Shown here: piece by piece, positions 1-61,383 of the stretch | Layout of the letters: the number at the start of each line of letters is the position of its first letter | How positions within the stretch are numbered: the first letter of the stretch is position 1 | NCBI RefSeq assembly: GCF_004010195.1 | Contig: NC_057719.1 | Coordinates: forward strand, 13,624,151 to 13,685,533 | Direction: 5' to 3' | Length of the DNA stretch: 61,383 nt | Source of the DNA: Chiloscyllium plagiosum | Lineage: Eukaryota | Notes under the pieces: model-generated | The model's database searches: none | Told to the model about the DNA's origin: nothing | Seen by the model: the letters and a program-made list of their open reading frames with translations, nothing else | Position numbers and translations under genes: made by a program

Positions 1-279
1 CAACTCTCCAACTTGGCACCACCCTCTTGGCTTGTCCTACCTGTTCATCTTCATTCACCGCCTAAACACTTCACCCTCCCCACTGTCCTATCACAATTAC
101 CCCCTCCCCCACCTGCATCCACCTATTNNNNNNNNNNNNNNNNNNNNNNNNNNNNNNNNNNNNTTATCATTCAGGCCCCTTCCCCCACCACATTCCTAAT
201 GAAGGGCTTATGCCTGAAATGTCGTCTCTCCTGCTCCTCGGATGCTGCCTGACCTGCTGGGCTTTTCCAGCACCACTCT
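1..279 (+). mobile_element. Penelope-like element 3' region and terminus (family 1), with a mutated hammerhead motif
   Basis: C-rich 3' region followed by ttcctaatgaagggcttatgcctgaaatgtc (196-223), a degenerate version of the CTGATGA-AGGGC-TTAT-GCCC-GAAACGTC motif. The same terminus is attached to a GIY-YIG remnant at 16.3-16.8 kb. N gap at 128-163. Confidence 0.75.
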
Positions 280-558
280 CTGCTCCTTGGAAGCTGCCTG
301 ACCTGCTAGGCCTTTCCAGCACACTCTCTGCTCCTCAGAAGCTGCCTGACCTGCTGGGCTTTTCCAGCACACTCTCTGCTCCTCGGAAGCTGCCTGACCT
401 GCTGGGCCTTTCCAGCACACTCTCTGCTCCTCGGAAGCTGCCTGACCTGCTGGGCTTTTCCAGCACACTCTCTGCTCCTCGGAAGCTGCCTGACCGGCTG
501 GGCTTTTCCAGCACACTCTCTGCTCCTCGGAAGCTGCCTGACCTGCTGGGCTTTTGCA
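231..558 (+). repeat. 48-bp tandem repeat (about 6.8 units) derived from the Penelope-like terminus
   Basis: Unit ctgctcctcggaagctgcctgacctgctgggcttttccagcacactct starts at 231, 280, 328, 376, 424, 472 and 520. Confidence 0.95.
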
Positions 559-1225
559 GGTCAGAATTTTTTGATCCGGCCCCCACGCACCCTCCCAAAC
601 ATGTTCAGATTACACATTAGCTTACCATTGCAGATGAGATTGGTGATGGTCTTTGAGTGGTCTTAAATGTCTTTTTCTTTAGCTTCTGCTTGATATAAAC
701 CCATTTGTTACTGGGGATTAAAATTAGTCCCCATTCTCACCTCACAAAAAATTTAATCATACAGATAAATTAAAGAAACATAGACAGCCATAGTCTGAAT
801 ACGGCTCAGCCACACAGGCTCTTTGACAGCTTTCTGGGTGCATTCTAGTGACCTGTGTGAGAACTGAAGACAGTCCATCCAATGAATCCTGTGTTACCCA
901 ACAAGAGTGCATGTGCTATTGACTGAAACTTGAGTTCACCAGGGTCCCAACCTTTCTCTTTGCTCTAAAATAGCTTCAATTGCACCAGAAAGGGTCAGGA
1001 GTGGATCTCCTGAACATATTTACAGCACAATGCCTGACAATTCTGTCCCCAGCCTTTTATTCGTTTCACCTTAAATTACTTCAATAGCAAGAGGAAGAGA
1101 TAGAGAAGAAGAGAGATTTTGAACATTTTTCACAACAATCATAACAAGTCTTGTAAAGCTCAATGTTACATAAAATCTTTTCTCTCATTGATTCTTTGTT
1201 AATGAGTTTGCAGGCTATAGACTCG

Positions 1226-2376
1226 AGCAGTACGGTGGCTCAGTGGTTAGCACTGCTTCCTCACATCGCCAGGGACCTGCATTGGATTCCAGCCCCAGGT
1301 GACTATCTGGGTGGAGTTTGCACATTCTTCCTGTGTCTGTGTTGGTTTCCTCTGGGTGCTCCAGTTCCATCTCACAGTCCAAAGAACCTCAGACTACAAA
1401 GGGATCTTGATCAGATGGGCCAATGGGCTGAGGAGCGGCAGATGGAGTTCAATTTAGATAAACGTGAGGTGCTGCATTTTGGGAAAGCAAATCTTAGCAG
1501 GACTTATACACTTAATGGTAATGTCCCACAGAGAGTTGCTGAACAAAGAGACCTTGGAGTGCAGGTTTATAGCTCCTTGAAAGTAGAGTCGCAGGTAGTG
1601 GTATGCTTTCTTTTATTGGTCAGAGTATTGAGTACAGGAGTTGGGAGGCCATGTTGCGGCTGTTCAGGACATTGGTTTGGTCACTTTTGGAATATTGCAT
1701 GCAATTCTGGTCTCCTTCCTATCGGAAAGATGTTGTGAAACTTGAAAGGGTTCAGAAAAGATTTACAAGGATGTTGCCAGGGTTGGAGGATTTGAACTAT
1801 AGGGAGAGGCCGAACAGGCTGGGGCTGTTTTCCCTGGAGTGTCAGAGGCTGAGGGGTGATCTTGTAGAGGTTTATAAAATGATGAGGGGCATGGATAGGG
1901 TAAATAGGCAAAGTCTTTTCCCTTGTGTCGGGGAGTCCAGAACTAGAGGGTATAGGTTTAGGGTGAGAGGGGAAAGATACACTAAGAGACCTAAGGAGCA
2001 ACTTTTTCACGCAGAGGGTGGTGCACCTCTGGAATGAGCTGCCAGAGGAAGTGGTGGAGGCTGGTACAATTGCAACATTTAAGAAGCATTTGGATGTATA
2101 TATGAAGAGGAAGGGTTTGGAGGGATATGGGGTCGGTTGTTGGCAGGTGGGACTAGACTGGGTTGGGATATCTGGTCGGCATGGTGAATTGGACCGAAGG
2201 GTCTGTTTCCGTGATGTACATCTCTATGACTCTCTGACTCTGTGTGGATTGGCCATGGAAAATGTAGGGTTACAGGGGTATGGTAAGGAAGTGGGCCTTG
2301 GTTGGATGCTCTTCAGAGGGCTGGTGCACACTCAATGTGCTGAATGGCTCTATCTGCACTGTGGCATTCTATGATT
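1226..2376 (+). mobile_element. HE1-like tRNA-derived SINE split by a CR1 insertion (SINE parts about 1226-1384 and 2241-2376)
   Basis: A-box ggtggctcagtggttagca and B-box-like ggattcca, then the central gtggagtttgcacattc domain. The 3' part resumes after the CR1 tail. Confidence 0.85.
1385..2240 (+). mobile_element. CR1 LINE, 5'-truncated (RT C-terminus and 3' UTR)
   Basis: LQRDLDQMGQWAEERQMEFN...VLHFG and [29 protein letters not shown]; tail tctctatgactctctgactct. Confidence 0.95.
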
Positions 2377-2719
2377 TCACTTCAGAGTAATACCAGTAAA
2401 AATATTTTTGATACTGAGCCATGCAGGAGATATCTGGACAGATAAACAAGTGCTTGATCGGAGAAGCAGGTTTAAAGAGTGTCCGAAAGAGGTAGAGAGG
2501 CAGGGAGGTTTAAGGAGAAAATTTCAGAGCTAAGGGTTCAGGTTACTGATTACAAGGCCACTAACATTGAAGCAATCAATGCTGGAAATGTGTACGAGCT
2601 CTGAGTATAAACAAGATGCAAACATTGAGCACACAGTTGATACAACACATCTTTCAAATGTTTTATAGCTCATGCTGCGTGAGTCATGTGTCTGTCCAGA
2701 CTGGCAGAAATATGGTATT

Positions 2720-3020
2720 ATCAGTTATATTGGTGATTAAATGATTGAGATATGCAAAATTGTGAGGAGTCGAGATAGAGTAGAGAGGAGGAACCTGTTT
2801 CCCTTGGCAGAGAGTTAAAAACAACAGGGTTCATAGATTCAAACTAAGTGGCAGAAAGATTAGAAGGGACACAAGGAAAACATTTTTATGCAGTGGGTGA
2901 TGGGATTCTGGAATTCACTGCCTTAGTTGATGGTGGAGGGAAAGACCCCAAACTCATTTAAAAAGTCCCTGGGTCTCCATCCCAAGCACTGTAGACTACA
3001 GGGTTTTAGGCCATTTTAAT
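2720..3020 (+). mobile_element. Decayed CR1 3' fragment
   Basis: ctgtttcccttggcagag...acagggttcatagattcaa...ttttatgcagtgggtgatgggattctggaattcactgcc matches the CR1 ORF2 end. Confidence 0.7.
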
Positions 3021-3254
3021 TGACTGCTTTTAAAACTTAAGTTTCTTTGGATCTGGAAGAAAGGTATTCATAAGGGAAAGATTATTTTTCAAATCGACCT
3101 TGTTGAGATCAACTAAGGGGGTGGGTGAATAAACAAGCATACCAGTTCATCTGTCACCTCCTGGGAGCTGAACAATGTGCATTATCCTGTCCTGGGGAAG
3201 CTTGCCTAGGACTGGGTGTAAAACAATGAAGACTGGGTTCTTGATGAGACTGAT

Positions 3255-3560
3255 ATAGATTCCCCTACAGTGTGGAAACAGGCCCTTCGGCCCAACTAGT
3301 CCACCGTCTGAAGAGTAACCCACCCAGACCCATCCCCCCTGACTAATGCACCCAACTCTATGGGCAATTTAGCATGGCCAATTCACCTGACCTGCACATC
3401 TTTAGACTGTGGGAGGAAACCGGAGCACCTGGAGGAAACCCACGCAGACACGGGGAGGATGTGCAAACTCTAGTTAGACAGTTCCCCAAGGCTGGAATCA
3501 AACCCGGGTCCCTGGTACTGTGAGGCAGCAGTGCTAACCACTGAGCCACCGTGCCACCCC
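3255..3560 (-). mobile_element. HE1-like SINE, full length
   Basis: Reverse complement reads ggggtggcacggtggctcagtggttagcactgctgcctcacag...gggccgaagggcctgtttccacactgtag. Confidence 0.92.
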
Positions 3561-4247
3561 ATATCTTGAAGTTCATTAACTACACTGTTTATAGTACTCA
3601 GACTTTCACATAGTCTGGATTCTAAAACGTTATTTTTTTAATCAACTGGATTGTACAAACTATGACAAACCTCTGGTTCAGGTGGGACTTGCATATGGAC
3701 TTTCTGACCCAGAGGTAGGGACATTACCACTGCACCACAAGATGTCCATACTCTGGGATTTATGCTTACTGATGTTGCAGCTACATTGTATGACTGTGAC
3801 ACCACACATTGGCATCAGTTCGCTCAGTTGGCTGACCTGCAGTGCAATGTGATGCCAACAGTGTGGGCTCAATGGCTGAGGTTATCATGAAGGACTCACC
3901 TTCTCAGCCTTGCCCCTCATATGAGGCATAGTTACCCTCAAATTAAACCACCACCAGTCATTCCTCTTCAATGAGAGAGTGGGGTAACGGTTACACTACT
4001 TTGACTGACGAGACACTACACTGACTCAATTGCTGCTGAAGGTCAGACAAGCATCTTTATACTGCAATAGCGGATATTTACATGTTGTCTACTGTCTTAA
4101 AGGTCCATTGCTTTTCTGAGCTGAAATCTGTGCAATAATACAAGAGTCACCATTTACAACATTGTTCACTAAGCCCTGCCACCCTTGTTGCATTCAGCCC
4201 CATTAGGTACAAACACATGATCTCCCCCATTTACATGGTATCTATGG

Positions 4248-5000
4248 TGCTAAGGACCAGAACAAACCACCTTCAAATATATCAAGGAATGGCTTAAACC
4301 CTAACTTTTATCTGATTTAAAGGCGAGTGCTTAAGGTGCTATACTCCTGATGGAACTCGATTGGTTACACTGCTCAGCTTAAGGCAAAATGCATTTCATT
4401 CACTCGGTGTTTTATTCATACCCTACAGTTAAAATACAAACAAAAGAAAGAAAAATTGGAATAACTTAAATCCGAATGGAAAACTTAACAGAATAATAGA
4501 TTATTTAACGACTAAACAGCAACTGTACCAATATAGTAGCATCCCTTAAACACACCCTTGGCAAAGGCAAAGTCAATAAAACAGATTGTCTCACAGGTAA
4601 TTCTGGCAGGAGAGAGAGAACCCAAGCTTTTAGCTGTGACAGAGAGAGAGAGAGAGAGATAGTGAGATAGTGAGAGAGAGAGAGATAGCGAGAGAGAGAG
4701 AGATAGCGAGAGAGAGCAATAGCGAGAGAAGAATAGCGAGAGAGATGGCGCGCAAGAGAGAGAGAGAGACATAGCAAGAAAGCAAGAGAGAGAGAGAGAG
4801 AGAGCTTCCACAATCAGTTTCAAAACCCCAACAATTACTGTGGGAGCCTGACCCCACCCATTCATGCTGCTTCTGTTGTTCCCAAGGCCTCATAAGCTTT
4901 ACTTTAGTGCTTGGAAGAGACATTTCATCACCAGTGGCTCAAAACCTCGCATTCAAAAAAAAGGACAAAATATGCCTCTTAAAGCCATTGTATCTTCATA
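4248..5000 (-). mobile_element. Solo LTR (Gypsy-type), ATGG target-site duplication
   Basis: atgg at 4244-4247 and 5001-5004 flank a 753-bp unit starting TG. The reverse complement of its left end (ggtttgttctggtccttagca) resembles the end of the Gmr1-like LTR (ggtctgatctggtccagaaca), and both carry an internal CT/GA tract. Confidence 0.7.
4640..4804. repeat. Compound (GA)n microsatellite inside the solo LTR
   Basis: Direct reading. Confidence 0.95.
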
Positions 5001-5963
5001 ATGGGTGGGGGGGGGGGGGGGTTATGGAACAAAAAGCACCTCTTCCAAGAAAGATGTTGTTAAATATGGTTAGGTAAAGCCAGACTCCTCTCCAACAGCT
5101 TGCCACTTATTGGCCTGTCCTCCCATCTGAGTCCCAGAGGTTTTGTTGGACATTTTGCTTTGATCTGAGTGTTGGAGTTTGGAGCTGCTGCTGACATATT
5201 TTCTGCCTTTGTGTGTGAATATGAAACAGAGACAGAGAGAAAAATGCGTCCACAGCTATACTATCCACTGCTCTCCTGTGGATTTATAACAGAGTGCTGC
5301 CCTTTGAAGTCAGTCATCTGCATTGTCATTGAACTCTGCTCAGTGAAGGATATTCTCCGAACAGGACTCACCAAAGCATATCACCCATTGAAACTAGTCA
5401 TCAAAGGCTTTGTTCTGTCTCTCCATGCGGTCTAGAGTGTTGTCACCTGACAGAATTCAGTGAGCCAATATTGTATACTGATTTTGACCTGTAAAATTCC
5501 TGAAACAAAAATCTCCGGTCACCAATCACTGCTGCACTATAATCTCACTCACTGAGCCTTACTAGTCATTGAAGGGTAGAATGGTAACATGATTGGACTG
5601 CTCTCATGGTGTTTACTGTTTTCTCTTCAAGTCTTTACTGGGAAGGAATGTCTATAAATGATAATTCAGGAAGGATAAAGAATCCTATGCCTGAGAACCT
5701 TCAGTGCAGGCTCCATCTTACAGTTGACAAAGCGAGTATTGCTTGTTTTCATATTTGAACAGTGTCTCACTGAATGTTTTGGCCCTTCTTACCCTGAATC
5801 CACCATTTTTAGAATTTCCTGACCGCAAATTAAAACAAATTGCATTTTATTCATCCGCCCAATAACACAGGAAGTACCTGAACAGCACAGACCCTAAAAT
5901 CCTTCAGGTTCAATCCCTGCTATGTCCCAGTTCTGAGGTAGGGCCACTTGACCCAAAATAGGC

Positions 5964-6065
5964 AAAAGAGAGGACTGCAGATGCCGGAAAGCAACACAGC
6001 AGGTCAAGCAGCATCTGAGGAGCAGGAAAATCAATGTTTTGGGCAAAAGCCATTCATCAAGAATG
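5964..6065 (-). mobile_element. Penelope-like terminus fragment (family 1), hammerhead core mutated
   Basis: cacagcaggtcaagcagcatctgaggagcagg...gggcaaaagccattcatcaagaat. Confidence 0.8.
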
Positions 6066-6915
6066 GAGACAGGGAGCCGGTGATGAGCGGTGTCCCGCAG
6101 GGTTCGGTGCTGGGGCCACAGCTGTTCGCATTATATATTAATGATTTGGATGAGGGAACCGGGGGCATTCTAGCGAAGTTTGCCGATGATAGGAAGTTAG
6201 GTGGACAGGCAGTAGTACTGAGGAAGTGGGGAGGCTACAGAAGGATCTAGACAGGTTGGGAGAAAGGTCCAGGAAATGGCTGATGGAATTTAACGTGAGC
6301 AAGTGCGAGGTCTTGCACTTTGGCAAAAAGAATAAAAGCATAGACTACTTTCTAAATGGTGAGAAAATTAATAAAGCCAAAGCACAAAGGGATCTGGGAG
6401 TGCTAGTCGAGGATTCTCTAAAGGTAAACATGCAGGTTGAGTCCGTGATTAAGAAAGCGAATGCAATGTTGTCGCTTATCTCAAGAGGGTTGGAATATAA
6501 AAGCAGAGATGTACTACTAAGACTTTATAAAGCTCTGCTTAGGCCCCAGTTGGAGTACTGTGTCCAATTTTGGTCCCCACACCTCAGGAAGGACATACTA
6601 GCACTGGAACGTGTCCAGCGGAGATTCACACGGATGATCCCTGGAATGACAGGTCTAACATATGAGGAACGGCTGAGGATACTGGGATTGTATTCGTTGG
6701 AGTTTAGAAGATTAAGGGGAGACTTAATAGAGACGCACAAAATAATACATGGCTTGGAAAAGGTGGATACTAGGAAATTGTTACAGTTAAATGTGGAGAC
6801 TAGGACCCGTGGACACAGCCTTAGAATTAGAGGGGGTCATTTCAGAACAGAAATGCGGACACATTTCTTCAGCCAGAGAGTGGTGGGCCTGTGGAATTCA
6901 TTGCCACGGAATGCA
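6066..6915 (+). mobile_element. CR1 LINE RT and 3' part of ORF2 (runs into N gap 6916-7469)
   Basis: [21 protein letters not shown]...KFADD, then LQKDLDRL...LEYCVQFWSPHLRKDILALERVQRRFTRMIPG. Confidence 0.95.
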
Positions 6916-7469
6916 NNNNNNNNNNNNNNNNNNNNNNNNNNNNNNNNNNNNNNNNNNNNNNNNNNNNNNNNNNNNNNNNNNNNNNNNNNNNNNNNNNNNN
7001 NNNNNNNNNNNNNNNNNNNNNNNNNNNNNNNNNNNNNNNNNNNNNNNNNNNNNNNNNNNNNNNNNNNNNNNNNNNNNNNNNNNNNNNNNNNNNNNNNNNN
7101 NNNNNNNNNNNNNNNNNNNNNNNNNNNNNNNNNNNNNNNNNNNNNNNNNNNNNNNNNNNNNNNNNNNNNNNNNNNNNNNNNNNNNNNNNNNNNNNNNNNN
7201 NNNNNNNNNNNNNNNNNNNNNNNNNNNNNNNNNNNNNNNNNNNNNNNNNNNNNNNNNNNNNNNNNNNNNNNNNNNNNNNNNNNNNNNNNNNNNNNNNNNN
7301 NNNNNNNNNNNNNNNNNNNNNNNNNNNNNNNNNNNNNNNNNNNNNNNNNNNNNNNNNNNNNNNNNNNNNNNNNNNNNNNNNNNNNNNNNNNNNNNNNNNN
7401 NNNNNNNNNNNNNNNNNNNNNNNNNNNNNNNNNNNNNNNNNNNNNNNNNNNNNNNNNNNNNNNNNNNNN

Positions 7470-7810
7470 ATGTAGCAAAGAGTACAATGGATGAATGGGG
7501 GTGGGGATGGAGGTGATAGGTCAGAGAGGAGAGTGGAGCGGATAGGTGGGAAGGAAGATTGACAGGTAGGACAGGTCATGGGGACAGTGCTGAGCTGGAA
7601 GGTTGGAACTGGAGTAAGGTGGGGGGAGGGGAAATGACGAAACTGGTGAAGTCCACATTGATGCCGTGGGGTTGAAGTGTTCCGAGGCGGAAGATGACTC
7701 GGTCCTAAATGTTCACTCTGATTTCTATCCACAGGTGCTGCCAGACCTGCTGAGTATTTCCAGTAATTTCTATTTTTGTCTGTGATTTGCAGCACACACG
7801 GTTCTTTCGG
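7470..7810 (-). mobile_element. Penelope-like 3' region with an inverted terminal piece
   Basis: 7640-7697 reads (minus) as the GIY-YIG C-terminal IFRLGTLQPHGINVDFTSF. 7698-7810 is a family 4 terminus in the opposite orientation. Confidence 0.75.
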
Positions 7811-8099
7811 GTTGTGTTCTATGAGGGAATAGTTCAGAAGGAGTTAAAGTTGATGTTGCATTAGGTTCCACCCACTCTAACGATAGAATCACATAGCGTG
7901 AAAGAAGTCCTTTTGCTTATCGAGTCTGCATTGACAAAAACTATCCTAAAGGTACACTAGTCCCACTTTCTACCACTTGGCCAATAGTCTTGAATATTAT
8001 GACATTTCAATGCTCATCCATGTACGTTTTTGCAGGTTGTGAGGTTTCTTGCCTCAACCACCCTGTACCCCCCCCCAAGACAGTGCATTCCAGATAGTG

Positions 8100-8760
8100 T
8101 TAAACAGATCTGCCTGAGTCTCTGAGAAGGGGTTGTGGGTTCTGCACAGCTCCTGAGAGCCTGAAGTGAATATGCCGAGAAAGTTATGCAGAATGTATCT
8201 AGTAGAACATACAATGAAATAAACTACCTTCTTGTGTAAGACACGTGCCTCTTTTGTTTCAACTTACCAGCGGACTATCCTTCGCAGCTGATAAGCAGAC
8301 AGGCTCTCGACTCAACATAGGAAAAGGAGATTGGTGGAGAGTGCTATGCAGTCCAGCATAAGACAGTAGGTACATTGCAATCCAGTGCAATACACTGGAC
8401 AAGGAACACCATTCAGGGTTCCCACCTCCTGACTGTTGCCTGGTTTCCACGTCTGATATACAAATGACTCAGGATGAAGTCATCATTAAGTTCAAAATTG
8501 AGGCAGGCAGGCTGATGATGCTCACTCCCAAGCTTCACACATCAATAATAGCAACTCTATCAGTTATTTGAGTACACCCAGTATATGTGCAGCTCCATTG
8601 CAATGAGGAGTCAGTCACTGCAAAATTCAATGCCATTGTTATGAATATTTCAGTCGCCTCCAAACCAGCAGTCATGACTCTCATTAATATACAGTCCATG
8701 CCTATTACCACCATGTTATGAAATGTTGAGACATTTTTTTTTGTATCTAAATGCTCCAAT
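8100..8760 (-). pseudogene. Possible highly decayed PIF/Harbinger transposase remnant
   Basis: Ordered weak motifs on minus: TMALNFAVTDS (cf. xALNFYATGSFQ), IALDCNV (cf. GAIDCTHV), SAYSL...PTT (cf. DSAYPL...PxT). By-eye similarity only. Confidence 0.3.
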
Positions 8761-10917
8761 TAATGCCTTTTCTTTATCTGTAAAGTTTAAACACACAGGG
8801 CAGACCTCCCCACACCACGAGCAGTAGGTAAAGGGATTATCAGTTGTTTTCTATTTGTTTGTGGGGTACGGGCTTCACTGGCTAAGTTAGCTTTTGGAGC
8901 CCATCTCTAATTACCCTTGAGGAGCTGCCTTGTTGAACCACTGCAGTCCTGTGTGGTAGAGGGACACCTGCAGTGCTGTTAGGAGGGCATTTCCAGAAAT
9001 TTGACCGAACCACAGTGAAGAAACAGTGATTTAATTCCAAGTCAGGATGTTGTGTGGCTTGGAGGGCAACTTACAGATGGTGGTGCTTCGATGTATCTGT
9101 TGCCTACTGTCTTTGAGATGGTTGATGCTTGAATTGCTGGTAATGTGAGGTATTGACTCAGACCCTCAGTGTGAGGGAGGGGTACAGCAATGAAGCATGA
9201 TTGATGAAGATTATTGGTAGGTGTGTGATGCATTCTGGGTCAGTTAGGAGGACATGAGTCTAATAGTGCACTTTGTGTGATATGCCATTTGAAGTTGAAT
9301 TTATCGACATTAACCACTCATGTAAAATCATTGAGCTCCAATTGACACTGCTTTCAGGTCCAGGCCTACACTGCTGTTATACAGCTGCATGGATATCTGC
9401 ACCATTACTTTCACAGAGTTTGTCCAGAGGGTGCTGACTAGATCCTGGAATCACGGAGAGGAGCAGGCTGCCCAATGCTTGCACACGGTGACTGAATCAG
9501 AAACAACTCTCACGGGCTAGTTGTAAACTCTTGAAAGCAGTTTTAAAACTTTGCCTTCAGGAAAGGCACAGTGTGGGACCAGATTGGCAGAGAAATTCAT
9601 CGAACGAGACAAAGGATCACAGTCAGTAGCATTGCACTTCAAAAATGGAATTTAATAATAACTTTCACTGCCTAAAACGTATGGATTATCCCAGATGATC
9701 AGAGTAATCAGCTACCTGTCAAAGGCAAGGGTCCTGGAGCTCAGTCTGAAATACAGTGTTATAAAGCCCATTTAAGGTCATGATACATCTGACAATGTGA
9801 CCTTTCCCCTCTTCCTTTTACTGGATTTTCTGCTGTTAAAGTGTTTTATGGATCTTTCTAACTGCTCCATAAATATCAATAAAACTCAGAAGTGATAGTC
9901 ATGAAGCATGGCTAATAGATCTTTTGTTTCTTTATTATCATATGCATCAATGAATCTCTATCTACTTAACTGAATGTTAGGAATGTGTACTAAATCTTCA
10001 TAATTTGTGATGAACAAAATCAACAGCTTCCACTTAGCAAGCACACTGTAAACAGTATCACAACCCATGCCATGGAAGTTTTCCTTGTTCTGACACTGGG
10101 CTGCTCTCTTTCTCTCTCTCTCTCTCTCTCCTTCTCCCCACCCACACTAACAGCAGCACTGACATGTTAACACACGGTCTACAAACCCACTGACCACCAG
10201 CCTGTCCCCAGAACGGAATTCTCCAACTGCAGCAGAATCACTGTGAGCCAATGTTCCTCACGCTCTGAGCTACAGGCAACACTCCCATTATTCACCAAGG
10301 CAATCGAAACACTAACAAAACGCTGGGAATGTTTGGCTTGGATATGGTTCTCTTGGGAATGTGATTTCATTAGTGATACCAAAATCAAACAGCAGAGGAC
10401 AAGATGCCTGCAATAAAGATCTATTTAAACAACAACTTGTATTGATTGATCAAAATTCGTCAAACAGTTTTTTAAAAAAACAACATTTGTTTGTGAAATA
10501 TGATCACCTCCGGTAAGGCCTGCATTAAGTGCCCATTTCTTATTTCCCTCAGGGGTCGGAGTGGGGGGGGTGGGAGGTTGGGGTTGGCAGGGGCAGTGCT
10601 GAGCTGTCTTCTTGAAGAGCTGCAGACCTGTCGGGAAGGAGGCAGTGACAGGCGACAGTGGGAGCAGCTGTGACAGGGAGAAATGCAGCAACAGAAGACA
10701 GAGTGATGGGTGATGGGTGACAGGAAGTTTTGCAGCATCACCACTCCCCCCTCACCCCCAGCTCCCCACCATCTAGCGTTCAGGCTGAGGGCGCACATAA
10801 ATTTACCAAGTGACCTTGGCATCACTCCCCTCACCTCCCACCCCACCCCAACTACCCCTCTCCCAAGCATCATCAAATTGGAAGACATTTTAAGGTAGTG
10901 GGTGCAGCCTACATTGA

Positions 10918-11348
10918 GTGTGGCTCAGTGGTTAGCACTGCTGCCTTATAGTGTCAGGTGCCTGGGTTTGATTCTAGCCTCAGGTGGCTGTGTGGAGTTT
11001 GCATGTTCTCCGTGTGCTCCAGTTTCCTCCTACAGTCCAAAGATGAGCAGGTAAGGTGAACTGGCCATGCTAAATTGTCCAAAATATTCAAGGGTGTGTA
11101 GGTTGGGTGCATTAGTCAGGGATTGAATGGTAGGAGAATGGGTCTGGGTGGGTTACTCTTTCGAGGGTTGGTGTTGGCTTGTTGGGCCAATGGAGAAGGT
11201 GAGATCTGCAGATGCTGGAGATCAGAGCTGAAAATGTGTTGCTGGAAAAGCGCAGCAGGTCAGGCAGCATCCAAGGAGCAGGAGAATCGATGTTTCGGGC
11301 ATGAGCCCTTCTTCAGGAATGTCAAAGGGCTTGTTTCCATACTGTAGA
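10918..11348 (+). mobile_element. HE1-like SINE with a Penelope-like terminus inserted at about 11191-11320
   Basis: gtggctcagtggttagcactgctgcc head. The tail ttgggccaa...aagggcttgtttccatactgtag is interrupted by the family 1 terminus. Confidence 0.88.
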
Positions 11349-13320
11349 AATTCCAACAATTCCTTTGAGTCGGCCCACTTCCTCCAAATCTGTTGTCATA
11401 GGAACTCATGAGGATGTTTGCCATGCTTGCCTTGTTGGTGGGATCGATGGAATATTCTTTGTCCAATCTCACTTAGGCTCCCTCCCTCAGCTCTTTCTTC
11501 AAGTGAATGCTATTTCCACCTTTTGTTCCTAACTGGGCTGTTTCATCGACCTTCGTTCCAATTTGCACACTTCCCTCGATTTGACATACCCATTGCTCAT
11601 TCTTCCTTCTCTCTCTCAACTTTCCTAGCTCCATTTCTGGGAACAAGCTGGCAATAATTACTTAATAAAATCCCATGAACTCTCACAGCTACCTCAATGC
11701 TGTTTCCTCTGATTCATAGACTCATAGAGTCATAGAGATGTACAGCATGGAAACAGAACCTTTGGTCCAACCCGTCCATGCCGACCAGATATCCCAACCC
11801 AATCTAGTCCCACCTGCCAGCACCCGGCCCATATCCCTCCAAACCCTTCCTAGTCATATACCCATCCAAATGCCTCTTCAATGTTTCAATTGTACCAGCC
11901 TCCACCACTTTCTCTGGCAGCTCGTTCCATACATGTACCATCCTCTGTGTGAAAAAGTTGTCCCTTAGGTCTCTTTTATATCTTTCCCCTCTCACTCTAA
12001 ACCTACGTCCTCTAGTTCTGGACTCCCCGATCGCAGGGAAAATACTTTGCCTATTTATCCTATCCATGCCCCTCATAATTGTGTAAACCTCTATAAGGTA
12101 ACCTCTCAGCTTTCGACACAGCCTGTTCAGCCTTTCCCTATAGCTCAAATCCTCCAACCCTGGCAACATCCTTGTAAATCTTTTCTGAACCCTTTCAAGT
12201 TTCACAACATCTTTCCAACAGGAAGGAGACCAGAATTGCATGCAGTATTCCAACAGTGGCCTAACCAATGGCCTGTAGAGCTGCAACATGACCTCTCAAC
12301 TCCTGTACTCAGTACTCTGACCAATAAAGGAAAGCATACCAAATGTGACTCCACTTTCAAGGAGCTACGAACCTGTACTCCAAGTTCTCTTTGTTCAGGA
12401 ACACTCCCTAGGACCTTACCATTAAGTGTGTAAGTCCTGCTAAGATTTGCTTTCCCAAAATGCAGCACCTTGCATTTATCTGAATTAAACTCCATCTGCC
12501 AATTCTCAGCCCATTGGCCCATCTGGTCAAGATTCTGTTGTAATCTCAGGAAACCCTCTTTGCTGTCCACTAAACCTCCAATTTTGGTGTCATCTGCAAA
12601 CTTACTAACTGTACCTCTTATGTTTGCATCCAAATCATTTATGTAAATGACAAAAAGTAGAGGACCCAGCACTGATCCTTGTGGCACTCCACTGGTCACA
12701 GGCCTCCAGTCTGAAAAACAACCCTCCACTACCACCCTCAGTCTTCTACCTTTGAGCCAGTTCTGTATCCAAATGGCTAGTTCTCCCTTTATTCCATGAG
12801 ATCTAGACTTACTAATCAGTCTCCCATGGGGAACCTTGTCGAACGCCTTACTGAAGTCCACATAGATTACATCTACCACTCTGCCCTCATCAATCCTCTT
12901 TGTTACTTCCTCAAAAAACTCAATCAAGTTTGTGAGACATGATTTCCCACACACAAAGCCATGTTGACTATCTCTAATCAGTCCTTGCTTTTCCAAATAC
13001 ATGTCCCTCAGGATTCTCTCCAACAACTTGCCCACCACCGAGGTCAAGCTTACCGGTCTATAATTCCCTGGCTTGTCCTTACCACTCTTCTTAAACAGTG
13101 GCACCACGTTTGCCAACCTCCAGTCTTCCGGCACCTCACCTGTGACTATCGTTGATACAAATATCTCAGCAAGAGGCTCAGCAATCACTTCCCTAGCGTC
13201 ACAGAGTTCTCGGGTACACCTGATCAGGTCCTGGGGATTTATCCACCTTTACCCATTTCAAGACATCCAGCACTTCCTCCTCTGTAATCTGGGCATTTTG
13301 CAAGATTTCACCATCTATTT

Positions 13321-13558
13321 GGAGAAAGTGAGGACTGCAGATGCTGGAGATCAGAGCTGAAAATGTGTTGCTGGAAAAGCGCAGCAGGTCAGGCAGCATC
13401 CAAGGAGCAGGAGAATCGACGTTTCGGGCATGAGCCCTTCTTCAGGAATGAGGAAAGTGTGCCACACCTGCTTGGCATACTTTTCTCATTCCTGAAGAAG
13501 GGCTCATGCCCGAAACATCGATTCTCCTGCTCCTTGGATGCTGCCTGACCTGCTGCAA
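13321..13558. mobile_element. Fold-back Penelope-like insert (family 1) inside CR1 ORF2, 14-bp TSD
   Basis: TSD ttcaccatctattt at 13307-13320 and 13559-13572. 84-bp inverted arms at 13381-13464 and 13473-13556 with an 8-nt loop. Confidence 0.92.
13415..13448 (-). ncRNA. Minimal type I hammerhead ribozyme motif, intact core
   Basis: UUC-CUGAAGA-A-GGGC(UCAU)GCCC-GAAA-CG-UC-GAU: canonical CUGANGA/GAAA/UH core, stem II hairpin and palindromic ACGU stem III. Confidence 0.8.
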
Positions 13559-14688
13559 TTCACCATCTATTTCCCTACAGTCTATATCTTCCATATCCTT
13601 TTCCACAGGAAATACTGATGCAAAATATTCATTTCGTATCCCCCCATTTTCTGTGGCTCCACACAAAGGCTGCCTTGCTGATCTTTGAGGGGCCTTAATC
13701 TCTCCCTTGTTACCCTTTTGTCCTTAATGTATTTGTAAAAACCCTTTGGATTCTCCTTAATTCTATTTGCCAAAGCTATCTCATGTCCCCTTTTTGCCCT
13801 CCTGACTTGCCTCTTAAGTATATTCCTATTTCTTTTATACTCTTCTAAGCATTCACTCGATCTATCCTGTTTATATCTGACATATGCTTCCTTCTTTTTC
13901 TTAACCAAACCCACAATTTCTTTAGTCATCCAGCATTCCCTATACCTACCAGCCTTCCCTTTCACCCTGACAGGAATATACTTTCTCTGGATTCTCATTA
14001 TCTCATTTCTGAAGGCTTCCCATTTTCCAGCCGTCCCTTTACCTGNNNNNNNNNNNNNNNNNNNNNNNNNNNNNNNNNNNNNNNNNNNNNNNNNNNNNNN
14101 NNNNNNNNNNNNNNNNNNNNNNNNNNNNNNNNNNNNNNNNNNNNNNNNNNNNNNNNNNNNNNNNNNNNNNNNNNNNNNNNNNNNNNNNNNNNNNNNNNNN
14201 NNNNNNNNNNNNNNNNNNNNNNNNNNNNNNNNNNNNNNNNNNNNNNNNNNNNNNNNNNNNNNNNNNNNNNNNNNNNNNNNNNNNNNNNNNNNNNNNNNNN
14301 NNNNNNNNNNNNNNNNNNNNNNNNNNNNNNNNNNNNNNNNNNNNNNNNNNNNNNNNNNNNNNNNNNNNNNNNNNNNNNNNNNNNNNNNNNNNNNNNNNNN
14401 NNNNNNNNNNNNNNNNNNNNNNNNNNNNNNNNNNNNNNNNNNNNNNNNNNNNNNNNNNNNNNNNNNNNNNNNNNNNNNNNNNNNNNNNNNNNNNNNNNNN
14501 NNNNNNNNNNNNNNNNNNNNNNNNNNNNNNNNNNNNNNNNNNNNNNNNNNNNNNNNNNNNNNNNNNNNNNNNNNNNNNNNNNNNNNNNNNNNNNNNNNNN
14601 NNNNNNNNNNNNNNNNNNNNNNNNNNNNNNNNNNNNNNNNNNNNNNNNNNNNNNNNNNNNNNNNNNNNNNNNNNNNNNNNNNNNNNNN

Positions 14689-15667
14689 TCTTTCCTCACC
14701 CCCCCCCCCCCCCCCATTCCCCACCCCCCCCACCTTACTGTGCAATTCCTCCCGAGCAGTTCTAGCAAGTCTCCCTGCCAGTAAACTAGTCCTCTTCCAA
14801 TTTAGGTGCAATCCATCCTTCTTGTACAGGTCACTTCTACCCCAAAAGAGATTCCAATGATCCAAAAATGTGACTCCCTCTCCTATACACCAACTCCTCA
14901 GTTATGCATTCATCTGCTCTATCTTCCTATTCCTGCCCTCACCAGCTCATAGCACTGGGAGTAATCCAGATATTACTACTCTCGAGGACCTCCTTTTCAA
15001 ATTCCTGCCCAAATTGCTGTAATTTCCCTTCAGAATCTCATCCTTTTCCCTTCCTATGTTGTTGGTTCCAATGTGGACAATGACCTCTTGTTGCCCCCTC
15101 TCCCCCGTGAGAACATTCTGCACCCTCTGTGAGACATCCTTGATTCTAGCACCAGGGAAACAACACACCATTCTGCTCTTTCACTGCGGGCCACAGAAAC
15201 GCCTGTCTGTACCTCAGACTAGAGAGTCCCCTAACACAGTTGATGTCTTGGAAGCCGACGTACCCCTCGTTGCATTAGAGCCAGTCTCAAAGCCAGAAAC
15301 TTGGCTGTTTGTGCTACGTTCCCCTGAGAATCCATCACCCCCTACATTTTCCAAAACAGCATACCTGTTTGAAATGGGTATATCCACAGCAAACTCCTGC
15401 CCTAGGTGCCTACCTCTCTTACCTTTCCTGGAGTTAACCCATCTATGTGACTGTATCTGAGACTTTACCCCTTCCTATAACTGCCATCCATCACATACTG
15501 TTACTGTTGCAAATTCCTCATCGCTTCTATCAGTCTCTCCAACCGATCCACTCGATCTGATAAGATTCGCATCCAACAGCATTTATGGCAGATATAATCC
15601 ACAGTAACCCTTAAACTCGCTTTAAACCCCACATCTGACAAGAAGTACATATCACTACAAAGGCCAT
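14689..15667 (-). pseudogene. CR1 ORF1 (Cys zinc-finger/coiled coil plus SGNH esterase-like domain), broken
   Basis: MAFVVICTSCQMW...DYICHKC...LSDRVDRLERLI; VCCFPGARIKDV, VIVHIGTNNIG, VVISGLLP, DGLHLN. Confidence 0.88.
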
Positions 15668-16015
15668 TTTTGCTCCTTCACAATCTACAGGCCCAGAAAA
15701 TAACACAGTCTTATTCCTCTACAAAACATGCACCAGGCTAAATTAATAGTTATGGCTTATATTTTAAGTTTAATCAAGAGACATATCTCCAAAAACATAT
15801 AATCTAGAAATAACCGACTCTAATCACTACTGCAGCCTTTCTGTTGGACACACTTAAAACAACCATTAACTTATCTGATTCTGTGCTGTGACCTTCGCCC
15901 AAACAGGTTCCTCCAAGATTAGTTGTGAAGTTCACTGTTTGTTAATTTTCCCGGACGCACTCTGATGTCCAGCGATACATGAATTCAAAACAGCAAAGGC
16001 AGTAACTGTGCAGGT

Positions 16016-16046
<31 letters not shown>

Positions 16047-16294
16047 ACCATGTGCTTCCTTTGTCTGTTCTTCCCCCTTTTAAAACTGCTGTTGTTTTGA
16101 CGATTTTTTCCCAAAGTTCCTCCTATTCTGTCTCCCATCTTTTCCACCTCCATTGCATCTATTCTGACTGTGTCACCGTCCAAACCAGTTTGTGATTTGT
16201 CTTCGATTTGCAACAACCGAGGATTCCTGTGATGCTTTCTGATTCTTTCTGGTTTCTGCTTTCAGCCCAACATAAATAGCTTTGGGAGTTGTCT

Positions 16295-17130
16295 ACCTAG
16301 TGGTGTTATTGTTCGACTATTAATCCAGAGAGTTGAGAGTGTGGTGCTGGAAAAGCACAGTAAGTCAGGCAGCAGGAGAATTGATGTTTCGAGCAAAAGC
16401 CCTTCATCAGGAATGGGGCTATAAGCTGAGGGGAGTGGGGAGATAAACAGGGGTGGGGGGCGGAAGAAACTGGTGAAATCCACATTGATGCTGTGGGATT
16501 GGAGGGTCCTGAGGTGGAAGATGGGGTGCTCTTCTTCCAGGCGTCGAGTGGTAAGGAAGTGGCGATGGAGGAGGTCCAGGACCTGCATGTCCTTGGCAGA
16601 GTGGGAGGGGAAGTTGAAGTGTTCGGCCAGGGGGCAGTGGGGTTAGTTGGTGCGGGTATCCTGGAGATGTTCTCTGAAGTGCTCTGTGAGTAGGCATCCT
16701 GTCTCCCCACTGTAGAGGAGACCGCATCGGGAGCAACGGATACAGTAAATGATGTTTGTGGAAGGTCGGGAACGATGGATACTATTAATCCAGAGAGCAA
16801 TGATCAGATTCAATTTCTGGATTAGTGGTGCTGGAAAAACACAGCAGTTCAGGCAGCATCCAAGGAGCAGTATGATCCGATTCAAGTCCTGCCATGCCAG
16901 ATGGTGGAATTTGAATTCAATGAAAATCTGGGATTAAGAGTCTAATGATGACCATGAAACGATTATTGATTGTCAGGAAAAAAAAATCTGGGAGGAAACT
17001 GCTCACTTACCTGATCTGGCCTTCAGATGCATGGCAATGTAGTTCACTCTCAACTGCCTTCTGGGAAATTAGGGATGGGCAATAAGTGCTGGTTTTTGCC
17101 AGCGACACCCACGTCCTGTGAATGAATAAA
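16295..17130 (+). mobile_element. Second tRNA-like SINE family copy hosting two Penelope-like inserts
   Basis: cctagtggtgttatt...actattaatccagag...gattcaagtcctgccatgccagatggtggaatttgaattc...gggatgggcaataagtgctgg. An uninterrupted sister copy lies at 43300-43630. Confidence 0.75.
16333..16780 (-). mobile_element. Penelope-like retroelement 3' fragment encoding a GIY-YIG endonuclease remnant, 15-17 bp TSD
   Basis: NIIYCIRCSRCGLLYSGETGCLLTEHFREHL...RRLEEEHPIFHLRTLQSHSINVDFTSF. Hammerhead motif at 16380-16413. actattaatccagagag at 16316-16332 and 16781-16797. Confidence 0.92.
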
Positions 17131-17814
17131 GGAAGCCCAAAGTTGATTCTGTGTGAAATCTGAAAAATCTTCATTAAGGATTCCAACAACAATTGGGTCT
17201 CTTATGAATTCTTATTTCAAAGCTCCAAGTTCACAGATCTCTGCTAATCTGTTGAGGTCATTAATAGAATTGTCTGTAGATTCTCCTTGAAGTTGAACTC
17301 TTCTATTAAATCTGACTTTTTCAAGGATTTTATTTGTTCTTAAATTGAAGTAATTAGCAAAAGCTTTCAGGACATTTTCAAAAGGATTTGTATTCTCTTT
17401 AATGTTCCGCTGCTTAATAACAGCAGCACAACCAGGCCTACTGAATATGATAGTGTATTAATCAGCTCAGCTCCACACTTAGCAGTTTAAGGCTGTTTAA
17501 GATAGTCCTCATCCCCCCGCCGCATCCCCCCCGCCCCCATTTTTATACTTTGTCAACAGGCCTGTCAAACAATCAATACTACAGGATAAACCACTGTGGA
17601 CTATTAACAAATGAGGCACTGTTCTCAGTTATTAAGAAAAATTATTGCATGAGACTTATAAGTACGAGTGCATTACTAATAATTATCAGGACACTCGCGT
17701 GATGTACAGGATATATCTGCTCCCTATAAAGGCTCGTGTAGGACACACTGCCTGAATGCCAATAGACTGGGGATAGCTAATGTGAACATAAACTCCCTCA
17801 GAATCAATGCCTTA

Positions 17815-18467
17815 CATAGAACATAGAACAGTAAAGCACAGCACAGGCATTTCAGCCCTCGATGTTGTGCCAACCTTTTATCCTATTCTAAGATCAAACT
17901 AACCTACATACCCTTCATTGTACGATCATCCATGTGCTGTCCAAGAGTTACTTAAGTATTCCCAGTGTATCTGACTCTACTGCCACTGCTGACAGTACAT
18001 TCCATGCACCCATCACTCTCTGAGTAAAGAACTTACTTCTGATATCTCCCCTAAATTTTCCTCTAATCACCTTAAAATTATGTCCCCTCATGATAGCCAT
18101 TTCCATCCTGGGAAAAAGTCTCTGCTATCCACTATCTATGCCTCTCATCATCTTGTACACCTCTACAAGTCACTTCTCATCCTTCTTCGCCCCAATGAGA
18201 AAAGCTGTAGCTCCCTCAACCTTTCTTCATAAGACATGCCCTCCAGCCCAGGCAGCATCCTGGTAAATCTCTTCTGCACCCTCTCTAAAACTTCCACATC
18301 CTTCCTATAAAATAAGGCGACCCAAACTGAACACAATATTCCAAGTGTGGTCTAGCCAGGGCTTTATAGAGCTGCAGCATAACCTCGCGGCTCTTAAACT
18401 CAATGCCATGCTAATGAAAGCAAACACACCATACACCTTCTTAACAACCCTATCAACTTGGGTGCAA
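17815..18467 (-). mobile_element. CR1 LINE 3' fragment
   Basis: (catagaa)n tail at 17815-17829; CR1 ORF2 end on minus (ccaagtgtggtctagccagggctttatagagc). Confidence 0.9.
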
Positions 18468-18979
18468 CAGTTTGAACGGTTTCCATTTTTAGATCAGACG
18501 GGGCTTTGGTTTGATGTCTGATCCAAATGTCTGCAACTGAACTGGGGGGAGGGGTGGAGTTGGAGATTGCAGTTAAGGATGACAGCTGAGGTCAGTTCTA
18601 CCCTCACTCTACCTCTACATCCACTGCTGGGGACACTGGATGGTAATCAAGAATGGACACTTGTTCATATTTCTGCTCCCAAATTCAGTTGGTTTGACAT
18701 TATCTCTCAGTGGTCATTATCACTCATCTACTCACTGCATAAACCATTCTCTCCAAAAGAGCCAGTGTGTACATAATAGACACAATAGCTCCCTTGGCAC
18801 TGTGATAGCTAAAAAGAACTCTAAATGACTCCAGAAAGACAGTGGTAATGTTGACCTTGGGTTTGAACTCATTATCAAACTGATTTAATGAAGCTCTCCT
18901 CTGATTATCTAAAATGTAATGGATCTTGTGTCAACTCAATCTATTTTTGAGTGGGTGAGAACCCATAACATAAAAGTTG

Positions 18980-19118
18980 AGTATTATTAGGCTCTCAAAT
19001 GTAAAACTACCTCTGTTATGTGCACTATCTTCATTATAAGTTCTGCAGTTCTGACACCACATCTGTTATGCACTCTATCTTCATTATAAGGCTCTCAGCT
19101 ATAACACTACTTTCATTA
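18980..19118. repeat. Degenerate 50-bp tandem repeat, about 2.7 copies
   Basis: tctgttatg...ctatcttcattataag recurs with 50-bp period (ttcattataag at 19030 and 19080). Confidence 0.8.
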
Positions 19119-19499
19119 GATGGTGACAAATGCCAATTCCCCATATTTTACATTAAATTTTACCCTACAGTACACCCGGCTAAAAGCTGACAATGGATAA
19201 CTTTCACTTGTTATATATTTCATGTCAAATTCTGTAATGAGCTCTGGATGAGTCAGAGATGCACCACAACAGAGCAGCCAATATTTGAAAGCAGGGCAAG
19301 TTGTCTTAGTGATGGAAGAGCTGTTACATATTTGCCTAGCATGTCAGGTGGGTGCAGCAGTAGAAATGAGTAATATCCATTCTCAGTACAAACAGTGTAC
19401 ATCTCCTGGTTATAGCTGTCAAGAATCACGCATCAGTCCAAGCTTTCACCTTGCACAGTTTTCATCAGAGCACACAGATCACTTGACACTCAATAACCC

Positions 19500-20050
19500 A
19501 CATAGAGTCATAGTCATACAGCACAGAAACAGACTGTTCGGTTCAACCAGTCCATGCCGACTATAATCCCAAACTAAACTAGTCCCACCTACCTGTGCTT
19601 GGTCCATATCCCTCCAAACATGTTTAATTCATGTACTTATCCAAATGTCTTTTAAGCATTGTACCTGTACCTGCAGCCACCACTTCCTCTAGAGGTTCAT
19701 TCTACACATGGACCACTCTGTATAAAACAAATTGCCCACATGTCTTTCTTAAATCTTGCTCCACTCACCTTAATAATATGCCTCCCTGGTCTTGAAAGCC
19801 CCCACTCTGGGGAAAAGTCCCCATTCACCTTATCTATACCCTTCATGATTTTATAAACCTCTGCATGGTCCCACAATCAACCTCCAATACTCCTGTGAGA
19901 AAAGTCCCAGCCTATCCCGCCTCTCCCTGGAAGTCAAACCCTCCATTCCCAGCAGCACCCTGGCCAATCTTTTCTGAACCCTTTCCGGCTTAATCATATC
20001 CTTCCTATAACAGGGCAACCAAAATTGGACACAGTACTCTAGAAGAGTGT
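19500..20050 (-). mobile_element. CR1 LINE 3' fragment
   Basis: catagagtcatag tail; LEYCVQFWLPCYRKDMIKPERVQKRL. Confidence 0.9.
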
Positions 20051-20371
20051 GGGCCACTTGATTTACCAGAATCTGCCCTTTGAAGGTTTTGGGGAGTTGT
20101 GGGGCTGCGGGGGGGGGGGGGGGGTCAGAGGTCACTGGGTGGAGGGAGGGGTGTTGGGAGAGACACAACCTCAAAGATCCGCCACCTGGGAAAGTCCCTG
20201 GCATGATTTGTTCTCGGATTGCGATGAGCTAAAATGATTTTTAGATTCTCAGGCAAACAAGGTCTTTGGGGATCAGGAAGGTAAGGGTTTTTGAGAATCA
20301 GCGATTTTCCTATTTAATAGCTAAGCAGGCTAGAGGAACTCCAAGGCTTTCTCCTGCTTCTATTTTGTATG

Positions 20372-20593
20372 AGTTAAAAAGTGTGGTGCTAGAAAAACAC
20401 AGCTGGTCAGGTAGCATCCGAGGAGCAGGAGAGTCAATGTTTCGAGCATAAGCTCTTCATCAGGAATGATTCCTGATGAAGATGCTTATGCTTGAAACTT
20501 TGACTCTCCTGTTCCTCGGATGCTGCCTGACCGGCTGTGCTTTTCTAGCACCACACATTTTGACTCCAATCTACAGTATCTGCTGACCTCACT
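20372..20593. mobile_element. Fold-back Penelope-like insert (family 1), 14-bp TSD with one mismatch
   Basis: ttctattttgtatg (20358-20371) and ttctattttgcatg (20594-20607). Arms meet at caggaat-g-attcctg (about 20468). Confidence 0.9.
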
Positions 20594-21974
20594 TTCTATT
20601 TTGCATGCTTTGAGATTTGAGCTGGGGCCAACTGGGATCAGGTGGGAAGGTGAGAGGAAGAGAGAAGGGTGGAATCGCAGCTATTCGTTATCCACAGCGT
20701 CATTGAATTCTGAGTTAGTGCAGCAGGGTTGCACATGCACGCAGTCACTTCAAAGGTTTGGTCGGGTTTAGGAAGATGTACTTGAGGTACAGAGGAGAAT
20801 GGAGTCGCCAGTTCGGGCAAATTGCACAGGGGTTTAAGCTGAGAGCTCCCACCCACTCCACGTTCCGAGGTCCTAACTAACCAGAATGAACAGTTGCCAA
20901 ATAGCAATGCGGTTAACTGTGATTTGACTCCTGATTCAGCATAAAGGAGAGAGTGTGTGTAGAATAATGATATTTCATCAAACAACAGCTCTAACCTTTT
21001 CATTCAATTAAACGTTTATTTAAGGTGTTGTCTTGAATGAAAATATACAAATTGACCTGGACCCTCAAATGAATAATTTTCTGAAAGCTTTAAAAGTAAT
21101 CAATTTCCCTCCCCCTAACTAGTCTTAGTCTTTCTAACTCTGCCAGTGCATAACATGCAGCATTAATATTTAAAGGGAAATTTAAACAAAGCTTGTTAAT
21201 TACTCTGTATCAATTAGCATGATATTGTCATTATTTTCCAGGCTTGTCAATGTTTGTCTTGGGTGCCTGGTTGCTATGTAACCTTTATAGAAGAAATGAC
21301 TTGATAATACTTATAATGGGTGGGAAAATGTAAAACTCAACAGTAAATCATAATTACAGCAAAATACTATAATGAAAGGTCTCCAACATTGGAGCCTCTG
21401 GGAGAAATGATCTTGCTTTTGTTAATGACTTTGTCAAAGGGAATAATAGTGATTATTATGAGAGTTAATTATACAATCCCTACTTAATGGACAGTAAGTT
21501 ATCTATAACAGCAGGTTAGATGCATTGTGCTCGTCTATATAAGTAGCATAGCTGGAGGCAGCTACAGTGCTATTGCATTAAACTGGCCTTGTTGTGAGTA
21601 CCGACATTGATCTTTGCATGGATTTGTATCAGAACTTATACTTAGTTTGTTATACATTTCCCAAAGATCATTTTTGTTTAAAGACACTGTGCTTAGCCTT
21701 CCACCCTTCGACCCTGGATTTTCAGGGTTTAATTGATGCCATGGGGAAAGAGGGATTCACTGAACACCACTAATTTCCTATTGCAGTCTGGTGACCAATG
21801 TAAGCGAATGTTCCCTGCCTTCCTGGTTTCAATTCCCTGTTGAGCTTGCTGTGTAAAATTGGTCGACTATTCATCCGTCACCCTATGCAAAGTTCCATGA
21901 TACTGAGAGTCTGCAGAACAGATGTGTTGCATTAACAGAAGAGAGCAATGCCACAGGCAAAACATCGTTTAGGT

Positions 21975-22200
21975 AAGTTAAAACTCACACAACACCAGGT
22001 TATAGTCCAACAGGTTTATTTGGAAGCACTAGCTTTCAGAGCATTGTTCCTTCATCAGGTGGTTGTGGAGCAGAACCACCTGGTAAAGGAGCAGTGCTCC
22101 AAAAACTAGCACTTCCAAATAAACCTGATGGACTGTAACCTGGCGTTGTGTGATTTTTAACTTTGTCCACACCCCAGTTCAACACCGGCATCTCCAAATC
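21975..22200. mobile_element. Fold-back Penelope-like insert (family 2)
   Basis: Inverted arms aagttaaaactcacacaacaccagg...caggtggtt / aaccacctgg...ggcgttgtgtgatttttaactt. Confidence 0.85.
22027..22061 (-). ncRNA. Minimal hammerhead ribozyme motif (family 2)
   Basis: CAC-CUGAUGA-A-GGAAC(AAU)GCUCU-GAAA-GC-UA-GUG: stem I CAC/GUG and palindromic AGCU stem III. Confidence 0.7.
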
Positions 22201-24794
22201 GGAACTTAACAAGTGCTGGAGACTTGCACTGAGGCTGCTAGGCATTGACTCTGGTTGTAAAGTCAAAACCGTCTGTTCAATAGTGCAGCTATCTCTCTCC
22301 TTGATGACCACAAAAAGTATATATTAGGACACAAACGTAATGATTCTGCAGTATTTGAAACGTTCCTGTAAAGAATTCATTAGCCAGTGCAGAACTCGAT
22401 TCTCTTTGGTTCGGACCGTTTCCAGTAATAGAATGGACCTGACATTCTTCATATTGATTATAGTGGAAAAAGGCTTTGAGGGCTGTCGAGGAAATAATTT
22501 CAGAGGCACTTTCAATTCGACGCCAACTCAGCAAAGTAATGGAATACCTGACATGGGTGAAGGCAGCCATTAATCAGGGTGGCCTTTGGACAACCTTTAG
22601 AAGATGGATCCAATTGTGAACACACAAATTGGCTGCAGGTTTCACAGGATCTCGTTATTTTGAGCGTTATGATAAAGGTCAAAGTTTATTTTGTATTTCA
22701 GCATATCTGAATATTATAATAACAATTTTTGCCAGTTTGGTATCACATCAGTAGGGGAGGAGTTGCAACACAGAGATTCAATCCTTTTCCATTTTATCCC
22801 TTAATCATTGTTTTAACACTCCCACCTTTACTACAAGGTAGATTATTGCAAATCCTTTTGCTTCAATATAATGTACAGAACTAAGATTACAATTTGGTCA
22901 ACATTGATAATCAGAAGGAAATTCAGTGCAGGTGTTTAAGAAATTCTATATTACTTGGACTGCAGATAGATAGAAAATGTGAAATTTTAATGTGTGGCAG
23001 GGTGATCTAGCATAGAAAATTAACATTCAGCCATATACATTTAAGCTAATAAAACAAAATTTCTACATGTGTATTTATACAAAGTGTGAATATGTATGGG
23101 TTGCAATTTGTTGGAATTTCTCTTCACAATACTTTCTTTTGGAGGTTTTGAGCTATAGCTCATGAGCTGTTATTTGTTCATAGAGGTAAAGTTGCCATTG
23201 TCTCACTCCCTCAATAGCGAGGTTTAACCTGAGGGTCACCATGCCTCATGTGAAGGGAGACGTAGGAAAGGTGAGTCCTTCGTGGTAACTTCAGTTAGTG
23301 CAGGAATTGAACCCACACCAACTGAGCTAACTGACTCTCTATTTTGGTCATGCGCAATTTAATGTTTTCACAGCTGGCTCAAAATAATTACCAATGAAAA
23401 GGTTTAACAGCAACAAATTATATTGAGAAAGTACCATTTTCACGATGAAATGCCCCAAGGCTCTTCGGAGGAGCTGATAAAAATTGAAATAACATTGAGG
23501 TACGTATTGGATAGCATCTTCTGAGATGGTGGCATAGTTTGTGAAGAGATAATGGGGAGTAGTTCCCTGCTAGGGTAAAGTCAATCCCTCCTGGAATGGT
23601 CAGGAAGCGACTGGAGGCACCTCCAATCTCCAAACAACTAGCAAAAGCGGTTTGGCAGATTCTATTATCGTAGGTTTCCATATACTGACTTCTGGCAGCT
23701 GCAGAGTCCATTTAGCAGAACAGGAAGGGGAAAGGGCAAATTGTGGTCACAGGCAGCAGTCCCACACAGGCTCAGCAGGATGATATGGAATGTTTATATC
23801 GTGGGCATATGTACATAGTATACATTGCTCTCAACACTCATGATTGTTGCTGTTTGCTGCCTGTTTTGAGTCCCTCCAACACTGAACCTAAAGACAAATG
23901 GAGAGTTCGCCTTGTGTTGCAGAGTTGGCCTCATACCAAGTTGACAGAGTGAGAGAGAGAGAGAGAAATGGAGAACAATACTCAAGCAAAATCCCCATGC
24001 AGCCAGGAGGGAATTTTAGTGAGAAAGTGAGCGATGAAACCACCACAAAGTGTTTGAACTTGCTCCTGTTTGCCTGGAAAATTCACTCCACCAATCCATT
24101 GTGTTACAATGACGGACCAGAACCCCAATGTATTTGTAGGTATTTATTATTATTAATTCCTCAATATGTTCCCTTTCTTCAACAGGGGTCTGCTGCAGCA
24201 AGAAACAGAAAAAAGTGCATGGACATTAATTCTGTAATTCTCTGGCAAAGTCCTGAATGAAGTCCATGGAACGTTTCACCTGTAAAGTGTCAGAGAAACT
24301 TCTAAAATGGAAGACTTAACAAGAAGAGATCACAAGCTGATCTAGGAAGGTCTCCCCTCTTACAAACAAATCCCCCCTTACTGCCAAGTCCATTTTATGC
24401 TTCAAGAGTATGTGAGAAAAGAGGTTATTAATTGGCTGGAACACTGGTCTGTTTGTGTGGTTGGCTAGACATCCTGGAGTGTGGACTAAAATGTTGTGAG
24501 GAACACAGATTTGTTAACATCTGTTTTAAACACTTCTGCATGGTACATTATAAAAAAGTCTCTCATTTGGAGTGCTGAAGTTAAAAAGACTCACAACAAC
24601 AGAACTTCCTGCCAGCCTGCAAAACCCAGAATCTCAAGATTGACTGCTCATCTGACAAATGTCAATGCTACCAACAATAATCAGCACATCATCCTGTCTG
24701 CACTACAGGAATAATTCAGAGGCTGGTCCCCATCTCTTCATTTTACTTTTATCTTTTTGAACTCACCCTTTATTCTGAATCTGTGTGCACGTGC

Positions 24795-24894
24795 AATGAA
24801 ACTGAAAATGCCAGAGACACTCAGCAGGTCTGCCAATATCTGTAAAGACAGAAACAGAGTTAACATTTCTAGGCTGACACAACTTCTTCAGAAC
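24795..24894 (-). mobile_element. Penelope-like terminus fragment (family 4) with hammerhead-like motif at 24859-24894
   Basis: Minus strand GUU-CUGAAGA-...-GAAA-UG-UU-AAC. Confidence 0.65.
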
Positions 24895-25375
24895 CTGTAT
24901 ATGTGTGGTGTGTCACTATTTCTTATTTTGTTTATTAATAAATAACTCACCTCTTTTTATTATTTCAGGGAAGCCTGGTTAATTTGGCTCCTCCTTAAAT
25001 AAACGTTTGTTCGGGAAAGGTGAAGGGTCTGATTTTAAATTAACTTTGCTATGAACAATTGAGGGAGCGGGTAAATAGCTAAAGGGAACTGTCATATCAA
25101 TCCTCACACGGAGCTTTAATAGTCAAGCATCTTCCAAGATTGGACCGTGATTGGAAAAGAAAATTCACTGAGAGTCCGAGACTCCAGGTGAAACAGAGAG
25201 CTGCTTCCAATGCCCTGCTTTTGGCTCCTTTGATACCTTGGTAAGGCTGAGAAACCAAATTTAGCAAGTCTCCTGCCAGCAACCTGACTCAGAATCTCAA
25301 ATGCTCGAGCCAAGGTAATTCAACAAAAGCAGAACTGGTCTCTGCATAAAACTGGGTGCAATGACTGGTGATATA

Positions 25376-25716
25376 CAGGTACACAATCCTTTATCCAAAA
25401 TCCTTGGAGCCAGATGTCTTTCGGATTTTGGAACTTTTCGGAATTCAGAATAAATGACATTTTCTCAGTGAAATAAAAAACCTTACTGAACAGCAGACCC
25501 ACACGTGACTAGCCTGAGTGCTGAGACACATTTGATGCCTCCCAGTGCTGGGCCACACCACCACGTCACATCTGAGTGATGTGGGTCGAGTAGGTATGGA
25601 GTTGGGTCACCTGTTCGCACACCAAACAACCTTGTCATGCAAAAAAAAATCACAAAAGAACTTTGGAGTTCAGAGCTTTTCGGATTTTGGAATTTCGGAT
25701 AAAGGATTATGTACTT
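25376..25716. mobile_element. Tigger/pogo-like (Tc1/mariner) MITE
   Basis: TA-caggtacacaatcctttatcc ... ggataaaggattatgtactt-TA terminal inverted repeats, with subterminal ttcggatttt repeats as in Tigger4-type elements. Confidence 0.8.
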
Positions 25717-25718
25717 TA

Positions 25719-26483
25719 CAGCAAAAGCTGTTTTAACCAGCACCTTATGAACTGGTACGCTTGATAAACTGGCAGAAATTATATACTTCCAATACGGCAA
25801 AGTTTACTGTATTATTCTGGCAATTTACTATAGGTTTTAAATTTATTTACCTCAACATAAATATACTTGTTCAATTGAATGGTCACACAAAATGTCAGCA
25901 GTTGACTCAATTTCAAATCAATTTCTCCTCAATTACTGTGATCTATGGTGATGTCTGAGTAGTCAGTTGAGGGTGCAAGGTTTTCTCATATGGTGATGGC
26001 TAGCACGAGGGGACATAGCTTTAAATCGAGGGGTGGTAGATATAAGACATACATCCAAGATAGGTTCTTTACTCAGAGAGTGTAAGGGCGTGGAATGCCC
26101 TGCCTGCAACAGTAGTAGACTCGCCAACTTTAAGAGCATTTAAATGGTCATTGGATAAACATATGGATAAAAATGAAATAGTGTAGGTTAGATGGGTTTT
26201 AGAGTGGTTTCACAGGTCAGCGCAACAATGAGGGCCAAAGGAACTTTACTGCGCTGTAATGTTCTATGTAAGACCATCTGCTGCTAAGTTTTACTTAAGG
26301 CAAAGTTTATTATTATTTACAGCACAAATCACTTAAATAAAGTACAACAATGATGTGTACGTCATTTCTATCACATAGTGTGTGTTTTTACATTGATTAT
26401 GTGGACCTCATGATTATCCAGAATACTTGACCATCTGGCCCACTCCTGGTCTCATAGTGCTGGTTAATAAAAAGTTTGCTCTG
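25719..26483. mobile_element. Second, older Tigger/pogo-like non-autonomous element containing a CR1 3' fragment (about 25960-26270)
   Basis: Left end cagcaaaagctgttttaaccagcac; right end gtgctggttaataaaaagtttgctctg (imperfect TIR). Confidence 0.5.
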
Positions 26484-26837
26484 GTTTTAATTGATAAAAC
26501 CAAACCAAAAATCACAGCTTAGCAGCGCGCAGGTTTAGGAATGTTAGGTCAAGGATCGATGGGTTTGGATGTGTCCACAGACATGTCCTGGAATGGCTTC
26601 ACTCTGAACTAGTTCTGTTAATCCCTGCCTGAAAAGGTCATGGTGTGAAATGACTGAGTCCAGGACTTATGACCCAGGAAGAAGTCTCATTTCAGAGACT
26701 TGACCTACAGCTCAGGAATCTCAGCGGCACCATCTTGGACAGCACCCATTGCTGAGATAGGAAGAGGGGTGGGCAGTGGAACAAGGATGACTTTCAAATG
26801 TAAAATCATTGCTGACAGAAGGGCATTATCATGAAAG

Positions 26838-27589
26838 TGTGACCATGCTGCTCCTTGAACAAGGTTATGTTGTCCTTGTTTTTTTCTCAGAGGAGACGGA
26901 GGAAAGGAAGGAAGAGAGGGATTTGAACTTCAGAAATTGGCACTTAGATAGGAAGGTCAGCTTGAAAGGATGGAGATGAGGCTGAAAATAAGCTGGTCGT
27001 AAAGACACAGGTTCTGGGGTGTACAGTTTGAATGGGTTTTTGGGCCAATTTCATTATAGCTCACAGATATTGCCTCAGGCAAAAGGCTTTCAAGTTAAAA
27101 GAAAATGCTTGTCCAATGAAAGGGAATTGGCCTGTTCTCCCAGCTCAGCTTTTCTCTGGGTTAGTTTGGTTTTAGCTAACAGTCAGTTTTTTTTAAGGCT
27201 GTGGTGAAAGAAACAGCTCCATGGAAGAAGGTGTTCCCTGCTGAAACTCTCTGACATCTCTCTCTGCTGTAAGACCTTGTGTTTGATTTTACCTTTTTTG
27301 GCAAGATGTATTTGTGTGGATTGTTGCAAGAATTTTAAACAGTATCATTAAGTTGGCATGATCTGTTGGGTTTTCAGATAGGTTAAGTTATGCAGTATTC
27401 TGTTCTCTTTTGTTTGTGTTTCATTCGGTAATCTTATAAATAAATTCTATTTTGTTTAAAGTTAAGTGGTTTGACCAGCTGCATCCCTTCTGGAATATCC
27501 ATGTTACACCTGCTTAAAACAACTAGCAATGTTAGGCTCTGGGCCACTTTCCTGAAATGTTTTGAGGGGGTCTGGCCTGCTCCATAATG
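26838..27589 (+). repeat. 5' LTR
   Basis: tgtgaccatgctgc...ggtctggcctgctccataat aligns with the 3' LTR apart from a ~100-bp insertion. Confidence 0.88.
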
Positions 27590-27591
27590 GA

Positions 27592-27612
27592 TTGAGGACT
27601 CTTCGTGAGATT
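27592..27612 (+). promoter_or_regulatory. Degenerate primer-binding site, tRNA-Pro-like
   Basis: tgaggactcttcgtgagat versus the tRNA-Pro PBS TGGGGGCTCGTCCGGGAT, immediately after the LTR. Confidence 0.5.
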
Positions 27613-27729
27613 TTTTCGATAGTTCCGATTTGGGATTAGGGTTGCTGGACACAAAGGCAGCGAGTGGTAGGTTTTCATGGTTTTGTTCTGGGTAGTGAAA
27701 TTGATTGGTTAAATAGTGCCTGGGGTAGC

Positions 27730-29330
27730 AATCGCTCTTTTGGTCACCAAGAGTTTTCTGGGGGAAGAAGAAATGACTTTGGGGGCTTTACAAAAGGTGA
27801 TTAAGGCCAAGCTGCTGGAATGAGCTGACAAGGTGGGGTTGGAGCTGCCTCCTTCCATGAGGAAAGGAGAGATAATTACAGCAATAGGTCTGTATTTAAA
27901 TTTGCTGGTAACGCCATCAGAATCTTTAGAGATGGCTAAAATTCAATTGAAAATGAAGCAGCTTGAGTTAGAGGCAAAAAACAAGGAACGCACAAAGGAA
28001 ATGAAACCAAGTTACAATTAAAAGTGAGGAAAGAGAAAAAGAACAAATTGCTTTAGCAGAACAAAAATAAAACGACAGAGAAAGAGAGAGAGAAGAGAGA
28101 GAAAAAAGAGAGGGAGGAAAGGAAGGAAGAGAGGGAGTTTGAACATCAAATATTGGCACTTAGACTGAAATTCAGCTGAAAAGGATGGAGATGAAGGCTG
28201 AAGGTAAGCTTAGTGATGAAGAGAGTGAGGATGAGCAAACTCATGGTAACCAGAGGCCTGGTGGGGATCTCATAGAGTCATAGAGACATACAGCATGGAA
28301 ACAGACCCTTCCGTCCAACCTGTCCCCGCCAACCAGATATCCAACCCAATCTAGTCCCACGTGCCAGCACCCAGCCCATATCCCTCCAAACCCTTCCTAT
28401 TCATATACCCATCCAAATGCCTCTTAAATGTTGCAATTGTACCAGCCTCCACCACTTCCTCTGGCAGCTCATTCCATACACGTACCACCCTCTGCATGAA
28501 AAAGTTGCCCCTTAGGTGTCTTTGATATCTTTCCCCTCTCACCCTAAACCTACACCCTCTAGTTCTGGACTCCCAATGCCAGGGAAAGGACTTTGTCTAT
28601 TTATCCTATCCATGCCCCCCATAATTTTGTAAACCTCTATAAGGTCATCTGTTTAAATATATTCATGCATCACCTAAATTTGATGAGAAGATTGTGGAAG
28701 TCTTGTTTATCTCATTTGAAAAAGTGGCAAAACAAATGCAGTGGCCAGTGACCATGTGAGTTTTGTTGATCCAAACAAAATTTGTAGGTAGAGGTAATGA
28801 GATATTTGCATTCTAATCAGAGGAGGTATCTGGGGCGTACGAGAAGGTATGGGCTTGTATATGGGCTTGTGCCAGAAGCCTACAGACAATGTTTCAGGAA
28901 TCTAAGGATGGACCTGGCCAAACATTGAGTTTGAAAGGATCAAAGTAATTTTGTTAGGTGGATAAGGGCATTAAAAATAAAGCAAACCTATGACGCTCTT
29001 AGATAGTTATTTTGATAATTATTTTGGAGGAGTTCAAAAATTCACTTTCTAAAGTAGTGAATGGAAAAGTAGAGAGTTAAAATGGCAAGATTATCAGCTG
29101 AAATGGCTGACGATTATGAGTTCGTTCATAAATCAAAGTTTGGCTTCCAAAATCAACTTCAATCCTTTAGGGATAGAATTTGGGGCAAAGAGAAATCCTC
29201 ACGTGGAAAGGGAAAGGGCACCAGAATGTACAACCTGGTCGGAGATTGGTTAAGGAGGAAGCACCAGATCTTCAGAAACCATATAGCTGCAAAAGTAAAG
29301 GCCAGAAACAGCAGATAAAGAAGTTACAAT
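27730..29330 (+). pseudogene. gag (coiled coil plus capsid with SCAN-like C-terminal domain), broken
   Basis: PKFDEKIVEVLFISFEKVAKQMQWP (28673-28747), YGLVPEAYRQCFRNL (28860-28904), IILEEFKNSL (29018-29047). Confidence 0.8.
28271..28646 (-). mobile_element. CR1 3' fragment nested in gag
   Basis: catagagtcatagag tail; NFFMQRVVRVWNELPEEVV. Confidence 0.93.
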
Positions 29331-29978
29331 CTGAAGAGATACAGGATCTTCTCAATCTTTGATGTTGAAAGATGAGGAGAGATGTACATCTGATGGACTA
29401 TTGCCAGAAAAGGTACTAGTAATGGGAATTCATGGTGAGACAAGACTCAATTATGTAGAGTGAGGTTAGACTGTCCAGTGAAGAGTGGAGAAGTCATGGT
29501 AGGAATACTGGACAAACTCTGCTCCAGGAATACAACTTGTCCTTGCGAACAAGTTGTATTCCTGGAGCTGGTTCACAGGTAGGAATGCTGCCTACTGTGG
29601 TTGAAAAACCAGTGGAAACTCAGGCAACTGAACTATTAAAGGGTGCACATCCTGGGACTTTTCCTGACTTTCCCTAACGAGGTCACAAAGTCACCAGTTG
29701 AAACAGGAAAGGTCAAAGAGTACAGATAAGAAAGTTGAATCAGAAACCCTGTTTGATCAATTGGTTGACACAAAATAGGAACAAACAGATGACAAAGCAG
29801 ACATTTTTAGTTCAGAGAAGTTAACTGAGTTACAGCAGAAAGATGAAAAACTGAACCAATTGCATCAAAATGCATACATGGAATCCAAATGTATCCTAAT
29901 GTGTTACTAACTTAAAAATGATGTCTTAATGCAGACCATCACAGACTCAGGCAGATGAGAAATGGCCAGAAGTTCATT

Positions 29979-30091
29979 AGGCCAAGTGCTGGCAAATAGG
30001 ACTAGATTAGGTTGGGATATCTGGTCACCATGGACGAGTTGGACTGAAGGGTCTCTTTCCATGCTGTATATCTCTATGACTCTATGATTCT
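29979..30091 (+). mobile_element. Short CR1 3' tail nested in pol
   Basis: ggactgaagggtctctttccatgctgtatatctctatgactctatgattcta. Confidence 0.88.
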
Positions 30092-30099
30092 ATAAGTCA

Positions 30100-32100
30100 C
30101 ATTGCCAGCGGGTTATAGAAAGGATGTGGTTTGGATGGTGCATGAACTACCAGTAGGCAGTCATTTAGGGGTAAGAAAAACCCAAGCTAAAATAAAAAAG
30201 CATTTTTACTGGCCTGGACTACACAAGGACATAGCTGAATTTTGCCAGACATGTCATATATGTCAGGTAATTGGAAAATCATAGGCAGTAATTGAACCTG
30301 TACTTTTACTACCCATTCTTGCATTTGAGGAATCTTTTATAAGAGCCTTAGTTGACTGTGCGGGACTCCTACTTAAAACAAAAATTGGGAATCAGCATTT
30401 GTTAACAATAATGGATGTGTTCACTAGATTTCCAGAGGCCATTCCATGATGCAATATCACAGCTAAAAGGATTGTAGAGGAATTACTCAAATTTTTCTCT
30501 TGACACGGACTACCCACAGAGATACATTCAGATCAAGGGTCAAGCTTCACATCAAAATTTATCAAGGATGTTATGGATAGCCTAGGAATAAAACAATTCA
30601 AATCTACTGCGTACCATTCAGAATGTCAGGCAGCACTAGGTAGGTGGCATCTGACATTATAGCCGATGCTGAGGGCTTATAGCTAAGACTATCCAAATCA
30701 GTGGGATAAAAGATTTTTGCCATCAGGGATGCACCAAAATAATTGACTAAATTCAGTCCATTTGAATTAATTTTTAGACATGAAGTGAGAGAACTGTTAA
30801 AATTAGAGTCATAGGGTCACAGAGATGTACAGCATGGGAACAGACCCTTCCGTCCAACTTGTCCATGCCGACCAGATATCCCAACCCAATCTAGTCCCAC
30901 CTGCCAGCACNNNNNNNNNNNNNNNNNNNNNNNNNNNNNNNNNNNNNNNNNNNNNNNNNNNNNNNNNNNNNNNNNNNNNNTTATTCCATACACGTACTAC
31001 CCTCTGCGTGACAAAGTTGCCCCTTAGGTCTCTTTTATATCTTTCCCCTCTCACCCTAAATCTGTGCGCACACCAGGGAAAAGACTTTGTCTATTTATCC
31101 TATCCATGTCCCTCATAATTTTGTAAACCTCTATAAGGTCATCCCTCAGCTTCCAGGGAAAACAGCCCAGCCTATTCCCTATAGCTCAAATCCTCCAATC
31201 CTGGCAACATCCTTGTAAATCTTTTCTGAACCCTTTCAAGTTTCACAACATCTTTCCGATAGGAAGGAGACCAGAATTGCATGCAATATTCCAACAGTGG
31301 CCTAGCCAATGTCCTGTACAGCCACAACCACTGTACTCAATACTCTGATCAATAAATGCCTTCTTCACTATCCTATCTACCTGTGACTTCACTTTCAAGG
31401 AGCTATGAACCTGCACTCCAAGGTCTGTTTGTTCAGCAACACTCCCTAGGACCTTACCATTAAGTGTATAAGTCCTGCTAAGATTTGCTTGCCCAAAATG
31501 CAGCACCTCGCATTTATCTGAATTAAACTCCATCTGCCACTTCTCAGCCCATTGGCCCATCTGGTCCAGAACCTGTTGTAATCTGAGGTAACCTTCTTCA
31601 CTGTCCACTACACCTCCAATTTTGGTGTCATCTGCAAACTTACTAACTGTACCTCTTATGCTCACATCCAAATCATTTATGTAAATGACAAAAAGTAGAG
31701 GGCCCAGCACCGATCCTTGGAACTTTCAATTGATTAAAGAGAAATCGGTAAGTCAGAATTCAGAGACCACATATTTGGACTGTTTCAAATTTTGAGGAAT
31801 GATTAAATAGAGCAGGGGAATTGGCTAGACAGCATTTAAAGGTATCACAGCATACAATGAAACAGGAGGCAGACAAGAAATCAAAAATTTGCAGTTTTGG
31901 GATCAGGGTTAAGATTTTAGTGTTTCTTCCAGTGATAGGTGAATCTTTAAAAGCAAGGTTTAGTAGAAATTATCAAGTCAAAAGGAAATTGAGTGAGGTG
32001 AACTATTTACGGACACATAGAAGTCTCACAGAGTATGTCATGTTAATCTGCTCAAAAGGTATTTTGACAGGGAAGGAAAGCGAAAGGAGACTATGTTATT
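30100..32100 (+). pseudogene. Integrase (H2C2 zinc finger plus DDE core), interrupted by a CR1
   Basis: HELPVGSHLGVRKTQAKIKKHFYWPGLHKDIAEFCQTCHICQ; VDCAGLL; IHSDQGSSFT; AYHSECQAALGRWH. Confidence 0.9.
30806..31720 (-). mobile_element. CR1 3' fragment nested in integrase (N gap 30911-30980)
   Basis: LGPLLFVIYINDLD...KFADDTKIGG; very similar to the 11.7-kb copy. Confidence 0.93.
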
Positions 32101-32253
32101 GATTACAACACAGAGTGAAGAACCAAGTTCAGAGGATTCTGAATTGAACATTCCTCAAATTAAATTAGACAATGTGGAAGTTGTCAAAAAATAGAATATA
32201 TTATTGAGTTACTTTCAGAGGAAAATCGAAATGATCTGAAAGAGTTATTACTA

Positions 32254-33550
32254 TTGCATGGGGAGATTTACGGAAATAAACTGGGAAGTACTAACCTAAT
32301 TGTGCATGATGTAGATATAGGAGATGCTGTTCTGATTAAGCAATATCCTTATAGGCATAACCCTCTAAAGTTGGCACAGGTTCAGAAGGCGATAAAGCGC
32401 ATGCTCCAAAATGGCATTAATCGAAGTGAGTTACAGTGACTGGAGCACATGCATAGTCATGGTGCCAAAGCCAGATGGTACCCAATGGTTATGTGTGGAC
32501 TATCGCAAAGTCAATGCAGTTACAACGACTAGTGTACATCTGCTTCTACACTTGGAAGTCTATGTTGAAAAGGTGGGACAAGCAACTTGTATTTCTAAGT
32601 TGGACTTGCACAGAGGGTACTGGCAGGTACCTCTGTGAGAAAGAGGGAAGACAACTTTGGCTTTCATAACCCTGAATGGACTGTATTAATTTGAAGTTAT
32701 GTCATTTGGCATGAAAAATGCTCCAGCTACATTTCAGAGACTAACTAATAAGGTCATTGTCGGATTACCCATTGTGTCATATATATAGATGACCTGGGAT
32801 TTTTAATCACGCATGGAAAGAATATTTGCAACATTTATCAGAATTGTTTGATCGACTTTGGGAGGCAGGCTTGGTAATAAACGTAGCTAAAAGTGAATTT
32901 GCCAAAACCTAAGTCACCTTCCTGGGCCATGTTATTGGAGATGGACAAATGGCCCCACAGGATGGAAGAACAAGGGTAAGTGGGGAGTTTCCCATACCGT
33001 TAACAAAAAGAGCAGTATTACGGTTCCTGGGATTGAGTGGAAAATTTCATGGAAAACTATTACCAAATTTTAACAGTGTGGATGCTGCACTCACTGGATT
33101 ACTAAAGAAAGGCCAGAGGTTTCAGTGGACAGCGGACTGTCAGAAGGCATTTGACAGCCTGAAAGCTGTGTTAACCATTGCCCCAGTATTTAGCCACACT
33201 CAATTATGCAAAGCCCTTCAAGGTGGCTATCGACGCAGGTGATGTGGGTATCGGTGCTGTGCTCTTACAGGAAGACGACGAGAAGATGGAAAGACCTATC
33301 GGGTATTTCTCCAGGAAGTTGAACACTCAGCAGCAGGAATATTCAATGGTTGAGAAGCAGACTTTGATGTTGGTGTTGGCGTTACCACATTTCAGCGTTT
33401 ATGTGTTTCTGAGACAGTGATCATAACCCATTGAAGTTTGTGGAGAAATTGAAGGACAAAAATGCCAGATTGTTCAGATGGAGTTTGTTGTTAAGCCATT
33501 CAATTTGAAAATTGTGCATGTGGCAGGATGAGATTGTCGACGCATTGTCG
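32254..33550 (+). pseudogene. Reverse transcriptase and RNase H, broken
   Basis: SDWSTCIVMVPKPDGTQWLCVDYRKVN, KLDLHRGYWQVP, FGMKNAPATFQR, YIDD (32782-32793), FKVAIDAGDVGIGAVLLQ, YFSRKLN, DHNPL. Confidence 0.93.
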
Positions 33551-33725
33551 AGACTTCAATGAGAAACGGTGGCAGGAGAAAATGGATTGAAACAGAGTGT
33601 AGTGGTGCGCATCTGCATGTTTATAGGCAATATAATGTATATAAGAGCTGTAATGTACTAACATTGTGAGATTAAGAGGTTTTAAAATAAAGCCATCTTT
33701 GGATATTGATGGTTCATTTTTTCTT

Positions 33726-33738
33726 AAGGGGGGGGAGG
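33726..33738 (+). promoter_or_regulatory. Polypurine tract
   Basis: Purine run (aa, poly-G, agg) directly before the TG of the 3' LTR. Confidence 0.85.
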
Positions 33739-34056
33739 TGTGATAATGCTGCTTCTTTAACAAGGTTAAGTTTTCCTAGGCTTTTTTTCAGAACAGTCAT
33801 TAACAAACAGGTCTAGGGTGTCCAGTTTGGATGGGTTTTTGGGCCAATTTGATTATATTTAACAGATGCTGCCTCAGAAAAAGGCTTTAAAGTTTAAAAA
33901 AAACCGGACTTGTACAATGAAAAGGATGTGGCCAGTTCTCCCAGCTCAGCTTTTTCTCTGGTTTGGTTTGGTTTTAGCATGCCGTGAGTTTTTGAGGCTG
34001 CTAGTAAAAGACACAGCTCCATGGAAGAAGGTGTTCCATGTTGAAACTCTCTGTCA

Positions 34057-34093
<37 letters not shown>

Positions 34094-34412
34094 TGCAAGA
34101 CCCTATGTTTGATTTTACCTTTTTTGTCAAGGGGTGTTACTGGGGATTGTTGCAAGTATTTGGAGCTGCATCATTAAGTTGGGATGGTCTGTTAGGTTTC
34201 GGGTAGGTTAAGTTAGTCTGTATTCTGCTCTGTTTTGTTTGTGTTTCATTCGGTAATCTTGTAAATCAATTCTGTTTTGGTTAACGTTAAGTGGCTTAAT
34301 CAGCTGCATCCCTCCTGGTATATCCACTGTACACCTGCTTAAAAAAGTAGAAAAATTAGGTCTGGGCCACTTCCTTGAAATGCTTGGGAGGGGTCTGATC
34401 TGGTCCAGAACA
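33739..34412 (+). repeat. 3' LTR
   Basis: tgtgataatgctgc...tggtccagaaca, TG...CA ends. Confidence 0.9.
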
Positions 34413-34479
34413 GAAGAAAGTACCGTGGGCTTGATATCTGACGCTCTCTTTGCTTAAACAGATAATCTATTCACCGTCA

Positions 34480-34825
34480 TCATAGAATCTCTACAGTGTA
34501 GAAGTAGGCCATTCGGCCCATCAAGTCCACACCAACCCTCCGAAGACCATCCCACCTGGAACCTCCCTCTCACCCTATTCCTGTAACCCTCCATTTCCCA
34601 CGGCTGAGTCACTTAGTCTGCACACATCCCTGACTCTATGGGCAATTTCCCATGGCCAATCCACTTGACCTGCACACCTTTGAATTGTGGAAGGAAACAG
34701 GAGCACCTGGAGGAAACCCATGCAGACACGGGGAGAATGTGCAAATTCCACACAGATAGTCGCCCGAGAGTGGAATCGAACCTTGGTCCCTGGCACTGTG
34801 AGGCGGCAGTGCGAACCACTGAGCA
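34480..34825 (-). mobile_element. HE1-like SINE
   Basis: Reverse complement of the tRNA-like head, central domain and CR1-like tail. Confidence 0.88.
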
Positions 34826-34887
34826 TCATCTCTGTCTTCAAAGACTGACCTCTTACTCTTTTACTATGAACCCTAGTTTTATTGTCC

Positions 34888-35398
34888 CAACAAGAGGAAA
34901 CATGGATCGGGTGAATAGTCAAGGCCTTTTCCCTGGGTGGGGAAGTCCAAATCTAGAAGTCTAAAGTTTAAGGTGAGAGGAGAAAGGTATGAAAGGGATC
35001 TAAAGGGCAACTTTTTCACACAAAGGGTGATGCATGTATGGAACTTGTCCATGCTGACCAGATATCCTAAATTAACCTAGTCGCATTTGCCAACACTTGG
35101 CCCATATCCCTCTAAACCCATCCAGATCGCTTTTAAATGTTGTAATTGTACCAGCCTCCACCATTTCCTCTGGCAGCTCATTCTATACATGCACCACCCT
35201 CTGTGTGAAAAAGATGACCCTCAGATCCCTTTTAAATCTTTTAAATCTTCAAAGTCTTTGAAGACAGAGATGATGCTCAATGGTTCGCATCCTAAACCTA
35301 TGCCCTCTCGTTCTGGACTCCCTTCCCCAGGGAAAACAGAACATGGGTAATCACTCTACCCATGCTCCTCATTATTTTATAAAACTCCGTAAGGTCAA
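34888..35398. mobile_element. Two CR1 3' fragments joined in opposite orientation (+ 34888-35043; - 35044-35398)
   Basis: gggcaactttttcacacaaagggtg on plus and caccctctgtgtgaaaaagatgaccc on minus. Confidence 0.8.
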
Positions 35399-36089
35399 CA
35401 GGTCTACCTGTTTCCCTCTTCACTGACACTCCCTGATCTTTCCTGTCATTGGGGACTCCTATCCCTTAGGGCACAATTAGCCAATAGTTTTTCTAAGTAT
35501 GGAAGCAAGTGCGTTAAGTGGTGACAAACACGACACCACTGCTCCCATCATCTGAGTTAAGGTCGATGGTCCAGGGACGACAGAATATTTCTTATTTGCT
35601 TGTCGTGGGGTGGAAGTTTCAGGGACAGGGAGGTCATTGAGGCCAGAGGCAAGACATGCGGACACCCTTCCGCGGACAATCCAATAACACCCCATTCTTC
35701 CAGTTGCCCTGAGATTACGAGGTCACCCCTCTCCCTCCACCCCCAACCCAACAGGCAGGTTGCCATGGCTTCCCACTGGGGAAACAAGTCACCGGTCCTG
35801 TTTGCTGGAGAGGAAAGGGATGAGTTGAGGCCATCGAGTGGCCATCCATTGACCACTTCAGGGTCTTAATTCCCAGGAAGTCAAGAAAGTCCTGACAAGA
35901 CCTTCTTGTCCAGTATTTAATTGGCAAGTTGGAAGTGAGATTCTCTCCAGCACCAACTCGCCTCATTATTGCCACTTCGCTTGGCATCGCCATTATTTTA
36001 ATAGCACCTGCTTCAGTTAGGTGACAACTAAGTCAATCAAATCCTCGTCTCAGTGATTCAGGCCTCATGAAGTTTAAGGTAATCTCTTG

Positions 36090-36296
36090 TTCATAGAATC
36101 CTTACAGTGTGGAAGCAGGCCATTCGGCCCAATGAGTCCTCCAAAGAGCACATCTTTGGACTGTGGGAGGAAACCACAGCACCTGGGGGGAAACCTGTGC
36201 AGACACAGGGAGAATGTGCAAACTCCACACAGACAGTCGCCTGGGTCCCTGCTGCTGTGAGGCAGCAGTGGTAATCACTGAGCCACTGTGCCGCCT
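36090..36296 (-). mobile_element. HE1-like SINE, internally deleted
   Basis: gctgtgaggcagcagtggtaatcactgagccactgtgccgcc. Confidence 0.85.
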
Positions 36297-37834
36297 GAAT
36301 ATGTCTGTAGCTTGTAGTGTCAGTGTGTAATGCTTAAGCTCCCTTTTCTAATTATTATGCTCAGAAGTGTGCCATTCATGTTTGAGCGAAACAAAACCAA
36401 TTGGGTTGTCAGATGGGGATGCAAATCTCTCACTGCCAGTTTCTGGAAACAAAACCTTTCAGGGTGACAGCTATGTGTCATCATTACAGAAAGGGCTGAT
36501 GGTTCAGAGATATAATGGATAAAATCAGCCTGCCCTAGCATGCAGCTCAATAGGATTAAACAGGAATTATAAAATTTAAAAGCAAACATTTGTTTCGCAT
36601 ACTCCAGGTAAGGCAATCCATGTTTTAAGTAGTTACCCTGGAGACCCAGGCAGAAACGATGCTCAGCATTTCGGAAACAAAATGGGAGAAAGAGCCAAGG
36701 GCTGCATAAATGTATCTACTTCAGGCTGGGCCTTATTGCCAATTAAACTCTTTCAGGAAAGGCTACAAAAGCATTATTACCCCAAATGTAGTCTGTTCAG
36801 TTTGTGGTCATCCTGAAGCTAACTTTTAACTAGCTTCCCAACCACTTTACTCACTCCAGGATACCAGGCGGTGAGCAGTGTATTCCCACACTTCAGACTA
36901 AATGCCTTTCAGCCACTGAGAAATACTTTATCTTATAACTTCAGTCTTTTTCTTTCATTCCATGATAACATTTTGCAGTATTTCCCCTGCTGATGTCATT
37001 GCCCCAATACGTTCAGGGCACTGAAGAACTCTTAATGTTATTCTTTTCAACCTCTTATCGTGACTCGTAAACACCCACTTTTGAAATGAAGGCTTACTTC
37101 AAACATTTCAACGATAAGTTGTTTAATGAAAGGTGCTCGGCAAATCTAGCTTTTTCAGAAAGCCTTAATTTGGCAAGGTACTATGGAGGAAACTACAGAA
37201 AAGATTAAAGGATTAGAGGAACGGTAGCAACTTGAATTTAAAATGTGTTTGAGGGGAGGAAACAGGTGTGGAATTAAGGGGCAGTTTCCCATATTTCTTG
37301 AAAGCATGTAGAAAAATCCCACAGTGCTGCATTTTGAGGTTGCTTTGAACTGGTGGGTTCATCAATGCGTTGTACTTAGGACCCAGTAAAAAGGTGACTA
37401 AATCTCTACGCACAAGCTGGAGGAACAATAAATAATGAGGAGGAGCAATAACAATTGCAAAGTTGAATTGATAAGGTGGTGGAATGGGCAGAGAATAATA
37501 GATGCAATTTGGTATTAGCAAATATGAGGTGGTTGATCTTGGTGTGTGTTAAGTAAAAGTAGTAATTATACTTTGAACGAGGGAAAGTTGGATGATGTGG
37601 AACAATATCAAGAGTTGAAGATTTGGATTCAGAGGACATTTAAAGTAGCACCTTCTTTGGAGATCTTCCAAAGTAAAAGTTAAGGGTATACTAGGTTTTA
37701 AGGCAAGTGATATAGAATATTAAAAATCTAAAAACCTTAGCAAGAACGCAGTTGAAAAATAGGGGCTCACTTATTTTAGATAGAAAGAGTTTTTTTTCTC
37801 ACAGAAGATTATGATGGTTTGGCACTCATGCAAA

Positions 37835-38158
37835 ATAGAATCCCTGCAGTGTGGGAGCAGGCCATTCAGCCCAAAACGTTCACAGCAACCCCCTGAACAG
37901 CATCCCACTCAATCCCATTTCCCATGGCTAGTCCACCTAACCTACACATCCCTGGACACTATGGGTAATTTACCGTGGTCAATCCACCCAACCTGCACAT
38001 CTTTGGACTGTGGGAGGAAACCAGAGCACTCAGAGGAAACCCATGCAGACACGGAGAAAAGGTGCAAACTTCACACAGACAGTCTCCCAAGGCTGGAATC
38101 AAACCCGTGTCCCTGGTACTGTAAGTAGCAGTGCTAACCACTGAGCCACCTTGCCACC
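37835..38158 (-). mobile_element. HE1-like SINE, flanked by decayed CR1 pieces (about 37400-37835 + and 38170-38750 -)
   Basis: gcagtgctaaccactgagccacc head; ctttggactgtgggaggaaacc core. Confidence 0.85.
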
Positions 38159-39217
38159 TTCTTCAGCAGTGTTAGACCACTTGGCCCTTCAAGCTTGCTC
38201 TGCCAGATCACTGCTGACCAGTTTGTGATCCAAATTTCCATCTATCCCTAAAAACCTTCAATTCCCCTAGCCTAACAAGAATGTATCTGCCTGCACCTGA
38301 AAAATAGTCAATGGCTCAGCTTGCAGTGTGTTCTGAGGTAGAAAAGTCACACAACCTTCTGAGAAAGAAAATCTCTCTTACAGGGCGATGCCTAACTTTG
38401 AAACAGTATCCCTAGACTCAGCCACCAGGGGAAACACCCTTTCCAAATCCAACTGGTCAAGACCATTCCGGATCTGAAATTCTTCAGTTAAATTACCTCC
38501 CTCCCCCTCTGCACTTTTCTGAACTCTGGTGGAAAAAAAGCCCAGTCTGTCCAATCTAGTCTGATAAGACAACTCACTCATTCAAAATATCAATCTAGTA
38601 AACCTCCTCTGAACCTCACATTGACATCCTCCCTTTCATAAAGAGACCAAAAACTATGCATTTTATTTGAGATATGGTCTCACCAATGTCTGTGTAAATG
38701 AAGTTAACATCTTTACTTTTTTGTTCAATTCCTCTAAAAAAAAGCATCCCATAGTTCATTCCTCAAAATGTGATGGAAGCAGCGTCTTTATATCAAGAAT
38801 CTTGCAAATGGAAATATTCAAGGGGGGTGACATAATGTCATGAAAGTGCAGAAATTTGGATTCCACACAACAGTAATACTATTGTAGGAACAGAGAGGAT
38901 AAGTTGCAGAGGTCTCTTCTCTGGAGCATACTTTGCTTGATCTGCAAAATAAAATTGCATGTTTTGCTTAACGACCTCTAAGATATGACTTGCCGCCCAA
39001 TCCATTATAAATGTTTGGCTTCCCTTTCTCATTGAATGTCTGGTGCCTTTTTTAAAATTGAAGAAGAATACAAGGCTTGTTGTTACCTCATTTTACTTGC
39101 TTTGCTTTGCTTTCTGTTTCATTTCTTTCTTTCGCTTCAGATTTAATTTGTTTTTCATTATTGCAACTCCTTTACCGAGTTTTGACCACTTTGGCTCTAT
39201 TCCTTTAGGAATCTAGA

Positions 39218-39569
39218 TTCCTAGTATTCTAGACAGGGAACACAGGGGGCTAACACCTTCAACATCTTATCTGGCTGACATCAATTGTTACAGTTAGCCT
39301 GAGAATGTAACTTTTTTAAAAATGTTTTGTGATTTACATATGAAAGAAGTGAAACTATCATGTTCATTCCAATAGATGAGAGACTCAACAAACAATCAAG
39401 GTATTTTTCAATGTATAATTTCAGTTACATCATACTGTAAACTTTTGCTATAAATTCTGTGTCTTACAATAGTGTCCTCCACAACAGCCTGATGAAGGAG
39501 CGGCGCTCTGAAAGCTAATGCTTCCAATTAAACCTGTTGGACTATAATCTGGTGTTATGTGATTTTTAA
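39218..39569 (+). mobile_element. Penelope-like 3' fragment (family 2), 15-bp TSD, hammerhead motif at 39486-39520
   Basis: ctttaggaatctaga at 39203-39217 and 39570-39584; CUGAUGA-A-GGAGC(GGC)GCUCU-GAAA-GC-UA. Confidence 0.85.
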
Positions 39570-40049
39570 CTTTAGGAATCTAGACATGTAAAACTGGGCT
39601 TGAACCTCTCGATGGTGTTTGTGCTAAATAAGGCATGATGATATCACATAGGTTTTCCTCTCTTCTGCAGCCTCATTGGAGAGTCAAAATGGCAGAACCA
39701 ACTGACCTCTGCACACAGGTTAGCTGCCTCAGTTTAGCAAAGTGCATTTTTGAATTTTAGAAGCTTTAAGGAGGGCTCTGTATTTAAACTGAGAATAATG
39801 TTTGACTTCTTAAAAATTGTTCATTTTGTAACTTCTAATTTTTAACTTCTAAATAGGAAAGCAAGCTGTCATGCGTTTTAATAAAAAAACAAAGTGAGAC
39901 AGGGCTTCTGGCTTGACAGAATAGACATTTTAAGTCAAAGGCCTTTTGATTTTTTAATCTGGAGATCTGTATTTATTGAAATTGGTGCATTGGTTTTTTT
40001 TGAATGCTTTGATGTCTAGGGCAGTTTGATCTTCAGTGATGATCATTAT

Positions 40050-40450
40050 GATCTGCCATCATGATATGGGATTCTGCCTCCAGCAGACCATACGTACTTG
40101 TTGAAGTGATATTTATGTTCGCTCCAGCAACAACAACAAGAAAACCAGACATGGGTAACACAGTACTGCAAGATTCAATAAATGTTTATTACAACTCCTG
40201 GTGTATACATATATTACAGTCACGGGCACTTCAGTGTCCAGGTTAGTTCTAAGCTAACCAGTTGGAAACATAAGAAGCACAATTCCATCAACTTGCCATG
40301 CTTCAAGTGGCCCCAGTTATGATGGAGATTGAAATCATTATACCTCAGGTCACATGTGATGATACAGTCATGAAAGACGGACTGCGTTCTGTGAAATAGA
40401 ACAAAACAGACTCTTGACTCGACAAAGACCAATGAAGGATCTTTCCAGCA
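40050..40450 (+). pseudogene. Possible decayed Gypsy integrase C-terminal remnant
   Basis: LRSHVMIQS*KTDCVL*NRT resembles PRSYxVxTxDGxVLRRNR. Confidence 0.3.
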
Positions 40451-40577
40451 ACAAGACCACCATAGATGAAGGCCGCTACTTGACCCTAATGCTAACCCTC
40501 TTCCCCTTACTGGGTTCTCAGTGACTGACCCCAGCTATGCTGCCTCACTTATCTTTCCTCTGTGGTTCCCACAATGA

Positions 40578-40758
40578 TTCTGGATCAGTGGTGCTGGAAG
40601 AGCACAGCAATTCAGGCAGCATCCGAGGACAGGCAAAATCGATGTTTCGGGCAAAAGCCCTTCATCAGGCTCGGATGCTGCCTGAATTGCTGTGCTCTTC
40701 CAGCACCACTGATCCAGAATCTGGTTTCCAGCATCTGCAGTCATTGTTTTTACCTCGT
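40578..40758. mobile_element. Fold-back Penelope-like insert (family 1), perfect 15-bp TSD
   Basis: tggttcccacaatga at 40563-40577 and 40759-40773. The ~50-bp arms enclose a minus-strand hammerhead motif (40638-40669) in the loop. Confidence 0.92.
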
Positions 40759-40794
40759 TGGTTCCCACAATGAACTGGGTGGCCCTACACATAA

Positions 40795-40895
40795 GATCCT
40801 GCTCCACAGTTACCTGATGAAAGAGCAGTGCTCCGAAAGCTAATACTTTCAACTACACCTGTTGGACTATAAGCTGGTGTTGTATGATTTTTAAC
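40795..40895 (+). mobile_element. Penelope-like terminus (family 2) with hammerhead motif
   Basis: cctgatgaaagagcagtgctccgaaagctaatac...ctgttggactataagctggtgttgtatgatttttaac. Confidence 0.82.
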
Positions 40896-42129
40896 ATAGT
40901 CTTTTTAATCTTCCCTCGTAGCCAATGTCCATTATATAGGCAACAGGTACTGACTGCCCTGTGTATTTGCAGTATGTCTCATCAAACAGTTTATTTCTAT
41001 TATTTCTGGTCTGGAGCAATAGGGTATAAGAATAAACACAAACAGTTTCAGATGTGTAGTGGGAAAACTATTTTTTCACAGAGGAGTGTGAGAGGGTTGA
41101 ATGTGTCATGGGTATTATTGATTGAAACAGAGACCACGAAATGGAATTTCAGCAAAGTTTCTCTTGTTCTGCCACAGTATCTCCCAGAGATATTTTGCAA
41201 TGGAAAACCTGGTTATGCCTGATGAAATTTTGTTGACCTCCCGATTCTCCTTTCAATGATTGACTCAACTTATTTCTCCAATTCTCATAGGGGGTCAACC
41301 TTAAAAACGAGTAAATGCTGAGGAAGAACTTCACAAAACAAAACAAAAAGTCAGCAACAAGAAAGTGCAGCTTTGAACTGTGAAAATAAAAAAGTTGCCC
41401 AGGCTATAGGAGTGAGCAGACACAACTCCCTCCCTTTCTCATTTTTGAGGAAATATTATGGAGACATGAAAAGGAAATCCAGAAATAAGATGAAAAAATT
41501 ATGATATCTTCATAAAACGATGTTGAGGTTTGATGCATTGCTGCTAAGGAATGTGGTAGGAGATAGAATCAGGGGATGGATAATATTCTCTGTTGCCACA
41601 ACTAGGTGTTCCAAAAATTTTGTTTCCTGTTTCCAGGTTTAAGAACACCCGGAAGGAATTGCAGGTTATGGCGGAGTTGGGAATGCAGGATTCTTTAGAA
41701 TGTGGGCGTCACTGGCTAGGCCAGCACTTATTGCCCATCTGCCATTACTCAGTGCGTAGTTAAGAGCCAACCACATTGCAGTGGGTTTGGAATCACATGT
41801 AGGCCTGACTAGTAAGGATGGCACCTTCCTTCTTTTAAGGACATTAGTGAATCAGATGGGTTTTCTCCGCCCCCCCCCCCAAAAAAAAATCAACTCACAG
41901 TCATCATTAGACTCTTTTGCTCAGAGATTGAACTCCTATCCCAACCTCTACTATAGTGGGATTCGAACTTGAATGTTACCTGGGCTCTCATTAACAAGCT
42001 AACAGTAAGACTGCCAAGCCACCACCTTCCCACAGTAGCACAGAAAGGTCAATCATGATCATGTTGAATGATCAAGTAGGATTGAAGGGCTGAATGACCT
42101 ACTGCTGCACATTATTTGTATCTTTGAAT

Positions 42130-44200
42130 GTATCTCTTCGTGGTTGCAGGAAAAAATCTGGGGAGCAGAAGGGGAAGGATCCAGCTGTGCAATCCACATT
42201 GGAACCAAAGATACAGAAAGAATCAGGAGTGGAGCATTTCAGAGAGAGATTGGTGATTTGGGTTGAAACTAAAATATAGAATCTCAAAGGCTATAATATC
42301 TGGATTGGTTCCTTACCTCTGCACAAACCTGTTCAGGAGCAAAGAGATTAGAATGTTAAATGTACAGTGAAGTGTGAGAGGCAGTGGTTTTAATTCGTGG
42401 GGCACACATAATAGGTTGTTGTGAACAAAGGAGTTGTTTCATTTGGACGTGTGGCTTATAAAATGGACTGTGACCAGCTTTCTGGCAAATACCCAGGATG
42501 TTAGTCAGAGCTGCGGAAGTGGCAGTGAAGAGGACGTGATTGGTTAGAAGGATTCAGGAAAGGACAATTCAAAACAGAATGACAACTATCAAGGCTGGGG
42601 AGCAAAGTAATGGTTTCGCTAAAAATGAGAAGCCTGGCTCAGAAAGAGAGAGACGTTTAACAAAGATTTTGAGGAACAGAGATGAAAAGCACATTGGAGA
42701 ATACAGACAAAATATTTATACTAAATACACTATATTTAAACGTGTAGAGTGTTTACAAAAAGTCGTTGACTTAACAGCACAAGTAAAGATAAATGGGTTG
42801 ACTTAATTGTAATTACACAGATATAGTTGCAAAGTGACAAATTAACCAAAACAAATCCAAGAACCGCAGATGCTGAAAATCTGAAACAAAAAACAGAAAT
42901 AGCTGGAAAAACCCAGTGGATGTGAAAGTACCTGTGAGAGACCATTTCGAGTTTAGTAACCCTTCTTTATAATTGAAGAAGGTTCACTGGACTCAAAATT
43001 TTCTCTCTGCTTTCTCTCTATGGGAGCTGACAGACCAGCTGATTTCTCCAGCAATTTCTGTTTTTGTGACAAAGTGACCAAACGTGTCCACTTGCTTTTT
43101 TACAGGAGAAGGATTAGGGAAGAGTCAGGTAATAAACCTGACAATAAAGGATGGGATAAATATAATGGAAAGGAAGCATCTTAGCTCAGAAAATCAAGAT
43201 CTCGAATCAGATGGCTGGTGCTAATGAATACCAAAGAGATACCAAACATTGATCAGAATAATTCACAGGGGTCTGTCAGAAGTTGTTTGCGTCCAGCTGT
43301 GGGAGGCGATAGCCTAGTGATATTATTGCTGGACTGTTAACCCAAAGACTCAGGTAATGTTCTGGGGAACTGGGTTTGAATCGTGCCGCAGCAGATGGTG
43401 GAATCTGAATTCAGTAAAACAAAAAAATCTGGAATTAAGAATCTAATGATGACCATGAATCCATTATTGATTGCCTGGAAAATGCATCTGATTCACTAAT
43501 GCCTTTGAGGGAAGGAAACAGCCATCCTTACCTGCTCTGGCCTACATGTGACTCCAGACCGACAGTAATGTGATTGGCTCTTAACTGTTAGGGATGGGAA
43601 ATAAATGCTGCCTAGACAATGATGTCTGAATTTAAAGAACCAACTGTGCCAGGCAGAGTAGGAGTCCTGAAGTTAGATGAGCATGTAATAAGGGTTGATG
43701 ATAATCAAATCATGAGGAACTTGATCTTCATATGGACTTGGTAACTGACATTGACAGTAGTACTTTAGAGGATCAGTTCAGAGATAGTATTCAAGGTAGT
43801 TTTCGAGGTTAATATGGTGAGCAACCAATTATATTAAACCTAACATTGCACAATGAGAAAGCATTAAATAATAATCTTACATTAAATGTACCTGTGCGGA
43901 GGAGTGACTGTGATGGAAGCTGAACCAAGCAAACTATATATGTAATAATCTAGATTGGGAAACTAAATTAAAAGGTAGAAAGATGGATAAGCAAAAAGGA
44001 ATGGTTCAATAATGAGTTCATCATCTGCAACAACTTTACGTTCCCTTAAGGTATAAAACCTCTCAGCAATAATCATCCAACCATTGCTAATAAGAGAAGC
44101 TTAAGACAATATTAGAGTGAAAGAAAAGGCTGATAACACTACCAAAACTAAATGCAAGTCTAAGGATTGGGAGGGTTTTGGAATTTAGTGCAATTTTCAA
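42130..44200 (+). mobile_element. Old, heavily decayed CR1 (ORF1 end to early ORF2) hosting a family 4 fold-back insert (about 42845-43068) and a SINE (43300-43630)
   Basis: atccacattggaaccaaagat (IHIGTxD esterase motif); endonuclease-like remnants. The insert is flanked by caaagtgacaaa and caaagtgaccaa. Confidence 0.6.
43300..43630 (+). mobile_element. tRNA-like SINE (second family)
   Basis: gatagcctagtgatatta...gggtttgaatc (A/B-box-like); matches 16295-17130. Confidence 0.78.
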
Positions 44201-44472
44201 TACACTACACCCGTGGGGTCCCCAGTAAATCTGAGATACAGTGGTCTGAACGTTCTTTTTTTTAAACTGAGTCCAAGTCACGTTAAAAATTCTGGAGAGA
44301 TTTTCACTGTGAGGCCTGGCATCAGTGTTTCTTACTAAACCTGCCTCTCCCTTGTGAGCTCTGTTCAATTCTAGCCCCACCTTAACTTGGTCATTGATTT
44401 TGCTAATGTATGGCAAACACAAGCAAAGTGTTTGGGTTTTCCATGAGATTTACACGGCTCACCCTCCAGTGT

Positions 44473-44756
44473 GATAGATTCCAAAGAGTACACTGAGGTT
44501 GCTAACAGCTTCAACTTGCATCGACATTGCACACTGGCCACCAAAGCCCCCTGCAAAGCAACCACCTGCTTTTCAGCTACTTGCAACTTGTCCAGAGCAC
44601 GTTTTGACAATGTTGCCAGGGTCAAAACATGCTCTGGACAAGTTGCAAGTAGCTGAAAAGCAGGTGGTTGCTTTGCAGGGGGCTTTGGTGGCCAGTGTGC
44701 AATGTCGATGCAAGCTGAAGCTGTTAGCAACCTCAGTGTACCCTTTGGAATCTATC
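44473..44756. repeat. Long inverted repeat: 136-bp arms, 12-nt loop, 3 mismatches
   Basis: 44473-44608 is the reverse complement of 44621-44756 except at 44487/44742, 44514/44715 and 44600/44629. Confidence 0.98.
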
Positions 44757-45311
44757 GGCAGTCACCTTGCTAAGCCAACAGCTTGAAGAGTTTTATGACT
44801 TTATCACATAGCACAGTTGACCAGAAACTCAAGCTTCAATTCTGGAAGAATGGCACCTCATTTTCCAGTTGAGGACCCTGCAATCTTCTGGACTCAATAT
44901 CAAGTTCAACAACTTGAGGTCTTGAGCCCTCCCATGTCCTTACTCCCACCGCCCACACACAAGCCTTGTTATCACATCATCTCATTTGCTTCTTGCATTG
45001 TGTGCCTCGGGATAGTTTCCTTTGTATTACTTTACTCTTCACAGGCAAATCAAAATTGGCTGTTCATGGATTTTTTTTGTTGAATTGCAATCATTTTGAG
45101 CAGGTGTGACTTCCAGCTGTTCACCCTCAGAGTGGAGAAGTAAGATAATTTACCTCGTATACAGGATTATGAAACATCGCATCATGCCTTTGGAAGGAAA
45201 TGGTCATGTTTGGCAAAGTGCCAAATACAGCTATGATTCTAAATGCACATCAAAAATGTGACAGATTGAAAGTAGCAAATGCCATATTGATCAGCAACAA
45301 CAAAACATTTT

Positions 45312-45623
45312 TTTTTCTTTTGGTTTTCTTTTTTTCTTTTTTTGTGTGCAGGTGTGAGACACAATGAAAGACAACAGATGCACAAGTCTTTATTCAAGTC
45401 TCACCACCAGGAAGAAAAGAAAGCACCCAAGTGGCCAGTGACAAGCAGTGCCCTTCACATCAAAGGGCAATGCTGTGTGATCAAACAGTGAAGGGGAGGG
45501 CAGGGACTAAATCAAAATAGAGTTGGAGGGGGAAATAATACACTCCACTCCCCGTGGCACCCACCTCTCCCTGAATAGCTCAAGGGTGTTGGTGGACACC
45601 TTGTGCTCCTTCTCCAGAGACAC
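45312..45623 (-). mobile_element. Tx1/L1-clade LINE 3' fragment with poly(A) tail and TSD
   Basis: Minus translation VSLEKEHKVSTNTLELFRERWVPRGVECIISPSNSILI*; AATAAA (tttatt near 45390); T-rich tail; caaaacatttt at 45301-45311 and 45624-45634. Confidence 0.82.
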
Positions 45624-45972
45624 CAAAACATTTTATTCTAATGAAATGTCTCCATGATGATAAAAAGTTAATTAATACTTCTAGGCTGCATTGTCATACT
45701 GGTGAGGTCCAAGTGAATGTGTTCACTCTGTGTCCAACACTAGCTCATTGGGTTCCTAACTCTCCACCTTAAAACGCTTTCTGCTGCTGAAAGGAAATAA
45801 ATACGTTTCCAAAGGATTATTCCGGAAACCAATGTTGCCTAATTTTCACCATCACCATCGTTGTTGCCAGTGTAAAGTTCTTTAGATGAAACAGATGCAC
45901 TTGAAATTAGAACTGCATATTCTTTTAAACATTAATAGTGGGATTGAGAACTTCACAAGTGTTAGCATAAGG

Positions 45973-46675
45973 TGTTATGAAAGTGTAGGAGTGCACTGTA
46001 CATTTAAGAGAGTGAAGGACTTGGCAAACACACAGTGCTGGAAAATTCTCAATGTAACATTTGGTTCAGAACGGATAGCACTAGCTGAGTTGCTATGAGA
46101 CGAAAAAACAAATTCAAATTCGGCCAATCAGTTTAAATTATACCCCAAAAAATACCAAATTCCAATCAAGTTTGAATTTAGTATATTGACAATCTGAAAA
46201 GCCAATGACACAATTCAATGTTTTGGGGGCATAAGATTGGGGAACATTGAGTTGGGAGGAGAACTGCCAAGTCACCAGCATGTAAAGACTGCCCAGAAAA
46301 TAGCTCTTTTAAAAGGTACCTTTATCAATCAGTAACCCGTGAAGCAGAATCCCTAAGAAGAAGAAAAGAAGACAGGAATTACAGAGAAAAACTGAAAGTG
46401 CAGGACTTTGAGATAAGAAGTTTTGCTTTGTAAATCTTAATCGGGATTTTTATTGGACCAGTGTTGTAGAGGGGAAAATAAAAGATAGGTTAGGGGAAGG
46501 AGTTGTAAATAATTGTTAGGTAACTATTCTCAGTTATACTTTAAGAAATAAAGCTGTTGATTTTTACTTCAAATAGTTCTTGGCCTCTCAAATTTTCACT
46601 GGTAACTGCACGGGATAAATCTTTTCTGTGTTGCTGGTTTAAATTAAGCAGAAGGGTTTACCCTGTGTCGTAACA
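45973..46675 (+). mobile_element. Solo LTR, AAGG target-site duplication
   Basis: tgttatga...tcgtaaca inverted ends; aagg at 45969-45972 and 46676-46679; internal aataaa near 46547. Confidence 0.88.
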
Positions 46676-47045
46676 AAGGGTTAGTGCGAGGATTAGGTTT
46701 AGGGTTAGGGTGAGGGTGAGGGCTAGGGTAAGGGTGAGGGTTAGGGTGAGAGTTAGGGTGAAGGTTAGGGTTAGGGTTTTAGTTAGCGTGAGGGTGAGTG
46801 ATAGAATTAGAGTAATGGTGTAGGTTAGGGTTAGGATGAGGGTGAGGGTTAGGGTTAAGGTTAGAATGAGGGTGATGGTTAGGGTTAGGGTGATGGTGAG
46901 GGTTAGTATTAGAGTTAGGGTTAGGGTGAGGGTGAGGGTTAGGGTTAGCATTAGCATGAGGATGAGGGCTAGGTTTAGGATGATGGTGAGGTTTTGTGTT
47001 GGGATGAGACCTTGGGTTAACGTGATGGTTGAAGAGTTAGGTGAA
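46676..47045 (+). repeat. Degenerate interstitial telomere-like hexamer array (TTAGGG, TGAGGG, TGATGG and other variants)
   Basis: About 60 hexamers in phase, many of them exact TTAGGG. Confidence 0.88.
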
Positions 47046-47109
47046 GAGAGTGATAGAGTTTGACTGGTTGTCTTAACTGAAACATTTTCAATCTCCAGGA
47101 ATTAGAGTC

Positions 47110-47600
47110 AGAGAAAATAGAGAAAAAGATTCGTTGGTCCATCAAGTCTCATCAATTGAAAATATGGCATTGGCATTGCCAGTGTACATCTAAATGCTTC
47201 TTAAATGTTATGAGATCTTCTGCTCTACCCCTCATATAGGCAGCGGGTTCCAGATTCCCATCATGCTCTGGATAAAAAAGCCTTTCCTCACATCTCCTCC
47301 AAACCTCCTGTCCCTGACCTTAAACCACTGGTCATTGATCCCTCCATCAAAGGGAAAGGTTTCTTCCTGTCTACCCTATCTGTGCCCTCCTCACAGTTTG
47401 CTACATCCCAATCATGTCCCTTCTCAATTCCCTCTGCTCTAAGGAAAACACTTCCAGTCTGCCCAATTCCTCTTCATGACTGGAAATCTCCAGCCCAGGC
47501 CGCATCCTGGTAAATCTCCTCTCCAGTGCAATCACATCCCTCCAATAATGTGCATTCCAAAACTGCACACAATACTCCAGCTGTGGCCTAACCATTGCAC
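47110..47600 (-). mobile_element. CR1 3' fragment
   Basis: VRPQLEYCVQFWNAHYWRDVIALERRFTRM. Confidence 0.85.
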
Positions 47601-47639
47601 AGACAGCAGGGAGGATGAGCATGGCATCATTCAAGTGTA

Positions 47640-47934
47640 GGGAGCCATTCGGTGAAGGGAGGGCAACAATAATGTAATAAAGGTAGGGACACTGTCATTA
47701 GGGGGATGGATACAACTCTCTGCAGCTGCTGGTGTGAGTCCTGAAGGTTGCGTCTGCCCAGTGCCGGGGTTAAGAACATCTCCTCAGGGCTGGAGAGGAA
47801 CTTGGAATAGGAAGTGGGGATCCAGCTGTTAGTACTAATGACATCGGTAGGACTAGAAAGGACATTCTGCTAAAAGAGAGGCAGGGGGAAATAGTGAATT
47901 CTGGGCCAGTTAGCGTGACATTGGTAGTGGGAAG
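47640..47934 (+). mobile_element. Decayed CR1 ORF1/ORF2 remnant
   Basis: ctgcccagtgccggggttaagaacatc (CLPGARVxDI-like), gtactaatgacatcggt (GTNDIG), gggccagttagcgtgacattggtagtggg (RPVSLTxVVG-like). Confidence 0.65.
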
Positions 47935-49497
47935 TGTAGTGATTGAAATGAGATCAACCAGGTGGACTTCATAGAATATGAGTGGACCAGATTAATAACC
48001 TCAATCAGGGAGCCCTGGCTGACAGTTATACACAGGAGTGTCAGAGGTTCTGTTCACTCTGAGAGCTGGCCCAGAGGGGGCTGGATTAGTATCAAAGACT
48101 CTCCATGTGTAAATAAAGGGTGATTTGTTGACAGGATATGGGCCTCTGTGGAGTTATTTCAGAGGCAATGCGAGAAAAACATGCTCCTGAAGAAATTTGC
48201 TCATAATAGTCGTCTTTGAGTTGGGGTAAGCATTTCTAGTGTGATGCTGTCATTTGGGAAGCTGGCCTTGTTTGATCCTGCCATCGAAGACTAGTGAGTT
48301 TTGGAAAGATTTGTAGCGCAGGTTGAGGTTCTGGATGTAGGTTTGCTCACTGAGCTGGAAGGATCGTGTTCAGACGTTTAATCACCCTACTAGGTAACAT
48401 CTTCAGTGAGCCACCAGACTAAGCTGAATATAAACCTTCCAGCTCAGTGAGCAAACCTAAATCCGCATTGAAGACTAGGCCCAGTATATGGAAAGAATGC
48501 AATAATTTTCCCAGGGAAATGAAACTGGGGCAGAAGAAAAGCAATGCATAATTCTCCTGAATGCTCTTGTGGACTCGCAGCTTTTTCAGTTATTAAGAGC
48601 CTAATTTTCCTTGGGAATCGGTTTAGCACAGTTGACTGGATTGTTGGTTTACAGAGCAGTGTGATGCCAACAGCATGGGTTCAATTCCCATCACTGGTTT
48701 GAGGTTATCAGGAAGGACTCTTCCCTCACCTGAGGTCTGGTGGCCCTCAGGTTAAATCGTGACCAGTTGTTTCTCTCTCTAATGAGAGAGCAGCCTCTTT
48801 GGGTCTGGTAAGACTAAAGTGACGCAACAACTATCTCTGAGACACCAGATATTAAAACCCTTCAAGAGTGAACAGATTTAGTTCATGAAAATTATGATCT
48901 AAGCTTCCTCCAATTCTAACTCACTATTGGTTTTACGAGGCAATTTGAGAACCAAAGGAATTGACATTGGGATTTTTGACTGGGTTAAGGTGACTAGCAG
49001 AGGCATGTGAATTTGGTTTAAACCTTAATGAGATGCTGAGAGACCATTTGATATGTTGGGTTAATGATGTAACCATGCTGAAGAGCCTACTAGCTAAAGC
49101 CCGACTGGACTTCAACCAGGCATTACAACTGGCTTTATCACTGGAAAATGCGGCAAATGGAGCATATGAGTTACAGTGTATTCTGATGGAAGTGGACTCC
49201 CTCACCAGTTTGACTGAACTTGGGGGACACCACTTGAGTGAAGGCAATTGCATATTCTCACTCAGGACATATCCTGATCAGAGGGACGCTAGGTCAACAC
49301 CCAGCAAAACTCCAAAACAAAGCCCAGCCTCGGCCAAACAATTCCAATTTTCTTCAGGATCTGGGATGGAAAGCCATTATAACTGCTGCTGGTATGTGGA
49401 CTGAAGACAGCAAAGGAGTCCCAAGAGACCTAAACCGAGTCAGAGAACTCATAGACCATTATCCAGGAGAGAGCACATACCCTGAAAAGTCCAATAG
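47935..49497 (+). mobile_element. 3'-truncated Gypsy element: LTR 47935-48161 plus decayed gag, interrupted by a Penelope-like insert and a SINE-like piece (about 48609-48826)
   Basis: TG...CA 227-bp LTR with aataaa; gag MLSFGKLALFDPAIED* and LRDHLICWVNDVTMLKSLLAKARLDFNQALQLALSLENA. Confidence 0.8.
48295..48469. mobile_element. Fold-back Penelope-like insert (family 3) with TSD gaagactag
   Basis: Arms taggtttgctcactgagctggaagg / ccttccagctcagtgagcaaaccta. Minus-strand UCA-CUGAAGA-U-GUUACC(UAGUAG)GGUGAU-UAAA-CG-UC-UGA at 48369-48410. Confidence 0.8.
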
Positions 49498-50165
49498 ACC
49501 ATAAAACATAGGAGCAGAAATAGGCCATTCAGCCCATTGGGTCTGCTCCACCATTCAATCATGGCTGATAAGTTTCTCAACCCCATTCCCCTGCTTTCTC
49601 CCCATAGCCTTCAATCCCCTTGATAATCAAGAGCCAATCTATTTCCATCTTAGAAATATTCAATAACCAGGTTTCCACAGCCTTCTGTGACAATGAATCC
49701 CATAGATTAACTCTCTGGCTGAAGAAGTTTCTCCTTATCTCCATTGTAAAACATTTTCCCTTTACTCTAAGGCAGTGCCTCGGGTCATTGTCTATCCTAC
49801 CAATGGAAACATCTTCCCAACATCCACTTTGTACAGGACATTCGGTATTCTGTAAATTTCAATTAGATCCCCCATATCCTTCTAAACTCTATTGAGTATA
49901 GACTCAGAGTCCTCAAACGTTCCTCATACGTTAGGCTTTTTATTCCTGGAACCATTCTCCTGAACCTCCTCTGAACACACTCCAGGGCCAGTACATCCTT
50001 CCTGAGATATGGGGCTCAAAACTGCTCTGACTAGAGCCTTATAGAGCCTCAGGAGTCCATCCCTGCTTTGATATTCAAGTCCTCTCAAAATCAATGCCAT
50101 CATTGCATTTGCCTTCCTAACTACTGGCTCAACCCACAAGGTTACTTTGAGAGAATCCAGGACTA
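49498..50165 (-). mobile_element. CR1 3' fragment
   Basis: VVRKANAMMALILRGLEYQSRDGLLRLYKALVR; 3' UTR gaatggcctatttctgctccta. Confidence 0.9.
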
Positions 50166-50167
50166 AA

Positions 50168-51410
50168 AGCCTGGGAACTATAGACCAGTAAGCTTAACAT
50201 CTGTGGTGGTTAAGCTACTTGAGAAGACTCTGAGGGATAAGATATACGTGCATTAGGTGTAGCCAGCATGGGAGATCATGCTTCACAAGTTTGTTAGAGT
50301 TCTTTGAAGAAGTGACCAGGAAGAATAACTAGGGGAGGGCAGTAGATTTACTCTGCATGGATTTAAGTAAGGCCTTTGATAAGATTCCACATGTAGGCTG
50401 CTCTGGCAGGCTAGATTACATGAAATCCAGGGAGAGCTAGCAAATTGGATACACAATTGACTTGATGGTGGGAAGTAGAGGGTATTAGTGGAAGGATGCT
50501 TGTTGGACTGGAGGCTTATGACTATTGGAGTGCCTCACGGGTCAGTGCTGTTTGTTATCTATATCAATGATTTGGATGAGAATGTACAACGCATGATTAG
50601 TAAGTTTGCAGATGACACTAAAATAGGTGGCATCATGACAAGAGGACCATTATCAGAAATTGAAGCAGGACCTTGATCAGCTGAGTAAGTGGGCCGAGAA
50701 ATGGCAAATGAAGTTAAATATAGAGAAGTTGAGGTCATGCATTTTGGAAAGTCAAATCAAGGTAGGAGTTCCATGGTGAATGGTAGGGCCTGAAGGAATG
50801 TAGTGGAACACAGGGATGTTGGAGTTCAGGTACATGGTTCTCTGAAAGTGGAGTCCCAGGTGGACAGGGCAGTGAAAAAGGCTTTTGGCACACTGGCCTT
50901 CGTCAGTCAGGGCATCGAGTATAGCAGTTAGGAAGTTATGTTGCAGTTGTACAAGATGTTGGTGAGGCCACACTTAGAATATTGTGTTCAGTTTTGGTCA
51001 CCTTGTTATGGGAAGGATGTTATTAAAATGGAGAGCTTTAGGGAGATGTTGGGCAAGCTAAGACTCTTCTCCTTAGAGCATAGGAGACTGAAGGGGGATC
51101 TTGTGGAAGTGTATAAGATCATGAGAGGCATGGATGGGGTGAATGCACTCAGTCTTTTTCCCAGGTTTGGGAAATCAAGGACCCAGAGGGCATCAGTTTA
51201 ACTTTGGAGGGGAAAGAATATAAAAGAACCCGACAGGAACTTTTTTTTTTACACAGAGCCTTTGCCATATGCGCATGGTATGAGCTGCCAGCGGAAGTGG
51301 TTGAGGCAGGCACATTAACAACATTTAAAAGACATTTGGACAAATACATGGATAGGAAAGGATTAGAAGGATAATGGGCCAAGTGCAGGGAAATTAGGTT
51401 GAATGGCCCA
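50168..51410 (+). mobile_element. CR1 RT and 3' fragment
   Basis: PGNYRPVSLTSVV, YINDLDE...[25 protein letters not shown]. Confidence 0.92.
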
Positions 51411-52667
51411 CTTCTGCTGCTATGTTTTACGCTGTTGTGTAAGTGGGGTAGAAACCCCATGGGTCCTGGTACTTGATTAAGATTCCACAGTTTCTGGGGA
51501 TGGCTTCCTGAAATTTGGAGCACCTTTTCAGTTACATTTTGCTTCCCGTGAACGTACTTATTTTATTAAACAATCAGCCACTTGATATTCAAGCTGGCTG
51601 AGCCAGACTGCCCTTGACGCAAGTATTTTTGGATAAAAGCACAAAGCTGAATTTTTCAGTGCTTTAAAAAATCTCAAGCAAAGGCAGCTAATGCTTGGAT
51701 CATGCAGCAGCAAAAAGGTAGCAGCTGCGGCTGTCCTGAGCCTGTGTCAAAGCCAGAAAATAAGACTTTAAAAGCTCGAATTATAGATGAATTGCATTTA
51801 AAAAGGGAACACAACAACAGAAAGAGGAGGGAAAATACACACAGACCAATAGACTGACCTTTGGACTGCAGCGTTGATTCTGAATGCCACTATTTTTAAA
51901 ATGGTTATGGAAGCAACACAATATAAGCTTGTAGATTAAAGAATCATGATACTTGAGAGCAGAACAATCTACATTAGTTGTGGAAGAGCCAGTATTCATC
52001 TGCCTGGCATCTCACAGCTACAATAATGTGTGGGTATAATTTTAGATTGAATTATGACTGTCAGTCCACTGCTATTAAGGTTTCCAGCCACAGACAGAAG
52101 AACAGTTAGCGTGATTGGTGTGTGTATATATGTATATATATATATATCACTTGCTCATTATGTTCTTTCATACTGTGGACAATACGAATGTACGCAATTT
52201 AGGAAATCTCTCCTGGCCAATTAGCATGTCACATGCTGGGACCTTCCTATTCATTTTAGTGCAGGACCAAGTTCCACGCTGCTCTCATTGGCACATCTAG
52301 CAGCCAGAAGCCAATCATTTTATATCTTAGAAATGAAGTGGGCTCCAGCAGTGAAGTTCCATAATTATAAAAGAAAAGTTGGCTATTAGTTTCATGACAA
52401 GAGGTAAGACTATAACTGAGAGTTTTACTGATGAAGCTGGATGTACACTGGAGTCTCAACAGACAAATGTGTGAAATCCCAATTAAGCAGTTGCCGCCAA
52501 TTATTAGGAAGGGGGTGATGATGTACTCTCTGATGTCCTGAAGATTGAGAAAGCCATATTAAGCCATCACCTTTTCTCATTAAGTTCATGAATCTATATC
52601 CAAATGCATACAATATGGAAAAAATTAAGACGCTTCATTATTTGCTAGGCATTTATAGACAGTTTTC

Positions 52668-53876
52668 AGCACTAGGGGTTCAAGTATACAATTCTTTGAA
52701 GTTTGCTTCACATGTAGACAGGGTCATTAAGAAGGCAATTAGTATGCTTGCCTTCCTTGGTCAGACCTTTGAGTATCAGAGTTGGGACATTATGTTCGGG
52801 TTATAGAGCACGTTGAGGAGGCCTCTTCTGGAGTGCAACATTCAGTTCTGCTCACCCTGTTATAGGAAGGATATTCTTAAGCTGGAGAAGGTTCAGAAGA
52901 CATTTACCAGGATGTTGCTGGGAGTGGAGGGTTTGAGTTATAAGGAGGGGCTCGATAGAGCCATAGAGTCATACAGATGTACAGCATGGAAATAGACCCT
53001 TCAGTCCAATTTGTCTATTCCAACCAGATATCCTAATATAGTCTAGTCCCACTGAGTCATAGAGATGTACAGCATGGAAACAGACCCTTCGGTCCAACCC
53101 GTCCATGCTGACCAGATATCCCAACCCAATCTAGTCTCACCTGCTAGCACCCGGCCCATATCCCTCCAAACCCTTCCTGTTCATATACCCATCCAAATGC
53201 CTCTTAAATGTTGCAATTGTACCAGCCTCCAACACTTCCTCTGGCAGCTCATTCCATATACATACCACCCTCTGAGTGAAAAAGTTGCCCCGTAGGTCTC
53301 TTTTATATCTTTCCCCTCTCGCCCTAAACCTATTCCCTCTAGTTCTGGACTCCCCGGACCCAGGGAAAAGACTTTGTCTATTTATCCAATCCATGCCCCT
53401 CATAATTTTGTAAACCTCTATAAGGTCACCCCTCAGCCTCCGACACTCCAGGGAAAACAGCGGAACATTTTTCACTGGAGCATAAGAGGTTGAGGGGTGA
53501 CCTTATAGAGGTTTTCAAAAGTCAGGAGGGGTATAGATAAAGTGAATGGCAGGTGCATTTTCCCTAGGGTGAGGGATTTCAAGATTAGGGTGCACGTTTC
53601 TGAGGTGAGAGAAGAAAGATTTAGAAAGGACATGTAGAAGCAAATGTTTTAAACAGAGAGTAGTTTGTGTGTGGAATGAATTTCCAGAGGAAGTGGTGGA
53701 TGTGGGTACAGTTTCAACACTTAAAAGACATTTCAGGAAGTAAATGAATAAGAAATATTTGGAGGAATATGGGTCAAACGCAAGCAGGTAGGAGTAGTTT
53801 AGTTTTGGGATTATGTTCAGCATGGACTAGTTGAACTGAAGGGTCCATTTACGCACTGTATGACTATAGTTCTATG
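52668..53876 (+). mobile_element. CR1 3' fragment with two nested antisense CR1 tails (about 52956-53052 and 53053-53461)
   Basis: Plus-strand LEKVQKTFTRMLLG is broken at ggggctcgatag and resumes at acatttttcactggag. Two separate catagag tails lie in between. Confidence 0.88.
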
Positions 53877-54169
53877 ACACAGATTTGATGAAGGGAAAAT
53901 GCTTCCACTAAACATTAATTGTGGTAAATCAATCAATGTTTTTCACATGAGATCAACTGGCTGGAAATATGACTAAAGGTTATATATAAGGATAAGTTGG
54001 GGGTTATTTTGGAGCATTGCAAGCCATCAAGACATAAGAACAAGAGTAGATTCTTCAGCCCCCTGCACTTTCCTGGTCATTCAGTTATGACTGTGGCAGA
54101 TTGTAACTTCACCTCATTTCTTTATGTTTGCTCCAGACCTCTTAATTCCCGTATCGAACAAAATCTATT

Positions 54170-55233
54170 ACTTTCAGAGTTACACCTGACTGGTGTAGCT
54201 CACTGGAAAGTGACCCCTGTTTTTCCTCAGATTCTTGGAAAAGTTAAAGCTTTTATAAAGTACACAAAGTTCTCCAGTTTATCTGATTCAAAGACCCAGT
54301 TTCTCAAAGCATGGACCAGGTTTCTGTACTGATCAAGAACCATTAGTTATTACAAGCAATGAGATGCTAGTTACAGGTAAACAATTACAGACAATCAGCA
54401 CATAAGAACACAAATTAAAACATGAATCCCCTTATAAGCTCCCTCTTACAAGCAGACAGCCAGAGTAAAACAGGTTATGGACAGAGGAGATAAAACTGGA
54501 AAGACAGCGCAATAGTCATTGATTGCAGGTTCTGTTGTTAAGCTGATCTTCATGAACTTTCTGCTGGTCAGCACATTATTTCAACCGTCTTTCTCTGGGT
54601 GCTTCCACTGGTTGGTAAGAGATGCAAGGTGTTTGGTTCACATATAAAACATTTCTGTTTTAATAGTAAAAGTCACAGTTTACAAAAACAGCTGCAGGAA
54701 AAATAAACTTGTTTTCCTGGTTTAAAAGTTAGTGTTGACTGCCAATAATAAAGAGACTGTCCCTGAGCTGGGGAGAAGTGAACACATCTCTCTCTCTCTC
54801 TCTCTCTCTGTAATTTGTTTCCAGCTCCAACCTGTTCAGTTAGACAAGCAGGAGGCTGGAAGAACACAGCAGCATCAAGAGTTGGAGAAGTCAACATTTC
54901 AGGTGTAATCCTTCTTCAGGACCTTCTAACTAAGCTGCTCACAGTTACCTGAGACCGAATCACACAGTATTGACAGGCTAAAGGTTGATTGTCATTGGTA
55001 ACTGGTCACTAGTACATAGACCAATCAACTTCTTGTTGCTAACAAAAGCTACATCTGTCCAGCCTCCTGGCTCCAAGTAGTCTGCAACTCAACCTTCCAT
55101 CACTATTTACTCAGTTGGTTGTCTTCATGATGGTTACTTGCTTTTCAAAACATATACCTATCCTTCCAAACACTGATTTTAAAACTGCTCTTTCCCATTT
55201 CAGTCCACATTCCTTTTTTTAAATAACATCACA
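54170..55233 (-). mobile_element. Possible solo LTR-like element containing a small Penelope-like fragment (about 54845-54925)
   Basis: Right end reads tgtgatg on minus, with an internal CT tract as in the other LTRs. It lies between CR1-like remnants; left end and TSD are not clear. Confidence 0.3.
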
Positions 55234-55731
55234 AAATAAAGAGACATGATCATTGCAGCTTTCTTGAAGTCTCCAAATTTCCTAACATCCACAAGCCTTT
55301 TAGACAAGGGAGCTCCAGGTTTCCTGTACCTTTGATATGAAAAGGTAAAGTTTAAGATTTCGCACATGAAAGGTCTTTTCTGAAAAAAGAGCTTCTCGTT
55401 TTTAATTTTCACAACACTGTAAATGGTTTCTCTATACCAACTTGGTCAAATCCTTCCAACATTTTCATCACCAGGATTAATTCACTTTTCCAAAGTCAAG
55501 GAAGAACAAGCCAATCTTATACAAGATGCACTTACAATTCAACTTTCTAAACCTGCTATAATTCTGGCAAATTTGAAATGCACCCCCTTCAAAATCAATG
55601 TAATGATTGGAAATGCACAGAGATATTGTCCGAAGGTAATTATCTAACTTGATCAATTACAGTTCCTTGCAATGTAAATATATAATCTCCTGCTCTGGTA
55701 CGCTGTTGGGCAGCGCAGCTGGATGCTTAGT

Positions 55732-55945
55732 AAAAATCAAAAGAAACACAGATGCTGTAAATCAGATACAACAAAACAAGTTGCTGGAAAAGCTCCGCAG
55801 GTCTGGTAGCACTTGTGAAGAGAAATCAGATTTAATGTTTAGGGTCCTGTGACCCTTCCAGGAAGGGTCAACAGACCTGCAAATGTTAACTCTGATTTCT
55901 CTTCACAGATCTGAGCTTTTCCAGCAACTTCTATTGTTGTTTGCT
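55732..55945. mobile_element. Fold-back Penelope-like insert (family 4), 14-bp TSD with one mismatch
   Basis: gctggatgcttagt (55718-55731) and gctggatgcttggt (55946-55959); arms centred on gacccttcc-a-ggaagggtc. Confidence 0.82.
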
Positions 55946-55959
55946 GCTGGATGCTTGGT

Positions 55960-56720
55960 CCAGTAATGCCATTGAATGTCAAGAGGTGGTGGTTAGGCTG
56001 TCAGTGGGGACACAGCTTTCTCTGGCACTTGTAGTCATGAATGTTACTCGCCACTTGTCAACGTAAGTCTGATCGCTGCCTACTGTTGAAAGCAAGGACG
56101 GAATGCTGCACTGGCTGAAGCATTGCAAATGAAGCCGCACCATGATCAGTAACCAATCACATTTCTCCCTTGTTCTAAACTCAAAACTGGAAGGAGGATT
56201 GATAAAGCAGCTGAGGATGAGTGAGCCTAGGTCACTGTCCTGAGAATTTCTCCAGCTTTTGGACATGAGATCATTGGCATTCAACAAAGAGAAGCATTGT
56301 CTTTTATATCGCTTCAGCCACTGGAGAATTCTCACCAGATCCCATTTAATGTTAATTTTATTAGAATTCCTTTGTGCCATACTCAGTTAAATATTTCCTT
56401 AAAGTCAAAGGTAAGTCACTACTGTCTCATCTCTGAAATTCAGGTCTTGTGTCCATGCAATCACAATATTTAGACCTGAGCACTTCTGACAGAAATCAAA
56501 CTGAACATGGTTGAGCTGGTTTATCGTGATTAAAGTGTCACTAGCTTCCATTATTTGTTACTTTGTTCTTTGTCACTGATTGTGAGTCGAGTGATGGGAA
56601 GTAACTTGCTTGGTTGGATTTGTTCTGTTATATTTGGACAGGAAATAACTGGTACTTTTTCTCATTGCTGGGTCAATATGGTATGCTATCTGTGTGACTA
56701 GAGACAAAACTAGGTTCTAA
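55960..56720 (-). mobile_element. Old decayed CR1/L2-type LINE remnant
   Basis: YVDKWRVTF resembles the WADKWQVTF motif after the RT core. Confidence 0.5.
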
Positions 56721-57354
56721 GCACCAATACCATGATGGTATTGTACTGTTGTTCGAGTTGAATTTTCATTATTCCCAGTTTTAATTTTGGTTTTCAGCTA
56801 TGAACTGGAAACTAGGAGCTAAAGATGACTTTTGAATTATGGGTAACAGCTTGTATTAAAAGGAATTCAGACCAAATGAGTTTTTATTCATTGCTAAGAC
56901 TGGAAGTTAATTGTGGGTTGATTCCTGAGCAAAAGGTTGTGCAAATGCTTCATTACTGGGAAAGACCACTATGTTTAAAAAGAAAGCAGAAGCTGGCTAT
57001 TAATGAGGTCAGTACCCAAAAATTGGTTCCAGCAAGTCTGGAAAAGACCTTATGCTCAAACAAATGGCAGTTTTTCAATAATAACAGGGACCTCATGGTG
57101 GAGATGGTCAGTATGTCAGGAAGTAGTCAGAATTTTGATTTGGTATTTGGCCTGTGTTTTTGGTGGGAAAGAATCTGGATGTTGATGCAACAGCATAAAG
57201 ATTTGAAAACCCACTGCCTGACTTCCTATGAATCTCAAAGAGTAGAAAACTCAGTTGAAAGGCTTTTTCTGAGTGAACTGTAAAGGTGACCCTGATCAAC
57301 ACCTTCACAAAATCAACCAAGAAGCCATCATCAATACCTGTGGAAAAATGTCTC

Positions 57355-58365
57355 ACGAAACAAAAACAGAAATAGTTGGAAACGTTCAGTAGGTCTGGCA
57401 GCATGTATGAAGAGAGAAAGCAGAGTTAATGTTTTAGGTCAAATGACGCTTCCTCAAAAGAAAGGGTCACTCGACCTAACCCTTAATTCTTTTACTGTTC
57501 AAAAATCTATCTAATTTTGTCTTAAAAACATTCAAAGAGGTAGCCTCAACTGCGTCAATGGGCAGGGAATTCCACAGGTTCACAACCCTTTGGGTGAAGA
57601 AGTTCCTCCTCAACTCAGTCCTGAATCTGCTCCCCCTTATTTTGAGGCTATGCCCCATCGTTCTAGTTTCACCCACCAGTAGAAACAACCCCCTTGCTTC
57701 TGCCTTACCTATTCCCGTCATAATTTTATACGGTTCTATAAGAACACCCTCCCATTCTTCTAAATTCCAATGAACATAATCTCAGTCTACTCAACCCAGT
57801 TCTCAAAAGGAAACCTTCCCAATTCCAGAATCAACCCAGTGAACCTCCTCTACACCCCGTCCAGTGCCAGTACATCCTTCTCAAGTAGGGAGACCAAAAC
57901 TGTACATGGTACTCCAGGTGTAGCTCACCAGCACCCCATACAGCTGCAGCATAAATCTCCCTGTTTTTAATGCCATCCCTCGAGCAGTGAAGGACAGTAT
58001 TCTATTTTTCCTTCTTAATTACTTGCTCCACATGCAAACCAACTTCTCATGATTCATGCACAAGGACGCACAGTAAAGCAGCATGCTGCAAATTTTAATA
58101 ATAGTCCATTTTGCTATTATTCCTACCAAAATGGATGACCTCACATTTACAAACATTGTACTCCATCTGCCAGACCCTTACCTACTCACTTAACCTATCT
58201 GTATCCTCTGCAGACCTTCAGTGTCCTCTGCACACTGTCCACACTTCCAGTCAAAGCATACAGCACAGAAACAGACCCTTTGGTCCAATCAGTCCATGCC
58301 GACCATAATCCCAAACTAAACTAGATTCATTTGCCTACACATGACCCACATCCCTCCAAACATTA
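57355..58365 (-). mobile_element. Family 4 Penelope-like terminus (57355-57476) followed by CR1 fragments (57477-58230, 58250-58365)
   Basis: GHSLKIRGSRFRTELRRNFFTQRVVNLWNSLP. Confidence 0.85.
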
Positions 58366-58437
58366 CGTCTTTAGTTTAAGATGTAGCCTGCGATGCCTGG
58401 AGTTGATTATTCAAATGCCTGGCTGAGAACCATTAGG

Positions 58438-58561
58438 TGGGAGTGGGTGCTGCAGATGCAGGAGATTAGAGTCAAGATTAGAGTGGTGCTGGAAAAGCAC
58501 AGCAGGTCAGGCAGCATCCGAGGAGCAGGAAAATCGACGTTTTGAGCAAAAGCCCTTCATC
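58438..58561 (-). mobile_element. Penelope-like terminus (family 1), 12-bp TSD
   Basis: agaaccattagg at 58426-58437 and 58562-58573. Confidence 0.88.
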
Positions 58562-58829
58562 AGAACCATTAGGGTCAATTTTGATGATCTTTGAAAGTTT
58601 TAATTTTACTGTGTTGTAAATACAAAAGTAAAAAGGCTGATTTGGTTCAGCTGCCTGTCGCTGTGTTATAACATTGCACGGTTTGCCACAGGCAGTATTT
58701 TATGATACAAAATGCCAGTGTGCATGTAACTTTATATGATTTCCCCTTTACCTCTGGGGGCAAAATCCTCAGGGAGATAGGATAGAGTGGTTATATGGAT
58801 AAGGTGACTTTGTTCATGGAGAATTTTGC

Positions 58830-59190
58830 TTGTTTATTCGTGAGGGGTATAGATAAGGTAAACGACAGGTGTCTTTTCCCTAGTATTGGTGATTTCAAGA
58901 CAAGGGGGCATATGTTTAAGATGAGAGGAGAAAGATTTGAAAAAGACATGAGGGATGTGTTTTTTTTTACCAACAGTAGTTCATGTGTGGAAATGGTGGA
59001 TCACGTGCAGTTGCAACATTTAAAAGATATTTAGGTAAGTACATGAATAAGTAATGTTTGGAGGGATATGGGCCAAGTCCAGACAGGTGGAGCTAGTTTA
59101 GTTTGGGTTGGCATGGACTGATTGGGCCAACCTGTCTGTTTCCGTGCTGTATGGTTGGACCAAAGGTCTGTTCCTGTACTCTGATTCTAT
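58830..59190 (+). mobile_element. CR1 3' fragment with a duplicated tail segment
   Basis: VRGIDKVNDRCLFP...TRGHMFKMRGERF; ttgggccaa...tctgtttcc followed by ttggaccaaaggtctgttcc. Confidence 0.85.
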
Positions 59191-60337
59191 AATTGCAAGG
59201 CCACAGTTTTGGTTATGGTGTACACATTCATCAGTTTTCACAGAAGTGAATAGAAATGAGGATTTCAATCCCTAGAAATACTAGCAAAGAGGATGGCATT
59301 CCATGTAACTCGAACAGAAAGTAAGATACTAGCTGAATATAAAGCCTAATTATCTATAAGGCCTGTGTAAAAATTTGACTACAATCTATTATGGTAATTA
59401 GTATCCTCCTTGTTAATACTGTATATCATGCAGTTACAAAACAGAAATCCCTCAGCTTTGACACGTGAATGCCTATGTTCCAGGCACTGAGCAGAGATAA
59501 AGAAAATCTATCATTCTACAATACCAAATCTCAGCTCCAGTATTGTTTCATGATTTATGGGGGAGCAGGATATAATCTCAAGGGGAAAGTGTAAAGTAAC
59601 CACATACACCGTGTATGAACATATTTTTATGAGTCAGGAGTGGCACAACACATTCACACCAAATTTTCCTTCAGAATAAAGGAAGCTTCAGGAGGCTGGA
59701 AGATTTAGAGAGACTGCTAACAAGATCCCTTTAACCTGCCATTAAGTAAACATTGTTTGCAGAGCTTGGAGGAGGGTTATCGAGGGCTAGAGGGCTCAGT
59801 GTGTTGTATGAAGGCAGCAGCTCAGAGGCCCCAAGGTTGTGGTCATTACAATGCTGCACTGCCCTCATGGTCATGTCCATAATGTGACCTTGTGAGCACG
59901 TGTCCAGGGTTCTTGAGTGGATGCACTTCAGCAGTACCTGACAGGCATCCACATTAGAACAGGAGGATTCTGTGTAATGCAATGTGGGCCACACATTCCT
60001 AACACTGTTGGGTGTGGGTCTGAAAGGTTTCATATCTGGGAGAATGTGGAATGCACTCAGCATTGTGGTAATGCACAGTCAGGCTCTGTATAAGACCATC
60101 CATAGGGAAATGGGGAAAGCTTCTCGCACGAGCAGCAGCATTCATAGAAATACTCGAGTATCGCAGAATCACAGAAATATTAAAGCATGGAACATGGCCA
60201 TTCGGCCCATCTTGCCTGTGCCAGCTTTTCAAGCAATCTAGTGCCCATCTCCTGCTCTTTCCCCATACCCTTGTATGCTATTTTGCTCCAAATAATCATC
60301 CCCTCTTCAATATTTCAATTGAATCTACCCCAACCAC

Positions 60338-60648
60338 AGGGTGGCTCAGTGGTTAGCATGGACCCAGATTACATTCCATCCTTGGGTTACTGTGTGGCAT
60401 TTGCACAATGTCCCAGTGTCTGCATGGGCTTCCTCCAGGCACTCCAATTTCATCCCATAGTCCAAAGCTAGAGGGATTGGCTATGCTAAATTGTCCCATA
60501 GTGTCCAGGGATGTGCAGGTTAGGAAGATTAGCCATGGGAAATGTAGGATTACAGAAATGGAGGGGGTATAGGTGGGATGCTTTTTGGAGAGTCAGTGTG
60601 GACCCAATGGGCCAAATAGCCTGTTTTCACACTGCAGCGATTCTATGA
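60338..60648 (+). mobile_element. HE1-like SINE inserted into an antisense CR1 tail (about 60165-60690)
   Basis: ggtggctcagtggttagca head; gggccaaatagcctgttttcacactg tail. Confidence 0.82.
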
Positions 60649-61202
60649 AATTGACTCAACATTTCCAGGCAGTGCATTCCATACTTTTAACGCCCCACTG
60701 ACCATACCCTGTATATGGATCACAGTTTTGTAATAATCATCTGACTGTTCACTTGAACACACTCTCAAGATCTCTACTTGTTTAACCACAGTGGGTTAAC
60801 TCATCCACAACTAACCAGATCATCATGATAACCAGTAGAATTCTGACATTGGTGATAACAGCAGTTTTTCAACTAAATCTAACTTAATCAATGTCAAAAT
60901 CAAGAAAGAAAATAGAACTGGGACAACATGTGATGATAAAAAGGTCAGACTTGAAGGATTGCTGATGAGCCTTTCTCAGATTTATTACAATCTGAAGAAA
61001 ATCTCACTCTAGAGAAAGAAATTCATTTGGAAAGAAAAGCAAAGTAGAACTGATCGATCCTCAAGGGTGAGAGAAAATCTTTGGTACAGGAGATCTTCCA
61101 AATCTATTTGCTTTTTTAAAAACAATACAGTAAAAGGAAACCAAGAAAAGAAGATAGATTCGGGAGGACGAGCACAATTATCTGAAGTCTTCATCAATGC
61201 AG

Positions 61203-61383
61203 TGGCTGAAAATGTGTTGCTGGAAAAGCACAGCAGGTCAGACAGCATCCAGGGAACAGGACAATCGACGTTTCGGGCATGAGCCCTTCTTCAGGAATGA
61301 GTAAAGTGTGCCCAGCAGGCTAAGATAAAAGGTAGGGAGGAGGGACTTGGGGGAGGGGCGTTGGAAATGCGATAGGTGGAAGG
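61203..61383 (-). mobile_element. Penelope-like element 3' end (family 1), continuing beyond the window
   Basis: Same terminus as 13321, followed by a G-rich body. Confidence 0.88.
61264..61297 (-). ncRNA. Minimal type I hammerhead ribozyme motif, intact core
   Basis: UUC-CUGAAGA-A-GGGC(UCAU)GCCC-GAAA-CG-UC-GAU. Confidence 0.8.

Follow-up and report, generated by a model that had tools for sequence, protein, structure and literature searches.

Minimal hammerhead ribozymes (min-HHRs) are described as mostly solo motifs, with some opposite-strand pairs, that reach thousands of copies per genome (Cervera and De la Pena 2014, PMC4209133). The insertions described for Penelope-like retroelements (PLEs) are 5′-truncated, with an inverted partner and an optional 30- to 40-nt tail on one end, and for PAc, a PLE of Anolis carolinensis, ribozyme cleavage requires protein and is dispensable for insertion in vitro (PMC11167929). 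Non-LTR retrozymes have been reported in one chondrichthyan genome (bioRxiv 10.64898/2026.07.22.740005). Here, we analyzed a 61,383-nt stretch of the Chiloscyllium plagiosum genome (the window), in which an original prediction had listed 12 hammerhead positions in four families. Nearly all copies in this window are either broken or held closed by folding. The motifs are very probably passive genomic footprints of several Penelope-like retrotransposon families, and the copies at this locus most likely do nothing.

Hammerhead motifs in the window

A pattern scan of the whole window for CUGANGA-N9-25-GAAA-NN-UH gave 14 exact matches on the two strands together, compared to a mean of 1.05 and a maximum of 4 in 100 dinucleotide shuffles. 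Eleven of these matches are positions listed previously, and the additional ones start at 20473, 54893, and a doubtful 19440. A profile search added copies with one or several mismatches at 196, 6033, 22080, and 58536, as well as five decayed family-4-like relatives. The hammerhead copies are as follows.

196..223, plus strand: family 1 min-HHR, core broken (G5A); pLTR-like sequence extends upstream
6033..6060, minus strand: family 1 min-HHR, broken (C3U, G10.1U, G12A); abuts a CR1-like LINE fragment
11289..11316, minus strand: family 1 min-HHR with an intact core and a CpG-decayed stem III (ACAU); its 5′ end lies about 5 nt before C3
13418..13445 (listed as 13415), minus strand: family 1 min-HHR, sequence intact; locked in a hairpin with the 13492 arm
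13492..13519 (listed as 13488), plus strand: family 1 min-HHR, inverted partner of 13418..13445; stem III ACAU
16383..16410, minus strand: family 1 min-HHR, downstream of the GIY-YIG ORF, in sense; G16.2A and G1.1A
19440..19468, minus strand: matches the core exactly and has AGCU, but lacks a proper stem II; a doubtful further family or a chance match
20436-20463, minus strand: family 1 HHR, stem II GAGC/GCUC; in insertion 20368..20593
20473-20501, plus strand: HHR on the other arm of insertion 20368..20593
22030-22058 (listed as 22027), minus strand: family 2 HHR, core intact, stem II mismatch; trapped in a hairpin
22080-22108, plus strand: family 2 HHR, inverted partner of 22030-22058; A6G/G8A/G12A
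24862..24891, minus strand: family 4 motif with an intact core; GUU/AAC in stem I, stem II broken beside the core; family-1-related tail
39489..39517, plus strand: family 2 min-HHR with intact core and stem II; the first pair of stem I is lost
40641-40668, minus strand: family 1 HHR, stem III ACAU; 5′ strand of stem I lost
40814..40842, plus strand: family 2 min-HHR, 10.1/11.1 = A/C; first stem I pair lost
48373-48406, minus strand: family 3 HHR, G12U, 7-bp stem II, stem I UCA/UGA
54893..54919, minus strand: family 5 min-HHR, absent from the original prediction; intact core, GUC/GAC in stem I, AUGU in stem III; family-1-related tail
58536-58563, minus strand: family 1 HHR, G12A
61267..61294 (listed as 61264), minus strand: family 1 min-HHR; pLTR-like sequence runs on to the window edge

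A hammerhead-like motif was thus found at all 12 predicted positions, although the GAAA claimed at 48369 is actually UAAA, with G12 lost. Several of the listed copies are not separate, being two arms of one insertion, e.g., 13415 and 13488, which share a 14-bp target-site duplication (TSD). In a covariance-model scan of the kind proposed as a check, Rfam yielded no hammerhead family; its 9 matches at E values up to 5 were to hairpin miRNA models and fell short of the gathering score.

The extra nucleotide after A9 and stem II are present in the hammerhead-like motifs of the window. The full core (CUGANGA, GAAA, and UH at the cut site) is retained in 14 of the 19 scored copies, and pair 10.1/11.1 is G-C in nine, G-U in six, and broken in those at 6060, 40814, 24891, and 19468. 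Helix III is a perfect ACGU or AGCU palindrome in 8 of 19 copies and a CpG-decayed ACAU/AUGU in 9 of the 11 others, in agreement with the description given originally. For family 1, the ACGU stated as its stem III is perfect in only 3 of 11 copies (13415, 61264, and 58536, which has lost G12). Intact copies number 2 of the 19 scored (13415 and 61264), and 61267..61294 is the only one both intact and untrapped.

The helices proposed for the other families fared unevenly. Stem I UCA/UGA of family 3 (48369) is present. In family 2, CAC/GUG is intact in one of four copies (22027), and the first pair is mismatched at 39486 and 40811; family 4 (24859) does have stem I GUU/AAC, but its stem II is unpaired beside the core, with G/A at 10.1/11.1. 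The four families had been called unrelated, yet families 1 and 4 share a downstream tail. A family-1 profile matched 24809-24891 weakly (E = 0.027) and its relatives with E values of 8e-7 to 4e-3. Families 1 and 4 are relatives.

The core was also said to be kept while the helices change and still pair. Between families, this held: among 120 permutations, the cognate pairing scored best both for stem I and for stem II. Each of the five families entered this test with one copy, and these copies had in part been recognised by these very stems. Permutation was used because MAFFT misaligned family 3 among the five families. Within family 1, covariation did not exceed shuffles, 190 of 500 of which reached the observed value. 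The compensatory GAGC/GCUC change at 20433 is real but represents a single insertion event. Changes within family 1 are mainly CpG decay (13 CpG transitions per 54 site-copies versus 7 other changes per 162), and every variant listed within the core and stems in four public runs falls on a CpG.

Insertion structure and coding remnants

We then delimited insertions, tail-only copies, and coding remnants.

280..559, plus strand: six head-to-tail 48-nt repeats of family-1 tail only, without hammerhead core
7527..7704, minus strand: PLE endonuclease ORF (3′ end), continuing into pLTR-like sequence up to an assembly gap
13321..13558: a single inverted insertion of 238 nt within a CR1-like LINE, 14-bp TSD (13307-13320, 13559-13572); holds HHRs 13418..13445 and 13492..13519
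16333..16780, minus strand: 448-nt 5′-truncated PLE insertion with GIY-YIG end, short pLTR, HHR, and tail; 17-bp TSD (16316-16332, 16781-16797)
16454..16780, minus strand: GIY-YIG endonuclease remnant interrupted by one in-frame stop; it shares 76% identity with a Chiloscyllium RT-EN protein over 88 aa
16823..16877, minus strand: family 1 tail-only copy
20368..20593: one 226-nt inverted insertion, 10-bp TSD; two HHRs, tail on only one arm
21975..22200: family 2 inverted pair, tail of about 36 nt on the plus arm only; no TSD found
40578..40758: one 181-nt insertion, 15-bp TSD; HHR 40641-40668 (minus) plus an inverted tail-only arm
48295..48469: one 175-nt insertion, 9-bp TSD; family 3 HHR 48373-48406 (minus) plus an inverted tail-only arm
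58438..58561, minus strand: 124-nt insertion, 12-bp TSD; 5′ junction within the first core bases of HHR 58536-58563

TSDs of 9 to 17 bp flank 6 of the 13 sites searched. None was found at 22.0, 39.5, 40.8, 54.9, and 6.0 kb, which include all three family-2 events, and only unconvincing 8-bp matches were seen at 11.2 and 24.8 kb. All five inverted pairs are asymmetric, one arm carrying an extension that the other lacks, of about 27 to 38 nt in four pairs and longer at 13.4 kb. A start of tail-only copies at the cleavage site found no support: one of four (48424) begins within 1 nt of it, and the others about 7 to 15 nt downstream. The window holds no head-to-tail tandem of at least two HHR-bearing units. 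As a separate observation, public contigs contain joints implying such HHR-bearing tandems elsewhere, and in two DNA runs 36,522 and 37,479 contigs fell on one 234-nt stretch.

The GIY-YIG remnant had been proposed to tie family 1 to PLEs, and this link is supported, as the remnant lies upstream of the family-1 hammerhead, in sense, within one TSD-bounded insertion. With the 109-aa read-through as a query, the closest homologues were two Chiloscyllium punctatum proteins (E = 4e-35 and 1e-32); a search with only the 61-aa endonuclease end gave no match. The longer homologue (P0002, 76% identical) has Pfam matches to RT and GIY-YIG, each below the curated cut-off, as is the window's own GIY-YIG piece (E = 0.08), which contains only the endonuclease end. 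P0002 contains a C-x4-CxxC linker. A C-x2-5-CxxC zinc-finger linker between RT and EN, the mark of Neptune/Nematis (Craig et al.), is present in P0002 and in four further long matches checked. Family 1 is most likely a Neptune-type PLE, an assignment by homology, since RT and linker are seen solely in the homologue and the linker region is absent from the truncated copy in the window. No ORF lies beside families 2, 3, 4, or 5 within the window. Families 2 and 3 nonetheless carry the PLE signature of an inverted partner and a one-sided tail, and the identification of the motifs as PLE-type minimal type I hammerheads is supported, for these two families through the insertion signature.

The following course would account for these footprints. 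Active master elements would carry a minimal type I hammerhead in their pseudo-LTR (pLTR). According to the literature, two copies within one tandem RNA would pair through the 4-nt palindrome and so fold into a double hammerhead, probably assisted by the element's protein. Selection on the masters may keep the core and let the helices covary between families, the pattern that we observed. To judge from the one-sided tails, reverse transcription would begin at one of two sites about 60 to 110 nt downstream of the core, usually halt soon past it, and often add an inverted arm; such early stops and inverted arms would fill the genome with 100- to 450-nt TSD-flanked inserts, and inserts of this kind are present in the window. 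Once inserted, copies would decay neutrally, and the three CpGs that the motif contains are where changes are seen to accumulate fastest.

A possible boundary at stem I and the proposed self-cleavage

In the window and in four public runs, copies tend to end 3 to 7 nt upstream of the core, at stem I. This could mean that the mobile species is a unit of about 100 to 130 nt, made of stem I, hammerhead, and tail, that is complete rather than randomly truncated, a reading we consider unlikely. Such a unit might derive, with similarly low probability, from a short RNA beginning at the base of stem I (a start or processing site), which the PLE enzyme would copy in full, as in the case of a monomeric retrozyme or a SINE. 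Five of nine family-1 events end within about 8 nt of C3, one ends at about -20, and three run on, while all three family-2 events are alike only to about -12 to -16. In the four public runs, depth drops 2.9- to 10-fold between bins 61286-93 and 61302-09, contig depth not being equal to copy number. Loose ends at 61297-61301 are, among those listed, within the six best supported per run, 6 of 15 listed joints end there, and in run X6, 191 contigs at 61298 have long, unlike flanks. However, subfamilies differ in the sequence that precedes the core, and this divergence likewise reduces depth and creates loose ends there; long copies with an ORF also exist (16333-16780). Moreover, ATT just upstream of the core is the preferred trinucleotide of the anole endonuclease (PMC11167929), and microhomology joining could therefore give an identical hotspot; PLE 5′ junctions with microhomology have been described. 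On balance, it is doubtful that the 5′ ends are non-random at the 5′ strand of stem I, with the hammerhead fold, or an RNA starting there, bounding a self-contained mobile unit of about 100 to 130 nt. If they were, the ribozyme would shape PLE insertions without cutting, because every copy spans the scissile bond, and the vast numbers of minimal hammerheads as solo motifs would be explained. No published statement of this idea was found in the literature searched, which left out Lunse et al. (RNA Biol).

The prediction that a read-through transcript here would carry many self-cleavage modules was not supported, with 2 of 19 copies intact. When 150 of the 353 non-repeat ORFs were compared with Pfam, no host gene came to light; four of them had matches, three to transposon domains and one, weak and below cut-off, to OSK. 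Nor did the suggested dimer fare better. That 13415 and 61264, dispersed on the same strand, pair in such a transcript and cleave as a double hammerhead is very improbable. Core, stem II, and ACGU palindrome are indeed intact in both copies, which lie on the minus strand; dimeric constructs of PLE hammerheads cleave at a low level in vitro (PMC4209133), and related sequence occurs in two public runs guessed to be RNA, which bears only on the presence of the family. Folding models nevertheless make a dimer across 48 kb unlikely, because 13415 and its inverted partner form a hairpin that costs about 52 kcal/mol to open. Stem II of 13415 has a probability of 0.000 in context, a minus-strand transcript would make the antisense arm first, and the copies lie 47,849 nt apart, with no host gene among the ORFs scanned. 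By nearest-neighbour energies, in which core and tertiary contacts do not figure, the double hammerhead (-13.3) is less stable than either two monomers (-16.4) or a non-productive duplex of 6 bp that spans the cut site (-21.9). Of nine native tandem dimers from Xenopus, only one cleaved in vitro.

Least probable is that repeat-rich DNA produced the motifs by chance, or that they are palindromes without catalytic activity: Rfam is silent and about one exact core-plus-UH match is expected at random, which 19440 may be, but the 14 matches against a shuffle maximum of 4 and the recurrence of all diagnostic min-HHR features in families with unlike flanks refute this for the set as a whole.

Comparison with known systems

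The closest counterparts are the min-HHRs of metazoan PLE pLTRs (PMC4209133), which resemble the window motifs in the core boxes, the extra nucleotide between 9 and 10.1, G10.1-C11.1, the palindromic 15.2-16.2, a short helix I, and several consensus families per genome. The mostly solo copies, some opposite-strand pairs, and, for family 1, the position downstream of a GIY-YIG ORF are likewise shared. The host here is shark-like, and no shark was found in the portions of that paper's text or supplement searched; family 1 has a stem II of 4 bp and no more than 2 firm pairs in stem I, which makes it shorter than the Schistosoma type.

Like the Poseidon element PAc of A. carolinensis (Frangieh et al. 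2024, PMC11167929), the window families have two alternative 3′ ends (the optional tail) about 60 to 110 nt downstream of the hammerhead, and genomic copies of both cross the scissile bond, which fits uncleaved RNA as template. In contrast to PAc, the family-1 homologue has a Neptune-type linker zinc finger rather than the Poseidon layout, and the window contains no active element. The non-LTR retrozymes (Li, Clavereau, Pollet, bioRxiv 10.64898/2026.07.22.740005) are also non-coding, HHR-bearing, and derived from PLE pLTRs, but they are defined by head-to-tail HHR tandems, whereas all copies in the window are either solo or inverted, and the sole tandem array there (280-559) lacks the core.

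If the boundary at stem I is real, these copies would be direct genomic evidence of the motif's action during insertion. Their main value is as raw material, since very many short insertions allow 5′ junctions and reverse-transcription starts to be mapped against the ribozyme, in a lineage barely sampled before (one chondrichthyan in the 2026 retrozyme preprint, bioRxiv 10.64898/2026.07.22.740005). The window motifs are a further example of the class described in 2014 (PMC4209133).

Hammerhead motifs and their setting

The window consists of vertebrate DNA rich in repeats (G+C content of 41.6%, CpG observed/expected ratio of 0.25, self-repeat share of 28%) with numerous CR1-like LINE fragments and four assembly gaps. 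A Pfam search of the 150 longest of its 353 non-repeat open reading frames (ORFs) found no host gene and returned four matches, three of them to transposon domains and the fourth a weak one to OSK. LTR-retrotransposon remnants span 30096-33417, and endonuclease ends of Penelope-like elements (PLEs) were also located.

Remnants of mobile elements
7527-7704, PLE endonuclease end
30096-30281, integrase zinc-binding domain of an LTR-retrotransposon remnant
33175-33417, RT-RNase H of an LTR-retrotransposon remnant
44842-44919, PLE endonuclease end

A near-perfect, MITE-like palindrome (44473-44756; 136-nt arms, 98% complementary, 12-nt spacer) and a degenerate TTAGGG-like hexamer array resembling an interstitial telomeric repeat (46650-47070) were also observed.

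The pattern CUGANGA-N9-25-GAAA-NN-UH occurs 14 times in the window, compared to 100 dinucleotide shuffles that averaged 1.05 occurrences and never exceeded 4. A stricter descriptor requiring both stems gave 2 exact matches and 4 with at most one mismatch, while 12 shuffles yielded no exact match and a single one-mismatch match. The motif set as a whole is thus real and not a product of chance. All 12 positions of the dispersed set in the original prediction carry the motif, corresponding to 11 insertion events, and profile searches added further copies; no Rfam model reached these motifs. Among 19 copies scored position by position, the full core is present in 14 and a perfect ACGU or AGCU palindrome (stem III) in 8, and only 13418-13445 and 61267-61294 keep the core and the palindrome together with an uninterrupted 4-bp stem II and the inner pairs of stem I. 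Some helices and cores were overstated: G12 is replaced in the family 3 copy, stem II does not form beside the core in the family 4 copy, and the CAC/GUG stem I ascribed to family 2 is unbroken in one of four copies. Five decayed, older family-4-like copies with a shared tail lie at 7703, 42974, 55780, 55872, and 57376. Since families 4 and 5 (the latter a copy at 54893-54919) have their tail in common with family 1, the flanks form three unrelated groups rather than the four proposed. Six 48-nt family-1 tail repeats are arranged head-to-tail at 280-559, forming a minisatellite that arose from the end of a PLE.

Penelope-like carriers and their 5′ boundaries

The suggested tie of family 1 to PLEs was supported, as a single 448-nt insertion flanked by a 17-bp target-site duplication encloses both the remnant of a GIY-YIG endonuclease (16454-16780, interrupted by one in-frame stop) and the hammerhead just downstream on the same strand (16383-16410). 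Among named proteins, those closest to the Penelope remnant come from the bamboo shark Chiloscyllium punctatum, which makes an elasmobranch host most likely. They include P0002, a longer RT-EN homologue (76% identity across 88 residues) with weak Pfam matches to RT and GIY-YIG and a C-x4-CxxC linker, a type that marks the Neptune and Nematis clades (Craig et al.). A full-library search returned 1,759 relatives at E values up to 0.001. Two family-1 insertions lie ~30 nt apart within one short repeat (16316-16890), and a very weak PLE RT-region match (11355-11710, plus strand; E value of 0.006) adjoins the minus-strand hammerhead at 11289-11316.

Clean duplications of 9 to 17 bp were found at six insertions (13 sites searched). 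Five head-to-head inverted pairs are present, all with an extension on one arm that is missing from the other. These asymmetric pairs fit the inverted 5′-truncated copy and optional 30- to 40-bp tail given as PLE features, and the one-sided extensions fit measurements on the anole element, in which reverse transcription starts at two internal sites (PMC11167929). The same signature reaches families 2 and 3, which have no ORF in the window. A tail-only inverted arm of family 3 (48424-48464) begins at most 1 nt from the predicted cleavage site, as does no other of the four tail-only copies.

Five of nine family-1 events (6060, 11316, 20463/20473, 40668, and 58563) end within ~8 nt of C3, the first core base; one more ends at about -20 and three run on upstream. 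Four public sequencing runs, two of DNA (36,522 and 37,479 contigs) and two of presumed RNA (9,029 and 3,845 contigs), were compared with 61150-61383. Depth dropped 3.7-, 2.9-, 4.8-, and 10-fold from bin 61286-93 to bin 61302-09, a loose end at 61297-61301 was among the six best supported in each run, with 718 more outside the listing, 6 of 15 joints had an end there, and 8 of 12 rows listed in the contig table start at 61295-61299. The 61297-61301 boundary corresponds to the 5′ strand of stem I, the equivalent of the place where an intron end maps in Drosophila virilis (PMC4209133). Such clustering could reflect microhomology at the ATT located there, a word preferred by the anole endonuclease (PMC11167929), and PLE junctions with microhomology are known (PMC3846280); subfamily divergence upstream of the core could also produce it. 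A ribozyme-linked origin of the boundary seems rather unlikely. Within 61254-61301, joints in public contigs stepping back 34 to 45 nt imply head-to-tail duplications of the hammerhead motif alone elsewhere in the sequenced genomes, and a 94-nt-back joint (two DNA runs and one presumed-RNA run) implies tandem units of hammerhead plus tail. Such tandems would represent naturally occurring cis dimers or arrays resembling retrozymes.

Covariation, decay, and cleavage potential

With one copy for each of five families, cognate pairing was Watson-Crick at 14/15 positions in stem I and 11/20 in stem II, both the best of 120 permutations in a test that is small and partly circular. This agrees with selection on structure in master elements, and the predicted covariation of the helices stands between families. 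It does not hold inside family 1, where 190 of 500 shuffles reached the observed score. The one double change in this family replaces G-C with A-U at 10.2/11.2 in a single insertion event, and two further copies have G-U there as the intermediate; the remaining changes comprise 13 CpG transitions in 54 site-copies versus 7 others in 162. Apart from the double change, family-1 variation is decay. In the four public runs, all five listed core and stem variants fall at CpGs, and two others in the motif are in loop II. Given that one of the three CpGs of the motif is formed by C11.1-G12, another lies in the palindrome, and the third straddles the cut site, we infer that methylation of inserted copies tends to destroy the motif.

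Cleavage by the copies in the window is unlikely. In context, copy 13415 folds almost perfectly onto the 13488 arm as a hairpin (probability of 0.000 for stem II; ~52 kcal/mol predicted to reach a hammerhead-ready state), and minus-strand transcription would produce the antisense arm first. Copies 13488, 20433, and 22027 are likewise trapped (37 to 49 kcal/mol); the other six copies tested require 1.5 to 8.8 kcal/mol, and only 61264 among them is intact. The dimer envisaged between 13415 and 61264 is disfavored by this hairpin, by the 47,849 nt between the copies, and by its energy (-13.3 kcal/mol for the double hammerhead versus -16.4 for two monomers and -21.9 for a competing 6-bp cut-site duplex). 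As computed energies leave out core and tertiary contacts, cleavage in close tandems stays compatible with them. The literature points the same way as the predictions for this locus: PLE hammerheads were inactive as monomers and weak as dimers (PMC4209133), the anole ribozyme required protein and was dispensable for insertion in vitro (PMC11167929), and cleavage was seen for one of nine native dimers from Xenopus (bioRxiv 2026.07.22.740005). Every hammerhead-bearing copy spans the scissile bond, suggesting that the template RNA was uncut or re-ligated. A second, GUCGAU-type palindrome overlaps the cut site at 61262-61269 and at equivalent positions in families 1, 4, and 5; its non-productive dimer is predicted by ViennaRNA to be more stable than the ACGU dimer, and this palindrome may represent an off-state or be coincidental.

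Relation to described minimal hammerheads

A literature search on sharks found no paper combining Penelope and ribozyme, and sharks were not found among minimal hammerhead hosts in the text of PMC4209133 or two of its supplement files; retrozymes are listed for one chondrichthyan in a 2026 preprint (bioRxiv 2026.07.22.740005). The minimal type I hammerheads of Cervera and De la Pena number in the thousands as solo copies, fall into several families within a genome, and also form pairs on opposite strands (PMC4209133). The motifs in the window share the testable sequence and structural features of this class, with the sense position downstream of a GIY-YIG ORF seen for family 1, and are further examples of it.

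What the first reader, a model, noticed from the sequence alone, without database searches (positions are those of the whole stretch)
44473..44756. Unique 136-bp-stem hairpin whose mismatches are all G-U pairs on the minus strand
Seen: arms 133/136 identical with a 12-nt loop, unrelated to any repeat recognised here, no TSD evident, next to a heavily decayed CR1. All three mismatches are A-C on the plus strand, so a minus-strand RNA would form an uninterrupted 136-bp duplex with three wobble pairs. With only three transitions, agreement on one strand has a 1-in-4 chance, so this is suggestive only. Both strands read through the hairpin in an open frame giving nearly the same peptide (ALDKLQVAEKQVVALQGALVASVQCRCKLKLLATSVY), and on minus the arm is followed by a donor-like G/GTGAGC at 44462. 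Established: long near-perfect palindromes are unstable in DNA, and long hairpin RNAs can yield endogenous siRNAs or be ADAR-edited. Inference: a recent fold-back duplication, arm homogenisation by gene conversion, or a hairpin-RNA locus silencing a homologous gene or element elsewhere.
Basis: partly seen in the sequence, partly recalled or inferred. Interest (0 to 1): 0.75.

Follow-up and report, generated by a model that had tools for sequence, protein, structure and literature searches.

The report
Fold-back copying scar in shark DNA
A 136-base stretch of apparently non-coding DNA in a shark-like genome sits beside its own mirror-image copy, which two related species lack; it likely arose when DNA synthesis folded back and copied the neighbouring sequence, a known kind of mutation, and nothing found here shows that it makes a working RNA.

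Summary
The hairpin is real (arms 44473-44608 and 44621-44756, 133/136, 12-nt loop) and single-copy. Contigs from three other animals of the species carry it, so it is no assembly artefact. Two related species have only the loop and right arm; in one, a contig joins 44474 to 44611 across 5 letters. That junction shows a 4-bp inverted primer (TGAC/GTCA) and 2 nt of return homology, the signature of a short-range template switch or snap-back repair that added 131 bases.

The G-U pattern is weak evidence (7% by chance for 3 of 3). At least two of the three mismatches are variants missing in another animal. The arm is no better conserved than its flanks, has no parent or target, and its open frames match nothing. 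Long hairpins are common in this genome (36 in 829 kb); only the unique sequence is unusual. Transcription remains untested.

The scan reported the same kind of event elsewhere in this genome (e1-9178131). Verdict: a clean, long example of a known mutation, most likely neutral.

The parts
44473..44608 (.). Left arm: the new copy, reverse complement of 44621-44756; absent in related species B and C
   Evidence: table 5 (X15 joint 44474->44611, skips 136); table 8 (X13 record 9, X15 record 16)
44609..44620 (.). 12-nt loop; 44611-44620 is older sequence shared with B and C, while 44609-44610 (AA) stands where species C has four other letters
   Evidence: (pieces begin at 44611; letters between table 5c)
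44621..44756 (.). Right arm: older single-copy sequence, the template; present once in B and C
44605..44608 (+). TGAC, inner end of the left arm; the same four letters stand at species C's junction and pair with GTCA at 44621-44624 (inferred fold-back primer or switch homology)
   Evidence: chance of the 4-mer at that place about 0.4%
44472..44474 (+). Outer junction: GA (44473-44474) belongs both to the older flank and to the start of the copy (2-nt homology); TGA recurs at 44605-44607, a 3-nt direct repeat around the 133 inserted letters
44760..44765 (+). AGTCAC, a 6-nt inverted partner of the six letters that span species C's junction, just beyond the outer arm end; possible first switch site (needs an extra 7-nt loss)
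   Evidence: 0.02% per position; inference
44819..44982 (+). Old high-copy repeat fragment (80-86% to other copies), also in B and C; homology stops before the arm; Penelope-like by a recalled motif
   Evidence: no Pfam match above noise

Best explanation
The left arm is a mirror-image copy of the adjacent 136 bases that two related species lack, likely written in a single template-switch (fold-back) event in this species' lineage and likely without function. Inferred mechanism: a nascent or broken minus strand ending in GTCA paired with its own TGAC 14 nt back, copied about 132 bases of itself, then rejoined the left flank through a 2-nt homology. This is four-point type 3-2-1-4 / 3-2-4-1, or its mirror 1-4-3-2 by an inter-strand jump; four letters of the old spacer became AA and the net gain was 131 bases. 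The arms started identical and have since gathered a few ordinary transitions, one at a CpG, some still varying between animals. Shown: the structure, its presence in four animals, its absence in two relatives, and the junction letters of one relative. Inferred: direction of change, the enzyme and setting (replication fork or break repair), and lack of function.
For: Species C: one 1215-nt contig joins 44474 to 44611 with 5 letters between (tables 5, 5c, 8). Species B: one 1107-nt contig has 148 letters where the window has 374, with depths that fit cover ending at 44474 and resuming at 44611. Species A: X1 runs from flank 72 nt into the left arm; X5 covers the same junction (inferred from tables 2-3); X2 gives flank-arm, arm-loop-arm and arm-flank records. 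The 4-bp inverted homology sits exactly at the inner junction (0.4% by chance). At 44650 both arms differ from B and C alike, which fits a change before the copy. X1 and X5 read G at 44487; X2 reads T at 44715 and its records end 30 nt into the arms, so it lacks both outer mismatches. Arm-side divergence is not below flank divergence: C 17/225 vs 37/825, B 9/241 vs 28/690. Flank changes show no strand bias (6 vs 6, partial list). Types 1-4-3-2 and 3-2-1-4 are the commonest in apes and make single inverted repeats (PMC7954356).
Against: The root is not firm: C has the longest branch (8/7/17 changes on A/B/C over 527 nt), but 9 of B's 28 differences were not listed and could erase that lead. Counting X1's extra variant (44498 G>A), 4 of 4 post-copy changes keep minus-strand G-U pairs: 12.5% given transitions, 2.4% overall; only 1 of 20 other hairpins with 3 or more mismatches is all-wobble on one strand. 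The copied tract (132-136 nt) exceeds the longest in the ape gold-standard set (128; median 12). The TCAG-to-AA change needs an extra step. B's junction letters were not seen. X1's 44498 variant equals B's letter at the partner site 44731, which I cannot explain beyond recurrence or conversion.
Confidence: 0.8

Rival explanations
1. The hairpin is older than the three species, is kept near-perfect in species A by arm-to-arm correction, and was deleted in B and C by slippage across the TGA direct repeat.
For: Such a deletion would give nearly C's junction, apart from the AA versus four-letter difference. Rooting is uncertain. X1's 44498 variant matches B's partner letter.
Against: Without correction, 4.1-5.4 shared mismatches would be expected, against at most 1 shared by the reference and X2 (P 0.03-0.09). 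It needs B and C to be sisters or two identical losses, while C's branch looks longest.
Confidence: 0.07
2. Born by a template switch, but now a transcribed minus-strand hairpin RNA (siRNA or miRNA source, or ADAR substrate) under selection to keep pairing.
For: All 3 reference mismatches and X1's fourth variant give G-U on minus (2.4-12.5% by chance). All 4 animals seen carry it. A donor-like hexamer lies 11 nt past the arm (about 2.4% within 20 nt of an arm end). Template switches have made primate miRNA stems (10.1101/2023.04.19.537475).
Against: No complementary parent or target. Arm not conserved in B or C. Rfam hits are generic and far below gathering scores (best 62 bits vs 95-100). A 136-bp stem is far from the 35-bp pri-miRNA preference. 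No host exon found by Pfam in the window or 100 kb either side (partial scan). The pattern was picked after the fact.
Confidence: 0.06
3. The copy was made during, or primed by, a Penelope-type fold-back insertion, as proposed for other loci in this genome.
For: 35 of 36 sampled long hairpins are repeat-derived, and an old repeat fragment lies 63 nt right of the arm.
Against: The repeat's homology stops at 44819, outside the arm; it is 80-86% like its family and is present in B and C, so it predates the copy; no repeat letters occur in arms or loop.
Confidence: 0.04
4. Assembly or library artefact (a fold-back chimera).
For: No single contig or long read seen here spans the whole hairpin.
Against: Runs from three other samples in two studies carry the flank-to-left-arm junction, and X2 carries arm-loop-arm; they have their own alleles at the mismatch sites.
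Confidence: 0.01

Closest known systems
Short-range template-switch mutation, four-point model, types 1-4-3-2 / 3-2-1-4 (Walker et al. 2021, PMC7954356; passages and section 8 read)
   Same: A reverse-complement copy of nearby sequence appears as one insertion and creates a single perfect inverted repeat; the length increases, as in 65% of ape events.
   Different: The tract is 132-136 nt against a median of 12 and a maximum of 128 in their gold set; here it is in a cartilaginous-fish-like genome, and a small extra change sits in the loop.
[quoted passage not shown]
   Same: An inverted 3-4-nt primer repeat near the break primes self-copying, and a microhomology rejoins the other end; the insert becomes part of a longer inverted repeat.
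   Different: Their primers are mostly under 10 bp apart (14 here; up to 25 seen) and synthesis is described as non-processive, against about 132 nt here. Sequence alone cannot tell this route from a fork switch.
Template-switch-born miRNA hairpins (Monttinen et al., 10.1101/2023.04.19.537475; abstract and first part of Results read)
   Same: One copying event makes a whole perfect stem from unstructured DNA in one lineage.
   Different: Those are expressed loci with stems near 35 bp, enriched in introns; here the stem is four times longer and no host gene or expression was found.
Drosophila hpRNA endo-siRNA loci (PMC10317233, passages read)
   Same: Long, lineage-specific inverted repeat able to fold into a Dicer-length duplex.
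   Different: hpRNAs are mRNA-like transcripts giving ~21-nt Dicer-2-dependent siRNAs and mostly have an overt complementary target or progenitor gene; none was found here.

Membership tests
Short-range template-switch mutation (1-4-3-2 / 3-2-1-4) | One allele holds a reverse-complement copy of sequence within tens to hundreds of bases, and the other allele lacks it | tested here: met
Short-range template-switch mutation (1-4-3-2 / 3-2-1-4) | Direction resolved: the hairpin allele is the descendant | tested here: inconclusive
   Two relatives share the single-arm state and the arms are too alike for an old uncorrected hairpin, but the root rests on partial lists
Short-range template-switch mutation (1-4-3-2 / 3-2-1-4) | Four switch points explain the change with few leftover differences | tested here: met
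   133 inserted letters explained; leftover is four letters to AA; worked out by hand, their pairHMM was not run
Short-range template-switch mutation (1-4-3-2 / 3-2-1-4) | Arises at a replication fork | not testable with these tools
   The model is mechanism-agnostic
Snap-back SD-MMEJ | Inverted primer repeat beside the junction | tested here: met
   TGAC/GTCA, 14 nt apart in species C
Snap-back SD-MMEJ | Microhomology at the rejoining point | tested here: met
   2 nt only, which chance gives about 1 time in 16
Snap-back SD-MMEJ | Short, non-processive synthesis at a double-strand break (polymerase theta) | not testable with these tools
   Tract about 132 nt, long for this route; enzyme not knowable from sequence
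hpRNA / endo-siRNA locus | Transcribed primary hairpin RNA | tested here: inconclusive
   The RNA lay was no test (see Tried and rejected)
hpRNA / endo-siRNA locus | ~21-nt Dicer-dependent small RNAs | not testable with these tools
   No small-RNA run was offered's list
hpRNA / endo-siRNA locus | Complementary target or progenitor gene elsewhere | tested here: not met
   Only self matches by DNA at E<=1; translated searches give self plus one E 6.9 hit. The DNA search skips very common words, and seed-length targets were not sought.
miRNA precursor | Stem near 35 bp or match to a known family | tested here: not met
   136-bp stem; 0 Rfam matches at gathering; all 8 weaker matches in 43300-45800 below cut-off
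Fold-back transposon, MITE or Penelope fold-back stub | Many dispersed copies | tested here: not met
   single-contig depth over the right arm in B and C at 80% likeness
Fold-back transposon, MITE or Penelope fold-back stub | Whole element, both arms, missing from the orthologous empty site | tested here: not met
   Right arm and most of the loop are present in B and C

The most novel reading that the evidence does not exclude
A single copying slip created a 136-bp double-stranded-RNA locus from scratch in a shark lineage, it spread through the species, and selection on a minus-strand transcript now lets only G-U-preserving changes persist: a newborn vertebrate hairpin-RNA gene caught with its exact pre-birth sequence still readable in sister species.
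Probability: 0.05. Interest if true: 0.7.

Novelty: new member of a known kind. Interest (0 to 1): 0.17.

Why it matters
As it stands, it is a tidy, long example of template-switch mutation outside mammals, with the before state readable in relatives. It shows that a 136-bp near-perfect palindrome with a 12-nt spacer can persist in all four animals examined. It would matter more only if the locus proved transcribed and processed, as a one-step birth of a long hairpin-RNA gene in a vertebrate.

Tried and rejected
RNA: no RNA holder was listed for 44000-45200. Two single-cell polyA runs of one sample gave 0 reads on 43650-44835 from about 2% and 6% of each run; the tool marks this as no test, and I use it neither way.

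Protein-coding reading: no Pfam match for the 102-, 126-, 69- or 58-aa frames, no translated relative in the genome, and listed differences in relatives are mostly amino-acid changing within the arm (C 3 of 5, B 2 of 3; partial lists).

Host gene: Pfam on 172 window frames and the 150 longest of 542 low-repeat frames in 200 kb of flanks gave only retroelement-type domains or noise. Short exons would be missed, so intron versus intergenic stays open. Synteny placed TFIIA, deiodinase and SNW1 families at 7.6, 8.3 and 11.4 Mb of the same contig, but IFT43 and a vasohibin lie on C12, so it gave no gene for 13.6 Mb.

Compensatory changes in orthologues cannot be scored, as the relatives have one arm. 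The first lay at 80% likeness over repeat-rich flanks cut most table rows, so B's junction letters and the older letter at 44629 were not seen. The stability of the pre-event mini-hairpin was not computed. I ran no protein-database search or fold, as there is no credible protein, and read no supplements.

Full report
Observation. The inverted repeat is as described: arms 44473-44608 and 44621-44756, 136 nt, 12 nt apart, with mismatches 44487A/44742C, 44514A/44715C and 44600C/44629A, the last at a CpG. The minus strand folds as one stem at -297.2 kcal/mol and the plus strand at -277.8. The window lies on contig C10 of a 3.56-Gb assembly, and the arm matches only its two own places at E<=1; translated searches add one E 6.9 hit.

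It is real. Of 24 runs listed, 8 holders carry the label organism A and 12 the labels B or C; I laid 7. X1 has one 998-nt contig from 43547 to 44544, 72 nt into the left arm. X5, from another study, has a contig over 44487 that by depth arithmetic spans about 44435-44541. X2 gives three records: 43650-44502, 44578-44756 (31 nt of left arm, loop and the whole right arm) and 44727 onward. No single record spans the whole hairpin, as expected of word-graph contigs on a palindrome.

Relatives lack the left arm. In species C one 1215-nt contig joins 44474 to 44611, skipping 136 with five letters, CTCAG, between. In species B one 1107-nt contig lies on 43547-44236 and 44611-44851 with 148 letters between where the window has 374; its depths of 2.73 and 0.49 in the two bins over the left arm are what cover ending at 44474 and resuming at 44611 would give. 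B's joint row and letters were among rows cut from the output. So the right arm and most of the loop are old single-copy DNA, and the left arm is a copy of them.

Junction anatomy. In C, window 44472-44474 (TGA) plus the first of the five letters reads TGAC, which pairs with GTCA at 44621-44624, 14 nt away. The left arm of A ends in the same TGAC. Chance of that 4-mer at that place is 0.4%. At the outer end, GA at 44473-44474 belongs to both flank and copy. A strand ending in GTCA could therefore fold back, copy about 132 nt of itself and rejoin by 2 nt; 133 letters are inserted between two TGA, four spacer letters become AA, and the net change is +131. A 6-nt inverted partner of C's junction (AGTCAC, 44760-44765) lies just past the arm and may have served as the first switch site, at the cost of an extra 7-nt loss. 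These steps are inference.

Direction. Over 527 shared bases the listed changes fall 8, 7 and 17 on the A, B and C branches, which would make C the outgroup and the single-arm state ancestral. But 9 of B's 28 differences were not listed, and 5 or more shared with C would remove C's lead. An old uncorrected hairpin should show 4.1-5.4 shared mismatches; at most one is shared by the reference and X2 (P 0.03-0.09). Gain in A is the better reading. Loss in B and C with arm correction in A remains possible, because a deletion across the TGA repeat would give nearly C's junction.

The wobble pairs. X1 and X5 read G at 44487. X2 reads T at 44715, as B and C do, and its flank records end 30 nt into the arms, so it lacks both outer mismatches. 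X1 adds a variant, 44498 G>A, which would again be A-C on plus, and which equals B's letter at the partner site. So 3 of 3 reference mismatches, and 4 of 4 with X1's, favour minus-strand G-U: 25% and 12.5% given transitions, 7.2% and 2.4% with the 66% transition share seen in 35 other hairpins; 1 of 20 of those with three or more mismatches is all-wobble on one strand. This is the one result that leans against neutrality. It is weak, was noticed after the fact, and concerns changes that still vary between animals. Flank changes are balanced, 6 to 6, in a partial list.

No sign of function. Divergence on the arm side is not lower than in the left flank: 17/225 against 37/825 in C (P 0.09, in the direction of more change) and 9/241 against 28/690 in B; these right-hand pieces include some flank. 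The open frames match no Pfam family, and 1432 of 20000 simulated fold-backs leave a frame open. GGTGAG occurs once per 2.8 kb per strand, and a GGTRAG within 20 nt of an arm end has about a 2.4% chance. Rfam gives nothing at gathering scores and only generic hairpin matches below them. No host gene was found. Expression was not effectively tested.

Background. In 829 kb (the window, 20 flanking and 60 scattered stretches) there are 36 hairpins with arms of 40 bp or more, at most 10% mismatch and loops up to 50 nt. Of these, 35 match other places in the sample, four have longer arms (157-291 bp), and one has 114 perfect pairs. Long palindromes are thus ordinary here; this is the only unique-sequence one in the sample, and it was the one selected. 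The repeat right of the arm begins at 44819, is 80-86% like its best family members, and is also in B and C, so it did not make the hairpin.

Comparison. It works like, and meets the testable features of, a short-range template switch of type 1-4-3-2 / 3-2-1-4, the commonest types in apes (PMC7954356, passages and section 8). Its tract is slightly longer than their longest gold-standard event (128 nt). Snap-back SD-MMEJ gives the same product (PMC5728401, passages) and cannot be told apart by sequence. Template switches have produced primate miRNA stems (10.1101/2023.04.19.537475, abstract and first part of Results), and Drosophila hpRNAs mostly have overt targets (PMC10317233, passages); this locus fails the stem-length and target tests. 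Four literature searches were run, none aimed at sharks, so I make no claim that shark examples are unpublished.

Verdict. Real, new to this species' lineage on the better reading, a new member of a known class of mutation, and most likely neutral. Interest 0.17.

Noticed in passing
L071:11-339, L086:1836-2351, L091:8487-8882, L098:7421-8017, L064:459-715: Repeat-linked hairpins with arms of 157, 258, 187 and 291 bp (2-10 mismatches) and one with 114 perfect pairs; long hairpins occur about once per 23 kb in the sample.
   Followed up: no
window 44610-44786: The AA at the inner junction makes an ATG that opens a 58-codon frame through the right arm; species C has G before 44611. No Pfam match.
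   Followed up: partly
window 46677-46991: Decayed interstitial telomere-like array (AGGGTT/AGGGTG, about 50 units), 1.9 kb right of the hairpin.
   Followed up: no
window 44237-44474: Species B's contig is about 95 letters shorter than species C's in this flank, a separate B-specific loss by length arithmetic.
   Followed up: no
window 44498 and 44731: X1's left-arm variant equals species B's letter at the partner position in the right arm; recurrence, old polymorphism with conversion, or co-change of both arms could not be told apart.
   Followed up: partly
window 30096-33417: Broken retrotransposon fragments with integrase zinc-finger, RT and RNase H matches.
   Followed up: no
window 43547-44544: Other animals of the species differ from the reference by about 1% (X1 12/998, X2 8/853).
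   Followed up: no
G000 C10 and C12: TFIIA, deiodinase and SNW1 families lie in order on C10, while IFT43 and a vasohibin, their neighbours in human (recalled), lie on C12.
   Followed up: no
window 226-559: 48-bp tandem repeat, 6.9 copies, 94% matches.
   Followed up: no
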